This document shows positions 1-64,000 of a DNA stretch of 64,000 bases, one piece after another (within the stretch, counting starts at the first letter, position 1; each line of letters begins with the position of its first letter). A model generated the notes under the pieces. That model ran no database searches. It had not been told where the DNA came from and worked only from the letters and a program-made list of their open reading frames with translations. The stretch is taken from positions 890,963 through 954,962 of the forward strand of contig NZ_JAXMCX010000001.1 in assembly GCF_046349115.1 (NCBI RefSeq), in the 5' to 3' direction. A program made the translations under genes and the position numbers. The DNA is from Methylocystis sp. (lineage in GTDB: Bacteria; Pseudomonadota; Alphaproteobacteria; Rhizobiales; Beijerinckiaceae).

Positions 1-567
1 ACGCTGGCGCTCGCGGCGCAGATGCACAATCGCGGGCAGATCTACGCCCATGATTCCGACGGACGCCGCCTCGCGCCGATCCATGAGCGGCTGGAGCGGG
101 CGGGGGTCCGTAATGTTCAGGTCCGGGCGCCGCGCGGCAAGGCCGATGTGCTCGCCGATCTCGACGCGCGCTGCGATCTCGTTGCGATCGACGCGCCCTG
201 CACCGGAACCGGCGCCTGGCGTCGCCACCCCGACGCGAAGTGGCGCCTCGCGCCGGGCGCGCTCGATGCGAGGCTGAAGGAACAGGCGGCGCTGCTGGAA
301 GCGGCCGTGCGCTTCGTGAAGCCGGGCGGGCGGCTTGCTTACGTCACCTGCTCGGTCCTGCGCGAGGAAAATGAGGACCGGATCGCCGCCTTTCTCGCGG
401 AGCACTCCGACTTCGCCGCGCTTTCGGGCGCCGCATTGGCGGAAAAGGCTGGCTTGCCCGACCTCGCCCGCTTCGCCTCGCCGCATGGGCCCGGCATCCG
501 CCTCTCGCCGGCGACAAGCGGCACGGACGGGTTTTACGTGTGCGTGATCAGGCGCGCCGATCGTTAG
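1..567 (+). CDS. RsmB/NOP-family RNA (cytosine-C5) methyltransferase, C-terminal part (5' end outside window)
   Basis: Motifs 'AIDAPCTGTG' and 'YVTCS' (the two catalytic Cys of RNA m5C MTases) and C-terminal 'TDGFY'; frame is open from base 1. Confidence 0.88.
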   Translation, partial: TLALAAQMHNRGQIYAHDSDGRRLAPIHERLERAGVRNVQVRAPRGKADVLADLDARCDLVAIDAPCTGTGAWRRHPDAKWRLAPGALDARLKEQAALLEAAVRFVKPGGRLAYVTCSVLREENEDRIAAFLAEHSDFAALSGAALAEKAGLPDLARFASPHGPGIRLSPATSGTDGFYVCVIRRADR

Positions 568-644
568 CGTCGCGCCCGGTCCAGAAGGGGGGGCGCTGAG
601 CCTTGCCGCTTCCATCCCACGTCTATCAAGCCCATATTGGCGCC

Positions 645-3233
645 ATGGCCAAAACCCCCGGAAAGCCCAGAGACCCGGCGCGGCCGACGCGCGCCAAGGC
701 GTCGAAGCCGGTGGTCGCGCCGCTCGCGCCGCATCTCGCGCAGCTGCTCAATCCGGCGCTCACGCCGGGATTCGGCGAGGCGCCCCAGGCGCCCTACGAC
801 GCTTCTTCGGTTCAAGGCCTCGATGAGGCGGACATCGATAAATACGCCATTGGCGAAGGGTTTTACGCGGGCGGCGCGACATCGGGAAGCGCCGCCCAGA
901 ACACCGGCGGGGTGCAGGCGACGGCCGACCGACTCGCCGAACTGCTGCGGCTCGGCGATCCCAATATTCGCGACAAGCAGCCCTGGGTCCCGCATCGGCC
1001 CGAGCGCCCGGAGAAATCCGAAGGCGGCGTCAGATTCGAGCTGGTCTCGGACTATACGCCGAAAGGCGACCAGCCGGCGGCGATCGACGAGCTGGTCAAG
1101 GGAATCACCGCGCAGGAACGCGATCAGGTGCTGCTCGGCGTCACCGGCTCCGGCAAGACTTTCACCATGGCGAGCGTGATCGAGCGCACCCAGCGGCCGG
1201 CGCTGATTCTCGCGCCGAACAAGACTCTGGCGGCGCAGCTCTATGGCGAGTTCAAGAGCTTCTTCCCGAAGAACGCCGTCGAATATTTCGTCTCCTATTA
1301 CGACTACTATCAGCCTGAAGCCTATGTGCCGCGCTCGGACACCTACATCGAGAAAGAATCCTCGGTGAACGAGCAGATCGACCGCATGCGCCATGCCGCG
1401 ACGCGCGCGCTGCTCGAACGCGACGACGTCATCATCGTCGCCTCGGTCTCCTGCATCTATGGCATCGGCTCGGTCGAAACTTATACGGCGATGACCTTCT
1501 CGGTGACGCTCGGCGAAAAGCTGGAGCAGCGCCAGCTCGTCGCCGATCTCGTCGCGTTGCATTACCGCCGCGTGCAGGCGGATTTCACCCGCGGCACCTT
1601 TCGGGTGCGCGGCGATACGGTGGATATTTTCCCGGCCCATTATGAGGACCGCGCCTGGCGCGTCGGCTTCTTTGGCGACGAAGTCGAGTCGATTTCCGAA
1701 TTCGATCCGCTGACCGGCAAGAAGACCGTCGATCTCGAATTCGTGAAGGTCTACGCCAATTCGCATTATGTCACGCCGCGGCCGACGTTGCTGCAGTCAG
1801 TCAAGGCGATCAAGGAGGAGCTGCGGGTGCGGCTCGACGAATTATATCGTTCGTCGCGTCTCGTCGAAGCGCAGCGGCTCGAACAGCGCACCCGCTTCGA
1901 TCTCGAAATGATGGAGGCGACCGGCTCCTGCGCCGGCGTCGAAAATTATTCGCGCTATCTCACCGGCCGCAAGCCGGGCGAGCCGCCGCCGACTCTGTTC
2001 GAATATCTGCCCGACAATGCGCTGGTCTTCGCCGACGAGAGTCATGTGTCGATCCCGCAGATCGGCGCTATGTATAAGGGCGACTTCCGCCGCAAGGCGA
2101 CGCTCGCCGAATATGGCTTCCGCCTGCCGTCCTGCATGGACAATCGGCCCTTGCGCTTCGAAGAATGGGACGCGATGCGGCCGCAGACCGTGGCGGTCTC
2201 GGCGACGCCGGGGAATTGGGAGCTCAATCAGACCGGCGGAATCTTCGTCGAGCAGGTCATCCGACCGACAGGGCTGATCGATCCGCAGGTCGAGGTGCGG
2301 CCGGCGCGCGCCCAGGTCGACGATCTCCTCGACGAAGCGCGGGCGACGGTGCAGATCGGCTATCGCTCGCTGGTCACGGTGCTGACCAAGCGCATGGCCG
2401 AGGATTTGACCGAATATCTGCATGAGAACGGCGTGCGCGTGCGCTACATGCATAGCGACATCGACACGATCGAGCGCATCGAAATCATCCGCGACCTGCG
2501 GCTCGGCGCCTTCGACGTATTGGTCGGCATCAATCTCTTGCGCGAAGGTCTCGACATTCCCGAATGCGGCCTCGTCGCCATTCTCGACGCCGACAAGGAA
2601 GGGTTTCTGCGCTCCGAAACATCGCTCGTGCAAACCATCGGCCGCGCCGCGCGCAATGTCGACGGCCGCGTGATCCTCTACGCCGATCAGATCACCGGCT
2701 CGATGAAGCGGGCGATGGACGAGACCAATCGCCGCCGCGCCAAGCAGGAAGCCTATAATCGCGAGAACAACATCACACCGGCGTCGATCAAGCGCGGCAT
2801 CGCCGACATTCTCGGCTCGGTCGCCGAGCAGGATCATGTAACGGTCGACACCGGCTATGACATCGCGCCCGGCCACAATCTCGCGGCGACGATCGCCGAT
2901 CTCGAGAAGCGCATGAAGGAGGCGGCGGCCGATCTCGCCTTCGAGGAGGCGGCGCGTATGCGCGACGAAATCCAAAGATTGCAGCGGGCGGAGCTGCTCG
3001 GCGAGGCGAGCCCGATGCTGCGCATCCAGCTCTCGCGTCAGGCCCGCGCGGGCCGTGGGGGAGGGGATGTTCCCGGCACGCGCGCGCGAAAGCCGACCGA
3101 CGCCGACATGGGGCCGCATAATTTCGGCGGCGGCGAAGCGCGGCCGCTGGGGCGCGCGCCGCCGCCACGTCCGGTCGGCCGCTCATCCGGTGGCAAGCCC
3201 GGCACGCGCACGGTGAAGGGCAAGCCGAAGTGA
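645..3233 (+). CDS. uvrB: Excinuclease ABC subunit B
   Basis: '[10 protein letters not shown]', '[15 protein letters not shown]', 'DESH', '[10 protein letters not shown]', 'QTIGRAARN' and a C-terminal UVR coiled coil; ATG at 645 preferred over ORF-track start 603. Confidence 0.98.
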
Positions 3234-3264
3234 GGCGCCTCCCGGCGGGGGCGATGGCGCGGCG

Positions 3265-4737
3265 TTACTCGACCGGCAAGGCGACGAAATGGGCGTCGCC
3301 CTGGCCGTTGGCGACGATCAGCAGCGCGGTCTTCTTGCCGTCGGTCTTCAGCGCCTTGACCTTCTTGACCACATCGGCCGGATCGCTGACCGCCTCCTGA
3401 TTGACCTCAAGCAGCACTTCGCCGGGCTGAAGTCGCTTCTCCGCCGCATCCGAGCGCGGATCGACCGCGGTGATGACGACGCCGCCCTTGACGGCGTCCT
3501 TGATCTGGAACCGCGCCCGCAACTCATCTGAGAGTCGCGACAGTTCAAGCCCCAGCACGCTCTGCGACGATCCGCCCGGGCTGTCGGACTTCTCCTTGTC
3601 GCCGTTCTTCGACGCGACTTTCTCGCCATCCTCGAGCCTGCCGAGCTTGACGGTCTTGGTCTGCTCCTTGCCGCCCCGCACGATGACCAGTTCGACATCC
3701 TTGCCGACCGGAGTCGCGGCGACGAGCTTAGGCAAATCGCGCGATTCCTTGATCGGCTTGCCGTCGAATCTGACGATCACGTCGCCGACCTTCAGCCCGG
3801 CCGGCTTTGACGGTCCCTTGTCGTCGACGCCGGCGACAAGCGCGCCGCGCGTCGCTCCGAGATTGAGCGTCTCGGCGATTCCGTCGTCGATATTCTGGAT
3901 GCGGACTCCCAGCCAGCCGCGGCGCGTCTCGCCGAATTGCTGCAACTGCCCGATGACCGGCTCAACCGTATTGGCCGGCGTCGCGAAACCGATGCCGACC
4001 GAGCCGCCGGAGGGCGACAGGATCGCGGTGTTGATGCCGATGACCTCGCCGTCCATGTTGAACAGCGGTCCGCCGGAATTGCCCTTGTTGATCGAGGCGT
4101 CGGTCTGAATGTAATTGTCGTAGGGACCGCTATCGATATTGCGATTGCGCGCCGAAACGATGCCGGCGGTCACCGACCCGCCGAGCCCGAACGGGTTGCC
4201 GACGGCGAGCACCCAATCGCCGACCTTGGCCTTGTCGCTGTCGCCGAACTTGACCGCCTTCAACGGCTTTTCGGGCTTCACTTTCAGGACGGCGACGTCG
4301 ACTTTCTGATCCTTGCCGAGAATTTCCGCCTTGAGCTTCTGGCCGTCGTTGAAAATCACCGTCACTTCATTGGCGTCGGCGATGACGTGATTGTTGGTGA
4401 TGACGATTCCCGAAGGATCGACCACGAAGCCGGAGCCCAGCGAACTTGACCTGCGCTGACGCGGAATTTCCGGCACGCCCTGGCCGCGCCGGCGGAAAAA
4501 CTCCTCGAAGAGATCGTCAAACGGCGCGCCGGGTCCGACTCCCGGCGGCAGCTGCGGGCCCTCGCCGCCCTTGTTGTGCTTGGCTTCGAAAGTCTGCGTC
4601 GCGGAAATATTGACGACGGCGTCCTGAACTTTCTCGGCGAGTTCGGACAGGGAATCCGGGCCTTTCGCGGCGGCTGGCGTCAATAATATCAGCAGGGCCG
4701 CAAAACCAGCGGCCACATAAGCCTGGAGCACCTTCAT
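3265..4737 (-). CDS. htrA: Do/DegQ (HtrA) family periplasmic serine endoprotease with two PDZ domains
   Basis: Signal peptide, 'LGSGFV', 'TNNHVI', 'IQTDASINKGNSGGPL' and two PDZ-like regions; start trimmed to the ATG at 4737. Confidence 0.95.
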   Translation of the reverse strand: MKVLQAYVAAGFAALLILLTPAAAKGPDSLSELAEKVQDAVVNISATQTFEAKHNKGGEGPQLPPGVGPGAPFDDLFEEFFRRRGQGVPEIPRQRRSSSLGSGFVVDPSGIVITNNHVIADANEVTVIFNDGQKLKAEILGKDQKVDVAVLKVKPEKPLKAVKFGDSDKAKVGDWVLAVGNPFGLGGSVTAGIVSARNRNIDSGPYDNYIQTDASINKGNSGGPLFNMDGEVIGINTAILSPSGGSVGIGFATPANTVEPVIGQLQQFGETRRGWLGVRIQNIDDGIAETLNLGATRGALVAGVDDKGPSKPAGLKVGDVIVRFDGKPIKESRDLPKLVAATPVGKDVELVIVRGGKEQTKTVKLGRLEDGEKVASKNGDKEKSDSPGGSSQSVLGLELSRLSDELRARFQIKDAVKGGVVITAVDPRSDAAEKRLQPGEVLLEVNQEAVSDPADVVKKVKALKTDGKKTALLIVANGQGDAHFVALPVE

Positions 4738-5034
4738 CCGATATCTCCAAAGATGAGAGGGAGCAGATATAGGCGCAAACGCCTTCGACAAAAAGAGGCG
4801 TCTCGGCTGGAGCTTCGGCGCGCGCTTTTGAAGCGGATATCTGCTCATTTGCATTTCTGTGGGCGCGAATTTTGCGGCGGAGTCGCCCCCAAATCGCGCA
4901 TATGAACGAGAGTCATTTTCCTTCGAGGCGCCGGTCGACGAAATTCTCGCTCTTGCGCGCAAGCTGATGTGATTGCGCGCCATTTACAGCGGACGACGAC
5001 CGCGCTCACCGTCGTCGAGGCCCGCGTTTGCGTT

Positions 5035-5955
5035 TTACTTGCCTTTCTCCGGAGACGGTCTGTCCGCGCTCGGCGCGGCGCTCGCCTCCGGAGCCGAGAA
5101 AAAACGGAAGAATTCAGAACGCGGACTGATCAGGAAGCGCGTCTCGCCCGGCTTGAAGGCGTTTTCATAGGCTTGCATCGAGCGATAGAAGGCGAAGAAG
5201 TCGGGATCACGGCCAAAGGCTTCGGCGAAAATCCGATTACGCTCGGCGTCGCCTTCGCCCTTGGTCTGGTCGGCTTGGCGCTGCGCCTCGGCTTTCAGCA
5301 CGATAACGTCGCGATCAGCCTTCGCGGTGATTTTTTGCGCCTGCTCCGAACCCTGGGCGCGATATTCCGCGGCTTCGCGCTGGCGCTCGGTCTGCATGCG
5401 CCCGAAGACTTTTTCCGAAATCTGCTGGGGAAGATCGACGCGGCGAATGCGGGCGTCGACGACCTGCACGCCGAATTTGCGCGCCTCGCGATCCGCCTGC
5501 TCCTTGATTTTCACCATCAAGTCGGCGCGCTCGTCGCGAACGATCTGCTGCTGATTGGCTTCGCTCAGCACGCGGCGGACGGCGGAGTTCAATACCGATC
5601 CGAGCTGATTATTCGCGCCCATGACGCTGTTGACGGTCTGATAAAAGCGCAACGCATCGATGATGCGATAGCGGATGAAGCTATCCACTTCGAGCCGCTG
5701 ATTGTCGGCGGCGAGCACTTCGAGATTGGGACTCTCGACGTCGAGAATGCGATTGTCGAAGGTCACGACATTTTCGATGAGCGGCAATTTGAAGTGGAGG
5801 CCGGGCTGGGTGATGAGGCCGCGGCCGGCGACCGGTTCGCCAAGACGGAGCACCAGCGCCTGCTCGGTTTGCGAGACGGTGAACAGGGCGCCGGCCAGAC
5901 CAAGGACGGCCAGGAGCGCGACGACGGCGAGCGTGAACAGCAGGCCAGACTTCAT
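5035..5955 (-). CDS. hflC: FtsH protease modulator HflC
   Basis: N-terminal TM helix, SPFH domain, 'RMQTERQREA' and 'DPDFFAFYRSMQAY'; overlaps the hflK stop codon. Confidence 0.96.
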   Translation of the reverse strand: MKSGLLFTLAVVALLAVLGLAGALFTVSQTEQALVLRLGEPVAGRGLITQPGLHFKLPLIENVVTFDNRILDVESPNLEVLAADNQRLEVDSFIRYRIIDALRFYQTVNSVMGANNQLGSVLNSAVRRVLSEANQQQIVRDERADLMVKIKEQADREARKFGVQVVDARIRRVDLPQQISEKVFGRMQTERQREAAEYRAQGSEQAQKITAKADRDVIVLKAEAQRQADQTKGEGDAERNRIFAEAFGRDPDFFAFYRSMQAYENAFKPGETRFLISPRSEFFRFFSAPEASAAPSADRPSPEKGK

Positions 5956-7091
5956 TTGCGGCCTCCCTGAAAGGCCGGGAAGGCGGGCAATGGCACAAAT
6001 GGCGCGACGCTCGCGCCGCCCTTGGAGGGATCGTCCAGAACCACCTTGTCGGCGCCGCCCAACACGCGCTCCATCGTTTCGATATAAAGGCGCTGCCGCG
6101 TCAGCGCCGGCGCATTCCGGTACTGTTCGTAGATTTTCTCGAAGCGGGCCGCCTGTCCGCGGGCTTCGGCGACCGTCTGCTCGCGATAGGCTTCGGCCTC
6201 CTGGAGAATCCGCGCCGCCGCGCCGCGCGCTTCCGGCACCACCCGATTGGCGTAGGCTTCGGCCTCATTGCCGAGCCGCTGCAAATCCTGCTGGGCGGCG
6301 GTTACGTCGCGAAACGCCGCGATGACCTGTTGCGGCGGATCGACGGAAAGCAGCAGCACCTGCAGCACCAGAACGCCGGCGTGATAGTCGTCGAGCACCT
6401 TCTGCATCAGTTGCTGACTTGCCGGCTCGATCAGCTTGCGGTCGGCGGTCAGAATTTTTTGGATTTGCGACTGGCCGACGATTTCGCGCATCGCGCTCTC
6501 GGCGACGGCTTTCACCGTCAGCGGCGGATTGGCGACATTGAAGGCGTAGTCTTCAGGCTTTGATGGATCAATCTGCCAGATGACCCGAAATTTGACGTCG
6601 GCGATGTTCTCGTCGCCGGTCAGCATCAGGCTTTCTTCAGGCGCTTCCGGCCCGCGCGGGGCCGAGGGCGAGCCGCGGCGCCGACCTTCGAGGACGATGC
6701 CCGACTCCTCCCGGAAGCCGACATCGGTGATGTTGCGGTCGGTGACCGCCAGCTTGAGCACCGACCCGATCGGACCTGGGAGATTGTAGTTCAGGCCGGC
6801 CTGGGTTTTTCCCATATATTTGCCGAAGATCAGATTGAGGCCGATCTCGTTGGGTCCGACCGTGTAGAGGCCGGAAAGCAGCCATGCGAGCACGGCGACC
6901 AGCACGAGGATCGCGAAGCCGCGTCCCCCAAATCCGCTCGGCAGAATCTGCTTGAGGCCTTCCTGGCTGCGGCGCAGCATCTCCTCGAGGTCCGGCGGCT
7001 GGCCGCCTGGGCCCTGTCCCCATGGCCCTCCGGGCTGACCCCAAGGATTGTTATTCTGATTGCGCGGCCCGCCTTGATCGCTCCAGGGCAT
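5952..7091 (-). CDS. hflK: FtsH protease modulator HflK
   Basis: 'MPWS...NPWGQ...PPDLEE' N-terminus, 'MLTGDENI' and 'RQRLYIETMERVL'. Confidence 0.96.
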   Translation of the reverse strand: MPWSDQGGPRNQNNNPWGQPGGPWGQGPGGQPPDLEEMLRRSQEGLKQILPSGFGGRGFAILVLVAVLAWLLSGLYTVGPNEIGLNLIFGKYMGKTQAGLNYNLPGPIGSVLKLAVTDRNITDVGFREESGIVLEGRRRGSPSAPRGPEAPEESLMLTGDENIADVKFRVIWQIDPSKPEDYAFNVANPPLTVKAVAESAMREIVGQSQIQKILTADRKLIEPASQQLMQKVLDDYHAGVLVLQVLLLSVDPPQQVIAAFRDVTAAQQDLQRLGNEAEAYANRVVPEARGAAARILQEAEAYREQTVAEARGQAARFEKIYEQYRNAPALTRQRLYIETMERVLGGADKVVLDDPSKGGASVAPFVPLPAFPAFQGGRK

Positions 7092-7207
7092 ATCGTCTCG
7101 CAGAAGGGAATTGGGCGGCGGTCGCGCCGCGTCGCCAATGTTATAGGCATTCGCCGCCGCCGCGGCAATGATCGGTCGTTATGGCCGTTGCGTAAGGGAG
7201 AACAGAA

Positions 7208-7591
7208 ATGATTCGCGATTACAACAATGTCGCGGCCAATGAGCGAACTTTTCTTGCCTGGGTTCGCACCGGCGTCGCGGTCATTGCGCTCGGCTTCGTC
7301 ATCGAGCGGTTCAATCTGTTTCTCTTGAGCATCGCCGGCGCATTGGCGGAAGACGCCGACCGGCTGCGCATCCATCGATTCGATAATCCGGCGGGACGTT
7401 ATGGCGGGACGGCGCTCGTCGCCGCGGGCGTGACGCTCATCGTGATATCGACCGTCCGCTTCATTCATACGGCGCGGCTGTTGTCGCGCGATGAGCCCTA
7501 TACCGCGAATTCCACCAGCGTCAGCCTGTATGTCCTGGCGGCGCTGCTGCTCGCCGTCGCCGGCTTCAGCGCCTATCTCGCGGCGATTTGA
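7208..7591 (+). CDS. YidH/DUF202 family membrane protein
   Basis: 'ANERTFLAWVRT' signature and three TM segments. Confidence 0.88.
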   Translation: MIRDYNNVAANERTFLAWVRTGVAVIALGFVIERFNLFLLSIAGALAEDADRLRIHRFDNPAGRYGGTALVAAGVTLIVISTVRFIHTARLLSRDEPYTANSTSVSLYVLAALLLAVAGFSAYLAAI

Positions 7592-7930
7592 TCTTTATTT
7601 CTGTTCCAACCGCCAGCGGCCTTCCCATCTAACGGGGGGCGTCCACCTTGCGCTGAAACCAATGAGATCGCCGCTCTCGTCGCATGTCGAGGCCAGCGTT
7701 GGACTTGTCGCGGAGCGCATCGACGCGCCGAAGGCCTTACGTTGCGCACGCAGCCTCAGCAATCTATCAATCTCATCGTCGAGACGACGACGCGATCCCG
7801 CCATGAGATGCTCGAGGCCGCCGTCGATGCGCAGAGGGGCATTCGCTTGCCCGAGTTGACGCCTGCGCCATCTGGTCGACATAGAAAGATTGCTGCTAGA
7901 CTTGCCTATCTACCCCTTTGGAGCGCGCCC

Positions 7931-8233
7931 ATGAAGAAATATGTCGCCCTCGCGCTGCTAGGTCTTGCTCTCGCCGGCGGTGCGGCCAGAGCAAGAGCCG
8001 AAGGATGCTGCGTCAAGACTCCTAAACAATGCGTGCCGATCCTCCGCATACCGCCAGAAGACTATGCTTACGGCGCAGCGATTTTTATTCCGCCGAACAA
8101 GCCGGTTCCCTATTCGGTTTGGTACTATGCCTTCTATCAATCATTTTGCTCCGGCAAGCCGGCGGACCAATGTATTTGGGCGTGCGGAAAGCCGCCGCCG
8201 CTACGCGGCGCCGCTTTGCGCGTCGGGGGCTAA
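7931..8233 (+). CDS. Small secreted Cys-rich hypothetical protein
   Basis: MKK start, hydrophobic signal peptide ending ARA; six Cys in the mature part. Confidence 0.65.
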   Translation: MKKYVALALLGLALAGGAARARAEGCCVKTPKQCVPILRIPPEDYAYGAAIFIPPNKPVPYSVWYYAFYQSFCSGKPADQCIWACGKPPPLRGAALRVGG

Positions 8234-8428
8234 CAGGCCGCGAGGCCGTGGCCGAGCGTTGCCGCAGAAGGCGAAGACGGCGGCGATCAGGCTCGTTTGC
8301 GGAACTTTGCGAATTTTGCTGGTTCCGAAGCGCGTTCAGGCATTCCTTGGCCCGCCGAATGTTGCTCCTTGCCTGTTCGTCGATAATATGTCGCCGCCGC
8401 CTCAGGCCGATTTGGAGACATCGCGAAG

Positions 8429-9184
8429 ATGGTCCAACCAGCATCTTATCCGGGCATCTGCAATATATGCGGGACGAAGGGAGAATTTGTCCGTGGCGAA
8501 GGCCGCTCGATTCGCGAATCCTTCGCCTGTCCAGGGTGCCGCGCGGCCTTGAGGTATCGCGATCAGGCGGCGTTGATCGTGGACGAGTTCGCGCGCGGCC
8601 GCTCGATTTTCCTGCGCAACCTCGTCTCGTCGGGAATGCTCAATGAGGTCGCGATTTTCGAGGCGGCGCTGCGCGGACCGTTCGTCAACGCCTTCAAGGG
8701 CCTCAAGGGATATGTGAAGAGCTATTTCTGGCCCGACCGCCCGCTCGGGGAAATCAACGCCGACGGCGTGCGCAACGAGGATCTCACGCGCCTGACGCTG
8801 CCGGCGAACAGTTTCGATCTCGTCATCACCAGCGACGTCATGGAGCATCTCTACGATATTCGAAGCGCCTTTTCCGAGATCGCCCGGGTTCTCAAGCCCG
8901 GCGGCGTGCATATTTTTTCGATTCCCAATGACTGGCCGTTTCCCGAGCGCACTGAGCCGCGCGTCGCGCTCGTCGATGGCGTAGAGGAGCATATCAAGCC
9001 GGCGCGCCATCACGTCAGCGGCGACGGAACACCCTGTCTCGTTTACAATGACTACGGAGCGGACATCGTTGATATCATCGCGGAGTTTGGTTGCCATACG
9101 CAGGTCGTGCGGCGGCATTCGCCGCTTGACCCCTGCTATGTCAACGCAACCTTCCTCTCCCGGAAAACTCGGTCAGCGATTTGA
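8429..9184 (+). CDS. Class I SAM-dependent methyltransferase with N-terminal CxxC...CxxC (zinc-ribbon-like) motif
   Basis: 'CNIC...CPGC' and 'SFDLVITSDVMEH...EIARVLKPGG'. Confidence 0.8.
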   Translation: MVQPASYPGICNICGTKGEFVRGEGRSIRESFACPGCRAALRYRDQAALIVDEFARGRSIFLRNLVSSGMLNEVAIFEAALRGPFVNAFKGLKGYVKSYFWPDRPLGEINADGVRNEDLTRLTLPANSFDLVITSDVMEHLYDIRSAFSEIARVLKPGGVHIFSIPNDWPFPERTEPRVALVDGVEEHIKPARHHVSGDGTPCLVYNDYGADIVDIIAEFGCHTQVVRRHSPLDPCYVNATFLSRKTRSAI

Positions 9185-10974
9185 ACGGTGATGACGCCTT
9201 GACGGTCACGCTGACATGCCCGGCCTGCGGTTCGAATGAATTTCTCGCATTCAATGGACGTGAGAATGCGCGCTGCGGGCGCTGCGGCTCGATGGAGCGA
9301 ACGCGCCTTCTTTGGATGATGCTAGAGAAATTCGATCTGTTCCGAATGGGACAGCGGGTTCTGCACATTGCGCCTGAACTGGCGCTGACGAAGCGCTTCT
9401 CCGAGCTGAGCGGCGACCGATATCACGGCTGCGACATTGATCCTTCGCGATATGCGTCCAGAATTGCGCCGATCAGATCGATCGATCTTTGCGTTGATCT
9501 CGCAAAAATGCCGAGCCGCAGCTTCGATTTGATCATCCATACCCATGTCTTGGAGCACATCGCCTGCGACGTTGAGAATGCGCTACAGGAAATGGAGCGC
9601 ATTCTGGCGCCTGGCGGACATCATTTTTTCTCCGTGCCGATCCGGGGAGAAATTACGCGCGAGGACATATCGGAAGATCTGACGCCGCAACATCGCGCCC
9701 TGATGTTTGGCCAAGAAGATCATCTTCGCATTTTCGGCTCGAAAAGCTTGGCCGAGATGCTTTCCCGCGTCTGGGGCGATGCGGGGAACCCGCTCGTCAC
9801 GCCGAGCGAGATTTTTTCAGAAGAGAAGTTGCGCACCGCCGCGATCCCGCCCGCGGCATGGTCTGGCTATTCGAGCCATTCGATATTTCATCATGTTCGT
9901 CCCATCGTCGATCGTGAGCCGTCGAGTCCCGCGCCCAAGCCACGTCAGCGCGCGATGGAAAAACCCGCGGAGCCGGGTGCGTCGGGGCGAAAGCTGTTGC
10001 TGAATATCGGCATGCCTGGCGCGCATTGTGTTGCGATCCAGAAATGGACGTCCGAGCAACATGCCCAATTGTCCGCCAGCGGCGTGGCGTGCTGGCGTCA
10101 CCCCGATCGGGAAAAACTCATGTTCATGGGTTTCGCCAGCGACCGTCGTATCGCGTCTGGCGATCTGCCATTCGCCCGATCGTTGCGGCAGGGCGAGAGC
10201 CCGCCAACTCAAGAAGCCGCCCGTGAAGCTCTGGAGACATTCCTGGAAACGCTGGACGGTCATATTGGCTATGTCGACGCCGTGTCGTTGTGGTCCTTCA
10301 CCGCCGACGAAGTACGATTGCTGCAATCGCAGCTTTCGACCTGGGGCGTTGAGGCGCATGTGCTTTGCTTCGTTTATAAGCCCGACGCTTATTTTACCGC
10401 TTTGATTGAACGTCAGACCCGCACTGCGGGCCTCGCGCTATCCGATCTCGGCGTTGGCGTCGCTCGCAAGCTGCGTTTTTCCTATTCGCGTCTCACCGCA
10501 TGGGCGGAGGCGTTCCAAGATAGATTTTCGATCGGCGATGCGGCCGACCGGCCGACTTCGCGGATCAGCGACCTGCTGATTGGGATGGGCGCCACGCCGA
10601 TCGATCGTCCGGGGGAGGCGAGCGCCTCAAGCAAAGCCGCGAGCCTCACGTCGATCAAGGCGCTGCTCGCTCTGAACGAGACGCTGCGCAAAAATGGAGA
10701 AACCTCCCCGCGTTACGCGTCGTTGCTCACGTCGGCGCTCGCGAGCATGGAGGGCCCGAGGTTCGTGCCGCCCGAAACCCTGACTTTGCGGATGCATTCG
10801 TTGCTGACACAGGAAAACGCGCTGCTCTATGACCGTTTCGGCTTGTCTTCCAAAGAGGAGAACGCGTCCGAGCGAATGGACGACCATCGGTTCCTCTATT
10901 GGACGCCAGAGGAAGTCGGCGAGTTGCTTTCCGCGATCAATGCGATGCTGCTTGAGCGGGAAACAAAGAACTAA
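9181..10974 (+). CDS. Class I SAM methyltransferase (N-terminal, zinc-ribbon-like) fused to a degenerate sulfotransferase/P-loop-like C-terminal domain
   Basis: 'CPAC...CGRC', 'VLHIAPE' and 'FDLIIHTHVLEH...ERILAPGG'; the C-terminal half begins 'KLLLNIGMPGAH' (resemblance only). TTG start overlaps the previous stop. Confidence 0.7.
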   Translation: MNGDDALTVTLTCPACGSNEFLAFNGRENARCGRCGSMERTRLLWMMLEKFDLFRMGQRVLHIAPELALTKRFSELSGDRYHGCDIDPSRYASRIAPIRSIDLCVDLAKMPSRSFDLIIHTHVLEHIACDVENALQEMERILAPGGHHFFSVPIRGEITREDISEDLTPQHRALMFGQEDHLRIFGSKSLAEMLSRVWGDAGNPLVTPSEIFSEEKLRTAAIPPAAWSGYSSHSIFHHVRPIVDREPSSPAPKPRQRAMEKPAEPGASGRKLLLNIGMPGAHCVAIQKWTSEQHAQLSASGVACWRHPDREKLMFMGFASDRRIASGDLPFARSLRQGESPPTQEAAREALETFLETLDGHIGYVDAVSLWSFTADEVRLLQSQLSTWGVEAHVLCFVYKPDAYFTALIERQTRTAGLALSDLGVGVARKLRFSYSRLTAWAEAFQDRFSIGDAADRPTSRISDLLIGMGATPIDRPGEASASSKAASLTSIKALLALNETLRKNGETSPRYASLLTSALASMEGPRFVPPETLTLRMHSLLTQENALLYDRFGLSSKEENASERMDDHRFLYWTPEEVGELLSAINAMLLERETKN

Positions 10975-10977
10975 GCG

Positions 10978-11781
10978 TCAGCCGTCGACCGGACGAGTTT
11001 CAGGCGCTTTGCTCGGCAAAAGCACCCACGATTGTCGTTGGTTTCGAATTTCGAGGTTATGTTCCCTCGCGAAGTCCTTGACATGTTCCTGCATCCGCAT
11101 GACGCCCGTTTCGTCCGGCCATAGCCAATCATCGCCGCAGAGAACCGCCTCGGGAAACAATTCGTGTGCGATGTCCAGATCATCGCGTTTCTTGCCGGCG
11201 TCGATGTAGATCATCTGCGGCTTGATTTCGCGCGCATGGAGATATTCAAGCGCTTCAGGCGAACGTTGACGCACCGGAATGAACCGGCTCTTGTAAAGGC
11301 GCACATTATTGAGCGCGATCGCAAAATTGCCATGGCGACGCAGATTGGCGACGATCGCCGCAATCTGTTCGTCCGTGAGATGAAATACCGTGCGCATTTG
11401 CAGTGGATCGACGGCGAGACGCTCGATATAGGCGGCCCAGTTGCTATCCCAGGGATCGATTCCGATGACCGTCAACTTGTCGGACGCGCGAAGCCATTGG
11501 AGAGTCGAGCCGCAAAGGAAGCAGCCGACTTCCACCATCAGCTCGACCTTTCTTGCCTTTATCGTGTCGATAATCAATTCACGGCCGCCGCCCCATTCGC
11601 AGCCTGCCCGCCGACCGCCGTCGAGCGGGAGGAAAAACGGTTCGATCTCGCCATAAATGAACTCGGGCCAGGGATTGTCGCGCCGCAACGCGTTGAGACC
11701 AAACAGGATACGGGAGACGGGCGCGGCCGGCGCCGGGGCCGGGCACGCTTTTTCAGTTTCGACGCTCTTGTTGATGCTCAC
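10978..11781 (-). CDS. Class I SAM methyltransferase (Methyltransf_24-like)
   Basis: 'MVEVGCFLCGST', 'VIGIDPW', 'MIYIDAG' and 'LCGDDW'. Confidence 0.75.
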   Translation of the reverse strand: MSINKSVETEKACPAPAPAAPVSRILFGLNALRRDNPWPEFIYGEIEPFFLPLDGGRRAGCEWGGGRELIIDTIKARKVELMVEVGCFLCGSTLQWLRASDKLTVIGIDPWDSNWAAYIERLAVDPLQMRTVFHLTDEQIAAIVANLRRHGNFAIALNNVRLYKSRFIPVRQRSPEALEYLHAREIKPQMIYIDAGKKRDDLDIAHELFPEAVLCGDDWLWPDETGVMRMQEHVKDFAREHNLEIRNQRQSWVLLPSKAPETRPVDG

Positions 11782-12401
11782 GCGAAGTCACTCCAAACCG
11801 CGGAAAGTCGGGAGAGCAGCGATGTCGCCGTCACATTCGGCTTTCGACGCAGTGACACGAGATTGGTTTGTTGTTCGACGATATCGGCGACATCGAGCAG
11901 GCTGCGATAATTCTTGCGGATCGACAGGGCGTCGTAAAAGTCGTGCATGAGGATGGCTGTCGTCTCGGGGCAGACCAGAAACGACGCGAGCCCGCAGGCC
12001 GTGCGGAAGCGGCCGTCAATCAGCACGACTTCAGGGACCCAGTCCAACTTTTCCCAGACCGGCAGGAAGTAATTAGGCCAGAGTTCCAGGCGGCTGCGAT
12101 TGGCCGGCATGCCCCAATCCATCACGGGTCCGATGTCCACGCAATTGATCGTTAGACGACCGTTCGATTCCGCTTGGCGAATGACAGGGTTTTGCCGCAA
12201 TTTATCAACCCATGCCGGATCGCTTTCAACGCTTAAGCAGCGGCGCGCGCCGCGTTCAAGTGCGAAAATGGTGCTGCCGCCCGAACCGAATTCGAGATAA
12301 CTGACGCCGGAAACGAGGTGACGCGAGAGCATTTCGATTTCTTCAGGCGTCATTGCCACTTTGAAATCGGTGTCCGGCGTATTAGGAGCGTCGCTGTTCA
12401 T
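11778..12401 (-). CDS. Putative SAM-dependent methyltransferase-like protein
   Basis: 'YLEFGSGGST', 'SVESDPAW', 'VVLIDGRFR' and 'ILMHDF'; ATGA overlap with the downstream gene. Confidence 0.65.
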   Translation of the reverse strand: MNSDAPNTPDTDFKVAMTPEEIEMLSRHLVSGVSYLEFGSGGSTIFALERGARRCLSVESDPAWVDKLRQNPVIRQAESNGRLTINCVDIGPVMDWGMPANRSRLELWPNYFLPVWEKLDWVPEVVLIDGRFRTACGLASFLVCPETTAILMHDFYDALSIRKNYRSLLDVADIVEQQTNLVSLRRKPNVTATSLLSRLSAVWSDFA

Positions 12402-12407
12402 CGCGTG

Positions 12408-13568
12408 TTAGTTCTCTCGCTGACGGGGCTGAAGGCGGAGCGGCAGCGTTGCGAATTGACGGATTTCCTGCTGCTCCATCAGGCGCGCCGGCGCCTCGCC
12501 GGGGAGGATGGAATATCGCTGCAACAGAACGGTCAGAAAGCGCCGTGCTTGTCGTCGCGCGAACACGGCGCCGACGCATAAATGCGATCCGGCGCCGAAA
12601 GCCAAAGTGGGCGGGCCCCGGCGGGCGATATCGAATCTGTCGGGGTCGGGATACGCCTCGGGATCGTGATTGGCGCTTTCGATGACGACATGTACGAGAG
12701 CGCCTTCGGGAATCATTGTGTCGCCGAGCCTCAAACCGCCTTCGCCAACGACCCGCGAGCGCTGGCGAATGGAGCCGCAAAAGCGAAGCGCCTCCTCGAC
12801 GAAAGCGGATGCAACCTCGGGCTTGCCGCGAAGCATATCCTGCAAATCCGGCCGGTTCGCCAGAAGATGCAAGACATTCCCAAAAAAGGCGGCGATGGTT
12901 TCATTGGCGATCGCGATGAGGAAAAACACGGCCGATTCCCTCTGCCGCGCCGGCAATGACAGATCAATTTCGTCGAGCCGCGCCTTCCCGCCAAGAATCG
13001 GACAGCCGTGACTGGCCCAGCGCTCCGTGAGACGATCATGGACATAGAGCGACAGCGACTGTCGACGCTCATATTCACGAAGCGGCATCGCTGGCTGCCA
13101 GTCTTCGAGCACTTGTCTGCCCGCAAGACGCAGGTCGCGCAATTCGTCGCGAGAAAACCCCAACGACTCTCCGAGCAGCCCGTCGGGAAGGTCGTAGCAG
13201 AGTTCGGTCATGCCGTCGATTTCTCCGGCAGAGCGCTCGAATAGGCGCGACGCGGCGCGATCGATTCTCGCGTAGGAATATGCTTTCGACATTTCCCGGA
13301 TGATGACGTGCAGGAAGTCGCGCGACGGTCCGTGTTCGGGGGGATTTTGCAAGATCGGCAGGCTGCCGACGAGCGCGGCAAGATTCTCGAAAGATCCGCC
13401 CATCCGGTCGGAGACGCGCGCGGCCAGCGTGCTGGCTCCGGCGGCGACCGACACGTTGGGCGCCCGCAGCGCGCCGATCGCATCCTCGTAACGCGTTATG
13501 ATCCACGCGTTGTCCGAAGGCCTGCAATAGGGCTTGCCCACCGGTTGATAGTCGATCGAAACTGGCAT
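12408..13568 (-). CDS. Cytochrome P450
   Basis: Heme motif 'AFGAGSHLCVG', ExxR 'EEALR', meander 'PDRFDI' and I-helix 'IANET'; start trimmed to the ATG at 13568. Confidence 0.93.
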   Translation of the reverse strand: MPVSIDYQPVGKPYCRPSDNAWIITRYEDAIGALRAPNVSVAAGASTLAARVSDRMGGSFENLAALVGSLPILQNPPEHGPSRDFLHVIIREMSKAYSYARIDRAASRLFERSAGEIDGMTELCYDLPDGLLGESLGFSRDELRDLRLAGRQVLEDWQPAMPLREYERRQSLSLYVHDRLTERWASHGCPILGGKARLDEIDLSLPARQRESAVFFLIAIANETIAAFFGNVLHLLANRPDLQDMLRGKPEVASAFVEEALRFCGSIRQRSRVVGEGGLRLGDTMIPEGALVHVVIESANHDPEAYPDPDRFDIARRGPPTLAFGAGSHLCVGAVFARRQARRFLTVLLQRYSILPGEAPARLMEQQEIRQFATLPLRLQPRQREN

Positions 13569-13640
13569 GCGGGCGCTTGCTCTTTGCGAGGCTCGGTTGG
13601 AGAATACGGGCGAGCATATATTCTTTCGAACCGTACACCA

Positions 13641-15329
13641 ATGACGCCATCCTCCGCCACACGGAATTCCGCGACGGCGCGCATCCTTCGCCATGCGTCA
13701 CGCGCGCCTGATCGCGAGGCGATCATCTTCCTCGACCGAGGCGAAACGGTATCGACGCGCTTGACTTATGAAAGTCTTGTTTCGCAGGTGGGCGGCATGG
13801 CCCGTCGCTTGGCGGCCGAAGGGTTTTCCGGCAAGGCGATCGTGATTGCGCTGCCGGCAGGAATCGCTTTCGTGAGGCTTTTCCTTGCCTGTCTCTGGGC
13901 GCGCGTCATCGTGATACCGGCGCCGTACCCTAGCAATGCGCGACTTCTGAATCGGCTTCATGCCTTGGTCGCCGACTCGCGGCCTGTCGCGCTCGTCACG
14001 GACGCGAATGGCGTCGCGAAAATTCCGTCCCTGCCGCAGACGGGCGCGCCTTTGAGGATATTGGACATTTCATCTCTCGCGGATGAAAATCTCTCGCCGC
14101 TCGAGCCGCTCGCTGGAGCAGGCGACGCGCCGGCGATTATCCAATATACATCGGGGTCTACAAGCGAACCGCGCGGCGCGGTCATCACCCATGACAATCT
14201 TTTCGCCAATCAATGCATGATCCAGTCCGCCTTCGGCCACGACGAGCGTTGCGTGGGCGCCAATTGGCTTCCGCATTTTCACGACATGGGCCTTCTCGGC
14301 GTCATCCTTCAGCCTTTATTTGTCGGCGGATCGACCGTCCTCATGGACCCGCTTGCCTTCATCCAAAAGCCGATTCGCTGGCTTCGCGCGATCGACCGAT
14401 TTCACGCGACGACGGCGGGCGGACCATGCTTCGCCTACGACCTCTGCGCGCGACATTGCGCGCCAGAGGACATCGAGAAGCTGGATCTATCCTCTTGGCG
14501 GGTCGCCTTCTGCGGCGCGGAGCCGATACGCCGCGCGACCCTCGACGCCTTTGCGGCGACGTGCGCCTCAGCGAGCTTCGACCCTCGCGCATTGACGCCC
14601 TGTTATGGCCTCGCCGAAGCGACGCTCATTGTTTCTTCGGCGAACCCCGGCAATGGCGCGCGAGAACTTCCGGCGTCGGGCCTGGGATCGAAGGGGACGA
14701 CGACTTTGGCGGTCGGTTGCGGTTATCCGGCGCCGGAATGCAAAATTCTGGTGCGCGCCGCCGACGGCGCGCCATTGCCCGACGGGGAGGCGGGGGAAAT
14801 CTGGGTCGCCGGGCCGCACGTCTCCCCCGGCGTCTGGAACGGAGAAGAGGGAGGCGTGAATCCCTTCAACGACTCCTTCGTCGATGAGGCGGGAGATCGT
14901 TACATCGCCACCGGCGATCTTGGGGCGCTGGTGAACGGCGAACTCGTGCCGCTGGATCGGCTGAAGGACATCATTATCGTCTATGGTCAGAAGCTCCATT
15001 CGGCGGATATTGAAGCAACCTTGCTGTCGCATCGCTTGTCGGCCGAACTGCTTGCGGCCTGCGCCTTTTCGATAGAGACGGCGAAGGGCGATCAGCTGGT
15101 CGTTGTTTGCGAGATGGATCGCAAGCGATTCCGGGAGGGAGCGGCACTTGAACTCGCCGCGCAACTTAAGAAAATCATAGCGGAGTCTTTTGGCGTCTTG
15201 CCGCAGTTGGCGATTGTTCCGTATGGTGCGTTGCCTCGCACGACCAGCGGAAAAATTCAGCGTTCCGTGAGCAAGTCCGAATGGCTCGCCGGCAGGATCG
15301 CGGAGGCGTCGAGGCTCACCAACGCGTGA
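13641..15329 (+). CDS. Fatty acyl-AMP ligase (FAAL)
   Basis: 'IQYTSGSTSEPRG', 'NWLPHFHDMGL', 'FCGAEPI', 'PCYGLAEATL', 'TGDLG' and 'LPRTTSGKIQR'. Confidence 0.92.
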   Translation: MTPSSATRNSATARILRHASRAPDREAIIFLDRGETVSTRLTYESLVSQVGGMARRLAAEGFSGKAIVIALPAGIAFVRLFLACLWARVIVIPAPYPSNARLLNRLHALVADSRPVALVTDANGVAKIPSLPQTGAPLRILDISSLADENLSPLEPLAGAGDAPAIIQYTSGSTSEPRGAVITHDNLFANQCMIQSAFGHDERCVGANWLPHFHDMGLLGVILQPLFVGGSTVLMDPLAFIQKPIRWLRAIDRFHATTAGGPCFAYDLCARHCAPEDIEKLDLSSWRVAFCGAEPIRRATLDAFAATCASASFDPRALTPCYGLAEATLIVSSANPGNGARELPASGLGSKGTTTLAVGCGYPAPECKILVRAADGAPLPDGEAGEIWVAGPHVSPGVWNGEEGGVNPFNDSFVDEAGDRYIATGDLGALVNGELVPLDRLKDIIIVYGQKLHSADIEATLLSHRLSAELLAACAFSIETAKGDQLVVVCEMDRKRFREGAALELAAQLKKIIAESFGVLPQLAIVPYGALPRTTSGKIQRSVSKSEWLAGRIAEASRLTNA

Positions 15330-15352
15330 TTTTGGAAGAATGGAGGGGAGAC

Positions 15353-15625
15353 ATGCAGGATCCGGTCGTGACGCAAACGGATCGTGAGCGCATTGTTGAT
15401 TGGATGGTGCGGCATATCGGCTCGGTTCTCGAAATGCCGAAAGACGACTTCCCGATCGAAGAGCGCTTCGACGCTTATGGGCTCGACTCCATCGAGGCGG
15501 TGATCATGGCGGGACTTATGGAGGAGGAATTCGGCGTCCCGATCGACCCGATGACCTTGTTCCAAAATCCGAGCGTCGCAAAATTCGCGGATTTCCTCGC
15601 GCCGGTCCTCTCCGAACGGCGCTGA
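15353..15625 (+). CDS. Acyl carrier protein
   Basis: 90 aa and acidic; phosphopantetheine site 'YGLDSI'; RBS GGAGGGGAG; directly after the FAAL. Confidence 0.92.
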   Translation: MQDPVVTQTDRERIVDWMVRHIGSVLEMPKDDFPIEERFDAYGLDSIEAVIMAGLMEEEFGVPIDPMTLFQNPSVAKFADFLAPVLSERR

Positions 15626-15629
15626 TGGC

Positions 15630-16493
15630 ATGTCCCTTGACGCGCCGGAGATTTCCCTCGTCGTCGTCTGTTATGAAATGGCGCGAGAGCTGCCGCGCAC
15701 GTTGCAATCTCTCTCCACTCCTTACCAGCGCGGCGTCGATCCCGGCCAATATGAGATCGTCATCGTCGACAACGGCTCCCGCTCTCCGCCGTCTCTCGCC
15801 GATTTTCCCGACATCGTCCCTCGGACGACGATTATTTCCTGTTCCCGCAAAACGACTTCGCCCGTGCCGGCGATAAACGAGGGACTGACGGTCGCGCGCG
15901 GAAAATTGATTGGCGTGTGGATCGATGGCGCGCGCATGGCCTCGCCGGGGTTGTTGCGATCCTGCCTTGAAGCGTCGCGCTTGCATTCGAGACCGATAAT
16001 CGCGACGCTCAACTACCAGCTTGGCCCGGCCCGCCAGGCGATCAGCGCGGACCTGGGCTATGACGTCGCCGCCGAGGACGCGCTCCTTTCCGACATCGGA
16101 TGGTTTGAAAACGGATATCGCCTCTTCGACATTGCGACCCCAGAGATCGCCGAGCCGACCGCGCCGATGCTCGAGAGCAACGCATTGTTTCTGCCGCGCG
16201 CATTGTGGGACGAACTTGGCGGGTATGACGAAGCCTTTACGTCCAAGGGCGGCGGCATGGCCAATCCGGACATATTTATTCGCGCCGTCGGTCTTCCCGC
16301 CGCACAGCTGATACGCATCGCCGGCGAGGGAACATTCCATCAAATCCACGGCGGATTGACCACGGCGGGACTGAAGCCGACTCTGGATTACGTCAAGGAA
16401 GCGAGCAGGGAATATCGCGCGATACGTGGTCGCGCCCTCGCGCCCATCCGCGCCCCGGGCTGGCTGTACCGATCCCCCGAAGCGGAGCGATGA
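15630..16493 (+). CDS. Glycosyltransferase family 2 (GT-A)
   Basis: 'LVVVCYEM', 'IVIVDNGS', 'AINEGL...ARG' and 'LWDELGGYDEAF'. Confidence 0.88.
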   Translation: MSLDAPEISLVVVCYEMARELPRTLQSLSTPYQRGVDPGQYEIVIVDNGSRSPPSLADFPDIVPRTTIISCSRKTTSPVPAINEGLTVARGKLIGVWIDGARMASPGLLRSCLEASRLHSRPIIATLNYQLGPARQAISADLGYDVAAEDALLSDIGWFENGYRLFDIATPEIAEPTAPMLESNALFLPRALWDELGGYDEAFTSKGGGMANPDIFIRAVGLPAAQLIRIAGEGTFHQIHGGLTTAGLKPTLDYVKEASREYRAIRGRALAPIRAPGWLYRSPEAER

Positions 16494-16568
16494 GCGTCAA
16501 AGGCGGCGCCCGCCAATCGTCCTCTTCTTTCTCGGCGAACACGTTTGCTTCGTCGAGCCGGTGGGCCT

Positions 16569-19235
16569 CTAATTCAGATAGGGCCGAAGAAAGGTGAGAA
16601 TTTCGTCGACCCGTGTTTTCCAGCTGATCTTGTCGAGGACGTCGCGATGGTCTTCCGCGTCGGCCTTTCGCGACGCCTTCGCCAGGCAGTTCTCGATCGC
16701 CGCGGCGAACTCCTCCGGTCCGTCGGCGGTGGAAATCAAATCGGCAAGCTCGTTCAAATTCGGAATCGCCGTCGATACGACCGGGACGCCGGCCGCGAGG
16801 TAATTATATACTTTGAGCGGATTCATCGAATTGGTCAGATCGTTCACCGTATGGGGAACAACGCCAACGTCGATCGAGTTTAGAAACGACGGTAGGTCAT
16901 GATATTCAACAACGCCTAGAAACCTGACGTTTTCATACTTCGCGATTGAGGCGATATTCGAATTATTCTCCGCCGAACCTGCAAAAACGAACGACCATTC
17001 GGGTCGCATGCGCACGAGTCCTTCCAAGAGTTCCCAATCGATGCGGTCACGAAGATTTCCCACATAGCCAATGGTTGGCCGACCTGGCTGTGCAATACCC
17101 TCAATTGGGGCCAATTTGTCGGCGATGGCGTCGAAGCGTTCCGCACCATTCGGCACGATCCGTATCGGGTTCGCGACATAATTTTCGAAATTGGCGGCGA
17201 CCGGCGCGCAATTCGCGAACGTCACCTGCGCGAAAGAAAGCGTCTGTCGGTAGATATCGTCCAGTCGCTTTCGGTAACCGTCGTCAATATCCCAGGATCG
17301 CTGGTCGTCGATGATGTCCGCGACGCACGTCTTGAAGCCAAGTTCCGAAAAGATTTGCGGGAACTGCCAGACCACCGGACACACCCAGGCGATCGTGTCT
17401 TTCGGATCAAAGCCCGCCTCCTGCATCTCTCGGGCGACGAAGGCGGGAAAATCCGCTTGTTCAGGCAAATCGCGCCCCAAAAGCCGCGATCGCGACGCGC
17501 TCTTGTGGATGAAACTTCGTTGCAGGAGACGGTCCGTGTCGAGGCGTCGTTCGAAACGCGCGATGGTGTTGCGCAAGACGAGCGCGGACTGATCCTGCGG
17601 CGCGGCGTTGGCATTCTGGGCGAGCGCGTCAAGAGTAGCGGCCCCGATTGGGGCGTCGAAAAACAGAATCCTGTCGATTTCGTCGGAAAGCAAAAGATGC
17701 TTGGCGATCATGTCGGATCGCCGGCCGTAAATCCCCGTGTCGTTCTGCTTCCAGAAAAAAACGACATTCGCGCAGGGCCGCGGCGATCTGGCGAGCGCCG
17801 GAATCGGAAAATGTGATTTAGCGGTGTGCGCGGCCGCTTCGCCGATCGCTTCCGACATCAATGCGCGCACGTCGTGAAACACTTGCGGCAACGGCTTGAC
17901 GCTCTTGATTTCGCCGATTGCGAGCTGCAAGCGCGCCCTGTTCACGGCTTCGCTGAATTCAGTAAGGAAGCCGCTTCGAATTTTGCTCCTGTCGACTTCG
18001 TCTTTGGCAGCTTTCAGTTCGAGAAGTTTATCCTTCAGCGTTTCGTGACGAACTAGGTGAAGGCCAGGCAGTTCGCGCAGATCCAGCAGCGGCGGAACGT
18101 CGGTAATGAGCACGGGAACGCCCATCGCCGTCGCATCCGAAATCTTCGATGGAATTTGATAGGCGGCGACGGGATGGTCCGGGTCTTGAAGCAGCGGAAT
18201 GCAGTCGGCCGCGCAAAGCAGCCATGGCAGATTGTCAAATGACCAGCTCGGATGCTGTACGACGCGCGTGCGCTGGAAGCGCTTCAGCATTTTGCCCAAA
18301 TCCGCGGGCGCGCCGTCGCCGACGATATGGAGACTGATCTTGTCGTCGGCGATCTCGTCGATCGCCTGCAAAACTTCGATCACGCCCTTGTGCGGCCGGA
18401 CCGTTCCGACAAAAATTAGCGCGAACTCGTCGTCGGCCACGCCCAGCTCGCGACGAACCGACGCTCGGTCGAAGCGCGTGGGGTCGAAGGCGTTCTCGTC
18501 GCGGGCGTGCCGAACGATCGAGCCTCCATAACGGTCTCGAAGCGCGACGTTCGAAACCGTCAGAACGTCAGCGCTTTCAATGAAATTTTCAGCAAAGCGC
18601 GTGGCGATCTCTTCATAAGGCTCCATCAGCGCGGCGGGGCCGGCGTTTCGGACCTCGGCAAGATCGGCGCGCAACCGGTTCTCGAAGAAGGAAAGTTCGT
18701 GGTCGTCGATGTCGAGGACGAGCGGGCATCCCGAGTGCTCCTTGATCAGGAAGCCGAGAAAGAGCGATGGCAGCCTCGGTTTCGAGACATATACGAGATC
18801 GAAGCGCTCTTTGGTCGCCTCCAGCGCCGCGCGCGGATAAAAATCCAGCAGCGTGCGGCACGGAAAGACACGCGCCTCTAACCCGCTCTCCACTAGCGGC
18901 GGCCACAGACCATTGCCGTAGCGTCGCCAACCAGGACCAATAACGACGGGACTCCAGTCTTGCGACAGAAGGCGCTGCAAGACATAGGCGCGCCCGACGG
19001 GGTTGTGTCCCATGTCCCAGGAGATGATCGCCGCGCGCCCTCCGGCAGAGGCGCGTTTGACCGCAGCGGCGTCGTTGTGCGCCCGGGCGACATTGGCGAG
19101 GCGCTCGGTTCGCGCCGATCTCAGGTCGTTTTCCAAACGCAGGATATGACGTTCGAGATCGTCGGCGTGGCGCATTTCGGCGCCAAGCGTCGACATCAGC
19201 AGTTCGATATTTTGTGAAAGCCGACGCCCCGCCAA
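16569..19235 (-). CDS. Large two-module GT-B (GT4-like) glycosyltransferase with N-terminal coiled coil
   Basis: Module 1 has 'FVGTVRPHKG' and 'SKISDATAMGVPV'; module 2 has 'IGYVGNL' and 'PLKVYNYLAAGVPVVST'. TTG start abuts the upstream TAA. Confidence 0.85.
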   Translation of the reverse strand: MAGRRLSQNIELLMSTLGAEMRHADDLERHILRLENDLRSARTERLANVARAHNDAAAVKRASAGGRAAIISWDMGHNPVGRAYVLQRLLSQDWSPVVIGPGWRRYGNGLWPPLVESGLEARVFPCRTLLDFYPRAALEATKERFDLVYVSKPRLPSLFLGFLIKEHSGCPLVLDIDDHELSFFENRLRADLAEVRNAGPAALMEPYEEIATRFAENFIESADVLTVSNVALRDRYGGSIVRHARDENAFDPTRFDRASVRRELGVADDEFALIFVGTVRPHKGVIEVLQAIDEIADDKISLHIVGDGAPADLGKMLKRFQRTRVVQHPSWSFDNLPWLLCAADCIPLLQDPDHPVAAYQIPSKISDATAMGVPVLITDVPPLLDLRELPGLHLVRHETLKDKLLELKAAKDEVDRSKIRSGFLTEFSEAVNRARLQLAIGEIKSVKPLPQVFHDVRALMSEAIGEAAAHTAKSHFPIPALARSPRPCANVVFFWKQNDTGIYGRRSDMIAKHLLLSDEIDRILFFDAPIGAATLDALAQNANAAPQDQSALVLRNTIARFERRLDTDRLLQRSFIHKSASRSRLLGRDLPEQADFPAFVAREMQEAGFDPKDTIAWVCPVVWQFPQIFSELGFKTCVADIIDDQRSWDIDDGYRKRLDDIYRQTLSFAQVTFANCAPVAANFENYVANPIRIVPNGAERFDAIADKLAPIEGIAQPGRPTIGYVGNLRDRIDWELLEGLVRMRPEWSFVFAGSAENNSNIASIAKYENVRFLGVVEYHDLPSFLNSIDVGVVPHTVNDLTNSMNPLKVYNYLAAGVPVVSTAIPNLNELADLISTADGPEEFAAAIENCLAKASRKADAEDHRDVLDKISWKTRVDEILTFLRPYLN

Positions 19236-19928
19236 TTATACGGTCCTCTTGCGCCGCTTGGCGAGCAAGGGAATAACTCCTTCAAGCAGCCAAGGCGAAA
19301 TCCGGCTCTCGTCGAGCAGGACGGAGGCGATCACGCCCAGAAGCCTGAGGTCGGACGAATTCGAATGGTCTTCGTTCGCGTCCGTGGAAATGCGGATGCG
19401 CCGCCTTCCGCGCTCAGGCCGGATCGGCGGCGGCTTCACGATCTCTCCGCGCGGAATGTCGACAGAAATTTGTCCACCCTCCCATTCGAAGGACACGACT
19501 TTGCCCGGCGCGTTGCGTTCCGGCAAATAAAGTTCGAATTCGACCAAGGTCGCATCGACAACTTCGATTTCCGCCTCGGTTGCGATCCATTGATCGTGAA
19601 AAGCGCCGTATAACCAGTCCGCGAAGGGCGCGTCGGCATAGTCGGACTTTAGTTCGATCATCTCGTCGATGTCGTGGGCGCACAGCCGCACCAGGGCTTT
19701 GGTTTCGTCTGTAAACATGACATCCGCAACGCCCTGAACCCGTTGCAGAGGATTGTTATTTCCACGCGCGTCGATCAGCGTTATCGGCACATAGGGCGCG
19801 AGACGCGACGCCGTCTCCGCCGAGGAAACCAGATAAAGCTTGTTCCTGAAGGACAAGAACGTCGAATGGGCGACCGGCGCCATGAGCAAACGTGCCGATG
19901 TGCAAGCGTCTTCCAAGCTCTTACCCAT
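19236..19928 (-). CDS. Hypothetical protein with a possible C-terminal carbohydrate-binding-like beta-sandwich
   Basis: 230-aa ORF abutting the GT gene; 'GAFHDQWI' and 'SSDLRLLGV' motifs. Confidence 0.65.
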   Translation of the reverse strand: MGKSLEDACTSARLLMAPVAHSTFLSFRNKLYLVSSAETASRLAPYVPITLIDARGNNNPLQRVQGVADVMFTDETKALVRLCAHDIDEMIELKSDYADAPFADWLYGAFHDQWIATEAEIEVVDATLVEFELYLPERNAPGKVVSFEWEGGQISVDIPRGEIVKPPPIRPERGRRRIRISTDANEDHSNSSDLRLLGVIASVLLDESRISPWLLEGVIPLLAKRRKRTV

Positions 19929-20135
19929 TCCGGCCGGCGAGGGCTTTGATCGTTAATCTCCTGCGACAATTTTTTTGTTAGTGGCCTCTTCAACGTCGGT
20001 CAATGGGCGAAAACTTAAGCGGCCCATGCGACTAGAGCCGCCTTATGGAAATAAGTCGTTGGCTGGAATTGAGAAAATTTCAGTTGGACTTGCCTGACCT
20101 CGAGGCGCGGACTGGAAATTTTGTTGCGAAAAAAT

Positions 20136-20957
20136 TCAGGCGCGCCGTTTGCTCACTTCCCCCGAAACCATGCGCATCCATTTCCGAACGATATCTGGAT
20201 GACGCTGCAGGGCGGCAGGATGAAATTCGTCCTCGGGCGCCGATTCGAGATCGAAGCCGCCATGGTCGCGTCCGCTCACGAGCGTCGCCGAAACGCGCTC
20301 GCTCCCGGTTTGCGTCAAGTCGCCGGCGATATAGCGAATGGCAAAGCCGACCCGGCGCGTCCCGCCGGCGTTTGGTTTCGAGCCATGAATCAACAAGAGA
20401 TGGTGCAGCGACATTTCTCCCGGCCTCAGGATAATGTCGACGGCCTGCGATTCATCGACGTTGAACGCGATTTCTTCCCGGCCGGGCAGCATGTTCCACG
20501 CATCGTTGCTATCGCGGTGAGGCGCCGTTCCGGCATGGGAGCCGGGAAGGACCCGCATGCAGCCGTTCTCTGATCCGCTTGCGGAAAAAGCAACCCATGC
20601 CGTCAGGGCGCGCGGCTCGGAAAGTCCCCAATATGTTGCGTCCTGGTGCCAGGGAACATGCTGTGGCTCGCCGGGCTCCTTCATGAAGAAACTTGCGGCC
20701 CAGCACAGCAGATCGGGTCCAAGAATGTCCTGGACAGGTCGTAAGATGCGCTCGTCGCGCACCAGATCCCACAGTTGAGGGATCAGTAAGTGCGCCTTGA
20801 TATTGAATGTTGGAGACAGCCGTCCGCCGCGCTTGGCCTGAATCGCGTCGAGCCGCGCCAAATGATCGGCCATTTCATCGGGCTCGAAGGCGCTCAGCGG
20901 AGTCAGATAGCCGTCGCGGCGGTAGGCCTCAATTCGGCCCGCGTCGAGTCGCGTCAT
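20136..20957 (-). CDS. PhyH-family Fe(II)/2-oxoglutarate dioxygenase (copy 2)
   Basis: 'WHQDATYW', 'ENGCMRVLPGSH', 'HHLLLIHGS' and 'RRVGFAIRY'. Confidence 0.9.
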   Translation of the reverse strand: MTRLDAGRIEAYRRDGYLTPLSAFEPDEMADHLARLDAIQAKRGGRLSPTFNIKAHLLIPQLWDLVRDERILRPVQDILGPDLLCWAASFFMKEPGEPQHVPWHQDATYWGLSEPRALTAWVAFSASGSENGCMRVLPGSHAGTAPHRDSNDAWNMLPGREEIAFNVDESQAVDIILRPGEMSLHHLLLIHGSKPNAGGTRRVGFAIRYIAGDLTQTGSERVSATLVSGRDHGGFDLESAPEDEFHPAALQRHPDIVRKWMRMVSGEVSKRRA

Positions 20958-20994
20958 TCCAGCCACTTGGTCCGATCCCTCTCTCCACTGAAAA

Positions 20995-21846
20995 TCAGTC
21001 GCTGGCGCGGCTCTCCGTTTTGATGGCGCTGGGCGCGCCATCGAAGATGATTCTCATCCCGTCGCGGACGATGCCGATGTGACGAGCGACGGCGGCGGGA
21101 TGAAATTCCCCTTCCGGCTCCTTCTCAAGCGCGAAGCTCCCGAGATTGCGGCCTCGCACGAGCGTCGCGGAGTTTCGCTTCCCGTCCCTCGGCATGGTTG
21201 CGCCGGACATATAACGTATCGCGAAGCCGACGCGGCGCAGGCGCGAATTGTTGCGCGCGGAGCCATGGACAGCAAGGCAATGATGCAAGGACATTTCTCC
21301 TGGCGCGAGCGCTAAATCGATCGCGTCGGAAGCTTCGACCTGCGCGACCATCTTTTCTCCGCGACCGAGCAGATTGGCGCTGTCCCCGGAGTCTGTGTGC
21401 GCCAAGCTGTGGCGATGGGTTCCGGGGACAGCCCGCACACAGCCGTTTTCTGGGACGCTCGGCGTCAGCGCCAGCCAGGCGGTCACCGCATCCGTCGTGC
21501 TTAGGCCCCAATAAGTGATGTCCTGGTGCCAGGCGACGTAGCGCGAACCGCCAGGCGATTTGGAAATGAAACTCGTTCCAAAACACAGAATATCCGGTCC
21601 AAGCAGAGCTTCGATTCGCTCGACAATTCTGGGGTCGTGCACGAGGTCCCACAGCCACGGGACGAGCAAATGCGGCTTGGCGTTGAAGACAGGCGAAAGC
21701 CGGCCGGCGCGCCGCGCTTCCATCGCTTCGAGCCGCGCCAGGCAATCGCTCGCTTCCTGGGGTTCGAGAACCTTGATCGGAAAAACGAACCCATCGCGCG
21801 AAAAGCGATCGAGTTCATCCTGGGTTAGACGATTGGCAACGCTCAT
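20995..21846 (-). CDS. PhyH-family Fe(II)/2-oxoglutarate dioxygenase (copy 1)
   Basis: 'WHQDITYW', 'ENGCVRAVPGTH', 'HHCLAVHGS' and 'RRVGFAIRY'; RBS GGAGAGG. Confidence 0.9.
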   Translation of the reverse strand: MSVANRLTQDELDRFSRDGFVFPIKVLEPQEASDCLARLEAMEARRAGRLSPVFNAKPHLLVPWLWDLVHDPRIVERIEALLGPDILCFGTSFISKSPGGSRYVAWHQDITYWGLSTTDAVTAWLALTPSVPENGCVRAVPGTHRHSLAHTDSGDSANLLGRGEKMVAQVEASDAIDLALAPGEMSLHHCLAVHGSARNNSRLRRVGFAIRYMSGATMPRDGKRNSATLVRGRNLGSFALEKEPEGEFHPAAVARHIGIVRDGMRIIFDGAPSAIKTESRASD

Positions 21847-21981
21847 TCGCCCTCTCCCTGCGATCGCCAATCCGTACCGACGCCATCATTGGCAAAAGCC
21901 GAGGCCCCGAGCACTCGCATGAAGTAAGGCTCCGATGCAATATGCGGATTCAGCTGGCGGCCTTGGCGTTCGATGACGGAC

Positions 21982-23247
21982 TCACTTCCTGATCGCGGCA
22001 AAGTCGGCCGCACGGCGCACAACCGGCTGCATCGCCCATTGGGGGCCAAGTTCGCGGAGTCCAAAGGCGAATATCGCCGACAGGAAGCGCCGGCGCGCTT
22101 CCGAGAACTGTTCAGGGGTCGCGATGGCGTCTTCAATGCGCCGCCAGTGCCGATCAAGCGCGTCAAACGTCCTTTGGGGGATGCGGCAGGCGAGCGCTTC
22201 GCCCTTCCGGGCAGCGCCCGCGCCATACGCGGTCGCCCAGTCGCGCGCGAGATCTTCCATTCGATCGATGTGCTCCAGGAAACCGGCGAACTTACGATAG
22301 GCAGGCCTGGCGACGAGTATTCCCGGAACGCCATAGGCGGCCGCGGTGATATAGCCATGTAGCGACGCTCCAACATAAAATCTGGAAAAGGCAATCGCCG
22401 CGGCGACTTCTCGAAGGCTCGCGGGATCATCGAGCAAGATGTGCGGAATCGGGAGATGGAGAGAGATCGCTCGCGCCAAAACGTCGTCGTCATGGGCGCG
22501 CCCGATGGCGCTCAGGATCGGCGTAAGCTCCATTTCCTTGGCGAAGGCGGACAGCATCGCCGCGGCTTCCTGGGGCGTTTGCCCGGCGAGCGACCGGTTG
22601 CGAAAGTGAACCGCGACGAAGTTGGTTCGCCCTTGGAATCCCTTGCGCGCAAGGAAAGACTGGAAAGGTTCCTCGAGATCGCGCGTTGTCCAGAGTCGGC
22701 CGAGCTCCGCGATCGGATCGGGCACGATTTCGACCGGAAGGCCTTCCGGCGCCGCCAGGAGTTCTGCTCCGCCGCGGTCGCGCACCGAAACATAGGAAGA
22801 TGACCTCAACGCGGCGTCGACGAGCGCGCGTTGCGATTGCGGGATTGGATGGGGCACGCCGGGGGCGTTCCAGGCGAGGGGAACATCGCGCAGAGCGGCG
22901 GCAAGCGCGGCGCCGAGCCACAGGCCGGCGCCGGCCCATTCTCCGACATTCGTTCCTTGATATTCGCGCAGAATATCCATCCGGTGCGTGTGAATGAGAT
23001 AGCCGCCGCCGATGACGATGCCGTCGACCCTCAAGTCGCCGCTCAGCATTTCGGCGATGTCGAGAGGCGAAAGAGCGTCGGGCACGCCGGCATGCGCTTT
23101 CGTCGGCGCGATGGGAACAACCTCGACGCCGAGAGCGCTTAGGCGCCGCGCCGCGACCAGGGGGAACAGGAGATCACCGTAATTCTGCATGTCGAAGACG
23201 CCAGTCAGAAAAATTCTCTTGGCGCCGTTAGACGGGACAGGAGGCAT
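21982..23247 (-). CDS. Polysaccharide pyruvyl transferase family protein
   Basis: 'NYGDLLFP', 'IVIGGG', 'YVSVRD', 'VPDP' and 'YVGASLHGYITA'. Confidence 0.85.
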   Translation of the reverse strand: MPPVPSNGAKRIFLTGVFDMQNYGDLLFPLVAARRLSALGVEVVPIAPTKAHAGVPDALSPLDIAEMLSGDLRVDGIVIGGGYLIHTHRMDILREYQGTNVGEWAGAGLWLGAALAAALRDVPLAWNAPGVPHPIPQSQRALVDAALRSSSYVSVRDRGGAELLAAPEGLPVEIVPDPIAELGRLWTTRDLEEPFQSFLARKGFQGRTNFVAVHFRNRSLAGQTPQEAAAMLSAFAKEMELTPILSAIGRAHDDDVLARAISLHLPIPHILLDDPASLREVAAAIAFSRFYVGASLHGYITAAAYGVPGILVARPAYRKFAGFLEHIDRMEDLARDWATAYGAGAARKGEALACRIPQRTFDALDRHWRRIEDAIATPEQFSEARRRFLSAIFAFGLRELGPQWAMQPVVRRAADFAAIRK

Positions 23248-23371
23248 CGAGCTCTTCCGGTTTGGAGCATCGCGATTCTACGTTATCATAGCCAAGGATT
23301 GCGGGTTCGGCGCGACGCCGCCAAAGCGGGCCCGTCACGCCTCGACTCATTCGCGCAAAATGAGGAGCCCA

Positions 23372-25078
23372 ATGGACTGCACGGAATCCCCAAGCGCCGA
23401 AACGTCAGTAACCGCGGTCAAGGATCCGGAAGCAGCGAATGCCGAAATCGTCCAGGCGATGGAAGCGGGCGAGGGGGACGAGGCGACGCGGCTCATACGG
23501 GAGGCGTTGGCGCGCTGGCCAAACTACACCCGCCTCCAATTGACGCAAGGCGAGGTGTTCCACAAATTCGCCGGCGCCGCGCAGGCTTCGAATTATTATT
23601 CCACCCTTCTTGATGAGCGGCCCGCTCATCCTTGGGCGCTCGCGCGTCTCAAGGCGGTATTGAACGGCGAGGCGCTCTCGGCGCAGGACGCAACGCAGAT
23701 CGCAGACGCGCTTTTCGCGGCCAAACTGGACGGCCCCGAACGCGATTCGGTTTTCGATGCGCTCGCAAAGGCGGTTCGTCCAGAAGAGAGGCGGGCTTTC
23801 CTGCGAACGGTAGCGCCACACTCGAAGGTTTTCCGTCTCGAATGGAAGCTCGCCGTAGCGGAAACCGAAGCGGCGGACGCCGAAGCGGCGATCCGCATTC
23901 TCTCTAGCGCATATGACGAGGGGCGTTACAACGAAGCCGCGATCTCACTTCTGTCGGAGCTTTTGGCGGTCTGCGGGCGTGAATCCGAAGCGGTCGAAGT
24001 GCTGTGTAAGGAAATCGCGCGCGCCCCCGACCGGCCAGACCCCTATCGAAAATTGGTGAGCCTTCTTCAGCGCATCGGCGCCTTCAAGAAGGCCGGAGAA
24101 GTCATGCAGGAGGCGCTTGAACGCTGGCCGTGCGACTGGCTTCTGCTTTTTCGACTGAACCGGCTTCCTGTCGAACCGAAGCGCCTGACGTCTATCTTTC
24201 ACACGATCCGCACAGCGGCCGACGCTGAAGCGCTCCGCGATGAGCGATTCAGATATCATTATGCGCTCGCCTGCCTTCACGCAGGGGAGTTGGAGCGCGC
24301 GCGCGACTTGTTCTCGGCGCCGTTCGCGCCGCCGGTCGACGATCTCGCGGCCCCGGTCGCCAAGGCTTTCCTTTCGCGACCGATCGATTTTTGGAAACGC
24401 CGATCGCGTCTTATGGACGACCGCACGCTGGACGTTCAAATCACGCGGTCCAAGGGCGCGCGTTTGACTGTCGTGCTTCCGACCGGAATCGCCTTCGGCT
24501 TTCTGCCGCCCGCGATGATCGACGCTTTGTTCGCCGAGCACGCGATCAACGTCATTTACCTGCGAGATTTCCGCAAGCGGGCGTATACCAGCGGCGTCGC
24601 CAGTCTCGGGCGCGACGAGGCGGAAACCATCGGCGCGCTCAAGGAGATTGTCGCAAGCCTCGGCGCGCCTCGAATCGTGACCATTGGCGCTTCCATGGGC
24701 GGATTCGCGGCGTTTCGCTATGGCGCGTTGCTCGACGCATACGCCGCCTTATCCTTTGCAGGGCCGACAGAACTGCATTCCGTTTACGACACCGCCAAGA
24801 GTTCCGTTTGGAATCCGAGCTACTTCGTGAAGCTTCAATTGCAACGCGAAAGTGAGATGCCGGTCGATCTGGTTCCGCTGCTTCGTCGCGGCGGAAAGAC
24901 TAAGTTTTTTCAGATTTTCGGCGAGGACGCCGCCGAAGACGCGCATCAGGCGCGACGTCTCAAGGAACTCGACAATGTCACCCTGATGCCGGTTCGCGGC
25001 GTAAAGGACCATTTGGTCATCGATCACGCGATCGCCGATGGGTCATTCGATGCAATGCTTCAGCTGTTGCAGGAATGA
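23372..25078 (+). CDS. TPR-like helical repeat protein with C-terminal alpha/beta-hydrolase fold
   Basis: Helical repeats (e.g. 'ARAPDRPDPYRKLVSLLQRIG') followed by the nucleophile elbow 'TIGASMGG' and a late His in 'KDH'. Confidence 0.7.
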   Translation: MDCTESPSAETSVTAVKDPEAANAEIVQAMEAGEGDEATRLIREALARWPNYTRLQLTQGEVFHKFAGAAQASNYYSTLLDERPAHPWALARLKAVLNGEALSAQDATQIADALFAAKLDGPERDSVFDALAKAVRPEERRAFLRTVAPHSKVFRLEWKLAVAETEAADAEAAIRILSSAYDEGRYNEAAISLLSELLAVCGRESEAVEVLCKEIARAPDRPDPYRKLVSLLQRIGAFKKAGEVMQEALERWPCDWLLLFRLNRLPVEPKRLTSIFHTIRTAADAEALRDERFRYHYALACLHAGELERARDLFSAPFAPPVDDLAAPVAKAFLSRPIDFWKRRSRLMDDRTLDVQITRSKGARLTVVLPTGIAFGFLPPAMIDALFAEHAINVIYLRDFRKRAYTSGVASLGRDEAETIGALKEIVASLGAPRIVTIGASMGGFAAFRYGALLDAYAALSFAGPTELHSVYDTAKSSVWNPSYFVKLQLQRESEMPVDLVPLLRRGGKTKFFQIFGEDAAEDAHQARRLKELDNVTLMPVRGVKDHLVIDHAIADGSFDAMLQLLQE

Positions 25079-25835
25079 AAGCCGCGACCGAATTCGCGCG
25101 CGTAAGCTCGAATCGATGCCGGCCGCGCCGCTTCTTGGCGATCGACCATCCCGCGGATGCGGGTTTGGCCCCGGGCGTGGGTTTCTGAGCGCACGCTCTG
25201 GTTGCCGGTTTCGACAATGACTTAATCGTGGGCGAGGCGGCCACGCCGCGCGATTGTCGTCTTAACGCTATCGGATATCGGAGAACGAACCGATCCCTGA
25301 ACGGTTGAGGTGCGTGATCTCAGCCCTGATTCGCGGCATTCGCTTTACGAGGGAAGACAGAGTTTCGCCGCAATGCTACCAGGGCGGCGGTCTTCGGCCC
25401 AATCCTTAAGCACGCGTCTAGGCGGCGATGCTGTCAAAGTCGTCGCACTCGGCAATTGCGCCGTTCGAAAACCCGCAGAGCGACGCTCAGTCGAAGCGTA
25501 ACGGACGAACGATCGCGCGAATCGGAAACGTCGAGAAGCGCTCGACATGCATCTTCTGATGAGATGTTTTTCGAACGCGGCGCAGTCAGGGTTCTTGGCG
25601 GCTCCATAATCTGGCCGCCGATCGGAAATCGCGCAGTTCGTGATCCATAAATCCCTTCTACCCCTTCGTTTTCTCCCTAATGGCTTGATCCAAGCTATTG
25701 TCATGCGACGAGCAAAACGATAGAAGCCTAGCTGGCTAGACGAACGATTGAGTCGTGCCGGTTCTTGTGTCTTGAGCTTGAGTGCGATGCGTGCAATTGA
25801 CTCGTTTAGAGACAGGGGGCCAGGGAGGCAACGTA

Positions 25836-26264
25836 ATGCCGCGTCTACCGTTCAAGGTTCAGTTCGGCGCGTCTGGAGATTATAAGCTGTGGGCTGCGGA
25901 TGGCTGGCATCACGACGCGAATGATCGCGAGCACACTTGGGCTAACCACCTCGCCAAGTTGCGGGTTATGCTTGAGTTCACCAACAATGACCTCCTACTG
26001 GAAGTCGATGTAATTCCGCTACGCGCAAGGGGCGTGGATCAAGAACTGTTCGTGTTCATGAATGGCGCGTTCGTGGCGTACTGGCCGGTGGCGCAGTCGG
26101 GCATAAAAAAGGCGCGAATCGAATCCACGTTCCATGGAGCCCGTGATAGCGTCATTTCTTTACTAATGCCAAAAGCATTATGTCCGCGCGACGTCGGCGT
26201 AAGCAACGACGAAAGAACACTTGGTTTGGCGTTTCGAACTCTGTCGATTTCTGCGATCGACTGA
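25836..26264 (+). CDS. Hypothetical protein, possible carbohydrate-binding-like beta-sandwich
   Basis: RBS GGGAGG; 'DGWHH...EHTW' and C-terminal 'NDERTLGL'. Confidence 0.7.
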   Translation: MPRLPFKVQFGASGDYKLWAADGWHHDANDREHTWANHLAKLRVMLEFTNNDLLLEVDVIPLRARGVDQELFVFMNGAFVAYWPVAQSGIKKARIESTFHGARDSVISLLMPKALCPRDVGVSNDERTLGLAFRTLSISAID

Positions 26265-26415
26265 ATCGGTACGCGAGGAGGCCCAATCCATCGCATTGAG
26301 GGCATGATGCAGGATCTGGAGAGACTTATGCCAGACCTCGTCGAAGCGACAGTTTGCAAGATTCGTGATTTTTGTGCGTTTAGTGGCGATCTTGTCCGCG
26401 GAAAGCAGGTGCGTG

Positions 26416-29400
26416 ATGCGGCTTGCTGACCGAATATTGCGCTGGGCTTCCCGACTGCAAGATGAAGATGAAGCGCCGCGACAGCGCGACGATGAGGCGC
26501 CACGAGCGAAGACCAGTGGGGAACCCGCCCGATCTCGTAAACGAGCCGAGACGGAAGTCAGCCGACTGACGAAGGGCTATGCCGAGGAAAAAATCCGAGG
26601 GCTCGGCGGCCGCGAAGAAGCGCTCAACCCGCGGCGAGCGTTGACAGCGCAGGAGAGCGAAGCGCTCAAAGCGCTGGAAAATCTCGCCTGTGTTGAGCAG
26701 CAGCTGCTGACGGCAAATTCGCAGCTGGAAAAATATGAGTCGCTGTTCAGCCAGCAGCGCGACAGGCTGCGGCTGTTCGAGCGACAGCTGGGGATTGTTA
26801 ACGCGAAGCACGCGGTCGATCTGCAATTGGTCAAAGCGGCGCGGGCGACGCGGAACGCTTTGTCCCAGGCCCCCCTCGGCCTTGTGATGCACCGCGGGCG
26901 TCTGCGCGCCATATTCGCCGCTCCCGCCCCCAGCAGGCCGCTAGATCGCGCCGATCGCAAGGAGATTGAGCGCAGTTATTTGTTCGATCCACAGTGGTAT
27001 TTGGATCAGAATCCAGATGTCGCCAGGCACGGTATAGATCCAATGGCGCACTATGTGCGCAACGGATTCATCGAGGATCGCGACCCTCATCCGCTGTTCA
27101 ACGCCGCTTGGTACCGCGCGATATATCGTCGTGAACTAGATGGCGTATCGCCGCTTATTCATTTCCTGCGCAACGGCGGCGGTCACAAACGCGCCGCGCA
27201 TCCTCTGTTCGACTCGGCGTTCTATCTGCGTCAAAACAAGGAAGTCGCGGCGCGCAATCTCGACCCGCTCAAGCATTTTATCGAGGTTGGCGAAGCTGAG
27301 AGGCGCGACCCGCACCCGCTGATTTGGATGGATCGTCTGGCCGTTCAACCTGGCCTAGAAGGCGTCGATCGGCCATTACGAGCATATATCAGCGATTCCC
27401 GCTTTTACCTCGCCAGCGTTCATCCATTATTCGATGGCGACTTCTATCTCCATGAGAATAAGGACGTACGCAAGCACGACCTATGTCCGCTGCTGCATTA
27501 TTGCGCGGTGGGCTGGCGCGAAGGCCGTCAACCGCACCGAGCCTTTGCCGGCGATTGGTATCTCGAACAAAATCTCGACGTTCTATCGGCGCAGATCAAT
27601 CCATTGCTCCATTTCGTTACGTTGGGGGCATGGGAGGATCGCTCGCCGCATCCGCTCTTCGACACGAGGTTCTATCTGCGTCAGAATCTCGACGCACGCA
27701 CTGGAAAACACGACGTGCTGACGCATTACGTCACCGTCGGAGCCGAGGAACGGCGCGAAACGACCGAGAAAATCAAAGTCGACGACATGAAGGAGATCGT
27801 GCCGACGGCATACTGGAATCGGTTTGATCCGATCTCCGCTTTTACTTTTTTTGGCGAGACGCGCATCTCGGTGCCAGCGCAGGTAGATATTGGCGGCGAT
27901 CAGCTCGATTGTGCTTGGCCGCCATGTCCGGAGGTTGCTTATTGGCTCCCGCAGCAGCTACGCGATTACATCATCGAACGCTATGGCGAAGAGGAAATCC
28001 CGTTTTACCTCTATTTGATGTCGATCATCGACCGCTATGGAGATCGGCCTGAGGCTTTCGCGGAATCGAACGAGCTGGTTACGCTTAGAAGTCGGCTGCG
28101 GAGATGCTGCTCTCGCGCCAGGCGAGTCAAACAGCCAGACGTCTCGATCATCATGCCCGTCTACAATAATCTGGCGTTTACGCTTACGAGCGCCCTGAGT
28201 CTGCTGGAAAACAAGTCGCGCTACGCGTTCGAAGTCATCGTTGCGGACGATCGTTCCAGTGATCTGACGCAGGACGTGTTTTCGTCGGCTGGCCCGCCGA
28301 TCGTCTATGTAAGGCAAGAGAAAAATCTTGGCTTCCTAGGCAATTGCAACGCTGCCGCACAACGCGCGAACGGCCGTTATGTCGTGATGCTCAACAATGA
28401 CACCATCACGCTGCCCGGCTGGCTTGATGAATTGATTGCGCCGATGGAGAAAGACGCTCGCGTCGGCCTAACCGGCTCCAAGCTGATCAACGCGGATGGC
28501 ACGTTGCAGGAGGCTGGAGGCATTTTCTGGAATGACGGCTCCGCCTGGAATTTTGGCCGCAACAGCGATGCCCGCCTTCCTGAGTTCAACTATCTCAAGG
28601 AGGTCGATTATATTTCGGGCGCTTCGATCGCCTTGCCGACGAAATTATGGAACGAGCTAGAAGGCTTCGATCCGATTTATTCTCCGGCCTACTGCGAAGA
28701 TTCGGATATTGCGTTTCGGGTCCGAGACAAAGGGTTGCGCACGATCTATGCGCCCCGTTCGGCGCTCGTGCATCATGAGGGCAAGAGCCACGGCCGCGAC
28801 ACGAGCGGCGGCGTCAAGGCCTATCAGATCTCCAACCAGAAAAAATTGCTCGATCGCTGGCGAAGCGTTCTGGAGAAGGATCATTTCCCCAACGGCGAAA
28901 ATGTCTTTTTGGCGCGCGATCGATCGCGCAACCGCCCACACGTTCTCGTGGTGGACCATTACATTCCGCAATGGGATCGGGATGCAGGGTCTCGCACTGT
29001 CTATCATTTTCTGCGCATGTTCATCGACGCCGGTTTTCAAGTGAGCTTCTGGCCCGATAATCTCAACGAGGATCGCGAATATTGCGCGATGCTCCAACAA
29101 GCCGGCGTGGAGGTGATCTATTCCGCCGCCTATGTCGATCGTTTTGACGCGTTCATGGCGGCGAACGGATCTTATATCGATTACGCGCTCGTCAATCGTC
29201 CGCATATCGCGCCCAAATATTACGATTCGATCCGCGCTAACTCGCGCGGCGTGATTCTCTACTATGGTCATGACATCCACTATAAGCGGCTCGAATCGGA
29301 ACGACTGACCAGCGAGGATCCTCGACTTCCGCAAGAAATCGAACAATATCGCAGGCTGGAGCTTGAAAACTGGCGGAAGACGGACGTGGTCCTCTATCCC

Positions 29401-30093
29401 AGCGACGAGGAGCGCGTCGAAGTCGAAAAGGCATTGCCGGGCGCGGTGGCCAGCGCCGTGCCGATGCTTGGCTATTTTCCTTCAGAACTCGGCGTAGCGC
29501 ACGCCAATATAGCGCAATTCGACGCTCGGGATTTTGATCAGCTGTTGTTCGTCGGCGGCTCTCATCCGCCAAACGTCGACGCGCTGCTCTGGTTCGCTAA
29601 GGAAGTCATGCCCCTGATCATCGCCGAGCGTCCGCGGACCAAGCTCAATATCGTCGGTTCGTCGCGCGTCCCTGAAATTGCCGCGCTGGAGTCGGAGGAG
29701 ATCATCATCAAGGGGCGCATCAGCGATGAAGAGCTTGATAGACTTTATGCGACTGCAGGCGTCGCGATCATTCCGCTTCGTTTCGGCGGCGGGGTAAAGG
29801 GTAAAACCATCGAGGCGCTTTTCCACGCCATACCGCTTGTCGCGACGTCAGTTGGCATGCAAGGGCTCTATCCGCAACAGCCGATCGCCTATGTCGCCGA
29901 TGAGGCGGAGAGTTTCGCCAAAGCGGTGATTTCAGCCCAGACAGATCGCCAGACCGCAAAATTGCATGCAGAGCGGGGCGCTTCCTTTATTGAAGAACAT
30001 TATTCGCTCGACGCGATGCGGCGCGCTTTTTTGCCTTTTATTCCAAAACTGGGCGCGCGGGAGAAGACCGACGCGGCGGCGACGGCGCCGTAA
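26416..30093 (+). CDS. Giant multidomain glycosyltransferase: coiled coil, 7 tandem repeats, GT2 domain and GT4-like domain
   Basis: GT2 motifs 'VSIIMPVYN', 'VVMLNNDT' and 'YCEDSD'; GT-B motifs 'VLVVDHYIPQWDRDAGS', 'LLFVGGSHPPNVDA' and 'PLRFGGGVKGKTIEA'. Confidence 0.92.
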   Translation: MRLADRILRWASRLQDEDEAPRQRDDEAPRAKTSGEPARSRKRAETEVSRLTKGYAEEKIRGLGGREEALNPRRALTAQESEALKALENLACVEQQLLTANSQLEKYESLFSQQRDRLRLFERQLGIVNAKHAVDLQLVKAARATRNALSQAPLGLVMHRGRLRAIFAAPAPSRPLDRADRKEIERSYLFDPQWYLDQNPDVARHGIDPMAHYVRNGFIEDRDPHPLFNAAWYRAIYRRELDGVSPLIHFLRNGGGHKRAAHPLFDSAFYLRQNKEVAARNLDPLKHFIEVGEAERRDPHPLIWMDRLAVQPGLEGVDRPLRAYISDSRFYLASVHPLFDGDFYLHENKDVRKHDLCPLLHYCAVGWREGRQPHRAFAGDWYLEQNLDVLSAQINPLLHFVTLGAWEDRSPHPLFDTRFYLRQNLDARTGKHDVLTHYVTVGAEERRETTEKIKVDDMKEIVPTAYWNRFDPISAFTFFGETRISVPAQVDIGGDQLDCAWPPCPEVAYWLPQQLRDYIIERYGEEEIPFYLYLMSIIDRYGDRPEAFAESNELVTLRSRLRRCCSRARRVKQPDVSIIMPVYNNLAFTLTSALSLLENKSRYAFEVIVADDRSSDLTQDVFSSAGPPIVYVRQEKNLGFLGNCNAAAQRANGRYVVMLNNDTITLPGWLDELIAPMEKDARVGLTGSKLINADGTLQEAGGIFWNDGSAWNFGRNSDARLPEFNYLKEVDYISGASIALPTKLWNELEGFDPIYSPAYCEDSDIAFRVRDKGLRTIYAPRSALVHHEGKSHGRDTSGGVKAYQISNQKKLLDRWRSVLEKDHFPNGENVFLARDRSRNRPHVLVVDHYIPQWDRDAGSRTVYHFLRMFIDAGFQVSFWPDNLNEDREYCAMLQQAGVEVIYSAAYVDRFDAFMAANGSYIDYALVNRPHIAPKYYDSIRANSRGVILYYGHDIHYKRLESERLTSEDPRLPQEIEQYRRLELENWRKTDVVLYPSDEERVEVEKALPGAVASAVPMLGYFPSELGVAHANIAQFDARDFDQLLFVGGSHPPNVDALLWFAKEVMPLIIAERPRTKLNIVGSSRVPEIAALESEEIIIKGRISDEELDRLYATAGVAIIPLRFGGGVKGKTIEALFHAIPLVATSVGMQGLYPQQPIAYVADEAESFAKAVISAQTDRQTAKLHAERGASFIEEHYSLDAMRRAFLPFIPKLGAREKTDAAATAP
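26980..27762 (+). repeat. Seven tandem ~37-38-aa protein repeats, consensus about LFDxxwYLxqNxDVxxxxxdPLxHyxxxGxxExRxPHP
   Basis: Units read from the translation begin LFDPQWYLDQNPDV, LFNAAWYRAIY, LFDSAFYLRQNKEV, LIWMDRL (degenerate), LFDGDFYLHENKDV, AFAGDWYLEQNLDV and LFDTRFYLRQNLDA. Confidence 0.9.
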
Positions 30094-30142
30094 CGACCCA
30101 GAAGCTGGTGGGGGATGGGGAGGTAAATTAGGGATCGGACCG

Positions 30143-31198
30143 ATGGGTAGAGGCGACGGAAAAAACGGGTTGATCCGCGCACGAGCGCCGCTTCGCCTTG
30201 GTCTCGCCGGCGGCGGCACGGATTTGTCGCCCTATTGTCAGCTCCACGGCGGCGCGGTTCTCAACGTCACCATCGACCGGCACGCATATGCTTTCATCTC
30301 ATCGCGCAGCGACGGTAAAACCAGCTTCGCCGCGCTGGACATGGGCGTGGAAGAAATCTTCGATGTCGACGACTCTTGTTCGGCGTCCACCTCGCTGCTG
30401 TTGCATCAGGGCGTCTACCGAAGAATCTGCAAGGATTACCTCGGCGACGAAAAGCCGGCGTTGTCGATCCAGACGACGGTCGACGCCCCAGCCGGGTCTG
30501 GTCTCGGTTCCTCGTCCGCGCTCATGGTGGCGCTCGTCGAAGCCTTTCGCGCGCGCTACGAATTGCCGCTCGGCCGCTATGAAATTGCGCATCTGGCATG
30601 GGAGATCGAGCGCATCGATCTTGGTCTTGCCGGCGGTCGGCAAGATCAGTATGCGGCGGCCTTCGGCGGGGTAAATTTCGTCGAATTTCTATCCAACGAT
30701 CGCGTCATTGTGAATCCTCTGCGGCTGGTTCCCGGCGCAATGGAGGAAATCGAGTCATCCATCGTGATCTGCTTTACCGGCCAATCGCGCAGCTCTCACG
30801 ACATTATCCTTCAGCAGACGAGCGGAGTCGTCTCCGCCGACGCCAACGCCATGGAAGCCATGCATCAGCTCAAAGCGGACGCGCTCGAGATGAAATTGGC
30901 TTTCGTTCACGGCGACATGCCCCGAATGGCGGAAGTCATGCGTCGCTCCTGGATCGCCAAGCGCGCCACAGCCAAGGGCGTTTCCACCACCGCGATTGAC
31001 AATTTCCATGCTTTGGCTGTTGAGAATGGCGCTCTGGCGGGCAAGATTTCCGGGGCCGGCGGCGGCGGTTTCATGATGTTTTTCGTACGCCCGGAGGATC
31101 GCCAGAAATTGGTCGTCGCCCTGCGTGCGGCCGGCGGCGACGCGAGCGCCGTGGCGTTCACTCATACGGGGAGCGTGACGTGGAAGGCGACAACTTGA
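30143..31198 (+). CDS. hddA: D-glycero-alpha-D-manno-heptose-7-phosphate kinase (GHMP family)
   Basis: 'RAPLRLGLAGGGTD', 'PAGSGLGSSS', 'GRQDQYAAAFGG' and 'KISGAGGGGF'; lies directly before gmhA. Confidence 0.88.
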   Translation: MGRGDGKNGLIRARAPLRLGLAGGGTDLSPYCQLHGGAVLNVTIDRHAYAFISSRSDGKTSFAALDMGVEEIFDVDDSCSASTSLLLHQGVYRRICKDYLGDEKPALSIQTTVDAPAGSGLGSSSALMVALVEAFRARYELPLGRYEIAHLAWEIERIDLGLAGGRQDQYAAAFGGVNFVEFLSNDRVIVNPLRLVPGAMEEIESSIVICFTGQSRSSHDIILQQTSGVVSADANAMEAMHQLKADALEMKLAFVHGDMPRMAEVMRRSWIAKRATAKGVSTTAIDNFHALAVENGALAGKISGAGGGGFMMFFVRPEDRQKLVVALRAAGGDASAVAFTHTGSVTWKATT

Positions 31199-31800
31199 GC
31201 CGCATCGAGGGTTATTTAGCCCGTTCCGTCGCAGCGCTCGACGCGGCGGCTCAGGACGAGAAATTTAAGCGGGCGTTGCTCGATATCTCGGACTGCATTG
31301 TCGCGAGTCTCAAGAACGGCGGCAAGGCGCTGTTCGCGGGCAATGGCGGCAGCGCGGGGGACGCGCAGCACATCGCCGGCGAATTTGTCTCGCGGCTCAA
31401 TTACGACCGCGCGCCGCTCGCCGGATTGGCGCTTTCGACCGACACGTCGGTGCTGACCTCGATCGGGAACGATTATGGTTATGCCGACGTATTTTCTCGT
31501 CAGGTCAAGGGGCTCGGGCGAAAGGGCGACGTCTTTGTCGCCATCACGACCTCCGGCAATTCTAAGAATATTCTCGATGCGGTCGAGGTCGCGCGCAGCA
31601 TCGGCGTCACTACCGTCGGTTTCACCGGAATGAGCGGCGGCAAGCTCTCCGGAGCCGTCGATCTCTGCCTGCACGCGCCGAGCGACTGGACGCCGCTGAT
31701 TCAGCAGATCCATATTGTCGCGGCTCATATCATCTGCGGTCTGGTGGAAGACGCGATGTTTCCCGAAGCGGCGGAAAAATATCACGGCGCGGGCGGGTGA
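31180..31800 (+). CDS. gmhA: Sedoheptulose-7-phosphate isomerase
   Basis: 'GNGGSAGDAQHIAGEF', 'IGNDYGY', 'TTSGNSKN' and 'IQQIH'. Confidence 0.95.
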   Translation: MEGDNLSRIEGYLARSVAALDAAAQDEKFKRALLDISDCIVASLKNGGKALFAGNGGSAGDAQHIAGEFVSRLNYDRAPLAGLALSTDTSVLTSIGNDYGYADVFSRQVKGLGRKGDVFVAITTSGNSKNILDAVEVARSIGVTTVGFTGMSGGKLSGAVDLCLHAPSDWTPLIQQIHIVAAHIICGLVEDAMFPEAAEKYHGAGG

Positions 31801-33074
31801 TCCGACAGGCGGTCATACTCTGTGGCGGGCAGGGGACGCGGCTCGGCGCGCTGACGGCAAGCACGCCGAAGCCGCTGCTGCCGGTCGCCGGCGCGCCTTT
31901 CCTCGACGTGCTGGTGGAGGAAGTCGGTCGCTGCGGCTTCAACCGCGTGCTGCTGCTTGCCGGCCATCTCTCGCAGGAGATCGAAGCCTTTGTGCGGTCA
32001 TCGGCCGCCGCGAAGCGGCGTAGCGTCGAGATCGACCTTTCCGTCGAGCCGCTACGCGCCGGCACGGGCGGGGCGGTGCGCTTTGCCGAAGCTAAGCTCG
32101 ACGATGTCTTTCTGCTGATGAACGGCGACTCCTGGTTCGACGTGAATTTGCGGAGCCTCACGGCGTTTGCGCAGGCCCGCGGCGAAAGCGCGATGGTTCT
32201 GGCGCTGCGCGCGATGCCTGATGTTTCACGCTATGGCGCGGTGACGCTTGCCGGCGACAAGATCACGGGCTTTCGGGAAAAAGCGCAGGGTCTCGGCGCG
32301 GGGCTGGTCAACGGCGGCGTTTATGTGTGCCGCAAGGCCGCCTTGTTCGAAGCGATGGAGGCTTTGGCGCCGAACCGGGAGATGGCGCTGTCGCTCGAAA
32401 CGGATGTCATGCCGGCGCTGTCCGCGCGCGGCGCGCTCGGCGGCCTGGCGTGCGACGGCTATTTCCTCGATATCGGCCTGCCCGAGTCCTATGCGGCGGC
32501 GCAAACCGAAATTCCGCGCCATCTGCGCCGGCCCGCCGCTTTTTTCGATCGCGACGGGGTCTTGAACGTGGACCTGCATCATGTCGGGACGGTCGATCGC
32601 TTTCGCTGGGTCGATGGCGCGATCGACGCGGTGCGCGCCTGTAATGATCGCGGCTTCCTGGTGTTCGTCGTCACCAATCAGGCGGGCGTGGCGAAGGGTC
32701 TCTATGAAGAGCGCGATGTCGATCGCCTGCATGAATTCATGCAGGAAGAGCTGGCGCAGGCGGGCGGCCATGTCGACGATTTCCGATACTGCCCCTACCA
32801 TATCGAGGCGGCGCGGCCGGAATATCGCTCGGATTCGCCGTGGCGGAAGCCGGCGCCCGGCATGCTGCTCGATCTCCTGGCGCATTGGCCGGTCGATGTC
32901 GAAGGGAGCTTCCTGATCGGCGACAAGGACAGCGACCTCGCCGCCGCGCGCGCCGCGGGCGTTCCGGGCTATCTTTTCGAGGGGGGAGATTTACGCGCTC
33001 GGCTTGACGCCGTGCCGCAATTTGCGGGTTCGGCGCGTGGCGAGCCGGTTTCCCCCATCAGTGAAAAAGGTTAG
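31797..33074 (+). CDS. hddC: Fused heptose-1-phosphate nucleotidyltransferase (HddC-like) and heptose-1,7-bisphosphate phosphatase (GmhB, HAD-IIIA)
   Basis: N-terminal 'ILCGGQGTRL...PKPLL', 'GTGGA' and 'FLDIGLPESY'; C-terminal 'FFDRDGVLN', 'VTNQAG', 'CPYH', 'RKPAPGM' and 'IGDKDSD'. Confidence 0.9.
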   Translation: MIRQAVILCGGQGTRLGALTASTPKPLLPVAGAPFLDVLVEEVGRCGFNRVLLLAGHLSQEIEAFVRSSAAAKRRSVEIDLSVEPLRAGTGGAVRFAEAKLDDVFLLMNGDSWFDVNLRSLTAFAQARGESAMVLALRAMPDVSRYGAVTLAGDKITGFREKAQGLGAGLVNGGVYVCRKAALFEAMEALAPNREMALSLETDVMPALSARGALGGLACDGYFLDIGLPESYAAAQTEIPRHLRRPAAFFDRDGVLNVDLHHVGTVDRFRWVDGAIDAVRACNDRGFLVFVVTNQAGVAKGLYEERDVDRLHEFMQEELAQAGGHVDDFRYCPYHIEAARPEYRSDSPWRKPAPGMLLDLLAHWPVDVEGSFLIGDKDSDLAAARAAGVPGYLFEGGDLRARLDAVPQFAGSARGEPVSPISEKG

Positions 33075-33152
33075 AAAGACTGGCGATTAGCGCGCTGGCG
33101 GCGTCAACGCTCATCGTTCGAGCGGCCCCCTTGATCAACGAAAGCTGCGAAT

Positions 33153-33899
33153 ATGTCCGACTACCTTCCTGTCCTCGGCGGCAAGAAAAACGAATTGAGG
33201 GGCGGCCGTAATGTTTACGACGGCTATCAACGTGGTTGGGGCCTCGAGTTCGGCGACCTGAAAGCGCGCGTCAGCGAGGACCCCGACTATCGCTACGCGG
33301 CGGAGATCGCCAAGGCGCGCTCCGTGCTGCTGCTTGAGCGCATGATGAATCTTTTTCTGTTGTGCAAATTCTTCCTGCCGCGATTGCCCCATGGGCATAT
33401 CGTCGAATATGGCTCGTTCCGGGGCGGCTCGGCGATGTTCATGGCGGCGTTGGCGCAGCGATTCCTGCCAGGCGCGCAGGTCTATGCGCTCGATACATTC
33501 GAGGGCATGCCGGCGACGGATCGCGCGATTGATGCGCACTCCGCCGGCGATTTCGCCAACACGAATATGGAAGAGATTCGTCAGGCGGCGGACAAGCTAG
33601 GCTTGAACAATCTCCACCTCGTCAAAGGCCTGTTTCAGGACACGGCGCCGACGCTTCTCCCGCAGATCGGTCCGATCGCTCTCGCGCATATCGACTGCGA
33701 CATCTATAGCGCCGTGAAATATTCCTACGAAGTCTCAAAACCGCATATGCTCCCGATGGGCTATTATGTCTTCGACGACGCCACAACGTCGAGTTGCATC
33801 GGCGCGACAGAGGCGGTCGAGGCCTTCGTGATTCAGCGCGACGGGCTGTTATCAGAACAAATCTATCCGCATTTTGTCTTCCGCCATCCGCCGGCTTGA
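33153..33899 (+). CDS. TylF/MycF/NovP-family sugar O-methyltransferase
   Basis: 'IVEYGSFRGGS', 'DTFEGMP', 'VKGLFQDT', 'AHIDCDIY' and 'VFDD'. Confidence 0.88.
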   Translation: MSDYLPVLGGKKNELRGGRNVYDGYQRGWGLEFGDLKARVSEDPDYRYAAEIAKARSVLLLERMMNLFLLCKFFLPRLPHGHIVEYGSFRGGSAMFMAALAQRFLPGAQVYALDTFEGMPATDRAIDAHSAGDFANTNMEEIRQAADKLGLNNLHLVKGLFQDTAPTLLPQIGPIALAHIDCDIYSAVKYSYEVSKPHMLPMGYYVFDDATTSSCIGATEAVEAFVIQRDGLLSEQIYPHFVFRHPPA

Positions 33900-34013
33900 C
33901 CCGACGTCAAATGCCGCAACTGCCGAAAATTGCGACTGACCCCAATCACCAAGCGAAAGTAGAGCAGCAACTTCGGCAATTAGCCGAAGGCTTCGATATA
34001 CTCCGACCGCGAA

Positions 34014-34694
34014 TCAGGCCGCCTTCTCTCCCTCCGAAGGACCGTATCCGAAGATTTCAAAATCCTTCCTATACCGGTTGCTAATCTTTTCGATAGAAGA
34101 CTCAGATAACTGAATCGTATCTTCGGTCGTCTTGTTACTATGAATTGAAAGAGGAGCCAGATTTAGGCCGAGTCGGCAATTAAGTTCTTTTACATCAGCG
34201 CTTATTGCCTCGACCTTTCCAATATAGTTTGCTAAATGTACACCGCTTTCGTCATAGAGCCAGCGCCATTGTGGCTGAAATATTCTTTCAATCCCTGGGT
34301 TTTCCCAATATGGACTGCCTATCATATCATTGACATTATCGAATTGGCGAAACACATTAGCGTGCTCAACAAGCGCGCTACCTGGCAGCCACTTTTTGAG
34401 AAATTTAAAAGTAGAAATCGTCCTATCAAATGGGTTTCTAACGAAAGAGAACCTAAAATATTGATTGAAAACGCTCATACCAAGCGCTGTTTTGATTTCG
34501 AGCGCCGTTGCGTGTTTTGTTATTTTAAATCGTTTCATGTAGAATGCTTGGACAGCCTCACCCATAGCCGACCCGCCGATTTCAACATCGGCGATAGTTG
34601 AACACTGCTGGCTATAATATTGGGATAAAGATGTACCAGCAGCCTTGGGGATGTGAATAAATATAAACCGGTGGGTATTGTTGATGATTGCCAC
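34014..34694 (-). CDS. Sulfotransferase family 2 protein (low GC)
   Basis: 5'-PSB motif 'FIHIPKAAGTS' and 3'-PB motif 'VRNPFDRTIS'; GTG start with RBS TAGGAGGAG. Confidence 0.88.
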   Translation of the reverse strand: MAIINNTHRFIFIHIPKAAGTSLSQYYSQQCSTIADVEIGGSAMGEAVQAFYMKRFKITKHATALEIKTALGMSVFNQYFRFSFVRNPFDRTISTFKFLKKWLPGSALVEHANVFRQFDNVNDMIGSPYWENPGIERIFQPQWRWLYDESGVHLANYIGKVEAISADVKELNCRLGLNLAPLSIHSNKTTEDTIQLSESSIEKISNRYRKDFEIFGYGPSEGEKAA

Positions 34695-34762
34695 AGGCGC
34701 ACTCCTCCTATTTCCTCTATATACCACGGACCCATGTCGTGGTGCGCGCTAGCCAACTTTGG

Positions 34763-35641
34763 TTATTCCATCATGCAGCCGTATGCTTGGCCATTGCGCC
34801 CGCCGCCGACAACCCAGCCCCATCCGCGGTCTTTAGCAACAAGTCCCCACCGCCCGTAGTTAACCACCTGCCCATCCGGCTCACCATTGGGCCCAGTACT
34901 TCCGGATGATCCGAGTGTCCAGCCATGCGAAGTATCCCACCAAGCTTCGGACCGTTTGATCGCCGGCCGTTCTTCTGCGCCCTTTCCATGCAAGCATGGG
35001 CTATGCGAAGGTCGGTCCAATGACACGGCATGCTGCCAAAAGAATCGCCTTCCGACCGTTACTCCGTTGGGCCTAATAATCTCTCCCCAGACCCGAAGAC
35101 TATAGGGAGCCGACATCACGTCGTACAGTGCGTACGGTTGACCATCGGTACCACAACTTCCGCCACTTGTAATATCGAACCAACCTTCATTATTTACCTT
35201 GATTTCTGCCCTAGTGGTTCGAATTGCGAAGCGGTGACTCGTACTGTTATCGAGAGCTTCATTTCTGTAGGCATTTAGCCAGACAAAATTCGCCCCCCCA
35301 GCGCAATTACGCTTAATGGCCCACTCTTCGATCCTCTCTGGTTTGTTCGGGCTCCGAGGGTCCTCCCATATGACGTCCACAGTATCTGTGCCTGTCGGTT
35401 CAGTTCTCCATTTCGACATCGGACGTCCATCTTTGAGACTGAAAATAACCCCGCTCTCGGGCTTTCTAAGCGGGTAGTATTCGTCTAGCGTTTGTCCCGT
35501 AGGTTGCAAAAAATCGAAAGGTCTGATTCCACCGCTTTGCGCGGCCGCTGGGCAGATCACAACAATGCAAACCGCCAAGAGGCTGACTACCGTAGAAGGG
35601 CAGACATCCAAAATTGATTCGTAATTTTTCGTTGACGGCAT
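34763..35641 (-). CDS. Secreted hypothetical protein (Trp/Gly-rich, lower GC)
   Basis: Long ORF; hydrophobic stretch ending 'PAAAQ'; no family recognised. Confidence 0.6.
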   Translation of the reverse strand: MPSTKNYESILDVCPSTVVSLLAVCIVVICPAAAQSGGIRPFDFLQPTGQTLDEYYPLRKPESGVIFSLKDGRPMSKWRTEPTGTDTVDVIWEDPRSPNKPERIEEWAIKRNCAGGANFVWLNAYRNEALDNSTSHRFAIRTTRAEIKVNNEGWFDITSGGSCGTDGQPYALYDVMSAPYSLRVWGEIIRPNGVTVGRRFFWQHAVSLDRPSHSPCLHGKGAEERPAIKRSEAWWDTSHGWTLGSSGSTGPNGEPDGQVVNYGRWGLVAKDRGWGWVVGGGRNGQAYGCMME

Positions 35642-35743
35642 TTCCGAGCGACCCGTTTCTTGCGGTACCTTTGGATCGTCGCGATGATCATTCCCGTAAG
35701 TTGGGGCGAGCCGGCACAGACCCATTGCGAAGTCAAAGATAGT

Positions 35744-36586
35744 CTACTTTCTTTGCGCCAGAAAAAGGAGAATACCGCATATCTCCGCGCCCAAAATCCC
35801 GTGCCGGCGTGACGATATGAATCTGATACGCGGGTCGGGAAAACCTGAGTTGCGCGCCTGGTCGAGAATGTCCCAGGCTGGAATGTTGAAGACAAGGCTT
35901 CCGCCCGAAGGATCGATTGGATTGCCGTGATATTCTGGCTCCGTTAGATGAACAATTTGACCGTCCCTTAGTTCGGCTTTCCTGACCGTTCTTGCCGACG
36001 CATACGCCATCGGGAACGTTCCAAAAAACAAGCCGCCCGGCGCGAGAATTCGATTTGCCTCAAGCAACGCGGCTTCGACGATCGGCACGTGTTCGAGCAC
36101 TTCGTTTGTAATATAGGCGTCGAAACTGCCGTCAGCGAAAGTGGTCGCCATCACGTCTTCGTGGCGAATCTCCGGATGCTTGGCGCGGTCTTCCGGCGTC
36201 GGCAAATATTCGCTGCCCTGATAAGCCACGAATCTGCGCATGACATTCGCGAAAGGCGACACCCATTCGGAAGCGTAAACGCTCAGTCGCGGGCCTTTGA
36301 CGAGCATTTCCTCGACGAGCGCCAGGCACACGGCGCGCAGCCGCGAATTCAGGCCTTCGGCGATCAATCCCTCGCGGTAATTGGCGCCGCCGATATCGAT
36401 TTTATCCGGAGGAATATAGCCCCAAAGGGGATCGATCAGACCGCCGCGCCGGATGTCGGCGACAATATTCGCGATATGCTGACTGTCGATCGCCCAGGCA
36501 TTGTCTCGCCGCCAGGCCATCCACTCGCCGAAAGAGCGAAACTCTAACGAAACTTCCATTGGGATCGTCGACGGAGCAGCATTCAT
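35744..36586 (-). CDS. Class I SAM-dependent methyltransferase
   Basis: 'FADGSFDAYITNEVLEHVP' and 'RILAPGG'. Confidence 0.8.
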   Translation of the reverse strand: MNAAPSTIPMEVSLEFRSFGEWMAWRRDNAWAIDSQHIANIVADIRRGGLIDPLWGYIPPDKIDIGGANYREGLIAEGLNSRLRAVCLALVEEMLVKGPRLSVYASEWVSPFANVMRRFVAYQGSEYLPTPEDRAKHPEIRHEDVMATTFADGSFDAYITNEVLEHVPIVEAALLEANRILAPGGLFFGTFPMAYASARTVRKAELRDGQIVHLTEPEYHGNPIDPSGGSLVFNIPAWDILDQARNSGFPDPRIRFISSRRHGILGAEICGILLFLAQRK

Positions 36587-37016
36587 TACTGTTTCTCCCC
36601 CACGCGTTCTTTCAGTTCGGCGAGCGGAAGATTGTCATAAGGGGCGCCAATGTCGATCGGCATTCTTGGGCATCCTGTTCAATGCGTCCTGACCGGTCGA
36701 TGAGCGCCGACGTCAAGCTCTGTTCCTATAGTAAGCGACCAACCGCAAGGACGCCGGCGACGACATAGCCAGGTATCGCGGAATGCCTCCTCTTCCGCGA
36801 TACCGTCGATAGCCGCAACTTCTGGTACATTCTCCGCCGGTAGACGATCGGCGCCGCTCTCTTAAGCGTCGCCGGCCGCGTCCAGCTGTCTAGCGAATTT
36901 CGTTCAAAACTCAGCGCCGTCAACATCAGTCGCGTCGAGCCTTGTAAGCGCTCCCCGGCGACCGGCGCTCGTCCATCTATAAAACTTTCCTAATCTCAGT
37001 TACTTGCATGTGTTTC

Positions 37017-37106
37017 TGGCGGAGACGGTGGGATTCGAACCCACGATAGGGTTTCCCCTATAACGATTTAGCAAACCGTCGCCTTCAGCCTCTCGGCCAC
37101 GTCTCC
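37017..37106 (-). tRNA. tRNA-Ser(GCT), 90 nt, long variable arm, encoded CCA
   Basis: The reverse complement folds as a cloverleaf: anticodon loop TTGCTAA, T-loop GGTTCGAATCC, 3' CCA. Confidence 0.97.
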
Positions 37107-37140
37107 GGCGTTCCGCGGTTTTCGGCGAAACGGCGCACGA

Positions 37141-37169
37141 CATATGGCAAAGGTCCGGCGGGATGGCAA
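37141..37169 (-). promoter_or_regulatory. Putative sigma70 promoter of tRNA-Ser
   Basis: TTGCCA-N17-CATATG on the minus strand, about 35 nt upstream of the tRNA. Confidence 0.4.
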
Positions 37170-37276
37170 GCGAAGCGCCTTCGGCGGCGGCGCGGCGCAT
37201 CGCCGGGATCGGCGCCATGCGCACGCCATATCTTTTCGATAATATTTGGAAAGTCGACGGTTCGCCGTCGCAAGCG

Positions 37277-37312
37277 AACGCCCCGACCTCGGATGTAAAG
37301 GCGGGGCGTTTT
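37277..37312. terminator. Strong hairpin, possible bidirectional intrinsic terminator
   Basis: Perfect 9-bp stem AACGCCCCG...CGGGGCGTT followed by TT. Confidence 0.45.
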
Positions 37313-37551
37313 GCGTTGGACCGGGGCGCGCCGGTCGTCGCCGCCTCGAAAACAGAAAGGCGGGCCGCGAAGGACCCGCCAGGAGTTGGCCGCAGGCGAC
37401 CGCTGCTTGGAAGCGACGCCCGCGGCGCGACGCACGATCTGAGTGCGCATCCTTGATAGCAGAGCCAGCTCTTGGCGGATTTGCTGCACTGTGTCTCGAT
37501 TGTTGCCGACGCCGCCTTCGAGCGAAATCGCCGCTTTGCGCGCGAGCGCGA

Positions 37552-37902
37552 TTACTCGATGCAGCGCGCCTGCGCGCCTGTGCGAAGATCCCTGAGTTGA
37601 GCGGTGACGCGTTCGCCGTCGTCGAGACGGAGGCTGACGATATTGTTGTAAAATCCCCAGCGGTAGTCGGTTTTCATCGGATACGACCGACCAGCGGAGA
37701 CATAGAAGCAATAGGTGCTGTATTGCGGATTGGCGCGCAGTGAAATCGAACAATGGATCGAATAGCGCAGCGGCGCGCAGGTCAAGGCCACGTCTTTCGA
37801 CGGCAGCATGAAATTATTGGCGCTCATCGCCCCGGCGGCGGCCGGTCCCGCCGTCATGCTCAGGGCTGCGCAAACCGCCGCGGTCACGGACATTTTTCGC
37901 AT
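37552..37902 (-). CDS. Small secreted hypothetical protein
   Basis: Signal peptide 'MRKMSVTAAVCAALSMTAGPAAA'; four Cys in the mature part; RBS GGAGG. Confidence 0.65.
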   Translation of the reverse strand: MRKMSVTAAVCAALSMTAGPAAAGAMSANNFMLPSKDVALTCAPLRYSIHCSISLRANPQYSTYCFYVSAGRSYPMKTDYRWGFYNNIVSLRLDDGERVTAQLRDLRTGAQARCIE

Positions 37903-38142
37903 ATGAGGCCTCCACGATGACGCGCTATGCCGACACAGCGCCGGCGACGGTCCCTCGCTCGGTCGAGCGCGCGCAAGCGTTGCGCTGGAAACCGATTCTG
38001 CTCCTCCCGGACGTTTCGAACAAGTCGTCGCCGCGCTCGAGCTTCGCGCACTGGCGGCGCGGAGCTGCCAGCCTGCTCGAATTATGCTAAAATCACTCTC
38101 TGGCGCGCCTCGCGCCGGGCAAGTCAGCCCGAGGGGGCGACG

Positions 38143-38418
38143 ATGAAAAATGCGTTGTGTTCTTGCGTACCGCCGCCGGTTGGGTGGAGCGTCAACCGGC
38201 GAACGCATCCCGCGATCGCTCAAGCGATTTTCGCTCTGTCCAGCGACGCACGAAGTCCCGAAGCGATTTGGGAGACGCCGACGCCGGACGAATGGCGAAA
38301 GATTTCCGAACTCGTGGCCGAATATGTCGAGGATGGCGATTTCGCCTTCGACAATGGCAAATTCGCCTGGGGACCGTTCGAAACTCTTCGCCTATGGCCG
38401 ATGCGGCGCGATGGTTGA
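38143..38418 (+). CDS. Hypothetical protein
   Basis: RBS GAGGGGG; natural-looking composition, acidic and Trp-rich. Confidence 0.65.
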   Translation: MKNALCSCVPPPVGWSVNRRTHPAIAQAIFALSSDARSPEAIWETPTPDEWRKISELVAEYVEDGDFAFDNGKFAWGPFETLRLWPMRRDG

Positions 38419-38439
38419 GATAAGCCCAGTCGCCGGCGA

Positions 38440-39258
38440 TCAGTAAGGCGGGAACATCGGCGGCGGCGGGAAGGGACGCGGCATGAATCCATTGAGCTCC
38501 CGAGCGAATTGACGCTGGCGCGGCGGCGGAGCATGCGACTGCCCATTTGCGTTCCCGATAATTTCGCCGCTCTCGGTGACGACGATCCAGCGGCCGGCGC
38601 GCTCCTTGATGGCGATGACGCGCCCCACGCCGGGCACGACTTCGCCGGGTTCGACGCCGATCATGCCGCTGTCGGATTCAATCAGCGCGGCGCCCTGAAA
38701 TACGTCGCGCACTCTGTAGCCGCTCACCACTTTCGGGGCCGGCGCGATCGACTGGACGGGCGTCATGTCGATCTTGGCGCTCTCCAGCTTGGCGGCGCGA
38801 GCGACTTTCGCATCGGGCTTTTCTGACGGACGCTGCGGGGAGGCGGCCGCTTCCGACGCGCCGACGGCGGCCTTGTCCTGCGCAGGCGGCGGCGCGCTGG
38901 CGGCCTGGGCGCTGAGCCGGTCGGCCTGTTGCCGTTTCTCCACGGCGTCGAGTTTCGCGCGCAGCTCCTGCACTTCGCCCTGGAGAGACGCGATTCGATT
39001 TTTCGTCGCTTCGTCCAGCGCCGGAGTCGCCGCCTGGGGCGCACGCGCCTCGACTTTTTCGGTCGCCGGCTGTTTGGGACGGTCGGCGGGATAAAAATGC
39101 GTGGCGGCTACTCCGGCCAAGCCGATCGCAGCCGCGATCAGGCCATAGCGGAGCGGCCGACGCTGACGGCGATCGATGACGATTTCAACCGGCACTTTGG
39201 CCGGCGCGCGGCTCCCTTTCGGCTGCGGCGGCTCCGGCGGAATAATGAGGTCGTTCAT
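38440..39258 (-). CDS. Membrane-anchored hypothetical protein (TM, coiled coil, Pro/Ala linker, C-terminal beta domain)
   Basis: TM 'YGLIAAAIGLAGVAA', coiled coil 'NRIASLQGEVQELRAKLDAVEKRQ' and C-terminal 'GYRVRDV...GVGRVIAI...GRWIVVT'. Confidence 0.75.
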   Translation of the reverse strand: MNDLIIPPEPPQPKGSRAPAKVPVEIVIDRRQRRPLRYGLIAAAIGLAGVAATHFYPADRPKQPATEKVEARAPQAATPALDEATKNRIASLQGEVQELRAKLDAVEKRQQADRLSAQAASAPPPAQDKAAVGASEAAASPQRPSEKPDAKVARAAKLESAKIDMTPVQSIAPAPKVVSGYRVRDVFQGAALIESDSGMIGVEPGEVVPGVGRVIAIKERAGRWIVVTESGEIIGNANGQSHAPPPRQRQFARELNGFMPRPFPPPPMFPPY

Positions 39259-39374
39259 ACGCGAGTCCTGCCGTCGGAAACGAAGGAAATCGCAAGCTGC
39301 GCCTCAATCGCGGCGAAATGTCGTCAATCCTCGCCGGTGCGCGGCGAGCGGCGCGGCCGCGTATCGCCTGGCGA

Positions 39375-39815
39375 TTATTTCACCGGATACGGGGCGGGCC
39401 GGGCGAGCGGCGGCGGACCCGGCGACGCCGTGATCACCGTCAGGAGTCGCTCCATGAAGCAGTGCGAATCATATGGCTCGACGCCCCGGTTGCAATCTGG
39501 ATCGGGAATATAGAGCGGGGGCTGCAGCCTGTCGGAGAGGGCGGTGCAGACAGGGTCCGTATAGGGGCTTCCGACATTGTCCAACACGATCGGGTGGCCG
39601 CATCGGTCGACGGTCGGCGCCGGCGCCGCGCCTGCGGGCGTCGGCGCGGGGATCGCCTGCCTTTGCTTCGCCTCGGCGGCGCCGGACAGCGCGACCGCGA
39701 GCAGAATGGCGGCGAGCGCGCCGCTGTTGAGGCCGATCCAGGCGCCTTGAAGCTTGAGTCTTCCGACGCGCCCGGCCGAGGCCTTAAGTCGCGCGCGGTT
39801 CAGCGGGATGCTCAT
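39375..39815 (-). CDS. Possible secreted Pro/Cys-rich hypothetical protein
   Basis: Signal-like 'ALAAILLAVALSGAAEA'; four Cys; start uncertain. Confidence 0.5.
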   Translation of the reverse strand: MSIPLNRARLKASAGRVGRLKLQGAWIGLNSGALAAILLAVALSGAAEAKQRQAIPAPTPAGAAPAPTVDRCGHPIVLDNVGSPYTDPVCTALSDRLQPPLYIPDPDCNRGVEPYDSHCFMERLLTVITASPGPPPLARPAPYPVK

Positions 39816-40136
39816 GACGCTCCTCTCGAAATCGCGCGCCGGTCAGGATCGGCGGCGCCGTTCTCGCTCAGCCAATATAGCCGATATTCGGCCGCGCCTC
39901 GTCAAGACCGGCCTCTCCTCGGCACGACGTCGCTGCGGCGCCAAAAGCGCTTCCTCCACGGGAGCGTCGACCCAGCGTCCATTGTTGCGCGGCTGCCACA
40001 GTCGCCCAGAAAGCGCGCTTGGGGGGCTAAAAACCAGTCATATCCTTTGACTGTGTAGCAGGTTTCTTTCTACCAACTTGGCCTCAGGCGAATCTCGCCG
40101 CGCGCTCAAATTGATAACTCATTAGGAGGAAGGTAC

Positions 40137-40892
40137 ATGAAAAAGGCAATCCTTGCTGCCTCGGCCTTAGCGCTGATAGCCGGATCGGCGATGGCCGCCG
40201 ACCTTCCGTCTTACAAAGCGCCCCCGCCGCCCCCGCCGCCGCCGCTTATCACCTGGACGGGCCTCTATGGCGGTTTGAACTTCGGCGTCGGTTTTTACGA
40301 TACCAATTCGTCGAATGCGTGGGGCGCCGGCTTTAACAATCATGGCGGCAGCCGCGCGGGCGTCGTCGGCGGCGGCCAGATCGGCTACAATTACCAGGTC
40401 ACGCCGATGTTCCTCGTGGGCGTCGAGACCGATTTCCAGGGCACGAGCATCGGCTCCGGCGCCGGCGGCAACACCTACAACTGGTTCTTCGGCCTGCCTC
40501 CGGTGACGACGGCGACGCTGAACTGGTTCGGCACGGTTCGCGGCCGCGCCGGCCTGACGCTGCTCAATTCGAAGGTGCTGATCTACGGCACGGGCGGCTT
40601 CGCCTATGGCGAAGTGCAGCGCAACGGCTGGTGGAACCAGAACAGCGCGGTGCAGACGGGCTGGACCGTCGGCGGCGGCGGCGAGTGGATGGTCATTCCG
40701 AACTGGTCGCTCAAGCTCGAATATCTTTACACGCAGATCAGCGGCAACGGGAACAACAACGGCGGCTGGTTCTTCAACCCGGGCTGGGGCCTCAACAGCA
40801 CCAACAACCGCACGCGCTTCCACACGATCCGCGCCGGCGTGAACTATCACTTCAACTTCGGCGCCCCGGCGCCGGTGCTGGCGAAATACTGA
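40137..40892 (+). CDS. Omp25/RopB-type outer membrane beta-barrel protein
   Basis: RBS AGGAGG; 'MKK...AMAADLPSYKAPPPPP', 'WTGLYGGLNFG', 'GWTVGGGGEW', 'WSLKLEYLY' and 'RAGVNYHF'. Confidence 0.93.
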   Translation: MKKAILAASALALIAGSAMAADLPSYKAPPPPPPPPLITWTGLYGGLNFGVGFYDTNSSNAWGAGFNNHGGSRAGVVGGGQIGYNYQVTPMFLVGVETDFQGTSIGSGAGGNTYNWFFGLPPVTTATLNWFGTVRGRAGLTLLNSKVLIYGTGGFAYGEVQRNGWWNQNSAVQTGWTVGGGGEWMVIPNWSLKLEYLYTQISGNGNNNGGWFFNPGWGLNSTNNRTRFHTIRAGVNYHFNFGAPAPVLAKY

Positions 40893-40920
40893 TCGATTGC
40901 TTCGAGTAGATTGATCGAGG

Positions 40921-40952
40921 AAAGCCCGGCCCGACGGCCGGGCTTTTCTTTT
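40921..40952 (+). terminator. Intrinsic terminator of the omp gene
   Basis: AAAGCCCGGCC-cgac-GGCCGGGCTTT followed by TCTTTT. Confidence 0.88.
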
Positions 40953-41369
40953 GTCGACGGCTTTCTGTGAAGAATGGCGATCGTCGCGCCGCGGCCGGAT
41001 TTCGAAAGGCCGCAGGCGGCAGCGACGAAGGCGGCCAATCTTGCGGGCGGGTGTTCACGGCTGCGCCGCTTTTTTTCCAGTGTCGACGACGGCGCCGCGC
41101 TCAGCCTGACTTGCGCGTTTCGAACTGCGCAAGCAATCGACGGCGAATCCTCTGACAACCGAAATGAATCACGACATTGGGCTTATTGCGCCGAATGGCG
41201 CGCCTGAGGCGCCGATCAACTCCGTTGTCGGGGGAGCTTCTCAGCAGATTAATTTGGACGACGCCAGCTCAGGAGATCGGCCGGATGCTGACCTCGATGC
41301 GGTCGTGCGCCCATGCGCGAAATCGAAAGACTTCATTGGGTTCGCGCATCGATGCAGCCGATGGAGCGT

Positions 41370-41651
41370 TCACGGCTTCCGGGCGCTGATCGATTCGAGT
41401 TCGAAGCGGGTAGTTCTGAAAAATCCCCTTCCTCCCGCACGCGTTAGATATTTTTGGCCGATGGCTGAGCAAAGCAATTTGAACCAATCATCTTCGCTCA
41501 AAAGGGGGGGAAGGTTGCTGATATGCCCGATCGATCCGTCCGGTCGGAAACGGATGTGAACAAGAACAGGATTGGCGGCCTCGCTCTCATCGCCTTTTGG
41601 TGCGGTTGGCGACGTCTCGGCGCTGACGCGAAGTGAGCTGATTGCAGCCAT
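41370..41651 (-). CDS. 93-aa hypothetical protein downstream of a ModE-type box
   Basis: RBS GGTAGGAG; globular-looking core 'VLVHIRFRPDG...WF..L...GGRGFFR'. Confidence 0.65.
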   Translation of the reverse strand: MAAISSLRVSAETSPTAPKGDESEAANPVLVHIRFRPDGSIGHISNLPPLLSEDDWFKLLCSAIGQKYLTRAGGRGFFRTTRFELESISARKP

Positions 41652-41689
41652 CTCGTGTGGTCTCCTACCGCGGCTCTCAACCGCCGCTC

Positions 41690-41718
41690 ATCGTTAAGTA
41701 GTAAGTGTATATAACGAT
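41690..41718. promoter_or_regulatory. ModE/Mo-box-type operator 1
   Basis: ATCGTTAAGTA-GTAAGTG-TATATAACGAT compared with the ModE/MopAB consensus ATCGCTATATA-N6/7-TATATAACGAT: right half exact, and the outer CATCGTTA/TAACGATG is a perfect 8-bp inverted repeat. Confidence 0.8.
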
Positions 41719-42140
41719 GCTCCGTAAACAAGCTTAATTTTTAGGCGGTTTGTTTCGTTTGAAGGGGAAAATGACGCGGGGATTCTTCTGTCGCAGCTCA
41801 TCGTGGCGATCTTCTCGAAAAGCTGAGTTCCACCGGTCGGCCCTTGGATTGCCCGCCGTCGGCGCGTGCCGTCGAGCAATGATGTGGGGGGGGCCGTCTC
41901 GCACTTGCGAGTGAAAGACGCTCCGACCAATCGAAGCATCAGCAGCCCGTTGTTGCAGCGGTTCCGTGTCAGCTCTTCGCCGATCAATATTGAATCGGCG
42001 CTGACGCGACGGCCGATTCCTCGCGTCGAGTAAAACATGGGCGATTTGCCTGCGCGAACGACATAATGTTGCGGTTCGGCAACACTCATAAACAACTGAA
42101 AGAAGCTCGAATTATATGCTTGCGGCGCAGCCTCGGATCG

Positions 42141-42165
42141 CGGTGTATATATGAAATATATAGCG
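42141..42165. promoter_or_regulatory. ModE/Mo-box-type operator 2
   Basis: CGGTGTATA-TATGAAA-TATATAGCG, the same 25-bp CG..CG core with a 7-bp spacer; ends 30 bp before the TBDT ATG. Confidence 0.65.
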
Positions 42166-42194
42166 TATAATAAATACGCGACCGAGGGGCTCAA

Positions 42195-44549
42195 ATGGTT
42201 CGCATCCGAAAACTCCGTAAACGCAATATCGGCGCCGTCGGGGCGGCCGTTTCGCTCGTGGCGCTGCTTTGCGCACAGGGCGCGAGGGCGCAATCGACTT
42301 TGCCGACGATCACCATCGGCGCGAGCGGCGGCGAAAACGACGCCGCTCCTGCGCCTCAGTCCGGGTCACGCGGTCCAACCCCGAAGCGAAGTCCGATTAT
42401 CGGCGTCGCGCCGGAGTCGCCCTCGACGACCTATCGCGTCGATAGTCGGGGCATTCAACTTGCGACGGGCGGCGGCGGAACCAATCCAATCCGAGCGGTC
42501 GGCTATCTTCCATCCGTGGATGCGCCGCCGATCGATCCCTACGGACTTGCGAATCTACCCGGCAGCTTCAAAGGCATACGCATCCGCGGCGAGGTGAGCC
42601 AGCATGGCAACAGCATCACGCTCGTCGACGGACTGCCGATTAACGGCATCAATCCCGGACCTGGCTCGACGATGATGATCGACAGCGAAAATCTGTCGAG
42701 GATTGAACTCTACCAGGGACCCGTGCCGTCAAACATCAATTCCTACTTCACGCTGCCCGGGGTGATCGACACGCGCATCAGATGGAGTTCCGACAAATTC
42801 GGCGCCGAAGCCTCTCAGTCCGTCGGTTCGGTGAGTTTTCTGAGAACTTTTGCGCGCATCGACTCGGGGGCGTTCCTCAATGGCACGACCAAGTTCTTTC
42901 TTTCCGGCTCCTGGACGGACGCCCATGCCTGGCGCGGGCCGGGCAAAGCGCCGCAGGGAAAGGCCAGCTTCGCAGTGGGCATTGAAACGCGGCCGACCGA
43001 TTTTTTCGAGGCCAAGGTCTTCATCGCCAAGAGCAATTATAACGCCAATACCTACGCCGGTCTGAACTACAATCAGGTGACCTTCCTCGGCGCCAACCGT
43101 TTCTATAATTTCCTTCCCGTATCAAGCAGCGTTCCGGCCTGGGCCGTCAACTACTACAACTACAATATGCAGTCCTTCGACAGTTGGACCGCGCTCGGCG
43201 AATTCACGGTGAGGTTCAATGATGCGACGCGTCTCGTCGTCAAGCCCTATTATTTCCGGGAGGATGGATACTATCTCGACGGCATGGCGAACGGCATGGT
43301 TCGCAATTGGCTGATCAATCACGACAGCTACGGGGTCACGAGCGAGCTGCAATCGCGCATTCTGGAAACGGACGTCACGATTGGCCACTGGTATGGCGTG
43401 CAGAACCTGCCAGGACCGCCGAACGCCTGGCAGATGTATGCGCCGAACGCGTTTGGCGGATTGACGAACCCAAATTGGTCAATCCTCGCCCAGCAGACGG
43501 GGTCTCATGTCAATAACTCGGCCTATGGCGTCGCTACGCGTAATTTCGGGCCGCTGCGCGCCACCGGGGGCTTCCGCTATAATTGGGAGACGATGGCCGG
43601 CATAGACGAGCGCACGGCGACGGGACTTGGCGCATTTCCCTACAATCTGGCGCTCGCTCTGTCGCCAAGCATCATTCCGACGCGCAGCGTCGACAGCTTC
43701 ACCGTCGGAACGGCGCTGCCCTTCGGGGCGCTGAGCTACGACGTCACCGACAATCTGCAGTTCAGAGTAAGCGGCGGCGGCGGCTATGGCGGGCCCTCCT
43801 TCGATGTGTGGCCTGCCTATCAGCAGAACTCCGCCACTTTCCTCAAGAACGGATTAACCGCCAATCAGGTTTGGCGGTCGATGCGGCCGGAAACGGCGGC
43901 AATGGTCGACGCCGGCGCGCGTTGGACATTCGATGAATGGTTCGGAGCGGGCTATATCCAGCCGATCGCGTATTATTCGCGCAATCACCACAAGGCCGTC
44001 ATCTACGACCCCGGCATCGGAACCCCATATGGGCAGAACGTCGGCGAAAGCGAAAATTACGGCGCCCAGGCCATCGGGCAAATTTCTCCGATCGAGGGAA
44101 TCGACCTGTTCGGCTCCGTCGGCTATCAGCGCGCCGTCTTTGTCCAGGATCTTCCCTCCTTCGCGACCGCATCCTTGCTCACGCGCTTCAATAACCAGGT
44201 GAACGGACGGCAATTGCCTGACGTTCCCCACTGGATTTCAACGGTGGGCGGCAATCTGAGGTTTTTGGACTTTATCGTCACCCCGATCGTCCACATCGTC
44301 AGTTCGCGTTCCGGCGACACGACCGGGCTCCAGCCGATCGCCGGCTATGCGACGCTGGATCTAAATTTCGGCTATGAAAAGAACGTGGGCTTCGGGACGC
44401 TTAACGCCAGTCTGGCTGTCTTAAACGTCTTCGACACGGCCTATATCGGACAGATCAGCAACGGTTATTATCAGCAGACGTCGAGCTCGGGAATTTACTT
44501 TCCTGGCGCGCCGCGCACGATCATGGCGAAGATCGGATATCGCTTCTGA
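42195..44549 (+). CDS. TonB-dependent outer membrane receptor
   Basis: Signal peptide ending ARA; TonB-box-like 'STLPTITIG'; plug motif 'IRIRG...TLVDGLPIN'; 'NLRFLD...GYATLDLNFGY', 'VLNVFD' and 'PGAPRT'; C-terminal 'IGYRF'. Confidence 0.93.
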   Translation: MVRIRKLRKRNIGAVGAAVSLVALLCAQGARAQSTLPTITIGASGGENDAAPAPQSGSRGPTPKRSPIIGVAPESPSTTYRVDSRGIQLATGGGGTNPIRAVGYLPSVDAPPIDPYGLANLPGSFKGIRIRGEVSQHGNSITLVDGLPINGINPGPGSTMMIDSENLSRIELYQGPVPSNINSYFTLPGVIDTRIRWSSDKFGAEASQSVGSVSFLRTFARIDSGAFLNGTTKFFLSGSWTDAHAWRGPGKAPQGKASFAVGIETRPTDFFEAKVFIAKSNYNANTYAGLNYNQVTFLGANRFYNFLPVSSSVPAWAVNYYNYNMQSFDSWTALGEFTVRFNDATRLVVKPYYFREDGYYLDGMANGMVRNWLINHDSYGVTSELQSRILETDVTIGHWYGVQNLPGPPNAWQMYAPNAFGGLTNPNWSILAQQTGSHVNNSAYGVATRNFGPLRATGGFRYNWETMAGIDERTATGLGAFPYNLALALSPSIIPTRSVDSFTVGTALPFGALSYDVTDNLQFRVSGGGGYGGPSFDVWPAYQQNSATFLKNGLTANQVWRSMRPETAAMVDAGARWTFDEWFGAGYIQPIAYYSRNHHKAVIYDPGIGTPYGQNVGESENYGAQAIGQISPIEGIDLFGSVGYQRAVFVQDLPSFATASLLTRFNNQVNGRQLPDVPHWISTVGGNLRFLDFIVTPIVHIVSSRSGDTTGLQPIAGYATLDLNFGYEKNVGFGTLNASLAVLNVFDTAYIGQISNGYYQQTSSSGIYFPGAPRTIMAKIGYRF

Positions 44550-44643
44550 GGCGGCTCGTAGGGCGGCGAGCTCGACCAATGCGTGAGCCGGCGGCGCGGC
44601 AATGACCGCGCCGGCCTGCGGCGCCTAACGCAAGGCTGGGGTT

Positions 44644-45477
44644 TTAGACCGCGGACGCTTTGGTGTGAACGATCGTCCCGACATGCTCGCCGCGCAGCGC
44701 GGCGGTAAGTCGGCCCGGCACGAGACCGTTGACGACTTGCACATGTTCGAGGTGGCGAGCGGTCCGCATAACTTCGACGAGCGCCCGGTCGAATGGCAAT
44801 GGGCCTTCCTGTTGCGCGAGCTGCGCGGCGGTCGTCTCGCGGAGCAACTGCGCCTTTTCCCCGCCTGGCCCCTTGGGATCGGTCGTGTAAACGCCGTCAA
44901 CGTCCTCCACGATCGTCAGTCCGGCGGCGCCGAGCGCGTCTGCGAGCAGAAACGCGCCGGTATCAGCCTTGTGAGGCGGAATTCGCGAGGTCGGAAATTC
45001 ATGGTGGTGATAGGGAGGAAAAGCGCTGCCCACGACCGCTCGGGCGGCGGACAGGTGGATGGCGAGCCGACTTGCGATGGTCGGGTGCTCGATATAGGAG
45101 ACCCCCTCCGGCGCAAGCAACGACGCGAGTATGTGGCCGTTCTGGCCGGCCTCGTTGGCGGCGAGGGGGGCGAGCGACCCGACCGGCAGGCCGAGGTCGA
45201 GTCCAACGCTGTAGAGATGGCGCGCCCGCACGCCGGCGCCGGTGAGAATGAGCAGACGGTGCTCGGGCAGCAGCTTTCTGATCTCCTCCACGATCGGGAG
45301 GATCGCGTCTCGGCCGCGATCCATGATGGATCGGCCGCCGATCTTCACGACTTGCAACCACGGGAGGAGCCGGATCGGACGTCCGCCGGCGACCGGGCGT
45401 GTGAGCTCATTATCGAGGAGCGTCTGGCGCGCGAGCGGGGAAGCCACGTGCTTGATGCTATCGTCTGTATGGGTCAT
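44644..45477 (-). CDS. mosA: Molybdenum storage protein (MoSto) alpha subunit
   Basis: '[13 protein letters not shown]', '[14 protein letters not shown]' and '[11 protein letters not shown]...[16 protein letters not shown]' match the Azotobacter MosA sequence as I recall it; start trimmed to the ATG at 45477. Confidence 0.93.
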
Positions 45478-45488
45478 GGCGGAAACTC

Positions 45489-46301
45489 TTAGCGGGCTGT
45501 GATGATGGTGCCGACATGCTCCCCGCCGAGGGCGCGGGTCAGATTGCCGGGGATGAGGCCATTCACGATCTGCACCTGCGGGATATGGCGCGCAGCCTTC
45601 AGCAGATCGAGCACGGGGAATTCGATGATCGAGTCGTGCAGTCCCTGCGCCTTCATTTCGTCGACCGAAATTTTCGGGATGAATTTCGCGTTCTTGGACG
45701 TCTTCGGATTGGCGGTATAGAGCCCGTTCTCGTCCTTCACGAAAACCATCGCCTTGCAGCCGAACTGCTCTGCGATAAGGAAGCACCCCGCGTCCGTGCG
45801 GTAGGGCGGGATGACGCCATCGGGCGCGAGGCGCGTCCAGAGGCCGTAAGGCGGCATGCCGCTGAAAACCACGGCGTTCACCTCGGCGAGGTAGAGCGGC
45901 ACGGCCGAGAGCCCGGCGCTGGCGACGACGGAGATGCCATATTTCGCGAGGAGCTGACCGATCATCGCGGCGTTCTGATCGGCGACTGAGGCGCCGAGTT
46001 GCGTGAGCACGCCCGCGGGCAGATTAAGTCCCGCCGCGATCGAGTAGAGATGCCGGGCTCTTGTGCCGGCGCCGGCGCCGATAAGCATCTGGTGCGACTT
46101 GCGAACGGCGACAATCTCCTCCACCAGCGGGTAAAGCGCCGCGCGGCCGCGGTCGATGACGCTTTGTCCCCCGATCTTGATGACCGTCGCGTCCGGGAGA
46201 ATGCGATAGTCCGCCGCCGCCTCCGCCGCCGCCAAAAGCTGCGGGTCGCTGAGCGACCGCTGCATCAGGAGCGCCTCGAGTTCTGTCGTCGTATTGGCCA
46301 T
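45489..46301 (-). CDS. mosB: Molybdenum storage protein (MoSto) beta subunit
   Basis: '[22 protein letters not shown]', '[19 protein letters not shown]' and '[13 protein letters not shown]' match Azotobacter MosB as I recall it; paired with mosA. Confidence 0.93.
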
Positions 46302-46495
46302 CGAGATGCCTTTCGTCGCTTCTGAGTTTGTCTTTCGAGTGACTGGGCGCAGCTTACGTAACCGCCCGACAAGAATAGCGAGCAGCGCGCTAACTCAACT
46401 TAGTCTTGGCAGAGCCATAGCGCTCGCTCGCCGGGAAAACCAGTCCGACGAACCGCGGTCGATCCTGGCGCCGATGGCATCGGATTTGCCGTTAC

Positions 46496-46571
46496 TGGTG
46501 CCGGTTGCAGGATTCGAACCCGCGACCTACTGATTACAAATCAGTTGCTCTACCAGCTGAGCTAAACCGGC
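46496..46571 (-). tRNA. tRNA-Thr(TGT), 76 nt
   Basis: Cloverleaf on the minus strand: anticodon loop TTTGTAA, GGTTCGAATCC, 3' CCA. Confidence 0.97.
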
Positions 46572-46649
46572 CCTGGCGTCGATCAGCGCGTCGCGCGACT
46601 ACTCTATGCGTCCAAGCCAGCAGAGAGGTCAATCCCGCGCCGGGCGCGT

Positions 46650-47462
46650 TCATCCGAGCCGTGTCGTCACGACGCTCAAGGCGGAGGCGCAGGCGTTCGA
46701 TACGTTGAGGCTCTTGATCGGACCCGGCAGATCGAGCCGCGCGACGGCGTCGCAACGCTCGCGGGTGAGACGCCGCAGTCCCTTGCCCTCGGCGCCGAGC
46801 GCCAACACAAGCGGTCTCGACAGCGCGACGGTCGACAGCGATTCGGCGCCTTCCGAATCGAGTCCGATGCGGGCGTAGCCGCGCTCGGCGAATTCGTCGA
46901 GCGCGCGGGCGAGATTGACCACCGCGACGATCGTCACGAATTCCAAGGCGCCCGACGCCGCCTTGGCCAGCGCGCCGGAAAATTCCGGACTGTGACGCTC
47001 GGTGACGATCACCGCGTCGACATTGAAGGCGCAGGCGGTGCGCAGAATCGCGCCGACATTGTGCGGATCGGTGATCTGATCGAGCGCCAGCACGATTCCG
47101 CTGTTGCTGACGATGTCGGATATATCCGCTTCCGGCAACGGCCGCGCTTCGAGCATCAGGCCTTGATGCACCGCCTCGGCGCCGAGTCGGCGCTCGAGAT
47201 CGCGCGCGTCGACGAGGCGCGGTTCGAGCCCCGCCGCATGGGCGAGATCCTTGATGCGCGGCAGCGCCGTCTCAGTCGCGTAAAGCGTCAGCAGTTTGCG
47301 CCGGCGCGCATTCAGCGCGGCGCGCACCGGATGCGCGCCGTAAAGCGCGACGACGTCAGGCAAGGCCGGGCGGAACGGACCGCGCGCGTCCGACGGCGGG
47401 GCAGGGGCGTGGCGGCGCTTCTCGGGCGCGCCGCGGTCCTTGGGCGGCGGCCGGCGCGTCAT
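46650..47462 (-). CDS. rlmB: 23S rRNA (guanosine-2'-O)-methyltransferase, TrmH/SPOUT family
   Basis: 'LYGAHPV', 'HQGL', '[15 protein letters not shown]', 'LGAEGKGLR' and 'SLNVS'. Confidence 0.9.
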
Positions 47463-48325
47463 CGCAGCATGGCGGTCTTGACCCACCACGCCGGATGCTG
47501 GTCGCGAATGACGCGGGCCGCGCGCACGGCGTCTCGCCGCGTCGCGAACAGCGCGAAACATGTCGCGCCGGAGCCCGACATGCGCGCCAGCCGGCAGCCG
47601 CGCGCCGCGCGCAGAATCGCGAGCGCGCCGACGATTACCGGCGCCTGCAGGCAGGCGGCGTCTTCGAGATCGTTGCGGCATTTTGCCAGCGCGGCGAGAA
47701 GCTGCGCTGCGTTGGGCTGGGCCGCGATCTCAATATGCGCGCCGTCGCCGCGCGACGCGCCCGGCTGCAGTCCGAGCGCGGCGAAGACCGGCGCCGTCGC
47801 GACCGGAACGCCGGGATTGATCAGCACCGCCGGCAGCGACGGAAGATTGAGCGGCGCGCCGAGACTTTCGCCGGCGCCGCGCATCATCCGCGCCCGGGGC
47901 TCAAGGCAGACCGGCACGTCCGAGCCGACAGCGCGCGCCGCCTCGCGAAGGCGCGGGTCGTCGAGCGCAAGATCATTCGCTCTGGCCAGAAGGCGCAGCG
48001 CGGCGGCGGCGTCCGAGGAGCCGCCGCCAATGCCGGCCGCCACGGGCAGGCGTTTCTCGAGGCGAAATCGCCCCAGCCGCAGCCCCTTTACGTCTTCGGC
48101 GAGGCGGCGGCTGGCGCGCAGCACGAGATTGTCGTCGCCGGCGCCGGCGGCGGAAGAGGTCGGTCCCGAAATATCCAGCGACAGCGGTTCGCCGGGCGTA
48201 AGGGACAGCGTGTCGCCCGCGCCGGAAAAGGCGACGAGGCTTTCGAGGTCGTGATAGCCGTCCGGCCGGCGGCCGCGCACATGAAGCGTGAGATTGATTT
48301 TCGCGGGGGCGCGCGTCGTCAGCAT
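47459..48325 (-). CDS. ispE: 4-diphosphocytidyl-2-C-methyl-D-erythritol kinase
   Basis: '[11 protein letters not shown]', 'DGYHDLES', '[16 protein letters not shown]', 'GSDVPVC' and 'MSGSGAT'. Confidence 0.97.
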
Positions 48326-48371
48326 CGAACCCCGGCCTCCGCATATGGGGAAATTGCGGAGCCTCTCAAAT

Positions 48372-48446
48372 TGGAGCGGGCGAAGGGATTCGAACCCTCG
48401 ACCCCAACCTTGGCAAGGTTGTGCTCTACCCCTGAGCTACACCCGC
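48372..48446 (-). tRNA. tRNA-Gly(GCC), 75 nt
   Basis: Cloverleaf: anticodon loop CTTGCCAA region, GGTTCGAATCC, 3' CCA. Confidence 0.97.
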
Positions 48447-48491
48447 ATCCGTCGCGCCGGCAAAGCCTGTCGCCGAACCGTCGCGGGCGTC

Positions 48492-48520
48492 GTTATGCCG
48501 GAAACGAATTTGCTTTGCAA
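48492..48520 (-). promoter_or_regulatory. Putative sigma70 promoter of tRNA-Gly (possibly reading into ispE-rlmB)
   Basis: TTGCAA-N17-CATAAC on the minus strand. Confidence 0.45.
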
Positions 48521-48565
48521 CTGGCGCGAAGCGCCTGAACCCAGGGTGCGCGCTCGCGACGGCAG

Positions 48566-49225
48566 CTATTTGCATTCCTGCACGGCGCGGGCCAGCGCTT
48601 CCGACAATCCCTTGAGCGAATAGCTGTCGGTGGTGCTTGTGCCTTTCGACGAAGAGGCCTTCACGATGAGCTTGGAGCCGCCGCGCAGTGCGCCGACGAA
48701 TTCCTGCTCCCGCGTCTGATCCTTCACCCAGGCGTTGGTTCCCTTGGTGATCAGCTCATAACCGTCGCCGTCAATGTCGGCGACCGCGGCTGAACCGTCC
48801 TTCGTCGGATAGCCCAGATTGATCGCCACTTCATTGTGGATTTTTTCCGCCGGCCGCGTCGAGATGAAGATGTAGGCTGCGGAGTCCTTGAGCTTCGTCT
48901 TCGGCGCGCGCTCTTTGGGCTGTCCAAGCGCGTAGCAGGTGCGGTTGCGTCCGCTCTGCGCGACGTAGGCCCCCCATTCCCCGAAGCTGCCGAGCTGCTC
49001 CGGTTTTTCCGACCCTTTGTCGAATGAGGTCTTTTCGGCCTTTTCGCTTTTCGCCTCGGTCTTCGCCGGCTTGCGCTTCGCGACGGCCTTTGCGCCGGCG
49101 TCTTCAGCCGGCGCTTCTTCTCCCGGCTTGGGCTTCGCTTCCGCCGCATTGAAGGCGAAGGCCGCGGCCAGCGCGGTCGCGGCGAGAATGACGAAAAATC
49201 TGGAGCGCGGATATTTTCTATGCAT
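48566..49225 (-). CDS. Invasion-associated locus B (IalB) family protein
   Basis: Signal peptide; 'FGEWGAY', 'TCYA', 'TKGTNAW' and 'TDSYSLKGL..AL......C'. Confidence 0.85.
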   Translation of the reverse strand: MHRKYPRSRFFVILAATALAAAFAFNAAEAKPKPGEEAPAEDAGAKAVAKRKPAKTEAKSEKAEKTSFDKGSEKPEQLGSFGEWGAYVAQSGRNRTCYALGQPKERAPKTKLKDSAAYIFISTRPAEKIHNEVAINLGYPTKDGSAAVADIDGDGYELITKGTNAWVKDQTREQEFVGALRGGSKLIVKASSSKGTSTTDSYSLKGLSEALARAVQECK

Positions 49226-49302
49226 AGGCCGAGAGACTAGCGGCGGCGGCAGGCGCGAACAAGAGCTTCAGCGCCATTGTAGACGCTTCTCCCGCGTCGA
49301 GC

Positions 49303-50073
49303 CTAGTCTGCTTTCCGCGCCGCCATCAGATAATTGACATCCGTGTCGTGGCTCTTGCGCCAGCGTCTGGTCAGCGGCTGGAAGGTCATCCCGGCCCGGT
49401 CGATTTCCCGCATGCCGCCCTGGCGCAGCCAGGACGAAAGCTCGTCCGGACGGATGAATTTATTATGATTATGCGTGCCTTTTGGAACCCAGCCAATCAC
49501 ATATTCGGCGGCGACGATGGCCAGCAGATAGCTCTTCATCGTCCGGTCGATCGTCGCTAAAAAGAGGAGGCCGCCGGGTTTCAACAACCGCCCGAGCATG
49601 GCGACGAATTCCCGCGGCCCTTCGACATGTTCGATGACTTCGAGCGCCGCCACCGCGTCGAACTGCTCGCCGGCTTCGGCAAGGTCTTCGGCGGTGATGT
49701 TGCGGTAGTCGATGTCCAGTCCGGATTTTTCTGCATGTCGCTTGGCGATGGCGATGTTGTTGGGCGCCGGATCGACGCCCGTAACCTGCGCGCCGAGCTC
49801 CGCCAGAGATTCGCTCAATATGCCGCCGCCACAGCCGATGTCGGCGATGCGCACGCCAGCGAGCGGCAGGTCTCCCGGCTCATTGAGCGCGCCTGAATCA
49901 TGACGGATGAAGCGGCGCACGTGGTCGCGGATATAAGCGACGCGCAGGGGATTGATCTCGTGCAGAATCCCCATTTTGCCGCTTCTGTCCCACCAGAGCT
50001 CGGCCAGTCGGTTGAAGCGCGCGACGTCTTCGGGATCGACGCTGGCGGAGTGGGGAGCAGACCGTTCGGGCAA
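49303..50073 (-). CDS. ubiG: Ubiquinone biosynthesis O-methyltransferase
   Basis: 'SVDPEDVARF...WWD', 'LHEINPLR', 'DIGCGGGILSE', 'LEVIEHV' and 'GTHNHNKFIRP'; probable TTG start. Confidence 0.95.
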   Translation of the reverse strand: MPERSAPHSASVDPEDVARFNRLAELWWDRSGKMGILHEINPLRVAYIRDHVRRFIRHDSGALNEPGDLPLAGVRIADIGCGGGILSESLAELGAQVTGVDPAPNNIAIAKRHAEKSGLDIDYRNITAEDLAEAGEQFDAVAALEVIEHVEGPREFVAMLGRLLKPGGLLFLATIDRTMKSYLLAIVAAEYVIGWVPKGTHNHNKFIRPDELSSWLRQGGMREIDRAGMTFQPLTRRWRKSHDTDVNYLMAARKAD

Positions 50074-50219
50074 AAGGAAGCCTCGTGAAGATGCGGAGAA
50101 ATTAGGTAATTGCGCCGGCCTCGTCCTTCGCGGCGCCGCCGTTGACAGGCCTGCCGGCGCGGACACATATAGCGCCGCTTCCCGCGGGACGCGAGAGTTC
50201 CGCTTAATTCCCGGTCTGC

Positions 50220-51452
50220 ATGTCACGCCTGGTCATGAAATTCGGCGGCACGTCGGTCGCCACTGTCGAACGCATCCACAATGTCGCGCGCCACGTCAAA
50301 CGCGAGGTCGACGCCGGGCATCAGGTGGCGGTCGTCGTTTCGGCGATGGCCGGCAAGACCAATGAACTCGTCGCCTGGTGCAAGGAGGCGGCGCCGCTGT
50401 GCGACCAGCGCGAATATGACGCCGTCGTCGCCTCGGGAGAACAGGTGACGGCCGGGCTTCTGGCAATGGCCTTGCAGCAGGCGGGCATGCCGGCGCGCTC
50501 CTGGCTCGGCTGGCAGGCGCCGATCTACACGAACGATACGCATGGCGCGGCCCGCATCGAGTCGATTGACGGTTCGGGCATTGTCGAAGGTTTCGACCGC
50601 GGCGAAGTCGCCGTCGTCGCCGGCTTTCAGGGCGTGCATCGCGACAGCGGGCGGATCACGACGCTCGGGCGCGGCGGCTCGGATACCAGCGCGGTCGCGC
50701 TCGCCGCGGCGATCAGAGCCAATCGCTGCGACATCTATACGGATGTCGACGGCGTCTACACCACCGATCCCCGCGTCGTGCCGAGGGCGCGCCGCATGGA
50801 CAAGGTCGCCTTTGAAGAAATGCTGGAGATGGCGTCGCTCGGCGCGAAGGTTCTGCAGGTGCGCTCGGTCGAAGTCGCCATGGTGCATGGCGTGCCGACC
50901 TATGTGCGGTCATCCTTCGATGATCCGGAGAATCCGGGACAGGGCACGCTGATCTGCAACGAGGAGGACATTGTGGAAGCCCAGGTCGTCACAGGCATCG
51001 CCTTCTCGCGCGACGAGGCGCAGATCACGCTTCGCCGCGTCGCCGACAAGCCGGGCGTCGCCGCCGCGGTGTTCATGCCGCTGGCCGAGGCCGGGATCAA
51101 TGTCGACATGATCGTCCAGGTCGTCTCCGAAGAGGGCATGACCGACATGACCTTCACCGTCGGCACGGCCGACTATGAGCGCGCCTTCGCCATCATCGAA
51201 AAGGTCAAGGACCAGGTCGGCTTCGCGCATATTACCGGCGAGAAGGACGTCGCCAAGATTTCGGCGATTGGCATCGGCATGCGCAGCCATGCCGGCGTCG
51301 CCGCTGAGGCGTTCCGCGCCCTTTCCGAAAAGGGCGTCAATATTCGCGCGATTACCACATCGGAGATTAAGTTTTCGGTGCTGATCGACGAGGCCTACAC
51401 CGAACTCGCTGTTCGTACGCTGCATTCGCTTTACGGGCTCGACGCCGCATAG
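50220..51452 (+). CDS. lysC: Aspartate kinase
   Basis: 'VMKFGGTSV', 'TTLGRGGSDTSA', 'YTDVDGVYT' and two ACT domains. Confidence 0.97.
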   Translation: MSRLVMKFGGTSVATVERIHNVARHVKREVDAGHQVAVVVSAMAGKTNELVAWCKEAAPLCDQREYDAVVASGEQVTAGLLAMALQQAGMPARSWLGWQAPIYTNDTHGAARIESIDGSGIVEGFDRGEVAVVAGFQGVHRDSGRITTLGRGGSDTSAVALAAAIRANRCDIYTDVDGVYTTDPRVVPRARRMDKVAFEEMLEMASLGAKVLQVRSVEVAMVHGVPTYVRSSFDDPENPGQGTLICNEEDIVEAQVVTGIAFSRDEAQITLRRVADKPGVAAAVFMPLAEAGINVDMIVQVVSEEGMTDMTFTVGTADYERAFAIIEKVKDQVGFAHITGEKDVAKISAIGIGMRSHAGVAAEAFRALSEKGVNIRAITTSEIKFSVLIDEAYTELAVRTLHSLYGLDAA

Positions 51453-51535
51453 CTTGCAAATATAGCCACGCTTGAAGCCGAGCCTCGCCGCGACATCTTT
51501 CCCTGCAAACGCAATGCTTGCGCGGAGGATGTCCA

Positions 51536-51967
51536 ATGGAAGAACTTGCCTCAAACGTCGTCGCCGATACGAAGCTCGATCCTGCGATCGCCAAGGCCGC
51601 GCTCGGCCTCGTGCTTGGTTTCCTGCGGGACAAGGACAAGACCGGCAATATGGAGGTCATGATCGCCAAGATGCCGCGCGCCCTGGAGGTCATCGAGGCG
51701 TCGCAGTTTGTCGGCGACGGCGGCGTCACCCAGGTCATCGAAGGCATGTCAAGCTTCATCGGCCACGGCCGCGCTGACCTGAACATTCTAGCTGGACAGC
51801 TCGAAAAGCTGGGAATCAGCGAAGAGCAAACCGACGCTCTGGTGCGCCAGGTTCTGAAGCGCGCCGAGAATATCCTTGGCGCCGAAGGCGCCGAGAAGAT
51901 CCGCAACATGCTGCCCGCCCTGCGCGAGCGCACCGATTCGCCGACGGATTTGCGTCGATCGGCGTAA
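51536..51967 (+). CDS. Small helical hypothetical protein (paralog of the next gene)
   Basis: 'MEEL...AKAALGLVLGFL' N-terminus shared with 52111..52491. Confidence 0.75.
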   Translation: MEELASNVVADTKLDPAIAKAALGLVLGFLRDKDKTGNMEVMIAKMPRALEVIEASQFVGDGGVTQVIEGMSSFIGHGRADLNILAGQLEKLGISEEQTDALVRQVLKRAENILGAEGAEKIRNMLPALRERTDSPTDLRRSA

Positions 51968-52110
51968 TTGTCGAGCTGGCGCGCGAGCCGCGCGCCAGCC
52001 TTTCCCCGGTCTCGTAGGCGCCCCAAACGTGAGCGCGGCGGCGCTTGATTTTCCTCTCCGTCGCGGCGACAGTCCTCGCGTTTTCGGACTGCGAAATGGG
52101 AGCCCGGGCT

Positions 52111-52491
52111 ATGGATGAACTGGCAGCGCGCGTTTCCGCTGCGCTTGGCGTTGACGCGGAAGTTGCGCGGACCGCGATCGGGCTTGTGCTGGGCTTCCTG
52201 CAAAAGGAGTCGCCCAACGGCGCGGTCGCCCAATTGCTCGACAAGCTTCCTGGCGCGCGCGAGGCGATTGAGTCAGCCGAAGCCGCAGGCAATGGGGGCG
52301 GTCTTGGCGGATTGATGGGCGGCATGGGCGGGCTGATGGGGCTCGGCGTCAAGCTCAATGGCGCCGGCATCGCCATGAACCAGATCCCGGCGCTCGGTCA
52401 CGAGATTTTCGCTTATGCCGAAGCCGAACTCGGCCCGGAAAAGCTTCGGGAAATTGTCGATTCAATCCCCGGTCTCGCGCAATTCGTTTAA
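52111..52491 (+). CDS. Small helical hypothetical protein (DUF2780/DUF2267-like)
   Basis: 'MDEL...ARTAIGLVLGFL', a Gly-rich linker and 'IPGLAQFV'; family label recalled, not searched. Confidence 0.75.
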   Translation: MDELAARVSAALGVDAEVARTAIGLVLGFLQKESPNGAVAQLLDKLPGAREAIESAEAAGNGGGLGGLMGGMGGLMGLGVKLNGAGIAMNQIPALGHEIFAYAEAELGPEKLREIVDSIPGLAQFV

Positions 52492-54017
52492 CGCCTGAGG
52501 CTTCGAATCGTCACGCCGCCGGCGCGCAGCGCGCCGATGAGCGCGCCGGCGTAGACGAGCGCGCCGGCGAAGCCGAGCGCCGCAAGCGCGACGAGATTGG
52601 CGAGAACGCCAAAATGCGCGCCGAGCGCCAGCGCCGAGGAACGACCGAAAATCGCGACGCCGGTCAGAAAGGCGCAGGCGACGAATGTCGCGCCGAGCGT
52701 TTTGACGAAGACGGCGTCGAACCGCATCCAGTGCTGGCCGAGCGCGACGCCGACCAGCGCGGCGAGGTTGATCCACAGTCCGACGGATGTCGCCGTCGCC
52801 AGTCCGACGGCGCCGAGCGGGCGAAACAGCGCGACTTTCAACGCGACATTGGCGGCGAGCGCCGCGAGCGCGATGAGCATCGGCGTTCTCGTGTCGCCGC
52901 GCGCCTGGAAACTCGCGCGCGCCGAGGCGATCAGCACCAGCGCCATCAGGCCGGCGCCATAGGCGGCGAGCACATCGCCGGCGGCATAGGCGTCGGCCGC
53001 CGAGAATTTTCCACGCTGGAAAAGCCCCGCGACGATCAGTTCCGGAATCGTGTCGAAGGCGATGAAGAACGGCGCCGCCAGCGCGACGGTGAGCGCCATG
53101 GTTCGACTTTGCGCGTGATGGGCGCCGTCTTCGTCGCCCGCGGCGAGACGCCGGCTCATTTCCGGCAGGAGCACGGTGCCGGCGGCGATGCCGATCACGC
53201 CGACCGGAAGCTGATAAAGCCGCTCCGCATAGGAGATCGACGAAACCCCGCCGTCCGGCAGCATCGATGAAAGAATCGTATCGGCAAGCACGGCGATCTG
53301 CGGACTAGCCGAGCCGATGATCGCCGGTCCGAGGCGGATGAAGAAATCGCGCACGCGCGGCCAATGCGGCGCGCGCAAGCGCTTCAGAACGCCGATGCGT
53401 CGCGCCTGCCACATCAACAGTCCGAGCTCCAGAACGCCGGAGACCGTAATCCCCCAACTCGCCGCATAGCCGGCGTTGGGAAAGAGAAAGGCGACGGCGA
53501 GCGCCGCCATCACCGAAAGATTCATCAAATTGGGCGCGAAGGCCGGAAGCGCGAAACGACCGCGCGCGTTCAACGCGCCCTGATGCAGAACGAAGAGCGT
53601 GATGAGGAGCAAGTAAGGAAAGGTGATGCGGGTCAGATTGACGGCCAGCGCGAATTTTTCGGGACGGTCGTCGAGGCCCGGCGCCAGCAGCGAGACGAAT
53701 TGCGGCGCAAACATCCAGACGATCGCGAGCAGGATGATCTGCGAGGCGAGAAGCAGCGTATAGACTTCGCCGGCGAACTCCTCCGCCGCCGCATCGCCTT
53801 CCTGCTCGATCGCCATGGAATAGGAGGGAACGAAGGCCGCATTGAAGGCGCCTTCGCCAAAAATCGCTCGAAAGCTGTTGGGCAATCGCTGGGCGATAAA
53901 AAACGCGTCGGATATCGCGCCGGCGCCCATGATCGCCGACTGCATGGCGAGCGACAGAAAGCCTGTCACGCGCGAGAGCAGGGTGAAGCCGCCGACCGAG
54001 AGCAGATTGCGAATCAT
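52488..54017 (-). CDS. murJ: Lipid II flippase MurJ
   Basis: 'TLLSRVTGF', 'DAFFIAQRLPNSFRAIFGEGAF', 'YAERLYQLP' and many TM helices. Confidence 0.95.
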   Translation of the reverse strand: MIRNLLSVGGFTLLSRVTGFLSLAMQSAIMGAGAISDAFFIAQRLPNSFRAIFGEGAFNAAFVPSYSMAIEQEGDAAAEEFAGEVYTLLLASQIILLAIVWMFAPQFVSLLAPGLDDRPEKFALAVNLTRITFPYLLLITLFVLHQGALNARGRFALPAFAPNLMNLSVMAALAVAFLFPNAGYAASWGITVSGVLELGLLMWQARRIGVLKRLRAPHWPRVRDFFIRLGPAIIGSASPQIAVLADTILSSMLPDGGVSSISYAERLYQLPVGVIGIAAGTVLLPEMSRRLAAGDEDGAHHAQSRTMALTVALAAPFFIAFDTIPELIVAGLFQRGKFSAADAYAAGDVLAAYGAGLMALVLIASARASFQARGDTRTPMLIALAALAANVALKVALFRPLGAVGLATATSVGLWINLAALVGVALGQHWMRFDAVFVKTLGATFVACAFLTGVAIFGRSSALALGAHFGVLANLVALAALGFAGALVYAGALIGALRAGGVTIRSLRR

Positions 54018-54058
54018 CGCAATCGTCCTAGCAGGATTCCGTTAAGCCCGCGCTCTCC

Positions 54059-54475
54059 TCAATGCTCGGGACAATGCAGGGAATAGCCGCCGGTGATCGT
54101 CGCGAGTTCGTCGCCTTCGCCGCGCGACCAGCGAATATTGGCGCTGCGGCGGCATTTGTCGGAAATGCCCGCGCCGCGCTCATAGGTGGCGATGTCCTTA
54201 TCGGCGTCGACCGTAAATCCGTCCGCGCGCAATTCGTCGATGAGATCGTCGACCTCGGTCGATCCGACGTGAAAGCGCTCGGCGAGCCGCGACTGGAAGA
54301 TTTGCTGGTCAGCCTCGGTCTTCGACTGGGGCAGGCCCTCGAGCAGGCTCGGGACTTCTCCGCTCAGCGCGAAACGCAACATGCGCACGCCGAAGGCGGC
54401 GAACAGGGCGATCAGCGCCGCCGCGATGATGAGGTTCTTTCCCGGCAAGGACGAACGGCTGGCGTTGGAACTCAT
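54059..54475 (-). CDS. Hypothetical membrane-anchored protein
   Basis: N-terminal TM; C-terminal pair of Cys; codon style like the flanking core genes. Confidence 0.7.
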   Translation of the reverse strand: MSSNASRSSLPGKNLIIAAALIALFAAFGVRMLRFALSGEVPSLLEGLPQSKTEADQQIFQSRLAERFHVGSTEVDDLIDELRADGFTVDADKDIATYERGAGISDKCRRSANIRWSRGEGDELATITGGYSLHCPEH

Positions 54476-54616
54476 GAATGTGCGCCTCGTCTATAATTTG
54501 CGGCGGCGCGTTGCGGCGATACGAGCCTGAAGGCTCGCGGTCCCAGGATGCGCCACCTTGAAACGCGAGTCTCCAGACTCGCCCAAGCTTCCACGACCGA
54601 AATCCGGCCCCTGCGC

Positions 54617-55585
54617 CTACTGTGACGGATCGCCCGCCTTTGCGTCAGCCTCCCTAGCGCCCAGCTTCTCGGCGACGAGATAGAGCGGTCTTCCCTTTAC
54701 CTCATTAAAAATGCGCGCGACATATTCGCCGAGCACGCCGAGCGAAATCAGCTGAATGCCGGAAAAGAAGGCGATCGACACCACCAGCGTCGGAAAGCCC
54801 GGCGTATCGACGCCAAACAGCATGGTGCGGGTCCAATAATAGCCGGCCAGGGCGAGCGCGAAGGCCGAAATCAACAGGCCGACATAAGTCCAGACCTTCA
54901 GCGGAATCGAGGAAAAGGACATCAGCCCGTCGAGCGCGAAACGCGTCAGCCGAGCGAAGTTGAACGTTGACTTGCCGCCCGCGCGCTCGTCGACGTCGAA
55001 GGGCACGCCGATCGATTTGAACCCGATCCAGGCGAAAAGCCCCTTATTGAAGCGGGCGCGTTCGCGCATGGTCAGCAGCGCGTCCACCGCCTGCCGGTCG
55101 AGGAGGCGGAAGTCGCCGGCGCCGGGCGGCAGCCGCACGTCGCCAAACTTCTCCAGCAAACGGTAAAAGACGCCAGTTAGCGCCGCGCGCAGCTTGGGAT
55201 CGGTCGCGCGATCGATGCGCTGACCATAGACGTTCTTATAGCCTTCCCGCCATTTTTCGATGAACTGGGCGATGACTTCCGGCGGGTGCTGAAGATCGGC
55301 GTCCATGATCACCACGGCGCGCCCTCTGGCGTGATCGAGCCCGGCCGCGATCGCGACCTCCTTGCCGAAATTGCGCGATAGCGCCAGGGCGCAAAAACGC
55401 GGCTCCTCGGCGCAAAGCTCTCGTAGAATGTCCAGGCTCTCGTCGGCCGACCCGTCGTCGACGAAAATGGCCTCGTAGGAGACATCGCAGGCGCCAAGTG
55501 CAGCCTCGATTCGGGCGGCCAGCCGCCGAAGGTTTTGAGCTTCGTTAAAAAGAGGGATGACAAGCGATACGTCTGGGCTGTTCAT
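54617..55585 (-). CDS. GT2 polyisoprenyl-phosphate glycosyltransferase (GtrB/YkoT-like)
   Basis: 'VIPLFNE', 'VDDGSAD', 'SRNFGKE', 'MDADLQHPP', 'GDFRLLDR' and two C-terminal TM helices. Confidence 0.92.
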   Translation of the reverse strand: MNSPDVSLVIPLFNEAQNLRRLAARIEAALGACDVSYEAIFVDDGSADESLDILRELCAEEPRFCALALSRNFGKEVAIAAGLDHARGRAVVIMDADLQHPPEVIAQFIEKWREGYKNVYGQRIDRATDPKLRAALTGVFYRLLEKFGDVRLPPGAGDFRLLDRQAVDALLTMRERARFNKGLFAWIGFKSIGVPFDVDERAGGKSTFNFARLTRFALDGLMSFSSIPLKVWTYVGLLISAFALALAGYYWTRTMLFGVDTPGFPTLVVSIAFFSGIQLISLGVLGEYVARIFNEVKGRPLYLVAEKLGAREADAKAGDPSQ

Positions 55586-55652
55586 GGATGGGTTAAACCA
55601 ATATTTAATGGTGCGGCATAGGGATTATCGCCGAATTCGGAGAGGCGGGCCG

Positions 55653-56540
55653 ATGGCTAGGGAGCAGATTGTTGCGCTGTGCGCTGACGATTATGGCCTG
55701 TCTTACGGGGTCAGCGCCGGCATTTTGGAGGCGCTCGACGCGGGAAGGATCACCGCCGTTTCGGCGCTGGTGAACGGTCCGCGCTGGCCGGCGATGGGGT
55801 TGGAGCTGGTTCGCCACGGTCGCGACGCCGACGTCGGCCTGCATTTCAATCTCACCTTGGGGCGGCCGCTTTCGTCGATGCCGAAATTCGCGCCCAATGG
55901 CGAGTTCCCGCCGCTCGCCCAAGTCGTCAAGATGGCCTACGGCCGGCGGTTGCCGATGGACGAAATCCGCGTGGAGATCGACCGGCAGTTCGACAGGTTC
56001 GAAGCCGTCATGGATCGCCCGCCTGATCATGTCGACGGCCACCAGCATATCCACGTCCTTCCCGGCATCAGAACCGCGCTGCTTGACGCCATGGCGGCGC
56101 GGCGGCTTGGCGGCCGAGTCTGGCTTCGCGATGCGGGAGACGGGGTGCATCGCATTCTGGCGCGCCGCGCCAACGCCCGCAAGGCGCTCTCCGTGCTTTC
56201 GCTGGCCAGCGGCTTTCGCCGGGAGGCGCGCCAGCGCGGCTTTAGCGTCAACGACGGCTTCGCGGGATTTTCGGATTTTCATCCGAGCTTCGATTACGCG
56301 AGAATCTTTCAAAGCTATCTTCGGGCGCCCGGCCGCCGGCATCTTATCATGTGCCATCCGGGCCATGTCGACGAGGACCTGCGGCAGCTCGATCCGGTGA
56401 CGATCACCCGCGAACAGGAACTCGCTTTCCTTCTATCGCCGAAGCTTCCGGAAATGCTCGAGCAGCGCGGCCTTAGACTGGCCCGTCTGTCGCAAACGGA
56501 CAGAAGGCCGCCGGAGGCGCAAGCCGCCGCGGCTCAGTAG
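55653..56540 (+). CDS. ChbG/HpnK (YdjC) family deacetylase
   Basis: 'CADDYG', 'GLHFNLT', 'HVDGHQHIH' and 'MCHPG'. Confidence 0.9.
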   Translation: MAREQIVALCADDYGLSYGVSAGILEALDAGRITAVSALVNGPRWPAMGLELVRHGRDADVGLHFNLTLGRPLSSMPKFAPNGEFPPLAQVVKMAYGRRLPMDEIRVEIDRQFDRFEAVMDRPPDHVDGHQHIHVLPGIRTALLDAMAARRLGGRVWLRDAGDGVHRILARRANARKALSVLSLASGFRREARQRGFSVNDGFAGFSDFHPSFDYARIFQSYLRAPGRRHLIMCHPGHVDEDLRQLDPVTITREQELAFLLSPKLPEMLEQRGLRLARLSQTDRRPPEAQAAAAQ

Positions 56541-57313
56541 ATTCCCTCGAAGGAAATCGGCGCCCGCTTCTTTCCGTCCTTGAGATAGATGTCCTTCAGG
56601 AAGGACGCGCGCCGGCGGTTGAAGTCCTGAAGCCACCAGCCATCGCCCAACGGATCGAAGACCGGGGCGTCGGTGCGGCGAAATAGGCCGGTCGAGCCGA
56701 CGAACTCGACCTTCTCAAACATGCGATCTTCGCTCAGAAAGTCCGCGAGCCGGCTGATCGTCGGAATATGGATGTCGTCGACGACCAGCAGCCCGCCGGG
56801 CTTCAGATGCGGATAGAAGTAGTAATATTCGAGTTCGGGGAACGGAAAGCCGTGCGGTCCGTCGATCAGGACGAGATCGTAAGGCAGGTGATCCTCGTAG
56901 CGCGGCAGCGTCAGCTGAGTCGGACCGAAGACAAGGTCGAGACGATCTTGCCGCGTCGCCGGACAGTTCAAGAAATAATCGACGCTGGAGTTTTCCTGTC
57001 CGCGATCGTCATAGCAGAACACCTTGTGGCGGTCGGCGATGCGCGACAGGAATATTGTCGACTTGCCGCAACCCGTTTCAGCCGAAACGATCGACGTTCC
57101 GGTCAGCAGCCGCTCGATGCGCAACAAGGTGCGCAGCGGCATCGATCCCGCGCTGTGCGCGAAGCCGTAGTCGCGCTCATAGTCGCCGATTTCGGCCGCG
57201 AGCGTTTTGTCGCGAATCGCCTCTGCCCGCAGCGGGCCCGGCATTGACGAGATCGGGGAGCTCCAAAGCCTTCGCCGTGCTCGGCTGATCAGCTTGCGAA
57301 CGAAGGAAGGCAT
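56534..57313 (-). CDS. Class I SAM methyltransferase (Methyltransf_24-like)
   Basis: 'AETGCGKST', 'YDLVLIDGPH' and 'LKPGGLLVVDD'. Confidence 0.8.
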   Translation of the reverse strand: MPSFVRKLISRARRRLWSSPISSMPGPLRAEAIRDKTLAAEIGDYERDYGFAHSAGSMPLRTLLRIERLLTGTSIVSAETGCGKSTIFLSRIADRHKVFCYDDRGQENSSVDYFLNCPATRQDRLDLVFGPTQLTLPRYEDHLPYDLVLIDGPHGFPFPELEYYYFYPHLKPGGLLVVDDIHIPTISRLADFLSEDRMFEKVEFVGSTGLFRRTDAPVFDPLGDGWWLQDFNRRRASFLKDIYLKDGKKRAPISFEGIY

Positions 57314-57419
57314 GGCTCCTGAGGGTTTTCGAGGTACCGGGAGAGGGTTTATAGCAGCGCGCGCGATCCCAAGAAAGCGACCGGCGACTTTGCGCCGCGA
57401 TCGTTGACTTAACAGGAAA

Positions 57420-58274
57420 TCATCTGCTGATTTCAATATCTAAGCCGAAGTCGAAACTTGGCGCGGAATGGGTGAGCGCCCCGACGGAGATGAGATCGAC
57501 CCCGGTTTGGGCGATTTCGGCGACATTCGCGAGCGTGACCCCGCCAGAAGCTTCGCAGATCATTCGACCGCCGACGAGCGCGACGGCGCGGCGCAGATCG
57601 TCGAGCGTCATATTGTCGAGCAGCACGGCGTCGGCTCCCTCGTCGAGAACTTCCCGCAGCTGGTCGAGCGTATCGACCTCGATTTCCACCTTCACGAGAT
57701 GGCCCACATTCGCCTTCGCCGCCCTGAGCGCCGGAATAACGCCCCCGGCGACGGCGATGTGATTGTCCTTGATGAGCACGGCGTCGTCGAGGCCGAAGCG
57801 ATGATTGACCCCGCCGCCGCAGCGCACCGCGTATTTCTCCAGGGCGCGCAACAGCGGCGTGGTTTTGCGGGTGTCGCAGATGCGCGCCGACGCTGCCGCA
57901 ACCGCTTCGACATAGCGGGCGGTAAGCGTGGCGACCCCCGAGAGCCGGCCAAGAAAATTAAGCGCGACGCGTTCGGCGGTAAGGATCGCGCGCGCCGGGC
58001 CTGACACAAGCGCGATCAGCAATTCTGGCGCGATTTGGTCGCCGTCGTTCGCCTGCGCCTCGAACATGATGCCCCCGTCGGCGAGAGCGAAGGCGGCGCG
58101 CGCCGCCGCAAGTCCGGCGACGACGCCGCGGTCGCGGGCGACGATGGCGGCGTTCGCCTGGGCGTTCGCCGGAATGGTCGCCTGCGTCGTGACGTCGCCG
58201 GCGCGGCCCAGATCTTCGGCGAGCGCGGCGCGAACAATTTCTTCGACCAGCATCGGCGGCAATTCGTAAATCAT
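57420..58274 (-). CDS. nadC: Quinolinate phosphoribosyltransferase
   Basis: '[10 protein letters not shown]', 'DTRKTTP', '[16 protein letters not shown]', 'VLLDNM' and 'ISVGALTHS'. Confidence 0.97.
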
Positions 58275-59815
58275 GCCGCAACCTCGTCAGCGATTCGAAG
58301 CACAGCGTCGAGCGTAATGTGGGAGCGTCGCGCGAGCGCGGCGTCCGACTGCGGAAAGTCCGATCGGAAATGCGCGCCGCGACTCTCGCGCCGCGCCAGC
58401 GCCGCAGATGCGACAACGAGGCTCGTCGTCAGCATATTATGCGCCTCGATGTCGCGCGCGTGCGACATCATCCGGCGGATCGATCGCACTGCGGCGGTCA
58501 GTCCCGCGCCGCTGCGGATGACGCCGACATTCGCGGACATCAGATCGCGCAACTCCTCGATCGCGGCGAAATCACGCTCGCGCGGCGCCGGTTCGATCCG
58601 ATCCGCCTGCGGTCGCCATTCGACGGGCGAGACCGGCGTCGCGCGCACATCCGCCGCGACGCGCGCGCCGAATACGATCGCTTCGAGAAGAGAATTCGAC
58701 GCGAGGCGGTTCGCGCCGTGAACGCCGGTCGACGCAACTTCGCCGACCGCCCAAAGCCCGTCGAGGCTGGTGCGTCCACGCGCGTCGGTCCAGACGCCGC
58801 CCATATGGTAATGCGCCGCCGGCGCGATCGGGATCAGTTGGCGCGACGGATCGATTCCGGCGCTCACGCAGCTTCCGTAAACTGTTGGAAAGCGTGTCGG
58901 GAACTCAGCGCCGACCGCCGACCGGGCGTCAAGGAAGGCGCCATTGCCGGCCTCGATGCTGGCGAAGACTCCTCTTGCGACGATGTCGCGCGGCGCGAGT
59001 TCGCCGGCCGGATCAATGTCGAGCAAAAAACGTCGTCCATTGCGGTCGACGATCGCCGCGCCTTCGCCTCGGAGCGCTTCGGTCGCGAGCGGCGCGGGAT
59101 CGGCGTCGATGTCGATCGCCGTCGGGTGAAACTGGACGAATTCCGCGTCGGCGATCGCTGCGCCGGCCCGCGCCGCCATCGCGACGCCGATGCCGCGCGC
59201 CTCCAGCGGATTGGTCGTGACCCGGTAAAGATGGCCGATGCCGCCGGTCGCGAGAATGAGCGCCGCGCAAGGCATGTCATGGATCATGCCGTCGTTGTCG
59301 CGGGCGCGCACGCCGATCGCCCGGCCGGCGCGCATCACGATTTCCTGCGCGAAATAGCCTTCGAAGACGCGGATCGACGGGGTTCTGGCGACTTCCTTCG
59401 CCAGCGTGTCCATGATCGCCCGCCCGGCGACGTCGCCTTGGACGCGAACGATCCGCCGGCGCGAATGCGCCGCCTCCTGCGACGGGAGAAAGCCGCCGAG
59501 GACCGATCGATCGAAGGGCGTTCCCATCGCGGCCAAATCTTCAACGCGGGCGCGCGCTTCCCGCGCCATGCCGAGCGCGATGTCGCGCTCGACGATGCCG
59601 CCGCCGGCCGCCACCGTGTCATTGGCGTGGTTTTCAGGCGTGTCGCCTTCTTCGACGGCGGCGGCGATGCCGCCCTGCGCCCAAAAGGATGCGCCGCTGA
59701 TTCCGATCGGAGTCGGCGCGAAAATCGCCACCGGAGTCGGCGCCAGCTTTAGCGCGCAGAACACGCCGGCGAGCCCGCCGCCGACGATGATGATGGAAGG
59801 CAAATCCTCGCGCAT
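58271..59815 (-). CDS. nadB: L-aspartate oxidase
   Basis: 'IVGGGLAG', 'WAQGGIAA', 'FVQFHPT', 'AHYHMGGV', '[13 protein letters not shown]' and 'ESRGAH'. Confidence 0.96.
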
Positions 59816-59821
59816 CGACCG

Positions 59822-60442
59822 CTAATCGATCGCGACCGCCGCGAGCCGCGCGAGCGCTCCGGCTTCGCGGGCGATGGCGGCTTCGACAAGCCCGCGCGCG
59901 CGTGGGGGAAATGACAGGGTCAGCGCCGCCGCATGTCCCTTGGGCGACATTTTGCACAAGGTCTTGCCGAGAATGTCGACGAGCTTGTCGTCGGGGTAAT
60001 CGCGGTGCTTTTCTAAAAAATCGTCGAAGTAATGTTCGAGGAAGACGATCGCGGCGATGTTTTCCAGCGCCTGCGACTCAGGGTCCTTCTTGAGCTGCTC
60101 CTTGCGGATCAGCGCGCCGACATGGGCGATCGCCGGCGCGTCATAGCCATGCGCGCGCATGATGTCGGCGACGAGATTAGCGTGATGGATGCGGCAGGCG
60201 CGTCGCCAGTCGTTGTAGCCGCGACGGCCTTCGTCATAATCCGCGCGGTCGATCTCCCAGCGGCGCACATGTTGCGCCCGCGTCGCGATCTTGAGCAGAT
60301 CGGAAGCGTCGGGATAGAGCGCGGCGAGCCGCGCGCTCATGCGCTCGGCATAGACCAGTTCGAAGGCGCGGCCCTCGATCTGGCGGGGGTCGTCGGCATT
60401 GGCGGCGTCGATGGCCGCAATCGTCGCATCGAGCGCCGGCAT
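59822..60442 (-). CDS. DUF4202 domain protein
   Basis: 'IDAANADDP', 'YAERM', 'RAQHVRRW...GYNDWR' and 'FLEHY'. Confidence 0.85.
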   Translation of the reverse strand: MPALDATIAAIDAANADDPRQIEGRAFELVYAERMSARLAALYPDASDLLKIATRAQHVRRWEIDRADYDEGRRGYNDWRRACRIHHANLVADIMRAHGYDAPAIAHVGALIRKEQLKKDPESQALENIAAIVFLEHYFDDFLEKHRDYPDDKLVDILGKTLCKMSPKGHAAALTLSFPPRARGLVEAAIAREAGALARLAAVAID

Positions 60443-60481
60443 GGTTCGCCCTGTTCAAGAGAGGCCGAAGCGGCCAGCAGT

Positions 60482-61582
60482 CTAGCCCAGATCGATCATG
60501 CGCTGCACGCTGCGGCGCGCGCGCGCGGCGATTGCGGGATCGACGGTGACTTCTTCGCGAACGTAAAGCAGGCTGTCGAGGATTTTCGGCAGCGTGATCC
60601 GCTTCATATGCGGGCAGAAGTTGCAAGGCCGTACGAATTCGACGTCCGGCGTTTCGGCGGCGACATTGTCGGCCATCGAACATTCGGTGACGAGCAGCAC
60701 GCGGGCCGGCTTTCTGCTGCGCACAAAGTCGATCATCGCCGCCGTCGAACCGGCGAAATCGGCGACCTCGACCACTTCGCGCGGACATTCCGGATGCGCC
60801 AGCACCTGCACGCCAGGATGATCGGCGCGATAATTCTCGATCTCCTCGGCGGTGAAGCGCTCATGCACTTCGCAGGCGCCATGCCAGGCGATGATTTTCA
60901 CCTTGGTCTGCGCGGCGACATTCTGCGCCAGATAGCGGTCGGGGACCATGATCACGCGATCGGCGCCGAGACTTTCGACGACTTTGACCGCGTTCGACGA
61001 GGTGCAGCAGATGTCCACTTCCGCCTTCACGTCGGCCGAGGTGTTGACATAGGCGACGACGGGAACGCCGGGATATTGCTTGCGCAAGGAGCGCACGTCG
61101 GCGCCGGTGATCGACTCCGCGAGCGAACAGCCGGCGTTGAGGTCCGGCATGAGCACGACCTTATCGGGATTAAGCAGCTTCGACGTTTCCGCCATGAAAT
61201 GCACGCCGCCCTGCACGATGATCTCGGCGTCGGATGTCGCCGCGAGCTTGGCGAGCTGCAGGCTGTCGCCGATGTGATCGGCGACGCAATGGTAAATTTC
61301 CGGCGTCATGTAATTATGCGCGAGAATGGTGGCGTTGCGCGCGAGTTTCAGATCGTTGATCGCCTTCACGTAAGGCGCGTGAAACGGCCATTCGACAGGC
61401 GGAATGACTCGCGCCACGCGCTCATAAAGATGCGCGGTGGCGGCCTGAACCTCAGGGGTCCATTCTAGAGCCGGGCGGGGCAGGATCGGAAACCGGCCGT
61501 TCGGGCCGACGCCAAGCGCGTTTGCCAAAGGCTCGCGCGTCATGCTCGATACGCCGCGCACATCGCCAGTCAGGTGAGTCAT
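60482..61582 (-). CDS. nadA: Quinolinate synthase A
   Basis: 'ILAHNYM', 'GDSLQLA', 'VHFMAET', 'AGCSLA', 'YVNTSA', 'CEVH', 'AHPEC' and 'CPHMK'. Confidence 0.97.
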
Positions 61583-61596
61583 GGTTCAATGCCTCC

Positions 61597-61623
61597 TACT
61601 TATACTCAAAGTGAGTATAAGTA
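61597..61623. promoter_or_regulatory. NadQ-type operator palindrome upstream of nadA
   Basis: TACTTATACTCA-AAG-TGAGTATAAGTA is a perfect 12-bp inverted repeat; its core matches the NadQ motif ttATRCTCA-N3-TGAGYATaa. Confidence 0.85.
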
Positions 61624-61827
61624 GACCCGATAAAATCTCCGAGACGGGTCCCCGCCCGGAGCGCTCAAGCCTTCAAGACTAAGCCGCGATTAACGATCTC
61701 GCAACCGTCGTTGCGCATGACATGTGCTCGCCGCGAGCATATGTCAAGCGAAACACTGGCGCGGGCGACCCTGAACGAGGCGGCGGCGGACGCTTCCGGC
61801 GCCGGGCAAAGCTGCTATAGACGGCGC

Positions 61828-62778
61828 ATGGAAACTGGGAAGACGCAGGCTTTATTCCCGCACCGGCACCTTCTCGGCATTGAAGGGCTGAGCCGTCCAG
61901 ACATTGAGATTCTTCTCGACATGGCCGAGGAGGCGATCGAAGTGTCCCGGCGGGTCGATAAGAAGCGCTCGAATTTGCGCGGACGCACGCAAATCAATCT
62001 GTTCTACGAACCCTCGACCCGCACCCAGGCGTCCTTCGAGATCGCCGGCAAGCGTCTCGGCGCGGACGTGATGAACATGTCGGTGGCGCGCTCCTCGGAA
62101 TCGAAGGGCGAGACCCTGATCGACACGGCGGTGACGCTCAATGCGATGCGGCCGGACATTATCGTCGTTCGTCATGCGCAGGCGGGGGCGGTCCATCTTC
62201 TGGCGCGCAAGGTCGATTGTTCGGTGGTCAACGCCGGCGACGGCGCGCATGAACACCCGACGCAGGCGCTGCTCGACGCGCTGACGATCCGGCGCAACAA
62301 GGGCCGCATCGAAGGGCTGACGGTGGCGATCTGCGGCGACGTTCTGCATTCGCGCGTCGCCCGGTCGAACATTCTGCTGCTCGGCGCGCTCGGCGCCGTT
62401 GTCCGCGTGATTGGGCCCTCGACGCTCGTCCCGGACAGTCTCTCTCGGCTCGGCGTCGACGTGTTTCACGACATGCGGCGCGGGCTCGAGGGCGCCGACA
62501 TCGTCATGATGCTGCGGCTTCAGCGCGAGCGCATGGCCGGCGCGCTGACGCCGAGCGCGCGCGAATATTTCCATTTCTTCGGACTGGATGAGGAGAAGCT
62601 CGCCTGCGCCGCGCCGGACGCGCTGGTGATGCATCCGGGGCCGATGAATCGCGGGGTCGAAATCGACAGCGCCGTCGCCGACAGCGCCCGCTCGCTTATT
62701 CGCGAACAGGTCGAGATGGGCGTCGCGGTGCGCATGGCGGTGCTGGAAGCGCTCGCGCAGCATCTGCCGAATGTGTAA
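61828..62778 (+). CDS. pyrB: Aspartate carbamoyltransferase catalytic subunit
   Basis: 'FYEPSTRT', 'KGETLIDT', '[10 protein letters not shown]', '[11 protein letters not shown]' and 'HPGPMNRG'. Confidence 0.97.
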
Positions 62779-62813
62779 GCTCGCCAAAAAACAAATGATC
62801 CGAGGGGAGTAAG

Positions 62814-63227
62814 ATGGTCAAGCTCGTCCGCTTCGTAGGACTGATCATACAGTCGATCCTAGTCGAGTTCTTGCATGTGTTCGGGCTTGTCGCCTTTCTC
62901 GTCGCAGCGGCGCTCGGCTATTTCCGGCTGCCGTCCTGGCTCGTGCCGATCGTCGGCATCATCTGCGGCGTCATCGCCGACAAATACGTCGATCAAAGTG
63001 AAGTAGTCAGCATTCTGGAAAAGGCGGCGTCGGCGAATATGCGCGGCGGCTTCCTGGTGATCGTCTATATCGTGATCGTCGCGGTCGGTTATGTCATCGG
63101 CGCCTATTCGCGACAGTGGCTGTATCAACGCAAGAGCGCTCAAGCCGCGCCGGCCCCGGCGCCAAAGCCGAGCCCCGCGCCAAAGCCGCAGCAAAAGCGC
63201 AATAGAAGCGGTTCGTCGAAAAGCTGA
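62814..63227 (+). CDS. Hypothetical membrane protein
   Basis: RBS GAGGGGAG; three to four hydrophobic segments. Confidence 0.7.
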   Translation: MVKLVRFVGLIIQSILVEFLHVFGLVAFLVAAALGYFRLPSWLVPIVGIICGVIADKYVDQSEVVSILEKAASANMRGGFLVIVYIVIVAVGYVIGAYSRQWLYQRKSAQAAPAPAPKPSPAPKPQQKRNRSGSSKS

Positions 63228-63252
63228 AGGACGCGCGCCGGCGCCGGCGCGC

Positions 63253-64000
63253 TTACAGCCCCTCGAACAGCGCGGTCGAAAGATAGCGTTCGGCGAAGGA
63301 GGGGATGATGATGACGATATTCTTGCCGGCGGCTTCGGGTCGTCCGGCGATTTCCAGCGCGGCGGCGACCGCGGCGCCCGACGAGATGCCGACCGGAATG
63401 CCTTCGATGCGAGCCAGCAGCCGCGCCGTCTCGAAGGCCGTCTGATTGCCGATGGTGACGATTTCGTCGATCACGCTGCGGTCGAGAATTGGCGGCACGA
63501 AGCCCGCGCCGATGCCCTGAATTTTGTGCGGACCGGGCGGCCGTCCGGAAAGCACCGCCGAATCCTCAGGCTCCACGGCGACGACGCGCAGGGCGGGGCG
63601 GCGCGCCTTCAACGCCTGGCCGACGCCGGTGATCGTGCCGCCAGTGCCGACGCCTGAGACGAAATAGTCGACTTCGCCATTGGTGTCGTTCCAGATTTCC
63701 TCCGCCGTCGTGGCGCGGTGAATCTCGGGATTGGCGGGATTCTCGAACTGCTGCGGGATGATCGCGTCCGGGTTCTCGGCGGCAAGTTCGCTGGCCTTGG
63801 CGAGCGCGCCCTTCATGCCTTGCGAGGCCGGGGTGAGCACCAGTTCGGCCCCGAGCAGCGCCAGCATCTTGCGCCGCTCGAGCGACATCGACTCGGGCAT
63901 GACGAGAATCAGCCGATAGCCGCGCGCCGCCGCGACGAAGGCGAGCGCGATGCCGGTATTGCCTGACGTCGGCTCGATCAACACCGATTTCCCCGGCGTG
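63253..64000 (-). CDS. cysK: Cysteine synthase A (5' end outside window)
   Basis: 'EPTSGNTGI', 'QQFENPAN', 'GVGTGGT', '[10 protein letters not shown]' and 'SFAERYLST'. Confidence 0.96.

Follow-up and report, generated by a model that had tools for sequence, protein, structure and literature searches.

The 64,000-nucleotide stretch of DNA analyzed here (the window), from the methane-oxidizing bacterium Methylocystis, carries a strain-specific insertion of 29 kb at a tRNA-Ser(GCU) hot spot. Comparison with related loci indicates that this island consists of three cassettes with separate histories, and not of one pathway. The largest, Unit A, recurs elsewhere as a set of 14 genes; its likely role, inferred from the enzyme families that it encodes, is to link a modified fatty acid to a methylated glycan.

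A tRNA-Associated Insertion Made of Three Units

Genome comparison places the insert of ~29 kb at ~8.3-37.0 kb of the window, with DUF202 on one side and tRNA-Ser(GCU) (37017..37106, minus strand; ARAGORN) on the other; the 3′ end of the tRNA gene is turned toward the island and marks the hot spot of insertion. Three genomes of the same genus (G013, G016, and G004) have no insert at this site, DUF202 lying ~120 bp from the tRNA gene, and other cargo, of 3.3-10.2 kb, occupies it in four relatives (G001, G003, G009, and G011). The GC content of the island, 0.590, is also low for a genome that averages 0.628 (1.4th percentile among equal-length windows), and the stretch is thus a true insertion. 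A horizontally acquired glycan/acyl tailoring region is supported, which bears out a sequence-only reading of the same DNA that had proposed a mosaic glycan/lipid tailoring island; its ~28-kb coordinates fit the true insertion, its four G+C line counts (28, 43, 22, and 45) are exact on recount, and its minimum of seven transcription blocks is reached with six strand switches once the 700-bp gap ahead of 25782 is included.

The same reading took the 28 kb as one island with one product, but the relatives show that it is not a single inherited unit. Unit A (8375..25151), a discrete 16.8-kb cassette, matches metagenome contig L119 over 16,818 nt in a single blastn block (87.2% identity). This contig has a different chromosomal context, as its flanks correspond to other regions of the genome analyzed here (C4:270 kb and C3:175 kb), and in L100 the same 14 genes stand in the same order with core genes on both flanks. 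Unit B (25782..33899, plus strand), a heptose-glycan operon, is 87.5% identical at the nucleotide level over 28279-33904 to the Methylocystis MAG contig L022, its nearest relative. There the nested low-GC patch that we call Unit C (33998..36601, minus strand) is absent, position 33997 being joined to 36602 via ~0.9 kb of other DNA. Unit A without the heptose and sulfotransferase genes is found in L119, L100, and at least 10 further contigs, the heptose genes are missing from every Unit-A locus, and Unit B is present without Unit A in L022 and ~50 genomes, with homologs of FAAL, PhyH, P450, and TPR629 in none of 80 Unit-B-type loci. A lack of conserved co-occurrence in other genomes had been named as the observation that would count against a single island: the left 16.8 kb do form a conserved co-occurring set, and for that part the objection fails.

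Unit A

The gene content of the island was checked by Pfam, NCBIfam, and PDB searches. At the left end of Unit A, on the plus strand, MT_A (8429..9184; Pfam Methyltransf_11, E 4e-13) is a SAM methyltransferase that bears a CxxC..CxxC motif near its N-terminus, and at other loci it is the most constant neighbor of the polymerase with two GT4 modules (40-94% identity; dN/dS 0.10). MT_B597 (9181..10974, plus strand), kept in seven Unit-A loci, joins a zinc ribbon (weak Zn_Ribbon match) and a SAM methyltransferase (Methyltransf_23/11) to a 350-aa C-terminal domain for which the family search gave no match. On the minus strand, the marker protein unk267 (10978..11781) has no match in Pfam or NCBIfam and was not found in 400 other alphaproteobacterial species, and it is 57-90% identical in six other contigs; its motifs (ExGxxxxG and IDAGK) and a profile match to catechol O-methyltransferase (E 0.03) suggest that it is probably a metal-dependent O-methyltransferase. 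Its neighbor unk207 (11778..12401, minus strand) carries an LEFGSGGST motif and matches the “methyltransferase-like protein” of PDB 3cvo (E 4.9e-22). Six SAM methyltransferases had been proposed for the island: five are supported, four by Pfam (8429-9184, 9181-10974, 33153-33899, and 35744-36586) and unk207 by PDB 3cvo, and the sixth, unk267, stays at probable.

The remaining enzymes named by the sequence-only reading were all recovered, by Pfam, NCBIfam, PDB, motif, or AF2 fold evidence. The cytochrome P450 (12408..13694, minus strand; Pfam p450, E 1e-19), whose true start is probably near 13571, has an intact haem motif, FGAGSHLCVG, and is 84% identical in L119 (dN/dS 0.26). The fatty acyl-AMP ligase (FAAL; 13641..15329, plus strand) has FAAL subfamilies as its top NCBIfam matches (E 1e-91), and its nearest PDB chains are all FAALs (7r7f, 3kxw, 3pbk, FadD23, FadD32, and FadD28; E 1e-103 to 1e-49). 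It is followed on the same strand by an acyl carrier protein (ACP; 15353..15625) with a DSIE phosphopantetheine motif, the orthologs of which in L100 and L101 are PF00550 PP-binding proteins, and by a GT2-like glycosyltransferase (15630..16493; Glycos_transf_2, E 1e-7) that is 49-90% identical in 11 Unit-A loci, where it usually adjoins the ACP and travels with it. Two Fe(II)/2-oxoglutarate dioxygenases of the PhyH type are encoded in tandem (20136-21041 and 20995-21870, minus strand; E 6e-29 and 7e-24); HQD in each places them with the hydroxylases, and in other loci PhyH genes flank FAAL. The PS_pyruv_trans score of the polysaccharide pyruvyl transferase family protein (21982..23247, minus strand) is 87.4 bits (cut-off 25.3), and 14 of 15 Unit-A loci encode it.

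The polymerase-type enzyme GT4x2_888 (16569..19235, minus strand) is soluble, with two Glyco_trans_1_4 stretches and no TM segment; some of its 240 homologs also contain a methyltransferase, TPR, or sulfotransferase domain (Rosetta-stone fusions). Its all-beta partner unk230 (19236..19928, minus strand) has a homolog immediately 5′ of the polymerase at 10 loci, and its AF2 model (pLDDT 76) gave weak fold matches to jelly-roll CBM35/CBM22 modules. At the right end, a TPR protein (23189..25078, plus strand; TPR by Pfam and PDB profile) has a C-terminal alpha/beta-hydrolase domain of 230 aa, whose AF2 model (pLDDT 87) has 706 PDB fold matches. Ser, Asp, and His are invariant, and the protein is a candidate acyl-transfer or release enzyme. 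The best match (TM-score 0.63) is CsaC (6yuo), the capsule O-acetyltransferase of Neisseria meningitidis serogroup A, which O-acylates a polysaccharide and shares the fold and the Ser-Asp-His triad; however, identity is 15% only, many ordinary esterases match almost equally well, and here the hydrolase is fused to a TPR domain of ~350 aa and genetically coupled to an ACP, in contrast to the use of acetyl-CoA.

The Unit A gene set occurs in at least 12 metagenome contigs, with gene order shuffled and GC from 0.41 to 0.73; in loci where polymerase identity is down to 34-39%, the accessory genes still share 52-74%, and dN/dS is 0.10-0.26 for 14/14 genes, all of them under purifying selection. From this recurrence and conservation we infer that Unit A is a functional set. 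Within it, TPR-PyrT-ACP-GT2-PhyH-FAAL-PhyH form a tight sub-block.

Units B and C

Unit B comprises unk160, GT1242, hddA, gmhA, hddC-gmhB, and a TylF methyltransferase gene. GT1242 (26365..30093, plus strand) has a coiled-coil-like N-terminus, a repeat array, and GT2 (594-706) and GT4 (1059-1191) modules by Pfam; 571 of 600 pattern matches in genomes were confirmed as relatives. With GT2 at 15630-16493 and the two GT4 modules at 16569-19235, this completes the three glycosyltransferases and five modules that had been counted. Upstream of each of the two giant enzymes is a small partner protein that ends with DxRxLG.

The heptose pathway was likewise correctly recognized. HddA (NCBIfam, E 2e-100), GmhA (E 3e-55), and a protein with HddC and GmhB halves are encoded at 29966..33074 on the plus strand (dN/dS 0.06-0.17 against L022), and by family assignment the GDP-heptose route is complete. 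All four activities of the known route are encoded, directly 3′ of the polymerase and in an order kept in ~50 genomes; unlike in that route, HddC and GmhB are fused and scores fall below the NCBIfam equivalog cut-offs. The cassette lacks a dehydratase, an epimerase, and a reductase, so the heptose would be unmodified apart from probable O-methylation by the TylF-type enzyme (33153..33899, plus strand; Pfam TylF, E 4e-20), the gene for which is co-located with the glycosyltransferase in L022 (90% identity) and G026 (54%). In ~50 of 80 related loci hddA/gmhA/hddC lie directly 3′ of the glycosyltransferase, and Wzt is found in 47 and Wzm in 31; Unit B is a widespread cassette type, usually beside Wzm/Wzt elsewhere.

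Unit C (GC 0.517, 0.5th percentile) holds, all on the minus strand, a sulfotransferase gene (34014-34727; Sulfotransfer_2) with a GC of 0.43, an exported protein of no assigned function (34763-35725) with the only N-terminal hydrophobic segment of the island, and the methyltransferase MT_C (35744-36586; Methyltransf_11).

Assembly, Export, and Alternative Readings

The island encodes no polytopic protein, no TM helix apart from one signal-like segment, and no exporter, flippase, initiating transferase, or ligase; PF04932 (WaaL/Wzy_C) was not detected in the genome and neither was WecA, which makes an LPS O-antigen fate unlikely. A surface location of the product, as in the sequence-only reading, is no more than possible. 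Wzm/Wzt pairs occur elsewhere in the genome (C1:418 kb and C3:255 kb), with one OPX protein on C6, and since all island enzymes are soluble, assembly at the cytoplasmic face with unlinked export is suggested.

We favor, with some reserve, a mechanism in which the three separately inherited cassettes have distinct roles, the catalytic steps being predicted from family membership. In Unit A, the two-GT4 enzyme and its beta-sandwich partner would polymerize a glycan from common sugar nucleotides, the three supported and one probable methyltransferases would O-methylate it, and the pyruvyl transferase would add pyruvate ketals. In parallel, FAAL would adenylate a fatty or other carboxylic acid and load it onto the dedicated ACP, where the P450 and two PhyH hydroxylases could oxidize the tethered chain. 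Last, the GT2-like enzyme, together with the TPR-alpha/beta-hydrolase and its Ser-Asp-His residues, would either move the acyl group onto the glycan or use it as aglycone or primer. This acyl branch is suggested by FAALs as nearest homologs, by the hydrolase fold and triad, and by the capsule O-acyltransferase as best structural match. Unit C would contribute sulfate and one further methylation, and export would use unlinked machinery.

Parts of this scheme have known counterparts. ABC-transporter-dependent assembly of O-polysaccharide or capsule (E. coli O9a WbdA/WbdD; Klebsiella O3, O4, O7; PMC11231755) likewise uses soluble multi-module glycosyltransferases (two GT4, or GT2 and GT4) with coiled-coil-like N-termini, along with methyltransferases as possible capping or decorating enzymes, and relatives of both giant enzymes adjoin Wzm/Wzt, or KpsMT and an OPX protein, in other bacteria. 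However, the island has no wzm/wzt, initiating transferase, or adaptor glycosyltransferase, the genome has no detectable WaaL, and the prototypes have no FAAL-ACP-dioxygenase-P450 branch. A stand-alone FAAL beside a dedicated ACP, accompanied by oxidative enzymes for which the tethered chain is a possible substrate, recalls FAAL-ACP initiated lipid tailoring (mycobacterial FadD-PKS; cyanobacterial FAAL/ACP/halogenase clusters, PMC7923214), but Unit A lacks PKS, NRPS, and condensation enzymes and instead pairs FAAL-ACP with glycosyltransferases, methyltransferases, and a pyruvyl transferase.

Within 10 kb, the range over which exporters were scored, an ABC exporter flanks 0 of 12 Unit-A-type loci, compared with 13 of the 28 other loci that have a polymerase of this family (Fisher p 0.0035, phylogeny-uncorrected), and Unit A may thus lie outside the classical exported-glycan route. 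Its product could be non-exported or lipid-primed: either a cytoplasmic polymethylated acylated polysaccharide, a proteobacterial counterpart of mycobacterial MGLP and MMP (PMC9883506, PMC2674218), or a hydroxy-fatty-acid glycolipid built on or released from the ACP as are rhamnolipids and sophorolipids, the hydrolase being the off-loading enzyme in both. The absence from the cluster of a polyprenyl-phosphate transferase or membrane protein, the tight sub-block, and the polymerase being less conserved than the accessory genes are consistent with this, as is the requirement in Collimonas of a PS_pyruv_trans gene for a glycosylated lipopeptide (PMC8313283). Similarities to the MGLP/MMP systems are a GT4-type polymerase, several O-methyltransferases, no exporter, an acylated, methylated glycan as predicted product, and a glycoside-hydrolase-like gene also in minimal sister clusters; the latter, with a glycosyltransferase, two to three methyltransferases, and a BNR or beta-helix protein, parallel the four-gene MMP cluster (PMC9883506). 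Yet sequence similarity to the enzymes of these polymethylated polysaccharides was not detectable, the phylum is another, and FAAL-ACP, P450, Fe/2OG enzymes, and pyruvyl transferase have no part in MGLP/MMP synthesis. With the same polymerase family in classical exporter loci elsewhere, a capsule enzyme as best match of the hydrolase domain, and the 10-kb limit on exporter absence, we regard such a product as a serious but minority prospect.

Rather doubtful is the proposal that one surface polymer, at once methylated, pyruvylated, sulfated, acylated, and heptose-containing, is the joint product of all 23 genes, the giant glycosyltransferases forming a multiprotein polymerase complex as in ABC-transporter-dependent systems. 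Such a product is possible: the two giants are direct neighbors at four loci unrelated to one another (L106, L131, L162, and L148; L106, from Granulosicoccus, also has sulfotransferases and a KpsMT/OPX exporter), and this adjacency suggests that Units A, B, and C may cooperate more than their separate inheritance implies. The domain fusions of GT4x2 homologs and the shared DxRxLG partners point the same way. Against it, the closest relatives (L119, L100, and L022) hold the units apart, and neither the heptose genes in Unit-A loci nor the acyl-branch genes in Unit-B-type loci are found.

Aneurinibacillus S-layer glycans use GDP-heptose, and cytoplasmic decoration of an S-layer, flagellar, or other protein, with the TPR domain recognizing the substrate as in OGT-type or FlmG-type enzymes, would accord with the missing exporter, ligase, and initiating transferase and with TPR profile matches to OGT. 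It is improbable, as the TPR is fused to a hydrolase and not to a glycosyltransferase, genes for flagellin, S-layer protein, and oligosaccharyltransferase are absent in or near the island and in 12 related loci, and multi-module polymerase-type enzymes are atypical of protein O-glycosylation. That the island is decaying cargo without current function, as low GC, the hot-spot location, and the lack of a regulator might suggest, is very hard to reconcile with frames that are all intact, start/stop overlaps typical of translationally coupled operons, and dN/dS of 0.06-0.26 over 18 genes against relatives at ~87% nucleotide identity.

Literature searches gave no description of the enzyme combination of the island, in agreement with the sequence-only reading, which had not recognized it as a described pathway. 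Unit A represents a rare, conserved 14-gene set, uncharacterized so far.

Three separately inherited units

The region from 8.4 to 36.6 kb had been taken, in a sequence-only reading, as a single 28-kb pathway; the alignments of three other loci to the window divide it into three units that are inherited separately, but the gene set of the first of them does co-occur elsewhere, and to that extent the idea of a pathway stands. Locus L119, from a related strain, corresponds to 8375-25151 in one 16.8-kb block at 87% nucleotide identity, with the rest of the island unmatched; its flanks show 82% protein identity to genes on other contigs of the present genome (G000), so the cassette occupies another chromosomal location in that strain. 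In a second locus, L100, all 14 genes recur with order and orientation unchanged (54-83% protein identity), and core genes lie at its borders. A contig of a Methylocystis metagenome-assembled genome, L022, aligns at 87.5% over 28279-33904, skips 33998-36601 and resumes at 36602-36769. The boundaries are accordingly 8375-25151 for the 14-gene cassette (Unit A), about 25782-33997 for a heptose-glycan operon (Unit B), and 33998-36601 for a sulfotransferase patch (Unit C), which is nested and has the lowest G+C of the region (0.517, with 0.43 in the sulfotransferase gene).

Insertion site and base composition

The left flank of the island is degP-hflC-hflK-DUF202, and the right flank starts with tRNA-Ser(GCU) at 37017-37106, the 3′ end of which faces the island. 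The site was compared by locating hflK in same-genus genomes and reading the DNA upstream of it. Three genomes (G013, G016 and G004; HflK 86-91% identical) have about 120 bp between DUF202 and an identical tRNA-Ser, which in G013 and G016 is followed directly by the right-flank genes of the window, and four others carry unrelated inserts at the same site (5.5 kb in G001, 3.3 kb in G003, 3.5 kb in G009 and 10.2 kb in G011). Being empty in the former and holding other cargo in the latter, the tRNA-Ser site is an insertion hot spot, and its cargo in the window (about 8.3-37.0 kb) is specific to this strain.

The island is not a classical integrative element, since Pfam and NCBIfam domain scans found no integrase domain in any island ORF and a search for an att-type direct repeat found no copy of the tRNA-Ser 3′ end. 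Conservation of the island within the genus could likewise be dismissed: the only orthologue of its 1242-aa glycosyltransferase is in G001, and the genes on the Unit A side were found in no same-genus species, in a check that scored seven candidates per genome and is too coarse for synteny. The G+C content is 0.590 against 0.628 for the genome (1.4th percentile), Unit C alone falling at the 0.5th percentile, and four G+C line counts from the sequence-only reading proved exact on recount. Between DUF202 and Unit A (7592-8374) there is a small ORF at 7742-8233 on the forward strand with 73% nucleotide identity over 315 bp to the 5.5-kb tRNA-Ser insert of G001, perhaps a remnant shared by successive insertions at the hot spot.

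Enzyme inventory

Scans of the long ORFs with Pfam and NCBIfam bore out the list of enzymes previously read from the sequence. Methyltransferases were matched at 8429-9184 (MT_A), 9181-10974 (MT_B597), 33153-33899 (TylF type) and 35744-36586; the ORF at 11778-12401 resembles the methyltransferase-like structure 3cvo (E 5e-22), and that at 10978-11781 (unk267) is a probable O-methyltransferase, judged by its motifs and a profile match to catechol O-methyltransferase (E 0.03). The C-terminal 350 aa of MT_B597 (9931-10974) are conserved and match no family; DUF4915 occupies that position in the counterpart from locus L102. The P450 (12408-13694) keeps its haem cysteine, and its top NCBIfam match, a haem-less “glycosyltransferase activator,” could be rejected with the FxxGxxxCxG cysteine intact. 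The remaining enzymes are an AMP-binding protein whose top matches are fatty acyl-AMP ligases (FAALs), a small ORF with the serine motif of an acyl carrier protein (ACP), two PhyH dioxygenases, a polysaccharide pyruvyl transferase (PF04230, 87.4 bits against a cut-off of 25.3, aligned from position 1 to 277 of the 280 in the profile), a Sulfotransfer_2 protein, and the heptose enzymes HddA, GmhA and a fused HddC-GmhB. There are three glycosyltransferases: a GT2, an 888-aa enzyme with two GT4 modules, and a 1242-aa enzyme with GT2 and GT4 modules (GT1242). Sequence searches of the PDB gave no match for the two-GT4 polymerase, and generic GT2 matches only for GT1242. The alpha/beta hydrolase claimed earlier was located, in an AlphaFold model, as the C-terminal domain of a TPR protein at 23189-25078.

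Conservation and acyl chemistry of Unit A

Comparison loci came from a search for homologues of the two-GT4 polymerase, from context look-ups and from a metagenome scan. Twelve loci with adequate flanks, out of 66 metagenome loci with polymerase relatives, hold at least three of FAAL, ACP, the GT2-like enzyme, PhyH, P450, pyruvyl transferase and TPR-hydrolase, and several of the twelve additionally hold MT_A, MT_B597 and unk267. Contigs of this type number at least 12, range in G+C from 0.41 to 0.73 and have a shuffled gene order, with one recurring sub-block, TPR-pyruvyl transferase-ACP-GT2-PhyH-FAAL-PhyH. The accessory proteins are more conserved than the polymerase; in locus L138, MT_A, unk267 and the GT2-like enzyme beside the ACP are 68%, 69% and 62% identical, versus 37% for the polymerase. 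Accessory families of Unit A occur in none of the 80 loci retrieved with GT1242, and unk267 is absent from 400 other alphaproteobacterial species and scored no match among 24 same-genus species, with seven candidates scored per genome. L119 keeps all 14 genes intact; their dN/dS values are 0.10-0.26, and Unit A is under purifying selection.

A small all-beta protein ending in DxRxLG stands directly before the polymerase in ten loci; the model of the Unit A representative, unk230 (pLDDT 76), shows a weak likeness to jelly-roll carbohydrate-binding modules. It could not be treated as a clear paralogue of unk160, the small upstream partner in Unit B, as the two have in BLASTP a common C-terminal DxRxLG motif and nothing else. 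Minimal sister clusters (L103/L104, L105 and L102), one of them in Methylosinus trichosporium, combine a two-GT4 polymerase with a BNR_4 or beta-helix protein and with methyltransferases of the MT_A type, two or three per cluster; this layout resembles the glycosyltransferase, methyltransferase and hydrolase arrangement of the mycobacterial MMP clusters.

For the acyl branch, all the nearest solved relatives of the FAAL are themselves FAALs (E 1e-103 to 1e-49, versus 1e-23 for CoA ligases), and the ACP gene lies 24 bp downstream. Two structure models were built on shallow alignments. The C-terminal domain of the TPR-hydrolase (AF2 pLDDT 87) has an alpha/beta-hydrolase fold, with 706 PDB matches at E<=1e-3; its best TM-score is 0.63, to the meningococcal capsule O-acetyltransferase CsaC (6yuo), and esterases, lipases and MenH fit almost as closely as CsaC in the structure search. 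The GxSxG serine, an Asp and a His are invariant among seven TPR-hydrolase homologues of 35-90% identity; the serine lies in GASMGG and is residue 103 of the 230-aa C-terminal segment.

Unit B as a heptose-glycan cassette

The relatives of the GT2-GT4 half of GT1242 form a very large family. Of the 80 genome loci that matched best, about 50 have hddA, gmhA and hddC, with or without gmhB, directly after the glycosyltransferase, and these loci range from Alphaproteobacteria to Firmicutes and Myxococcota. A Wzt with a C-terminal carbohydrate-binding domain is present in 47 of the 80 and a Wzm in 31; with its Wzt/Wzm and hdd neighbors, this cassette type is thus normally part of an ABC-transporter-dependent pathway for a heptose-containing glycan. 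In the island all four GDP-heptose activities were matched by their best NCBIfam models: the isomerase GmhA (187 bits against an equivalog cut-off of 276), the kinase HddA (337/600), the phosphatase GmhB (136/178) and the guanylyltransferase HddC (112/300), all below cut-off and hence family-level matches. Given its recurrence across phyla, the GT2-GT4 enzyme with hddA-gmhA-hddC can be annotated as a heptose-glycan polymerase cassette.

The sole same-genus orthologue of GT1242 (L012, G001:C2:171-177 kb) is 59% identical and 1663 aa long, and its unk160 partner is 60% identical; it lies alone among housekeeping genes next to a phage-type integrase, with no heptose genes alongside. Outside the window, C2:69397-76136 of G000 is a second low-GC3 locus, with a 1312-aa giant glycosyltransferase (GT4 and two GT2 modules) by a methyltransferase; a repeat of about 37 aa in GT1242 is common to this enzyme and a 480-aa protein there, and the locus may be another glycan island.

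Export, initiation and fate of the product

Island proteins, including the 888-aa and 1242-aa enzymes, have no transmembrane helices, except for one signal-like segment at the N-terminus of a 320-aa Unit C protein (34763-35725); this points to all island chemistry being cytoplasmic. The 320-aa protein has no detectable family and is the island's only exported protein, inside the low-GC patch. No wzm or wzt lies within the island. Elsewhere in G000 there are two Wzm/Wzt systems: at C1:418 kb, Wzm and a short Wzt adjoin lptG and two small GT4 genes, and at C3:255 kb a short Wzt is surrounded by a rhamnan-type cluster (C3:248518-257881, with an 835-aa RgpF/WsaF fusion and a 704-aa GT2). This latter Wzt may export glycans synthesized by other loci of G000. 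The genome also encodes one OPX protein, on C6, and three Bac_transf initiating transferases, outside the island.

Scoring for an ABC exporter within 10 kb gave none in the 12 Unit-A-type loci, against 13 of the 28 sister loci that encode the same polymerase family (Fisher p = 0.0035, without correction for kinship); the annotated flanks of the Unit-A-type loci are unrelated housekeeping or catabolic genes. The Wzy_C/WaaL family (PF04932) has zero matches in G000, which is 99.99% complete, and PF00953 has a single match; as the only copy, this is probably MraY, leaving no WecA. Lacking a WaaL-family protein and WecA, the product is unlikely to end as LPS O-antigen, and ligated O-antigen may be absent altogether from this methanotroph. 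The product may instead end up in a capsule or EPS, as a glycolipid, or as a glycan kept inside the cell.

Proposed mechanism

The domain families, their conserved co-localization, the purifying selection and the lack of membrane and export components are the observed basis for the following scheme. In Unit A, the two-GT4 enzyme and its beta-sandwich partner would polymerize a glycan, to be decorated by three supported methyltransferases, a fourth probable one, and the pyruvyl transferase. An acid loaded onto the ACP by the FAAL would be oxidized there by the P450 and both PhyH hydroxylases, which are of the HxD type. The acyl group could then be transferred to the glycan, in the manner of CsaC, by the GT2-like enzyme together with the TPR-tethered hydrolase (Ser-Asp-His), or these two could use it as primer and release it. 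Unit C would add sulfate and one further methyl group.

Units A, B and C may or may not act on one molecule. Cooperation is favored by four unrelated loci (L106, L131, L162 and L148) in which the two giant glycosyltransferase types are neighbors, and by the occurrence of the polymerase family in fusions with methyltransferase, TPR and sulfotransferase domains; the separate inheritance of the units speaks against it. We regard as unlikely a reading of Unit A as a new class of glycoconjugate pathway, in which an ACP-loaded fatty acid, hydroxylated by the two Fe/2OG enzymes and the P450, would be the primer or aglycone for a heavily O-methylated, pyruvylated glycan made by the GT2 and two-GT4 enzymes, with release by the TPR-tethered alpha/beta hydrolase and neither an undecaprenyl carrier nor a dedicated exporter. 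Were such carrier-protein templating true, this would be the first glycolipid or polymethylated-polysaccharide system of its kind outside the Actinobacteria.

Known systems and significance

A literature search returned nothing on this gene combination, in agreement with the sequence-only reading, which did not recognize it as a described pathway, and nothing on O-antigen or heptose in Methylocystis. To our knowledge, there is almost no work on the glycans that methanotrophs store or expose at their surface. The known systems nearest to the island include ABC-transporter-dependent O-polysaccharide machines with multi-module glycosyltransferases and coiled-coil terminators (PMC11231755); for a coiled-coil ruler, the island offers only a weak match to a coiled-coil-type Pfam family (ATG16, E 0.3) and heptad-like N-termini seen by eye, and methyltransferases are present that might be terminators. 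Also near are the GDP-heptose pathways of capsules and S-layer glycans (PMC10680097; PMC4691232). The third are the mycobacterial polymethylated polysaccharides (PMPS), which are exporter-less and have no more than their logic in common with Unit A (PMC9883506; PMC2674218); with MT_A, the 11778-12401 protein, unk267 and the polymerase as queries, no PMPS enzyme (ManT, MeT1, MeT3 or an MGLP enzyme) came up among the chains of the PDB copy searched. In Collimonas, a pyruvyl-transferase-family gene is required for a glycosylated lipopeptide, so that enzymes of this family also act on small glycolipids (PMC8313283).

The marine sulfated-polysaccharide locus of Granulosicoccus antarcticus (L106; CP018632, 1.73 Mb) has both giant glycosyltransferase types adjacent, together with two sulfotransferases, GT61 genes and a KpsMT/OPX exporter, and could serve as an experimentally tractable comparator.

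Unit B is a recognizable cassette of known type, and Unit A is a conserved, uncharacterized gene set with no known product. Through ready-made cassettes stacked at a single tRNA hot spot, the locus shows how glycans diversify in methanotrophs. The greater value lies in Unit A, which is rare and joins carrier-protein acyl chemistry to glycan polymerization, methylation and pyruvylation. If the ACP-borne acyl group goes to, or primes, a polysaccharide, this would be a new route to lipoglycans or biosurfactant-like molecules, and the families of unk267, the DxRxLG beta-sandwich partner and the TPR-hydrolase would gain functions.

Follow-up and report, generated by a model that had tools for sequence, protein, structure and literature searches.

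A fatty acid probably loaded on its own carrier, oxidised, glycosylated and released without an assembly line: a gene cassette of Methylocystis and a few distant bacteria

Gene content of the locus

The window analysed here is a stretch of 64,000 nucleotides from a Methylocystis genome, and its features of interest are listed in Table 1. A sequence-only reading had described two divergent three-gene operons at 10978–16493. All six genes exist as claimed, with reading frames and junctions confirmed by the sequence after three corrections. The 72-bp divergent spacer, in which no sigma-70 consensus was found, and the 6-bp gap between the P450 and the 207-aa frame are as described, but the 4-bp overlap of the two methyltransferase-like frames is GTGA, with a GTG start, and not ATGA. 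The genes lie in a ∼28-kb island that also holds giant glycosyltransferases, a GDP-heptose pathway and a sulfotransferase, and encodes neither a redox partner nor an exporter. For comparison I used ten cassette loci (eight of type A, two of type B), from Methylocystis-like genomes, Rhizomicrobium, Roseomonas, Propylenella, Ancylobacter, Rhodobacter capsulatus, Methylomagnum and metagenomes; the gene set is rare, and occurs in a few distant bacteria as well.

Table 1. Features of the cassette and its neighbourhood, in window coordinates.
Feature	Coordinates	Strand	Properties
Class I SAM methyltransferase	8429..9184	+	251 aa; PF08241 50.1 bits
Zn-ribbon and methyltransferase protein	9181..10974	+	597 aa; PF13489/PF08241, Zn-ribbon match
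Methyltransferase-like MTB267	10978..11781	-	267 aa, GTG start; motifs
Methyltransferase-like MTA207	11778..12401	-	207 aa; PDB 3cvo match
Cytochrome P450	12408..13568	-	386 aa; PF00067 71.5 bits
Divergent P450/FAAL intergenic region	13569..13640	.	72 bp
Fatty acyl-AMP ligase (FAAL)	13641..15329	+	562 aa; PF00501 189.9 bits
Dedicated acyl carrier protein (ACP)	15353..15625	+	90 aa; PF00550 57 bits; GLDS phosphopantetheine serine
GT-A fold glycosyltransferase-like GT2L	15630..16493	+	287 aa; PF00535 32.1 bits (cut-off 23.3)
Double GT4 glycosyltransferase	16569..19235	-	888 aa; PF13692/PF00534, two stretches
Two tandem PhyH-type Fe(II)/2-oxoglutarate dioxygenases	20136..21846	-	PF05721 102 + 86 bits
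Polysaccharide pyruvyl-transferase family protein	21982..23247	-	421 aa; PF04230 87.4 bits
TPR repeat protein with C-terminal serine alpha/beta-hydrolase domain	23372..25078	+	8/10 loci

In the right arm, the FAAL scores highest with the NCBIfam FAAL models (300–309 bits, under their curated cut-offs), and its best solved relatives are all fatty-acid FAALs (7r7f, 349 bits; 3kxw, 303 bits). The true start of the ACP is the ATG at 15353, preceded by a GGAGGGGA ribosome-binding site; the homologue in locus L001 also has 90 residues, and two PPTase genes lie elsewhere on the genome. GT2L starts 4 bp past the ACP stop codon. Its AF2 model (pLDDT 86.6) finds WrtF, K4CP, RmlT and TarP/TarS as best Foldseek matches (probability 1.0, TM 0.5–0.57), and the motifs DNGS, IDGAR, GGxDE..PGGG and FHQxHGG are invariant, with D-G-A in place of a canonical DxD, which is absent. 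The GT2L family counts >2,500 members; at large they occur among glycan genes with neither FAAL nor ACP and are often fused to methyltransferases, so the acceptor could be a sugar and not a lipid. The cassette GT2Ls form one clade (support 100/99, stem 0.56), beyond which fall all of the outsiders in the tree (8 members from non-cassette loci and 25 drawn at random from the family). The branching of this clade mirrors that of the FAAL tree: FAAL and glycosyltransferase co-evolve.

In the left arm, the P450 adjoins the FAAL in all ten loci and keeps its heme ligand (FGAGSHLCVG, residues 324–333), the ExxR at 259 and the I-helix ANET at 221. Among solved structures it is closest to P450s of secondary metabolism, CxnD, NocL, TamI and PikC among them, and it is not specifically similar to any acyl-ACP P450 already described. 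The two remaining genes, previously called methyltransferases, are methyltransferase-like, but membership of a methyltransferase family did not hold up, as no Pfam or NCBIfam model matched either of them. MTA207, with homologues only in Methylocystis-type loci (L001, L047), matches the 'methyltransferase-like protein' 3cvo (E 4.9e-22) and carries the motif LEFGSGGS at residue 36. MTB267 can be called methyltransferase-like by its motifs (VEVGCFLCGS at 83, IYIDAGK at 191, GDDW at 216) and by only a few relatives with PF13578 or a COG YrrM name; among the 174 clusters of its family few have PF13578 and one is named as a YrrM-type O-methyltransferase. Two relatives are fused to SCP2 lipid-binding domains. 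No accessory gene of the type A module is conserved more strongly than MTB267; its homologues in L001, L047, Rhizomicrobium and Roseomonas share 66–88% identity with it, against just 46–85% for the FAAL. Outside Methylocystis-type loci it sits at a different position; of the two methyltransferase-like genes it alone recurs there.

Among the flanking genes, the class I methyltransferase accompanies the cassette in Methylocystis-type, Rhizomicrobium and Roseomonas loci (tblastn, 66–95% identity in L001, L047, L049 and L069), and more weakly in L068 (41%). The Zn-ribbon protein, which has a long uncharacterised C-terminal part, is found with the cassette in five loci (40–82% identity in L001, L047, L049 and L069). 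The double GT4 enzyme has homologues beside the cassette at five of the ten loci (L001, L047/L048, L068, L072), with 35–89% identity in L001, L047, L068 and L072. A pyruvyl-transferase homologue is present in 8/10 loci, with two copies in Propylenella, and in P0076 and P0088 it is fused N-terminally to the FAAL. The PhyH pair, which also occurs in L001, L047, L049 and L069, carries WHQD motifs and has its best NCBIfam match in TIGR01762, 'chlorinating enzyme' (SyrB2/CmaB), at 99.8 and 76.7 bits against a cut-off of 226. Both proteins keep the HxD...H triad, which makes them hydroxylase type.

Conservation of the cassette

FAAL, P450, ACP and GT2L are adjacent in 10/10 loci examined, at FAAL identities of 42–85%, a linkage that exceeds chance. 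Gene order and strand are rearranged between loci; the two three-gene operons are therefore a local arrangement, and of the unit proposed earlier it is this quartet that is conserved. The ACP is followed directly by GT2L in all loci except one. A pyruvyl-transferase homologue and the TPR protein accompany the quartet in 8/10, and in five loci a strongly conserved methyltransferase-like protein and two Fe/2OG hydroxylases of the SyrB2 family are present as well. The real module thus extends past 10978–16493, to the pyruvyl-transferase homologue, the TPR-hydrolase and the two Fe/2OG hydroxylases.

The sequence-only reading had noted that the window holds no thioesterase, which is probably wrong in view of the hydrolase domain that ends the TPR protein. 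The conserved start of this protein is M62 of the 629-aa ORF. In the alignment, G500-x-S502-x-G-G505 and D560 are invariant, and His613 is kept in seven of eight sequences. The AF2 model has a pLDDT of 84, with residues 1–75 disordered; Foldseek relates the TPR part to SPY/OGT and the C-terminal part to the serine hydrolases 5jd6 and 9niz (target-normalised TM 0.61–0.63). Matches to Abhydrolase_6/UPF0227 are sub-threshold in Pfam, and the hydrolase domain is absent from both type B loci. By its motifs and predicted fold, the protein is a candidate thioesterase or acyltransferase and likely the off-loading enzyme.

Neither an NRPS condensation domain nor a multidomain PKS is encoded in the cassette-bearing genomes of Rhizomicrobium and Propylenella, whose ketosynthases are all of FabB/F size, and hence the pathway needs no assembly line, as had been proposed. 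FAAL and ACP do not always pair with a PKS or NRPS, and the P450 and the GT2-like protein co-occur with them at every one of the ten loci. The present genome does encode one NRPS (2433 aa, C-A-T-C-A-T), also carried by the closest cassette genome, G481. Since this enzyme begins with a C domain in both, and since the sister group of the type B FAALs consists of NRPS-fused FAALs, FAAL and ACP might feed its starter condensation domain in trans, the neighbouring genes then tailoring a lipopeptide. I consider this very improbable: the NRPS sits on another contig, two cassette genomes lack any condensation domain, and the conserved partners of the FAAL at every locus are P450, ACP and GT2L, not an NRPS.

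Proposed pathway

The pathway that I infer, including its substrate, order of steps, sugar acceptor, hydrolase role and link to a glycan, would start with the FAAL adenylating a fatty acid and loading it on the dedicated 90-aa ACP. The P450 would oxidise the carrier-bound chain, in this genome probably together with the two SyrB2-family hydroxylases. The specialised GT-A glycosyltransferase would then place a sugar on the oxidised chain, either while the chain is still carrier-bound, in the manner of MitB and MmcB, or once it has been released; the pyruvyl-transferase homologue and Methyltransf_24-like proteins may tailor the sugar, and the TPR protein would off-load the product through its alpha/beta-hydrolase domain. 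Such a route would yield a hydroxy fatty acid with glycosyl, pyruvyl and/or O-methyl groups, which in the Methylocystis island is probably a primer, anchor or cap for the glycan of the adjacent giant GT4 enzymes.

I judge the chances of such a thiotemplated lipid-tailoring pathway, with no need for an assembly line, to be about even, and the earlier idea of a thiotemplated oxidised glycolipid to be partly supported. In its favour are the adjacency of the quartet despite shuffled order and strand, the ACP–GT2L pairing (with a 4-bp gap here), the single GT2L clade branching as in the FAAL tree, the fusion of pyruvyl transferase to FAAL, the GxSxGG, Asp, near-invariant His and alpha/beta-hydrolase fold of the TPR protein, the fatty-acid FAALs as closest solved relatives of the ligase, the SCP2 fusions of MTB267 relatives, the two genomes without C domain or multidomain KS, the two PPTases, and precedents for FAAL-ACP tailoring with thioesterase release in polyynes (PMC9828172) and for ACP-dependent glycosylation by MitB (PMC8621148). 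Oxidation on the carrier, as suggested earlier, is plausible, as the best match of both PhyH paralogues is to the SyrB2/CmaB family, whose members depend on carrier proteins. The reading is weakened by the glycan contexts of the GT2L family and its D-G-A in place of DxD, by the hydrolase domain being missing in type B loci and below Pfam thresholds, by the assignment of MTB267 from motifs only, and by a P450 without specific acyl-ACP P450 similarity in an island without redox partner or exporter.

These glycan contexts suggest another pathway, in which an oxidised acyl group provided by FAAL and ACP is esterified by the TPR-hydrolase, as an acyltransferase, to a sugar of the island's polysaccharide, while GT2L, pyruvyl transferase and methyltransferases act on the glycan and not on a lipid. 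Sugars are the usual substrates of pyruvyl transferases. GT2L relatives generally lie beside glycan genes (GT4, DegT aminotransferase, sulfotransferase, methyltransferases), a giant GT4 adjoins 7/8 type A loci, and the cassette itself sits inside the glycan-related island. However, the compact eight-gene operon of Propylenella has no polymerising glycosyltransferase nearby, and neither type B locus has one in the cluster; the separate GT2L clade on its long stem suggests a changed acceptor, and the tight ACP–GT2L pairing would go unexplained if GT2L never met the carrier. I regard acylation of a glycan as somewhat unlikely, and as second to the lipid-tailoring pathway.

Comparison with known systems

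The sequence-only reading proposed an assembly-line-free FAAL pathway, a kind of pathway that was already known. In the polyyne cassettes (cay/pgn), a FAAL and ACP are joined by a desaturase triad and a thioesterase, plus the P450 CayG (PMC9828172). There too a stand-alone FAAL loads a designated ACP, with tailoring on the carrier, hydrolase release, no PKS/NRPS, and possibly a P450. What is new here is the set of tailoring partners on that theme: the P450 is joined by Fe/2OG hydroxylases, a GT-A glycosyltransferase, methyltransferase-like proteins and a homologue of pyruvyl transferases, desaturases and rubredoxin are missing, and the hydrolase comes fused to TPR repeats. A glycolipid, not a polyyne, would result.

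The early steps of mitomycin synthesis are a second precedent, with the acyl ligase MitE, the ACP MmcB and the ACP-dependent glycosyltransferase MitB (PMC8621148). By analogy, ligase, stand-alone ACP and ∼30-kDa glycosyltransferase have counterparts here, and MitB glycosylates a carrier-bound acyl group outside an assembly line. MitB works without a P450, a pyruvyl transferase or a TPR-hydrolase as partner, and its likeness to GT2L would be one of pathway logic. MitE, from an actinomycete host, uses AHBA and not a fatty acid. FAAL-like enzymes can load other acids, as FadD22 loads p-hydroxybenzoate. An aromatic, amino or short functionalised acid could thus be the substrate here, leading to a small glycosylated natural product; this would fit the MitE-MmcB-MitB logic, with its ∼33-kDa glycosyltransferase, the radical SAM enzyme present in both the mitomycin pathway and the type B loci (PMC8621148), and the secondary-metabolite relatives of the P450. 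Such a substrate is nevertheless unlikely, given the FAAL similarities of the ligase, the SCP2 fusions of some MTB267 relatives, and clusters without genes for making an unusual acid.

FAAL-ACP loading modules such as jamaicamide JamA/JamB, cylindrocyclophane CylA/CylB and olefin synthase are discussed in a review in which the terms 'P450' and 'glycosyl' are absent (PMC11837247). They share the ligase family (the FAAL domain 7r7f being the best solved relative), have a cognate ACP next to the ligase, and can tailor the carrier-bound chain (desaturation by JamB), but the acyl-ACP then goes to a ketosynthase or a condensation domain, none of which is linked to the cassette. The SyrB2/CmaB/HctB-type enzymes (TIGR01762) are the closest family of the PhyH paralogues, which share their cluster with a dedicated carrier; the paralogues keep the Asp of HxD, as in hydroxylases and not halogenases, and at 100/77 bits are far under the family cut-off.

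Yeast sophorolipids are made by P450 omega/omega-1 hydroxylation of a fatty acid, followed by glycosylation of the hydroxy fatty acid. That eukaryotic pathway differs in using free fatty acids and GT1 enzymes with no carrier protein, but has the same chemical logic as the one proposed here, in which the new hydroxyl would receive the sugar.

Gene layout and the surrounding island

All six open reading frames (ORFs) that the sequence-only reading had assigned to a glycolipid pathway are found in the sequence with the junctions it described, and only small corrections are needed (see table). The spacer between the divergent P450 and FAAL genes is 72 bp when read from the sequence, as claimed, while the overlap between the 207-aa and 267-aa ORFs, reported as ATGA, reads GTGA. 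The ACP start is the ATG at 15353, preceded by a GGAGGGGA ribosome-binding site. The 72-bp spacer yielded no sigma-70-like promoter. The window corresponds to C1:890963-954962 of a 3.33-Mb genome in 9 contigs, and the six genes sit inside a ~28-kb island (8.4-36.6 kb; 8429-36586). Beyond these genes, the island encodes four methyltransferases, an 888-aa double GT4 protein, a 1242-aa GT2+GT4 protein, two PhyH dioxygenases, a pyruvyl-transferase homologue (PyrT), a TPR protein, a GDP-heptose pathway and a sulfotransferase.

Features of the cassette, compared loci and related gene sets (window positions for this window, otherwise positions in the locus or contig named)
Feature	Locus	Position	Strand	Remarks
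P450	this window	12408-13568	minus	386 aa
MTA207 (methyltransferase-like)	this window	11778-12401	minus	207-aa ORF, 6 bp after P450
MTB267 (methyltransferase-like)	this window	10978-11781	minus	267-aa ORF, 4-bp overlap with 207-aa ORF
FAAL	this window	13641-15329	plus	first gene of plus-strand set
ACP	this window	15353-15625	plus	90 aa, 23 bp downstream of FAAL, GLDS motif
GT2L (GT2-like protein)	this window	15630-16493	plus	287 aa, 4 bp after ACP
Compared locus	this window			Methylocystis
Compared locus	L001			Methylocystis MAG
Compared locus	L047/L048			metagenome, 66% identity
Compared locus	L049			Rhizomicrobium
Compared locus	L069			Roseomonas rosea
Compared locus	L068			metagenome
Compared locus	L071			Propylenella binzhouense
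Compared locus	L072			Ancylobacter sonchi
Compared locus, type B cluster	L050	9069-17603		Rhodobacter capsulatus
Compared locus, type B cluster	L070	10001-17718		Methylomagnum ishizawai, gammaproteobacterium
PyrT::FAAL fusion	L068; also P0088	8868-11789 (L068)		metagenome contig; 973-979-aa proteins
FAAL-ACP-P450 genes	L003	7558-11617		Sphingomonas MAG
GT2L-family domain	L062	9704-11950		no FAAL/ACP
GT2L-family domains	L064	8395-10404; 10504-11295		no FAAL/ACP
NRPS	own genome, contig C3	~36.0-43.3 kb		2433 aa, outside the window

A conserved quartet in two versions

Ten loci were compared, taken as the neighbourhoods of FAAL homologues at 42-85% identity, the nearest of which, in a Methylocystis MAG (85%), shows full synteny. 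FAAL, P450, ACP and GT2L are adjacent in every one of them, but their order and strand vary. In Roseomonas, PyrT-ACP-GT2L-P450-TPR share a strand, opposite PhyH-PhyH-FAAL-MTB267, whereas Propylenella has a single operon, TPR-MT-PyrT-PyrT-FAAL-P450-ACP-GT2L. Since order and strand differ between loci, the two three-gene operons, although present in the window, are a local arrangement, and the quartet is the conserved unit. The earlier interpretation is supported in part, with the cassette boundaries wider than first drawn.

The cassette exists in two versions. In type A (eight loci, this window included), the quartet is accompanied by a PF04230 PyrT and a TPR protein of 540-630 aa; five of these loci also encode two PhyH paralogues, the 267-aa protein, a 251-aa methyltransferase and a 597-aa Zn-ribbon methyltransferase. 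Type B (R. capsulatus and Methylomagnum) has neither pyruvyl transferase nor TPR-hydrolase; it carries instead a radical SAM/SPASM protein and two fusions, GT2L::TylF (591 aa) and Methyltransf_24::CmcI (487 aa). Identity of the R. capsulatus cassette with the known RcGTA capsule-receptor cluster was considered and rejected, as the paper on rcc01081-01086 mentions no P450, AMP ligase or ACP. This type B carrier, R. capsulatus, is genetically tractable.

Cassette relatives number about a hundred, from environmental Alphaproteobacteria and one methanotrophic gammaproteobacterium. FAAL homologues below ~40% identity (Streptomyces, Amycolatopsis, Verrucomicrobia) showed no cassette, so the family ends at about this level, and a tblastn search of a plasmid collection returned PKS/NRPS-type FAALs only. 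A Sphingomonas MAG (L003) encodes a FAAL at 37% identity with ACP and P450 genes just upstream and no GT2L; these three genes may form a related unit whose output differs.

A proposed assembly-line-free pathway and its relation to known systems

FAALs are mostly known as PKS/NRPS loaders, with polyynes as the main demonstrated exception. The proposal that this pathway is free of an assembly line is supported: among seven other cassette genomes, those of Rhizomicrobium and Propylenella lack condensation domains altogether and encode just two ketosynthases apiece, all FabB/F-sized, so that FAAL-ACP pairs of this family do not always go with a PKS or NRPS, and dependence of the cassette on either is ruled out. 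These two genomes also speak against a smaller rival reading, in which the FAAL and ACP lipoinitiate the Methylocystis genome's own NRPS in trans. The ketosynthases of the Methylocystis genome itself are likewise FabB/F-sized only. Its single NRPS (C-A-T-C-A-T) starts with a condensation domain, and the same protein occurs in the closest cassette-bearing MAG.

The most economical reading of the cassette is thiotemplated fatty-acid tailoring. The FAAL would load a fatty acid on the ACP, the P450, together with two Fe/2OG enzymes in this genome, would oxidise the chain, and the specialised GT-A enzyme GT2L would glycosylate it; PyrT and the methyltransferase-like proteins would then tailor the sugar, and the TPR-hydrolase would off-load the product. 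What this scheme says of chain length, step order, sugar and on-carrier glycosylation is inferred.

Pathways in which a FAAL feeds thiotemplated tailoring with no assembly line are an established kind. The cassette shares FAAL, ACP and a candidate hydrolase with the polyyne type (PMC9828172) but not its desaturase triad, and neither the window nor any related locus yielded a desaturase; the two have a common logic and are different families. In the mitomycin pathway, a ligase (MitE) and a stand-alone ACP (MmcB) work with a ~33 kDa ACP-dependent glycosyltransferase, MitB (PMC8621148). Here too the logic is common, but the cassette ligase is a fatty-acid-type FAAL, and its partners (P450, SyrB2-like hydroxylases, PyrT, TPR-hydrolase) are unlike those of either system. 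The terms 'P450' and 'glycosyl' do not appear in a 2025 FAAL review (PMC11837247), and a full-text search of open-access papers gave no match to the gene combination. The cassette is a real, conserved variant that is apparently undescribed. With it, the thiotemplated tailoring of fatty acids would gain a second family, chemically distinct in combining oxidation and glycosylation, with a clear minimal gene set, and its product may be a surface glycolipid or a glycan anchor of methanotrophs.

Activation and oxidation of the acyl chain

The FAAL has the AMP-binding adenylation fold (PF00501, 189.9 bits) and is closer to established FAALs than to acyl-CoA synthetases, its best 15 PDB relatives all being FAALs or FadD-type AMP ligases. 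The NCBIfam FAAL models PRK09192 (309 bits) and PRK05850 (300 bits) rank top, both below their curated cut-offs, and the alignment to 7r7f is unbroken across the N-terminal domain. As the top solved relatives, 7r7f (349 bits) and 3kxw (303 bits), are fatty-acid FAALs, the substrate is likely a fatty acid. The SCP2 sterol-carrier lipid-binding domain present in two relatives of the 267-aa protein (P0188 and P0195, 349 aa each) points the same way. These observations speak against a smaller rival, in which a non-fatty acid is activated as in the mitomycin pathway. An ACP was found in all ten cassette loci, and two phosphopantetheinyl transferases are encoded elsewhere in this genome. In two database proteins (P0076 and P0088), a PyrT domain is fused to the N-terminus of the FAAL, which argues that both enzymes work together physically.

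The P450 (PF00067, 71.5 bits against a cut-off of 22.8) has the heme-thiolate motif FxxGxxxCxG (FGAGSHLCVG at 324), the ExxR motif (EALR at 259) and the I-helix acid-alcohol pair (ANET at 221), and is, judged by these motifs, a true heme enzyme. Loss of the heme cysteine is a feature of P450-derived glycosyltransferase activators of the DesVIII/EryCII type. The family of such activators, TIGR04515, is the best NCBIfam match, yet the score (102 bits) is far under the cut-off of 343 and the cysteine ligand is kept, and the P450 is therefore not a heme-less activator. BioI is absent from its best 60 solved relatives; putative BioI-type oxidation of the acyl-ACP has its one support in the conserved linkage of the P450 to the FAAL and ACP genes.

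Both PhyH paralogues have as their best NCBIfam match TIGR01762 (99.8 and 76.7 bits, below cut-off), the SyrB2/CmaB family, which acts on carrier-tethered substrates. A halogenase function is ruled out by the Asp of the HxD motif, retained in both, so these enzymes would hydroxylate rather than halogenate. As listed, their ORFs (20136-21870) overlap by 47 bp; starting at the conserved M29 (first) and M9 (second) leaves a 37-bp gap.

A specialised GT-A clade

GT2L is predicted to adopt a GT-A Rossmann-like fold (AF2 pLDDT 86.6), and a Foldseek search with this model returned the GT2 enzymes WrtF, K4CP, RmlT, TarP and TarS (probability 1.0, TM 0.5-0.57). PF00535 matches only the N-terminal half, with 32.1 bits where the cut-off is 23.3. 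In place of the canonical DxD, the protein has an invariant D99-G100-A101-R102, without the second acidic residue, so glycosyltransferase activity is probable rather than certain. The other invariant motifs are DNGS, GGxDE..PGGG and FHQxHGG, the last of which could provide alternative ligands in place of DxD.

The ACP gene is followed by GT2L in nine of the ten loci. The wider GT2L family has more than 2,500 members and is rare in sampled genomes (1/400 in the class, 6/80 among relatives); most members occur in glycan contexts with no FAAL or ACP, often fused to methyltransferases. In a tree of the ten cassette members, eight non-cassette members and 25 random family members, the cassette GT2Ls group in a single clade (support 100/99) on a long stem, with both other sets outside it. 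Branching inside this clade parallels the FAAL tree, the mark of a subfamily whose specialisation went hand in hand with that of the FAAL and ACP. The clade is a testable entry point, and may act on a carrier-bound lipid.

In the main rival to thiotemplated tailoring, the island's glycan would receive both the acyl group and the sugar. This is favoured by the giant GT4 beside most type A loci and by the general association of the GT2L family with glycans; the compact operon of Propylenella and the distinct clade formed by the cassette GT2Ls count against it.

Family members without FAAL or ACP were also seen in L062 and L064 (other species, same genus), fused to Methyltransf_11 and/or Methyltransf_24 (748 and 669 aa). 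L064 has two tandem copies beside a type I restriction-modification system.

Methyltransferase-like proteins and PyrT

The sequence-only reading called both minus-strand proteins downstream of the P450 methyltransferases. This holds for the 207-aa protein, which is similar over residues 15-155 to PDB 3cvo, a structural-genomics 'methyltransferase-like protein' (E 4.9e-22), and with its LEFGSGGS motif I would have the features of a class I SAM-methyltransferase, although no Pfam or NCBIfam model matches it. Among the ten loci it was seen only in those of the Methylocystis type. The 267-aa protein is methyltransferase-like only by its motifs (ExGxxxGxS and IDAxK) and a few relatives: among the 120 listed, two contain PF13578, and one bears the name YrrM O-methyltransferase. 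Searches of Pfam, NCBIfam and the PDB gave nothing significant for it (best PDB E 0.11), and hhalign against local TylF and Methyltransf_24 proteins was weak, with a probability of at most 8%. It is strongly conserved, at 66-88% identity against 46-85% for the FAAL in the same loci (Methylocystis-type, Rhizomicrobium, Roseomonas), and this family offers a further testable entry point.

PyrT exceeds the PF04230 threshold (87.4 bits against 25.3) and matches NCBIfam CsaB at 49 bits, below the cut-off.

A TPR-hydrolase as candidate release enzyme

A thioesterase had been reported absent from the window, but the TPR protein starting at 23372 is a candidate. Aligned across eight loci, it has an invariant GASMGG (S502) and D560, with His613 in seven of the eight. 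The AlphaFold model (pLDDT 84) shows a TPR solenoid at residues 80-405, followed by a beta-alpha-beta domain at 416-629. The Foldseek matches are SPY/OGT for the TPR part and, for the C-terminal part, two serine hydrolases, 5jd6 and 9niz (target-normalised TM 0.61-0.63), while Pfam Abhydrolase_6 and UPF0227 match the nucleophile elbow at E 0.0003-0.1, below cut-offs. The modelled C-terminal domain thus has the expected features of an alpha/beta-hydrolase fold, with a GxSxG elbow and a putative Ser-Asp-His triad, making the protein a good candidate for a thioesterase or acyltransferase. Such a TPR-alpha/beta-hydrolase family, previously unrecognised, would be another testable entry point. The type B loci yielded no hydrolase domain: a 370-aa R. 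capsulatus protein gave no match and a 765-aa Methylomagnum protein matches the TPR part only.

Rather improbably, the TPR-hydrolase could instead pass the glycosylated, oxidised acyl-ACP on as a polymer primer or anchor, or its TPR array could recruit a protein for glycolipidation, in an OGT/SPY-like manner. With a primer or anchor, the acyl-ACP product may not be simply hydrolysed, and the polymer makers may all be soluble and cytoplasmic: the giant GT4s, the heptose pathway, the sulfotransferase and six methyltransferases or methyltransferase-like proteins (one by motifs only). In a simple scan for hydropathy, the island proteins look soluble, except for one 320-aa ORF with a single hydrophobic segment. 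No flippase, polymerase, ABC-2 permease or polyprenyl-phosphate glycosyltransferase was found in the ~28-kb island, the nearest ABC-2 permease lying ~470 kb off on the same contig. If the primer or anchor reading were true, the product would be a fatty-acid-anchored, heavily methylated lipoglycan independent of undecaprenyl phosphate, for which mycobacterial polymethylated polysaccharides are a loose comparison.

As listed, the TPR ORF begins at 23189 and has 629 aa, with a conserved start at M62 (23372). The first 61 codons (23189-23371) are unconserved outside Methylocystis and predicted disordered. M62 is probably the true start, which gives a 124-bp divergent spacer to the PyrT gene rather than a 59-bp overlap.

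Follow-up and report, generated by a model that had tools for sequence, protein, structure and literature searches.

In many soils and fresh waters, nitrogen fixation is constrained by the supply of molybdenum. The route by which the metal passes the outer membrane of Gram-negative bacteria when present at nanomolar levels has never been established, and textbooks assume porins. A stretch of 64,000 nucleotides (the window) from the Methylocystis-like genome of a nitrogen-fixing methanotroph (3.33 Mb, a wastewater MAG) raises the question of whether a TonB-dependent receptor may take part in this step. In the window, the gene of such a receptor, here termed TBDR-A, is preceded by a ModE-type box and faces the genes mosB and mosA of the molybdenum storage protein MoSto. 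A first-pass annotation of the locus had interpreted this arrangement as a capture-and-store module, in which a dedicated importer induced by Mo starvation is clustered with Mo storage.

Candidate ModE operators in the divergent region

The features of the locus are compiled in Table 1. The two ModE-type boxes, the receptor gene and mosB-mosA described in the first-pass annotation were all present, with positions agreeing to within 2 nt. Box 2, for which only the core (42141-42165) had been given, comprises two further nucleotides on either side and ends 28 nt before the ATG of TBDR-A, while Box 1 is located 38 nt upstream of the orf93 ATG. When palindromes were scored by a weighted scan across all 3.33 Mb of the genome, Box 1 ranked first and Box 2 fourth, and only about five genomic sites reached a score of at least 14.5. 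Within the 64-kb window, the two boxes were the only sites scoring at least 13. Box 1 deviates from the consensus in its left half and Box 2 at its outer positions. In its form, Box 1 is near-identical to sites located before g289-DUF2478 (C2:57524) and modE (C2:689935).

The TATAAT hexamer at the 3' end of Box 2 is likely to represent the -10 element of the receptor promoter. As a consensus scan for sigma-70 promoters identified no good -35 element on the plus strand, no sigma-70 promoter was called on this strand. Rfam searches over 41000-42400 were negative for the Moco riboswitch and for all other families, and no paralogous DNA copy of the divergent region was found elsewhere in the genome. 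A conserved repeat, TGTTGC-N6-GCAACA, was considered as a sigma-54 promoter or NifA UAS and was rejected, as its spacing, judged by eye, did not fit; the repeat occurs in four genomic copies, one of them immediately 3' of a gene's stop codon.

The product of orf93 gave no match to Pfam or NCBIfam. It had initially been taken for an orphan, but belongs to a small family of about nine protein clusters in a database of 5.8 billion proteins and has a paralogue in its own genome (C2:595009-595230). The counterpart encoded by the closest relative (L046) shares 70% identity and is likewise accompanied by a Mo-box-like site in the same place, and in Methylocystis borbori (L009) a copy of orf93 is located downstream of the receptor.

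Table 1. Positions of the features discussed, numbered from the first nucleotide of the window
Feature	Position	Strand	Remarks
orf93, conserved small protein, 93 aa	41370..41651	-	ORF; preceded by Box 1
Mo-box 1, ATCGTTAAGTA-N7-TATATAACGAT	41690..41718		candidate ModE operator of the orf93 promoter
Mo-box 2, CGCGGTGTATA-N7-TATATAGCGTA	42139..42167		candidate ModE operator of the receptor promoter
TATAAT hexamer	42166..42171	+	abuts/overlaps the 3' end of Box 2; read from sequence
TonB-dependent receptor TBDR-A, 784 aa	42195..44549	+	ATG at 42195; Pfam Plug, predicted fold
mosA, MoSto alpha, 277 aa	44644..45477	-	E 1.5e-142 to 2OGX chain A, residues 1-271
mosB, MoSto beta, 270 aa	45489..46301	-	E 1.3e-146 to 2OGX chain B, residues 1-269
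tRNA-Thr(TGT)	46496..46571	-	directly upstream of mosB; ARAGORN, Rfam

Predicted structure of TBDR-A

The N-terminus of TBDR-A (MVRIRK...AQGARAQ/STLPTITIG) comprises a signal peptide followed by a TonB-box-like segment, TLPTITIG, the TonB box being assigned by eye. A Pfam Plug domain covers residues 94-178 (28.4 bits; cut-off 23.9), PF00593 is on record for orthologues, and the C-terminus (...GYRF) ends on an aromatic residue, Phe. A search of the PDB with the protein sequence did not return any match at E < 0.01. The AlphaFold model (pLDDT 81.4, pTM 0.83) displayed a folded plug within a barrel, and Foldseek aligned this model with PqqU, YncD, FhuA, FecA and Fiu at TM-scores of 0.70-0.83 and E-values down to 4e-32, the identity to solved transporters being only 12-16%. 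The top structural match was PqqU/YncD (TM 0.70/0.82). Judged by this model, TBDR-A is an intact TonB-dependent transporter fold with a 22-strand barrel and a plug, and two TonB genes (TonB_C) are encoded in the genome. The family to which the receptor belongs is rare and uncharacterised. Siderophore, PQQ and copper receptors are all fold neighbours of TBDR-A, and the fold does not indicate a substrate.

ModE and molybdenum metabolism of the host genome

The first-pass annotation had stated that a genome without ModE would refute its reading. A ModE is encoded, consisting of an HTH_1 and two TOBE domains and scoring 96.7 bits against TIGR00637 (cut-off 98.5). The boxes of this genome are of a common type, with a strong right half (TATATA[A/G]CG), a weaker left half and a 7-nt spacer. 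Boxes of the same type were found between mop-modBC and a Porin_O_P gene adjoining modA, between modE and an SBP-DHOR-TonB-receptor operon, and before g289-DUF2478-CxxCxxCC. The mod region is lower in GC and its genes were missed by the GC3-filtered ORF caller; Pfam scans of the listed ORFs were used instead. The g289 and SBP433 proteins could not be usefully assigned by PDB searches. Next to modE there is thus a further unit under a Mo-box that includes another TonB receptor, a unit overlooked in the first-pass annotation. A search for RNA-seq runs of this organism gave DNA metagenomes from wastewater only.

Mo-nitrogenase is the sole nitrogenase type in the genome. Neither AnfG nor VnfG was found in the genome, indicating that no alternative nitrogenase is present, and a vanadium or alternative-nitrogenase reading of the locus was ruled out for this genome on the same grounds. 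Searches for a Peripla_BP_2/FecCD/ABC importer identified no homologue in the genome at E 1e-5, and no remnants of a lost luciferase/Peripla_BP_2/FecCD operon were detected in 38000-42250 or in the whole genome. According to these searches, a type II (MolA-like) importer is lost from this genome while ModABC is kept.

Conservation of the boxes in orthologous loci

The comparison set consisted of 36 orthologous receptor loci from Alpha-, Beta- and Gammaproteobacteria. Conservation of the boxes in orthologues, which the initial reading of the locus had demanded, was found in all three classes, and in most of the 36 loci Mo-boxes precede the receptor gene or stand at the start of its operon. The position of Box 2 relative to the start codon is kept in three other Methylocystis genomes, and Box 1 is kept in the closest relative. 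Boxes scoring at least 14 precede the receptor gene by no more than 500 bp in M. borbori, Rivihabitans, two Rhodocyclaceae and Magnetospirillum, and boxes head the receptor-containing operon in Methylosinus, Methylocapsa, Thiobacillaceae, Parasulfuritortus, Thiodictyon, Rhodocyclus and Rhodocyclales. In the upstream regions of the Rhodoblastus and Beijerinckia orthologues, the scan detected no box. At scores of at least 13.5, box density amounted to 0.49 per kb in the promoter zones of the modules, as against 0.025 per kb elsewhere in the loci and 0.005 per kb in this genome, and the enrichment at module promoters amounts to about 20-fold across 35 loci.

The left part of the divergent region represents a rearrangement scar: it lacks the luciferase/MolABC-like operon that the closest relative has, and a short 3' remnant of a LysR gene is found at 41098-41258. 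The boxes might therefore be chance AT-rich palindromes or relics of the rearrangement, in which case the receptor would not be Mo-regulated here. However, the genomic ranks of the two boxes, their presence in relatives and their density at module promoters render this extremely improbable. ModE might also act as an activator at the boxes, as E. coli ModE does at the moa, dmsA and napF promoters, so that the receptor would be made when Mo is plentiful and would import something required by molybdoenzymes or export-related functions. Box 2, however, overlaps the only TATAAT hexamer, shortly before the start codon, which is the position of a repressor and resembles that of the E. coli modA operator, and this geometry is kept in three relatives; a role of ModE as activator is thus very unlikely. 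Taken together, control of the receptor by ModE appears well supported at the level of sequence, and we infer ModE binding, the direction of repression and the substrate.

Partner genes and candidate substrates

Peripla_BP_2/FecCD/ABC genes are linked to the receptor in about 30 of the 36 loci, and recurrent neighbours of the orthologues are genes for a luciferase-like oxidoreductase, a globin, DUF2478, a ModA-like protein, ModE, a TOBE protein and a di-haem DHOR. Of these, the luciferase-like, globin and di-haem DHOR proteins might act on a ligand. When the partner Peripla_BP_2 protein was compared to the PDB, the best match was 4PAG, an entry without a named ligand. H. influenzae MolA came second (L044) and third (L046), with E-values of 8e-16 and 2e-18, and ahead of BtuF, the similarity to MolA being moderate. 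Two chains named as iron/siderophore binders, 6B2X and 4HN9, differed in score from MolA by no more than a few orders of magnitude. The usual partner of the receptor family is a MolA-like type II ABC importer, which had also been overlooked in the first-pass annotation.

The receptor could alternatively import iron or another metal chelate, or a cofactor, that is wanted under Mo starvation, with ModE control being part of a metabolic remodelling. Peripla_BP_2/FecCD systems usually carry chelates, siderophore and PQQ receptors are among the fold neighbours, and on this reading TBDR-A would resemble the TonB-dependent siderophore receptors of A. vinelandii, which are switched on via VnfA1 only in the absence of Mo and V. 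However, MolA resembles the partner protein more closely than BtuF does, even if 6B2X and 4HN9 are not far behind, and genes for ModA-like, TOBE and ModE proteins are located within the clusters. In addition, no NRPS or siderophore biosynthesis genes were found within 10 kb in five annotated loci, and the genome studied here has neither an alternative nitrogenase nor a FecCD-type importer to take a chelate inward. Import of such a chelate or cofactor is therefore quite unlikely.

A divergent gene for a formate-dehydrogenase-like molybdopterin enzyme of 958 aa shares the Mo-box region in Methylosinus, Methylocapsa and Methylocystis LW5. The receptor might accordingly scavenge tungsten, as tungstate or a W-complex, or group-VI oxyanions that are not distinguished, in which case its cargo would be destined for W/Mo formate dehydrogenases and not for nitrogenase or MoSto. 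Two further points would fit such a role, as ModE responds to tungstate as well as to molybdate and H. influenzae MolA, the relative of the partner protein, binds both tungstate and molybdate. We nevertheless consider a tungsten scavenger unlikely, since the FdhA orthologue of this genome is encoded far off (C1:5528-8398), neither TupA nor WtpA was recognised in the receptor loci, and the receptor is always accompanied by MoSto and nearly always by nifD.

In the 151-genome family sample, the receptor is carried by members of 5 genera only. MoSto (MosB) is encoded in all receptor-bearing genomes (8/8) and nifD in seven of the eight. The association between receptor and MosB has a naive P of 5e-10, and a P of 0.010 within nifD-positive genomes, kinship being ignored in these values.

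Relation of the receptor to the MoSto genes

The receptor converges on an intact mosB-mosA pair, as had been described before, and the gap between TBDR-A and mosA is 94 bp. Both MoSto proteins matched their counterparts in 2OGX over the full length, and alpha-beta cross-matches reached only about 1e-54. In a Logan contig, a 277-aa gene was also called in the place of mosA. Judged by these alignments, mosB and mosA are genuine MoSto genes, orthologous to those of A. vinelandii.

A conserved capture-and-store module, in contrast, was not supported. Being convergent, the receptor gene and mosBA are not co-transcribed, and the box scan did not identify any Mo-box in the region upstream of mosB, including the tRNA-Thr gene. 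Furthermore, mosBA adjoins the receptor only here and in one relative of 87% identity (L007/L046); this arrangement is absent in the other 34 loci, among them those of two Methylocystis genomes at 85-86% identity. Because the genes are convergent, mosB lacks a box and the adjacency is restricted to two genomes, receptor and mosBA do not form a conserved module, and their adjacency is a local accident. The link between receptor and MoSto does hold as phyletic co-occurrence, not as adjacency.

Proposed function of TBDR-A

On balance, TBDR-A is probably a TonB-dependent transporter of the ModE regulon that is repressed by Mo and takes up Mo (or W) species. When molybdate is plentiful, molybdate-bound ModE would occupy Box 2 and shut the receptor promoter, since the box overlaps the TATAAT hexamer at 28 nt from the start codon; it would also bind to Box 1 before the divergent orf93. 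Under Mo scarcity, ModE would leave and the receptor would be made, and, energised by TonB-ExbBD, would carry a Mo species across the outer membrane. Candidate cargoes are molybdate at sub-nanomolar levels and organically bound or otherwise modified Mo, and tungsten may also be carried. In most relatives, the cargo would then be passed to the co-regulated MolA-like Peripla_BP_2/FecCD/ABC importer, often together with a luciferase-like oxidoreductase and a globin. In the genome studied here, which is devoid of a FecCD-type system, periplasmic Mo would be taken over by ModA-ModBC, likewise under Mo-boxes. The imported Mo would finally supply Mo-nitrogenase, Moco enzymes and storage in MoSto.

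A more far-reaching proposal, which we put forward only tentatively and regard as doubtful, is that TBDR-A forms the outer-membrane entry of a dedicated, ModE-repressed and TonB-energised pathway for non-molybdate Mo (complexed, reduced or thio-Mo) that is common to MoSto diazotrophs of three proteobacterial classes. The luciferase-like oxidoreductase, the globin and the di-haem DHOR would convert this Mo to molybdate for import by MolABC-like systems or ModABC. If so, Mo would for the first time have been shown to be the cargo of a TonB-dependent transporter, and the porin-only view of how Mo crosses the outer membrane would have to be revised.

The analysis defines a rare receptor family in which a candidate ModE operator is conserved, the partner is MolA-like and MoSto co-occurs without exception. 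As some of its carriers are culturable (Methylosinus sporium, Methylocapsa aurea, Methylocystis sp. LW5 and Rhodocyclus tenuis), the question can be tested directly. The genome studied here provides a natural experiment, as the receptor was kept after the type II importer had been lost, suggesting that its cargo can be used by ModABC.

Comparison with known systems

The MoSto proteins of A. vinelandii (PDB 2OGX, 4F6T and others) align over their full length with MosB and MosA of this genome and nothing structural is different; only the neighbourhood is new here, and it is lineage-specific. The type II molybdate/tungstate ABC importer MolBC-A of H. influenzae (HI1470/HI1471/HI1472) is one of the closest known counterparts of the relatives' partner, which matches MolA over BtuF and is encoded with FecCD and ABC genes, whereas the genome of the window is entirely without such an importer. 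To our knowledge, MolBC-A has no dedicated outer-membrane receptor and is not under Mo-boxes.

The VnfA1-dependent receptors of A. vinelandii are also TonB-dependent, are encoded in operons with ABC transporter genes and have their expression confined to Mo starvation; their host, a diazotroph, also has MoSto. In Methylocapsa aurea, a similar NifD-like/receptor cluster with Mo-boxes adjoins the TBDR-A family genes. The A. vinelandii receptors are controlled indirectly, by way of the sigma-54 activator VnfA1, and in connection with alternative nitrogenases, whereas TBDR-A seems to be under direct control via ModE boxes, in a genome whose only nitrogenase is the Mo type. Among the TBDR-A homologues, no Azotobacter proteins were found.

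In the ModE (MopA/MopB) regulons of E. coli, Rhodobacter capsulatus and A. vinelandii, including the modA operator, the same palindrome (CGnTATATA-N6/7-TATATAnCG) is found in a position overlapping the promoter. ModE of these species has the same architecture of HTH and di-TOBE domains as here, and the motif also occurs at the mod genes of this genome. The difference from these classical regulons lies in the controlled gene, which encodes an outer-membrane TonB-dependent receptor. We know of no such receptor among the members of the ModE regulons studied by experiment, and a literature search did not yield a paper linking a Mo-box to a TonB-dependent receptor. Nor do we know of any TonB-dependent transporter that has been shown by experiment to carry molybdenum. 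The non-iron transporters BtuB (B12), OprC (copper), ZnuD (zinc), PqqU/YncD (PQQ) and LutH/LanA (lanthanides) share the barrel and plug with TBDR-A. A further likeness is found in their regulation, as the genes of non-iron TonB-dependent transporters are regulated by the sensor that responds to the respective metal, a part that ModE would play for TBDR-A.

Receptor and gene layout

The genome under study is a Methylocystis-like MAG from wastewater and activated sludge metagenomes (3.33 Mb assembly, 63% GC, 99.99% complete), of which the window covers C1:890963-954962. Its 784-aa protein is a TonB-dependent receptor, with a signal peptide followed by a TonB-box-like segment (TLPTITIG) and a C-terminal Phe. 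A weak Plug match above the Pfam threshold was obtained, and PF00593 is annotated on the orthologues. The AlphaFold model displays plug and barrel (pLDDT 81, pTM 0.83). PqqU, YncD, FhuA, FecA and Fiu aligned to the receptor with TM-scores of 0.70-0.83 at only 12-16% identity (Foldseek), and a PDB sequence search with the receptor returned no matching chain.

The genes of the molybdenum storage protein MoSto, mosA and mosB, converge on the receptor gene across a gap of 94 bp; the alpha-versus-beta cross-matches of their products were weaker (~1e-54), and a tRNA-Thr gene lies directly upstream of mosB. At the other end of the divergent region, the small orf93 is a genuine gene, since a 70% identical copy is found in the closest relative (L046), the family comprises nine protein clusters and a paralogue occurs elsewhere in the genome.

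Features of the receptor locus and of other Mo-box loci (unprefixed positions refer to the window)
Feature	Position	Strand	Remark
Rearrangement scar	41098-41258 and 41386-41744		compared with L046 1275-2005
orf93, 93-aa ORF	41370-41651	minus	
Divergent region	between orf93 and receptor ORF		543 bp
Box 1	41690-41718		
TGTTGC-N6-GCAACA	42067-42084		~55 bp upstream of Box 2
Box 2	42139-42167		
TATAAT hexamer	42166-42171		24 nt 5' of receptor ATG
Receptor, 784-aa ORF	42195-44549	plus	
mosA, MoSto alpha	44644-45477	minus	E 1.5e-142 vs A. vinelandii subunit, end to end
mosB, MoSto beta	45489-46301	minus	E 1.3e-146 vs A. vinelandii subunit, end to end
orf93 paralogue	C2:595009		
mod unit (L002/L006)	C2:61737-67053		modC, modB, 68-aa mop on minus strand
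Two Mo-box-like sites	C2:64139-64205		beyond mop
modE unit	C2:685101-691250 (L004 102-6250)		Mo-box at L004 4936-4964
289-aa protein operon (L002)	C2:55283-57552		L046 2656-4947 in relative
M. aurea NifD-like cluster	L047 12365-21575		Mo-box-like sites at L010 16472-16500 and 16767-16793

Candidate Mo-boxes

The palindrome ATCGnTATATA-N-TATATAnCGAT was scored at every genome position. Box 1 was the top-scoring site in the 3.33 Mb and Box 2 ranked fourth; only about five sites in the whole genome reached a score of at least 14.5, and none besides these two reached 13 in the 64-kb window. The arrangement proposed in the first-pass annotation, two boxes in the divergent region and a receptor facing mosB-mosA, was confirmed, both MoSto subunits matching at full length. 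The genome also encodes ModE itself (HTH_1 and two TOBE domains). The top sites of this genome have a common local form, ATCGTTATGTA-N7-TATATAACGAT, in which the right half is strong and the left half weaker; Box 1 is a near-exact fit to it. A perfect TATAAT hexamer directly adjoins and partly overlaps Box 2, placing the box at a predicted repressor-type position; no good -35 element was called before the receptor.

The inverted repeat upstream of Box 2 is kept in all four Methylocystis receptor promoters and may either bind a regulator or form a hairpin. Only four exact copies occur in the genome, the remaining ones near OMP beta-barrel genes and sdhC, one of them directly after a stop codon.

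The other top genomic sites lie at three units. One separates modE from a divergent operon encoding a 433-aa solute-binding protein, a di-haem DHOR (formerly DUF1111) and an 810-aa TonB-dependent receptor, which is 42% identical to the receptor heading Mo-box clusters in Rhodocyclus tenuis, where the binding protein and DHOR are also kept. Another is located 40 bp 5' of an operon of a 289-aa protein without Pfam match, DUF2478 and a CxxCxxCC-domain protein; three further Methylocystis genomes keep this order and the box, roughly 6 kb away from their receptor gene. Two further sites fall between mop-modB-modC and a plus-strand gene for a 572-aa Porin_O_P protein (phosphate-selective porin family) that converges on modA. 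This protein looks like a Mo-box-controlled anion porin and may be another candidate route for molybdate across the outer membrane.

Conservation of the receptor and its boxes

A pattern search across 185,579 species genomes yielded 36 loci with the receptor family. Carriers include Methylocystis, Methylosinus, Methylocapsa, Rhodoblastus, Beijerinckia and Magnetospirillum (Alphaproteobacteria), Rhodocyclus, Azonexus, Rivihabitans, Thiobacillaceae, Gallionellaceae and Parasulfuritortus (Betaproteobacteria), Thiodictyon and Ca. Thiodiazotropha (Gammaproteobacteria) and one spirochaete MAG. Three further Methylocystis genomes keep Box 2 exactly 28 nt 5' of the ATG and have a second box 16-18 nt 5' of a divergent luciferase-like gene. 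M. borbori, Rivihabitans, two Rhodocyclaceae and Magnetospirillum have boxes scoring at least 14 in the 500 bp upstream of the receptor gene. At other loci the boxes stand at the head of the receptor-containing operon, whose first gene encodes either Peripla_BP_2 (Methylosinus, Methylocapsa, Thiobacillaceae, Parasulfuritortus, Thiodictyon) or a second TonB receptor (Rhodocyclus, Rhodocyclales). No box was detected upstream of the orthologues in Rhodoblastus and Beijerinckia. Module promoter zones had a box density (score of at least 13.5) of 0.49 per kb, compared to 0.025 in the rest of the loci and 0.005 in the genome under study. This comparative evidence strongly supports the receptor being under ModE control, which we regard as very likely.

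Inner-membrane partner and its loss

Peripla_BP_2, FecCD and ABC genes are linked to the receptor in about 30 of the 36 loci; recurrent neighbours are a luciferase-like oxidoreductase, a bacterial globin, DHOR, DUF2478, a ModA-like protein, ModE and a TOBE protein. A FecCD-type partner might speak for a chelated cargo. In PDB searches, however, the partner binding protein was closer to MolA than to BtuF: behind the top match, the unnamed 4PAG (E 7e-77), Haemophilus influenzae MolA came second for the L044 protein and third for the L046 protein (E 8e-16 and 2e-18). MolA binds molybdate and tungstate for the type II importer MolBC-A; such a partner can therefore be explained without invoking a chelate.

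In Methylosinus sporium and Methylocapsa aurea, the genes of two conserved proteins of ~244 and ~237 aa, both without Pfam match, separate the ABC ATPase gene from that of the receptor within one operon. This operon is divergent from a gene for a 958-aa formate-dehydrogenase-like molybdoenzyme, with boxes at both sides of the shared region.

At L046 (87% identity), the far side of the divergent region is occupied by the luciferase-like, Peripla_BP_2, FecCD and ABC operon. The left side in our genome instead matches an L046 stretch that lies some 8 kb from the L046 receptor and contains orf93 with its box as well as a short remnant of a LysR gene's 3' end (161 nt at the scar). No homologues of the four operon genes were found anywhere in the near-complete assembly (tblastn, E 1e-5), so that type II (siderophore/B12/haem-type) importers of this kind seem to be absent, despite the presence of several TonB-dependent receptors. 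ModA-ModBC is therefore the only Mo-box-controlled inner-membrane route left, which suggests that the receptor cargo ends up as molybdate in the periplasm.

Link to MoSto and nitrogenase

Receptor and mosBA had been proposed to form a capture-and-store module. Among 151 genomes of the GTDB family, the receptor was present in 8, MosB in 14 and nifD in 18; MosB occurred in all eight receptor carriers (naive P 5e-10) and the association persisted within nifD-positive genomes (P 0.010), both values uncorrected for phylogeny. However, mosBA adjoins the receptor only in our genome and L046, being absent from two other Methylocystis loci (85-86% identity) and all remaining ones, the genes converge, and the window scan placed no Mo-box before mosB. 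What was proposed as a module is therefore a lineage-specific juxtaposition rather than a conserved unit, backed by phyletic co-occurrence only.

Seven of the eight receptor carriers encode nifD, and nifD is present in the genome under study. Mo control might alternatively serve the vanadium or extra-iron needs of alternative nitrogenases; as AnfG/VnfG were not found in this genome, this was ruled out here.

Comparison with known systems

Taken together, ModE-regulated TonB-dependent uptake of a Mo (possibly W) species is a reasonably probable explanation of the locus. What is new is an outer-membrane TonB-dependent transporter as a putative ModE regulon member. In a full-text search, with subscription journals outside its coverage, no paper connected such a receptor with a Mo-box or with the ModE regulon. 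The nearest precedent is A. vinelandii, in which three TonB-dependent receptors belong to ABC operons, one of which has a NifD-like gene; their expression, via VnfA1, is confined to conditions without Mo and V (PMC9542535). In Methylocapsa aurea, a NifD-like/receptor cluster with its own Mo-boxes in a divergent promoter adjoins the receptor-family gene. This cluster, comprising a NifD/K-like Oxidored_nitro protein, another TonB receptor, Peripla_BP_2, FecCD, ABC and TonB, resembles the A. vinelandii operon Avin_39870-39890, whose expression is likewise restricted to the absence of Mo and V.

Follow-up and report, generated by a model that had tools for sequence, protein, structure and literature searches.

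In E. coli, the ModE operator of modABC (modA) is placed so that the bound regulator occludes the −10 region and the transcription start. In Rhodobacter capsulatus, MopA and MopB, when carrying molybdate, repress mopA-modABC, anfA and morAB via Mo-boxes, and the molbindin Mop is more abundant at low molybdenum (PMC6925177). The ModE protein of the archaeon Methanosarcina acetivorans binds the sequence RTTATGT-N8-RCATAAY, as demonstrated by EMSA (PMC12327845). The locus described here, which lies in a 64,000-nucleotide stretch of a Methylocystis sp. genome (the window), carries a comparable site next to a gene of 93 codons, which we term orf93. Like the Mo-boxes of E. coli modABC and of R. capsulatus, the orf93 site is palindromic, A/T-rich, of the CGnTATATA-N-TATATAnCG type and located at a predicted promoter, and, as in these two organisms, the source genome encodes a regulator with a helix-turn-helix (HTH) and two TOBE domains. 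The half-sites of the orf93 operator, GTTAT(A/G)TA with a 7-nt spacer, differ from the E. coli and R. capsulatus sites, and, unlike the targets in those species, the predicted target orf93 encodes a 93-aa protein of an undescribed family instead of a transporter or a regulator of nitrogenase. Most Methylocystis-type boxes read GTTATGT...ACATAAC and thus share the half-site of the M. acetivorans motif; however, the two heptamers are separated by 9 nt rather than by the 8 nt of the archaeon, whose ModE has a single Mop domain in place of the two TOBE domains found here. We propose that orf93 is a ModE-occupied, molybdenum-repressed gene for a small basic molybdenum-routing accessory of an undescribed family, an explanation that we hold, as a whole, with moderate confidence. 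The features of the locus, and of related loci in the source genome, are collected in Table 1.

Table 1. Features at the orf93 locus and elsewhere in the source genome. Plain positions are those of the window; the prefix C2 marks other positions in the source genome.
Feature	Position	Strand	Remarks
orf93	41370-41651	minus	93 codons, ATG start; product 93 aa, 10.1 kDa, cytoplasmic
Ribosome-binding site (RBS) AGGAGA of orf93	41661-41666	minus	9 nt before the ATG; sequence reading
ModE-type Mo-box (candidate operator)	41690-41718		29-bp palindrome, extending to 41689-41719
Candidate −10 hexamer TACACT (inferred)	41704-41709	minus	within the Mo-box (spacer and left half)
Candidate −35 hexamer CTTGTT (inferred)	41727-41732	minus	identical in all six aligned upstream regions
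Conserved AT-rich block before the candidate −35	41733-41745	minus	six-region alignment
Weaker Mo-box-like palindrome	42139-42167		28 bp before the TonB-dependent receptor gene
TonB-dependent receptor gene	42195-44549	plus	divergent from orf93; Plug domain
mosB and mosA (molybdenum storage protein, MoSto)	44644-46301		two amino-acid-kinase-fold genes in the same 5-kb stretch as orf93, 3 kb away
Second/third-best Mo-box	C2:57524		directly before the yqeB-like/DUF2478/CxxCxxCC (YkgJ) operon
Mop (molbindin)	C2:63559-63759		
Weaker Mo-box	C2:64135		before mop-modBC
Weaker Mo-box	C2:67098		before modA
orf93 paralog	C2:595009-595230		73 aa, 39% identity; last gene of a nif operon
Second/third-best Mo-box	C2:689935		directly before the solute-binding-protein/di-haem oxidoreductase/TonB-receptor operon, adjoining modE
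ModE, full-length, the one encoded	C2:690407-691246		LysR-type HTH (HTH_1) and two TOBE domains

The plus-strand sequence of the Mo-box is ATCGTTAAGTAGTAAGTGTATATAACGAT. The right half, TATATAACGAT, is an exact match to the consensus. The left half, ATCGTTAAGTA, deviates from ATCGnTATATA at two positions, and a spacer of 7 nt separates the two. The termini, CATCGTTA (41689-41696) and TAACGATG (41712-41719), form a perfect 8-bp inverted repeat that includes the flanking C and G. Read in the orientation of orf93, the site is ATCGTTATATA-CACTTAC-TACTTAACGAT and ends 38 bp upstream of the ATG. These features bear out a sequence-only reading of the locus, which had described a near-consensus Mo-box about 40 bp upstream of a 93-aa open reading frame and before its RBS, with an exact right half and an 8-bp terminal inverted repeat. 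The whole 3.33-Mb genome (63% G+C) was scanned with the pattern ATCGnTATATA-N5-8-TATATAnCGAT. An exact-palindrome search returned no perfect Mo-box, and the orf93 site, itself near-consensus, is the only one in the genome with two or fewer mismatches, compared with 0.0008 such sites per genome expected from base composition. In addition, a weight matrix trained solely on ten sites from other genomes places it at the top of the genome ranking with 38.6 bits, followed by 32.3 and 31.4 bits and then a drop to 22.4. The site is far beyond chance.

The regulator required for such an operator is encoded in the source genome. Its ModE scores 142 bits against NF007957 and 94.6–96.7 bits against TIGR00637, slightly below the cut-off of 98.5. 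The two runner-up Mo-boxes each directly precede an operon. One of these operons includes a yqeB-like gene related to TIGR03309 (149 bits) and lies 4 kb from mop-modBC and modA, each of which has a weaker box of its own. With the regulator encoded, the best box of the genome in front of it and a box before every ortholog examined, orf93 is predicted to be an addition to the ModE regulon, and this prediction is well supported.

orf93 is a genuine gene under purifying selection. In the six orthologs compared at the DNA level, the reading frame is always 93 codons long and starts with a conserved N-terminus (MAAIS.LR), the GGAGA block of the RBS is kept in six of six aligned upstream regions, and pairwise dN/dS among six orthologs is 0.21–0.43 overall and 0.14–0.30 in the core. 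Nine homologs with 60–76% identity were found among 5.8 billion protein clusters; relatives either carry the label ‘hypothetical protein’ or have remained uncalled as genes. Residues 1–27 of the protein form an acidic, variable and disordered tail, which is followed by a strongly conserved, basic core (pI 10) from residue 28 to about residues 90–93. As the earlier reading had assumed, the protein is placed in the cytoplasm, because it has no transmembrane or hydrophobic segment. The core that had looked conserved to the same reading, HxRFxPDG...WF..L...GGRGxFR, is invariant or near-invariant both in the nine close homologs and in a 44-sequence family alignment.

An AlphaFold2 model built with this 44-sequence alignment has a mean pLDDT of 79.7, with ten-residue blocks across residues 31–90 at 88–94, and predicts the order beta-beta-alpha-beta-beta-alpha for the core. 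Foldseek comparison of the model with the PDB gave no significant match (best E = 0.26, TM 0.31), and a PDB sequence-profile search with the family found no relative. Searches of Pfam and NCBIfam left orf93, its paralog and the homolog from Methylocystis sp. JAN1 without a match. The TOBE profiles (PF03459/TIGR00638) remain unmatched by these three proteins even at E = 1, in agreement with the absence of molbindin/TOBE motifs noted earlier, and orf93 lacks the residue pattern of any known molybdate site. Profiles of the small nif accessory families (NifT, NifZ, NifW, NifX/NafY, NifQ, DUF3024 and DUF6129) do not match orf93 either; unlike orf93 itself, the neighbours of orf93-family genes do match NifZ, NifT, DUF3024 and DUF6129.

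When 1.84 billion representative proteins were searched with a profile, 105 clusters of the family were recovered (E ≤ 0.001), which with few exceptions are 55–130 aa in length. The shared core comprises about 65 residues, hhHVRFxPDGxV..I.ERP..L...WF..L......Y..LAGGRGxFR, in which Pro48, Trp56, Leu60, Gly74, Arg75 and Phe78 are invariant and Arg34, Gly73, Gly76 and Arg79 near-invariant. The invariant residue types in the 44-sequence alignment are thus confined to P, W, L, G, R and F, with no invariant metal-ligand motif. All sampled members are named ‘hypothetical protein’ or unnamed, and in the literature on the DegT/nifZ/nifT context and on Methylocystis ModE we found no published description of a gene of this type. 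The family is an undescribed small-protein family tied to nif and molybdenum genes.

Among 121 genomes of the bacterial family to which the source organism belongs, 13 carry an orf93-family member, 15 a true nifH and 16 NifQ. The member-bearing genomes include 11 of the 16 diazotrophs, versus 2 of the 105 non-diazotrophs (Fisher p = 2e-10). In 400 randomly drawn Alphaproteobacteria, no member was present among the best 12 candidates per genome. Since the family is absent from five of the 16 diazotrophs and from this sample of 400, it is dispensable for nitrogen fixation and molybdenum use in general. Co-occurrence with DUF2478 is moderate (10 of 13 family-bearing versus 38 of 108 other genomes), the orf93 family being the rarer of the two (13 versus 48 of the 121 genomes).

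The genomic surroundings of the family are of two kinds. About 28 of some 33 distinct loci lie in a nif maturation operon or in a locus for molybdenum uptake or regulation, the exceptional or uninformative ones being L049, L026, L029, L030 and very short contigs. The paralog in the source genome closes an operon with the order NifS - SIR2_2 - NifB - NifZ - DUF3024 - DegT-type aminotransferase - 2Fe-2S-ferredoxin-like - X, where X is the orf93-family member. The DegT-ferredoxin-X order recurs in Beijerinckiaceae genomes, on a Methylococcus plasmid and in a Pseudomonadales MAG, and on one metagenome contig it is followed directly by modA-modB-modC. On a Bradyrhizobium symbiosis plasmid, the family member comes after nifT - NifZ - NifZ - DUF3024 - DUF6129. 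Among the molybdenum-linked loci, most of which have a Mo-box, the family copy adjoins modE in L033 and L034 and modA/modB-like genes in L021, stands beside yqeB-like/DUF2478 genes and a molybdopterin oxidoreductase in L046, and in L018 and L022 has two yqeB-like genes and a ModE-like HTH as neighbours, with no clear Mo-box. A maximum-likelihood tree groups the yqeB/mod-linked copies, orf93 among them, in one clade (support 95/96), and the context labels are clustered on the tree (none of 500 shuffles was as low). L049, which falls in this molybdenum-type clade, has neither a Mo-box nor a molybdenum neighbourhood. Cys61 is kept in the molybdenum-type copies and is missing from most nif-type copies; one divergent nif subclade has CxxC in its place.

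Judged by genomic context alone, the orf93 product most likely helps to route scarce molybdenum to cofactor synthesis. In the proposed division of labour, the nif-controlled paralog would serve during nitrogen fixation and the ModE-controlled orf93 under molybdenum starvation. The protein may contact molybdate, molybdenum cofactors or YqeB-like proteins, and we speculate that an oxyanion or an acidic partner could be bound by the Arg/Gly-rich loop GGRGxFR and the basic core. By analogy, we propose that orf93 fills a functional niche akin to that of the molbindins (Mop and ModG), with which it shares the small size, the cytoplasmic location and a family encoded beside modABC or nif genes. Unlike the molbindins, orf93 matches no TOBE profile and is predicted to adopt a beta-beta-alpha-beta-beta-alpha order rather than an OB-like beta-barrel, and the source genome already possesses a Mop of its own. 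Like NifQ, a molybdenum donor for FeMo-cofactor synthesis that is restricted to diazotrophs, the family is found in nif clusters, but it has neither a sequence relation to NifQ nor a Cys-rich cluster motif. Substitution for NifQ by the family was considered and rejected: NifQ co-occurs in all 16 diazotrophs, including the family-bearing ones, so the family is no NifQ replacement. With the yqeB-like/DUF2478(/ykgJ) operon, orf93 shares the operator type and, in relatives, the neighbourhood; it differs from that operon in lacking a NifA site or sigma-54 motif.

A bolder version of this idea, which we regard as rather unlikely but worth stating, is that the family constitutes a missing cytoplasmic molybdenum-trafficking factor. 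The GGRGxFR loop, joined by Cys61 in the molybdenum-type proteins, would bind molybdate or a molybdenum intermediate and hand it to NifQ/NifEN for FeMo-co in the nif-type case, or to XdhC/YqeB-like Moco-insertion proteins in the molybdenum-type case, the corresponding paralogs being wired to NifA and ModE, respectively.

Another reading, which we also regard as rather unlikely though more probable than the other alternatives, keeps the regulation by ModE but not the handling of molybdenum: orf93 might encode a small regulator that binds nucleic acids or proteins, or else act in stress, and simply be co-expressed with nif and molybdenum genes. The basic core with its pI of 10 and the lack of an invariant metal-ligand motif in the family would fit such a role, as would the weak Foldseek matches, which are mostly to RNA-binding alpha/beta domains of the RRM, KH or GUCT type (E = 0.26–1.5); these matches, however, are not significant (TM 0.16–0.34). 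The recurrence of DegT-ferredoxin-X in cofactor-maturation operons, once directly before modABC, is instead the pattern of an accessory factor, and the retention of Cys61 in the molybdenum-type copies, set against its loss from most nif-type ones, likewise speaks against a mere regulator or stress protein.

The association of orf93 with its operator extends to related genomes. We compared seven distinct orthologous loci, i.e., the window, L001/L015, L007, L008, L014, L016 and L017, of which L017 is the more distant copy of Methylocystis sp. JAN1 (48% identity) and the five other contigs are Methylocystis-type. In all seven, a Mo-box lies about 25–40 bp before the ATG, despite differing flanking genes. 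Mo-boxes are also found before the family copies L021 and L046, in the latter, a distant relative, about 87 bp upstream of the ATG with 21.8 bits. Furthermore, three metagenomic gene calls of 113–114 aa start with MYSIYIT, MYYFYIT or MYIYYIT, which is the Mo-box in translation; these calls therefore begin inside a Mo-box, and the box is present there too. Examination of the homolog neighbourhoods, a check that the sequence-only reading had suggested, places the orthologs beside yqeB-like, DUF2478 and ykgJ genes and modBC, and the paralog and many distant relatives in nif operons. In L001, L007, L008 and L014, orf93 is divergent to the yqeB-like/DUF2478/ykgJ operon, and in L007 each of the two transcription units has its own Mo-box. 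In L017, the ortholog directly adjoins a ykgJ-type gene, with the yqeB-like/DUF2478 pair at a distance of about 6 kb, and modC-modB is found 0.2–5 kb from the ortholog in L001, L008, L014 and L016.

The DNA between the genes also shows how the operator is likely to act. Upstream of the six close orthologs there is a single conserved block, consisting of an AT-rich stretch, CTTGTT, TAnAnT at the centre of the Mo-box and the GGAGA RBS; beyond the AT-rich stretch conservation ends, and the sequences of the six differ. The motif CTTGTT-N17-TAnAnT is kept in all six, with CTTGTT invariant, and the Mo-box is centred on it. From this conservation alone we infer that the motif is the orf93 promoter; a generic scan for sigma-70 promoters and terminators did not report it, and CTTGTT resembles TTGACA poorly. 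A search for NifA-UAS and sigma-54 motifs upstream of orf93 and its orthologs gave no conserved site, two TGT-N10-ACA strings occurring in L007 only. Because the Mo-box covers the conserved promoter-like motif, orf93 is most likely repressed by ModE-molybdate and hence expressed under molybdenum starvation. The sequence-only reading had given no direction of regulation; the promoter-overlapping box points to repression by molybdenum.

In the proposed mechanism, the molybdate-bound ModE dimer would sit on the orf93 promoter and block access to its −10 region and transcription start. With molybdate plentiful, ModE would thereby shut orf93 off; with molybdenum scarce, orf93, presumably monocistronic, would be switched on alongside modABC, the yqeB-like/DUF2478/ykgJ operon and the binding-protein/di-haem/TonB-receptor operon, and its product would act as an accessory routing the scarce metal to cofactor synthesis. 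The opposite polarity, in which ModE would activate from the box and plentiful molybdate would switch orf93 on, as it does moaABCDE, dmsA and napF in E. coli, for a role in molybdenum-replete metabolism or storage, appears improbable to us. ModE is known to activate as well as to repress (PMC12327845), the hexamers of the orf93 promoter are candidates only, and the MoSto genes are 3 kb from orf93 in the source genome. An activator geometry does not fit, however, because only 38 bp separate the Mo-box from the ATG: the RBS and its spacer use 15 of these, and a −35/−10 pair cannot be accommodated downstream of the box. Moreover, the only conserved promoter-like motif brackets the Mo-box, and the neighbours of the orthologs are starvation genes of the modABC type, not MoSto.

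The nearness of mosB and mosA raises a further alternative, namely that orf93 encodes a partner or assembly factor of MoSto, as had been suggested among other roles in the sequence-only reading. We consider it very unlikely. The MoSto genes do lie in the same 5-kb stretch, but they are separated from orf93 by the receptor gene on the other strand, and in six ortholog loci (L001, L007, L008, L014, L016 and L017) the 8 kb around the gene contain no MoSto match. Their adjacency to orf93 also looks recent: the site at which the orthologs have orf93, flanked by the yqeB-like operon on one side and the LysR/modC genes on the other, is filled with unrelated DNA in the source genome, and for this reason orf93 and its operator seem to have moved, recently and as one unit, to their position beside the receptor and MoSto genes, a relocation that itself argues against a specific MoSto partnership. 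Of the role once envisaged for orf93, then, membership in the molybdenum regulon and the link to nif, through the family members in nif operons, have held, and partnership with MoSto has not.

Least of all can the Mo-box be assigned to the divergent receptor gene or to a non-coding transcript, with orf93 incidental or no gene at all, a reading that is largely refuted: although orf93 and the receptor gene share the 543-bp intergenic region, the box is 477 bp from the receptor ATG and the receptor has a weak box of its own (five mismatches to the full consensus, 10.9 bits with the weight matrix), whereas the short distance of the box to the orf93 ATG (25–38 bp) is kept in seven loci whose neighbouring genes differ, purifying selection acts on orf93, and an Rfam search of the window returned three tRNAs only, with no riboswitch or sRNA in the intergenic region. 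We note that the molybdenum cluster of L007 contains part of a receptor of the same length (784 aa), 75% identical over the terminal 146 residues that are on the contig.

The path that molybdenum takes inside the cell, from ModABC to NifQ/NifEN and to the Moco pathway, is poorly understood, and components are missing. The newly defined conserved family occurs almost only at the tails of FeMo-cofactor maturation operons or behind ModE operators beside genes for molybdenum uptake and XdhC/YqeB-like proteins, and orf93 is a short candidate for molybdenum handling that is easy to express and cheap to test. The type of regulon is already known; what is new is a member encoding an undescribed family linked to nif and molybdenum genes. 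If orf93 should prove unrelated to molybdenum handling, it would still be an ordinary new regulon member, and in either case the predicted ModE regulon is extended for the alphaproteobacterial methanotrophs, whose nitrogen fixation and formate and nitrate metabolism need molybdenum.

The operon transcribed divergently from modE encodes a solute-binding protein (433 aa), a di-haem oxidoreductase (PF06537) and a TonB-dependent receptor (810 aa). A strong Mo-box, scoring 32.3 bits, lies 10 bp upstream of this operon, and the intergenic region shared with modE contains a second, weaker box of 14.2 bits. The third-best Mo-box of the same genome is located ~40 bp upstream of the ATG of the operon containing yqeB-like, DUF2478 and CxxCxxCC (YkgJ) genes, and a second yqeB-like paralog, with 57% identity, is found in the nif/fix region.

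Coordinates of the features discussed (C2, L012 and L013, the window's own genome; L001 and L007, ortholog loci of orf93 in Methylocystis-type contigs)
Feature	Location	Detail
TonB-dependent receptor gene with upstream palindrome	window 42139-44549	784 aa
MoSto-like alpha and beta genes, adjoining	window 44644-46301	amino-acid-kinase fold
yqeB-like/DUF2478/CxxCxxCC (YkgJ) operon with Mo-box	C2:55286-57552 (L012 3775-6053)	yqeB-like, 289 aa
Second yqeB-like paralog	C2:578066-578962	
Region of the solute-binding protein/di-haem oxidoreductase/TonB-dependent receptor operon	C2:683000-691300 (L013 2102-6964)	
nifH, two copies	C2:568744-569565; C2:615922-616743	
Receptor (cut) and neighbours in Mo cluster	L007 1-4584	
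modA end of Mo locus with mobile-element genes	L001 9612-13670	Lake Tanganyika-type contig
Divergent family subclade	L036, L037, L039, L040	Beijerinckiaceae genomes G055, G002, G009, G062

Beside orf93, the start of the window's TonB-dependent receptor gene is preceded, at 28 bp, by a weak, Mo-box-like palindrome. A receptor of equal length is encoded inside the Mo cluster of L007, where its neighbours are a flavin oxidoreductase of the LLM type and a siderophore-type ABC importer (FecCD/Peripla_BP_2); the two receptors share 75% identity across the 146 residues that are all the cut L007 contig shows. Together with such neighbours, the receptor could form a Mo-regulated metallophore uptake system. 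Convergent with the window's receptor gene is the MoSto-like pair, whose alpha and beta products are 36–37% identical to each other. The 380-aa ORF of the first gene is almost certainly too long: its true start would be further downstream, at [10 protein letters not shown], leaving a protein of ~276 aa. No Mo-box of at least 12 bits is present upstream of the pair.

Both copies of nifH score exactly 459.6 bits, and they lie on opposite strands, 47 kb apart, which suggests a duplication of nifH, or a large inverted repeat, on both sides of the nif region. In L001, the Mo locus is bordered at its modA end by an integrase gene, an IS91-type transposase gene and IS21 genes, an arrangement that fits mobility of the Mo region between strains.

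Within the orf93 family, the divergent nif-linked subclade carries a CxxC motif in the second strand (GECVFCGE or GLCTSCGE) and has GGRAAFY where the family otherwise has GGRGxFR; each of its four genomes also encodes a second, canonical-type copy. For four orf93 homologs from metagenome gene calls (P0003, P0006, P0008 and P0010), the called start is 20–21 codons too early, at an ATG within the Mo-box itself, so that the predicted proteins begin with a spurious N-terminus following the pattern MY(S/Y/I)(I/F/Y)YIT. Peptides of this type in protein databases are a handy flag for Mo-boxes.
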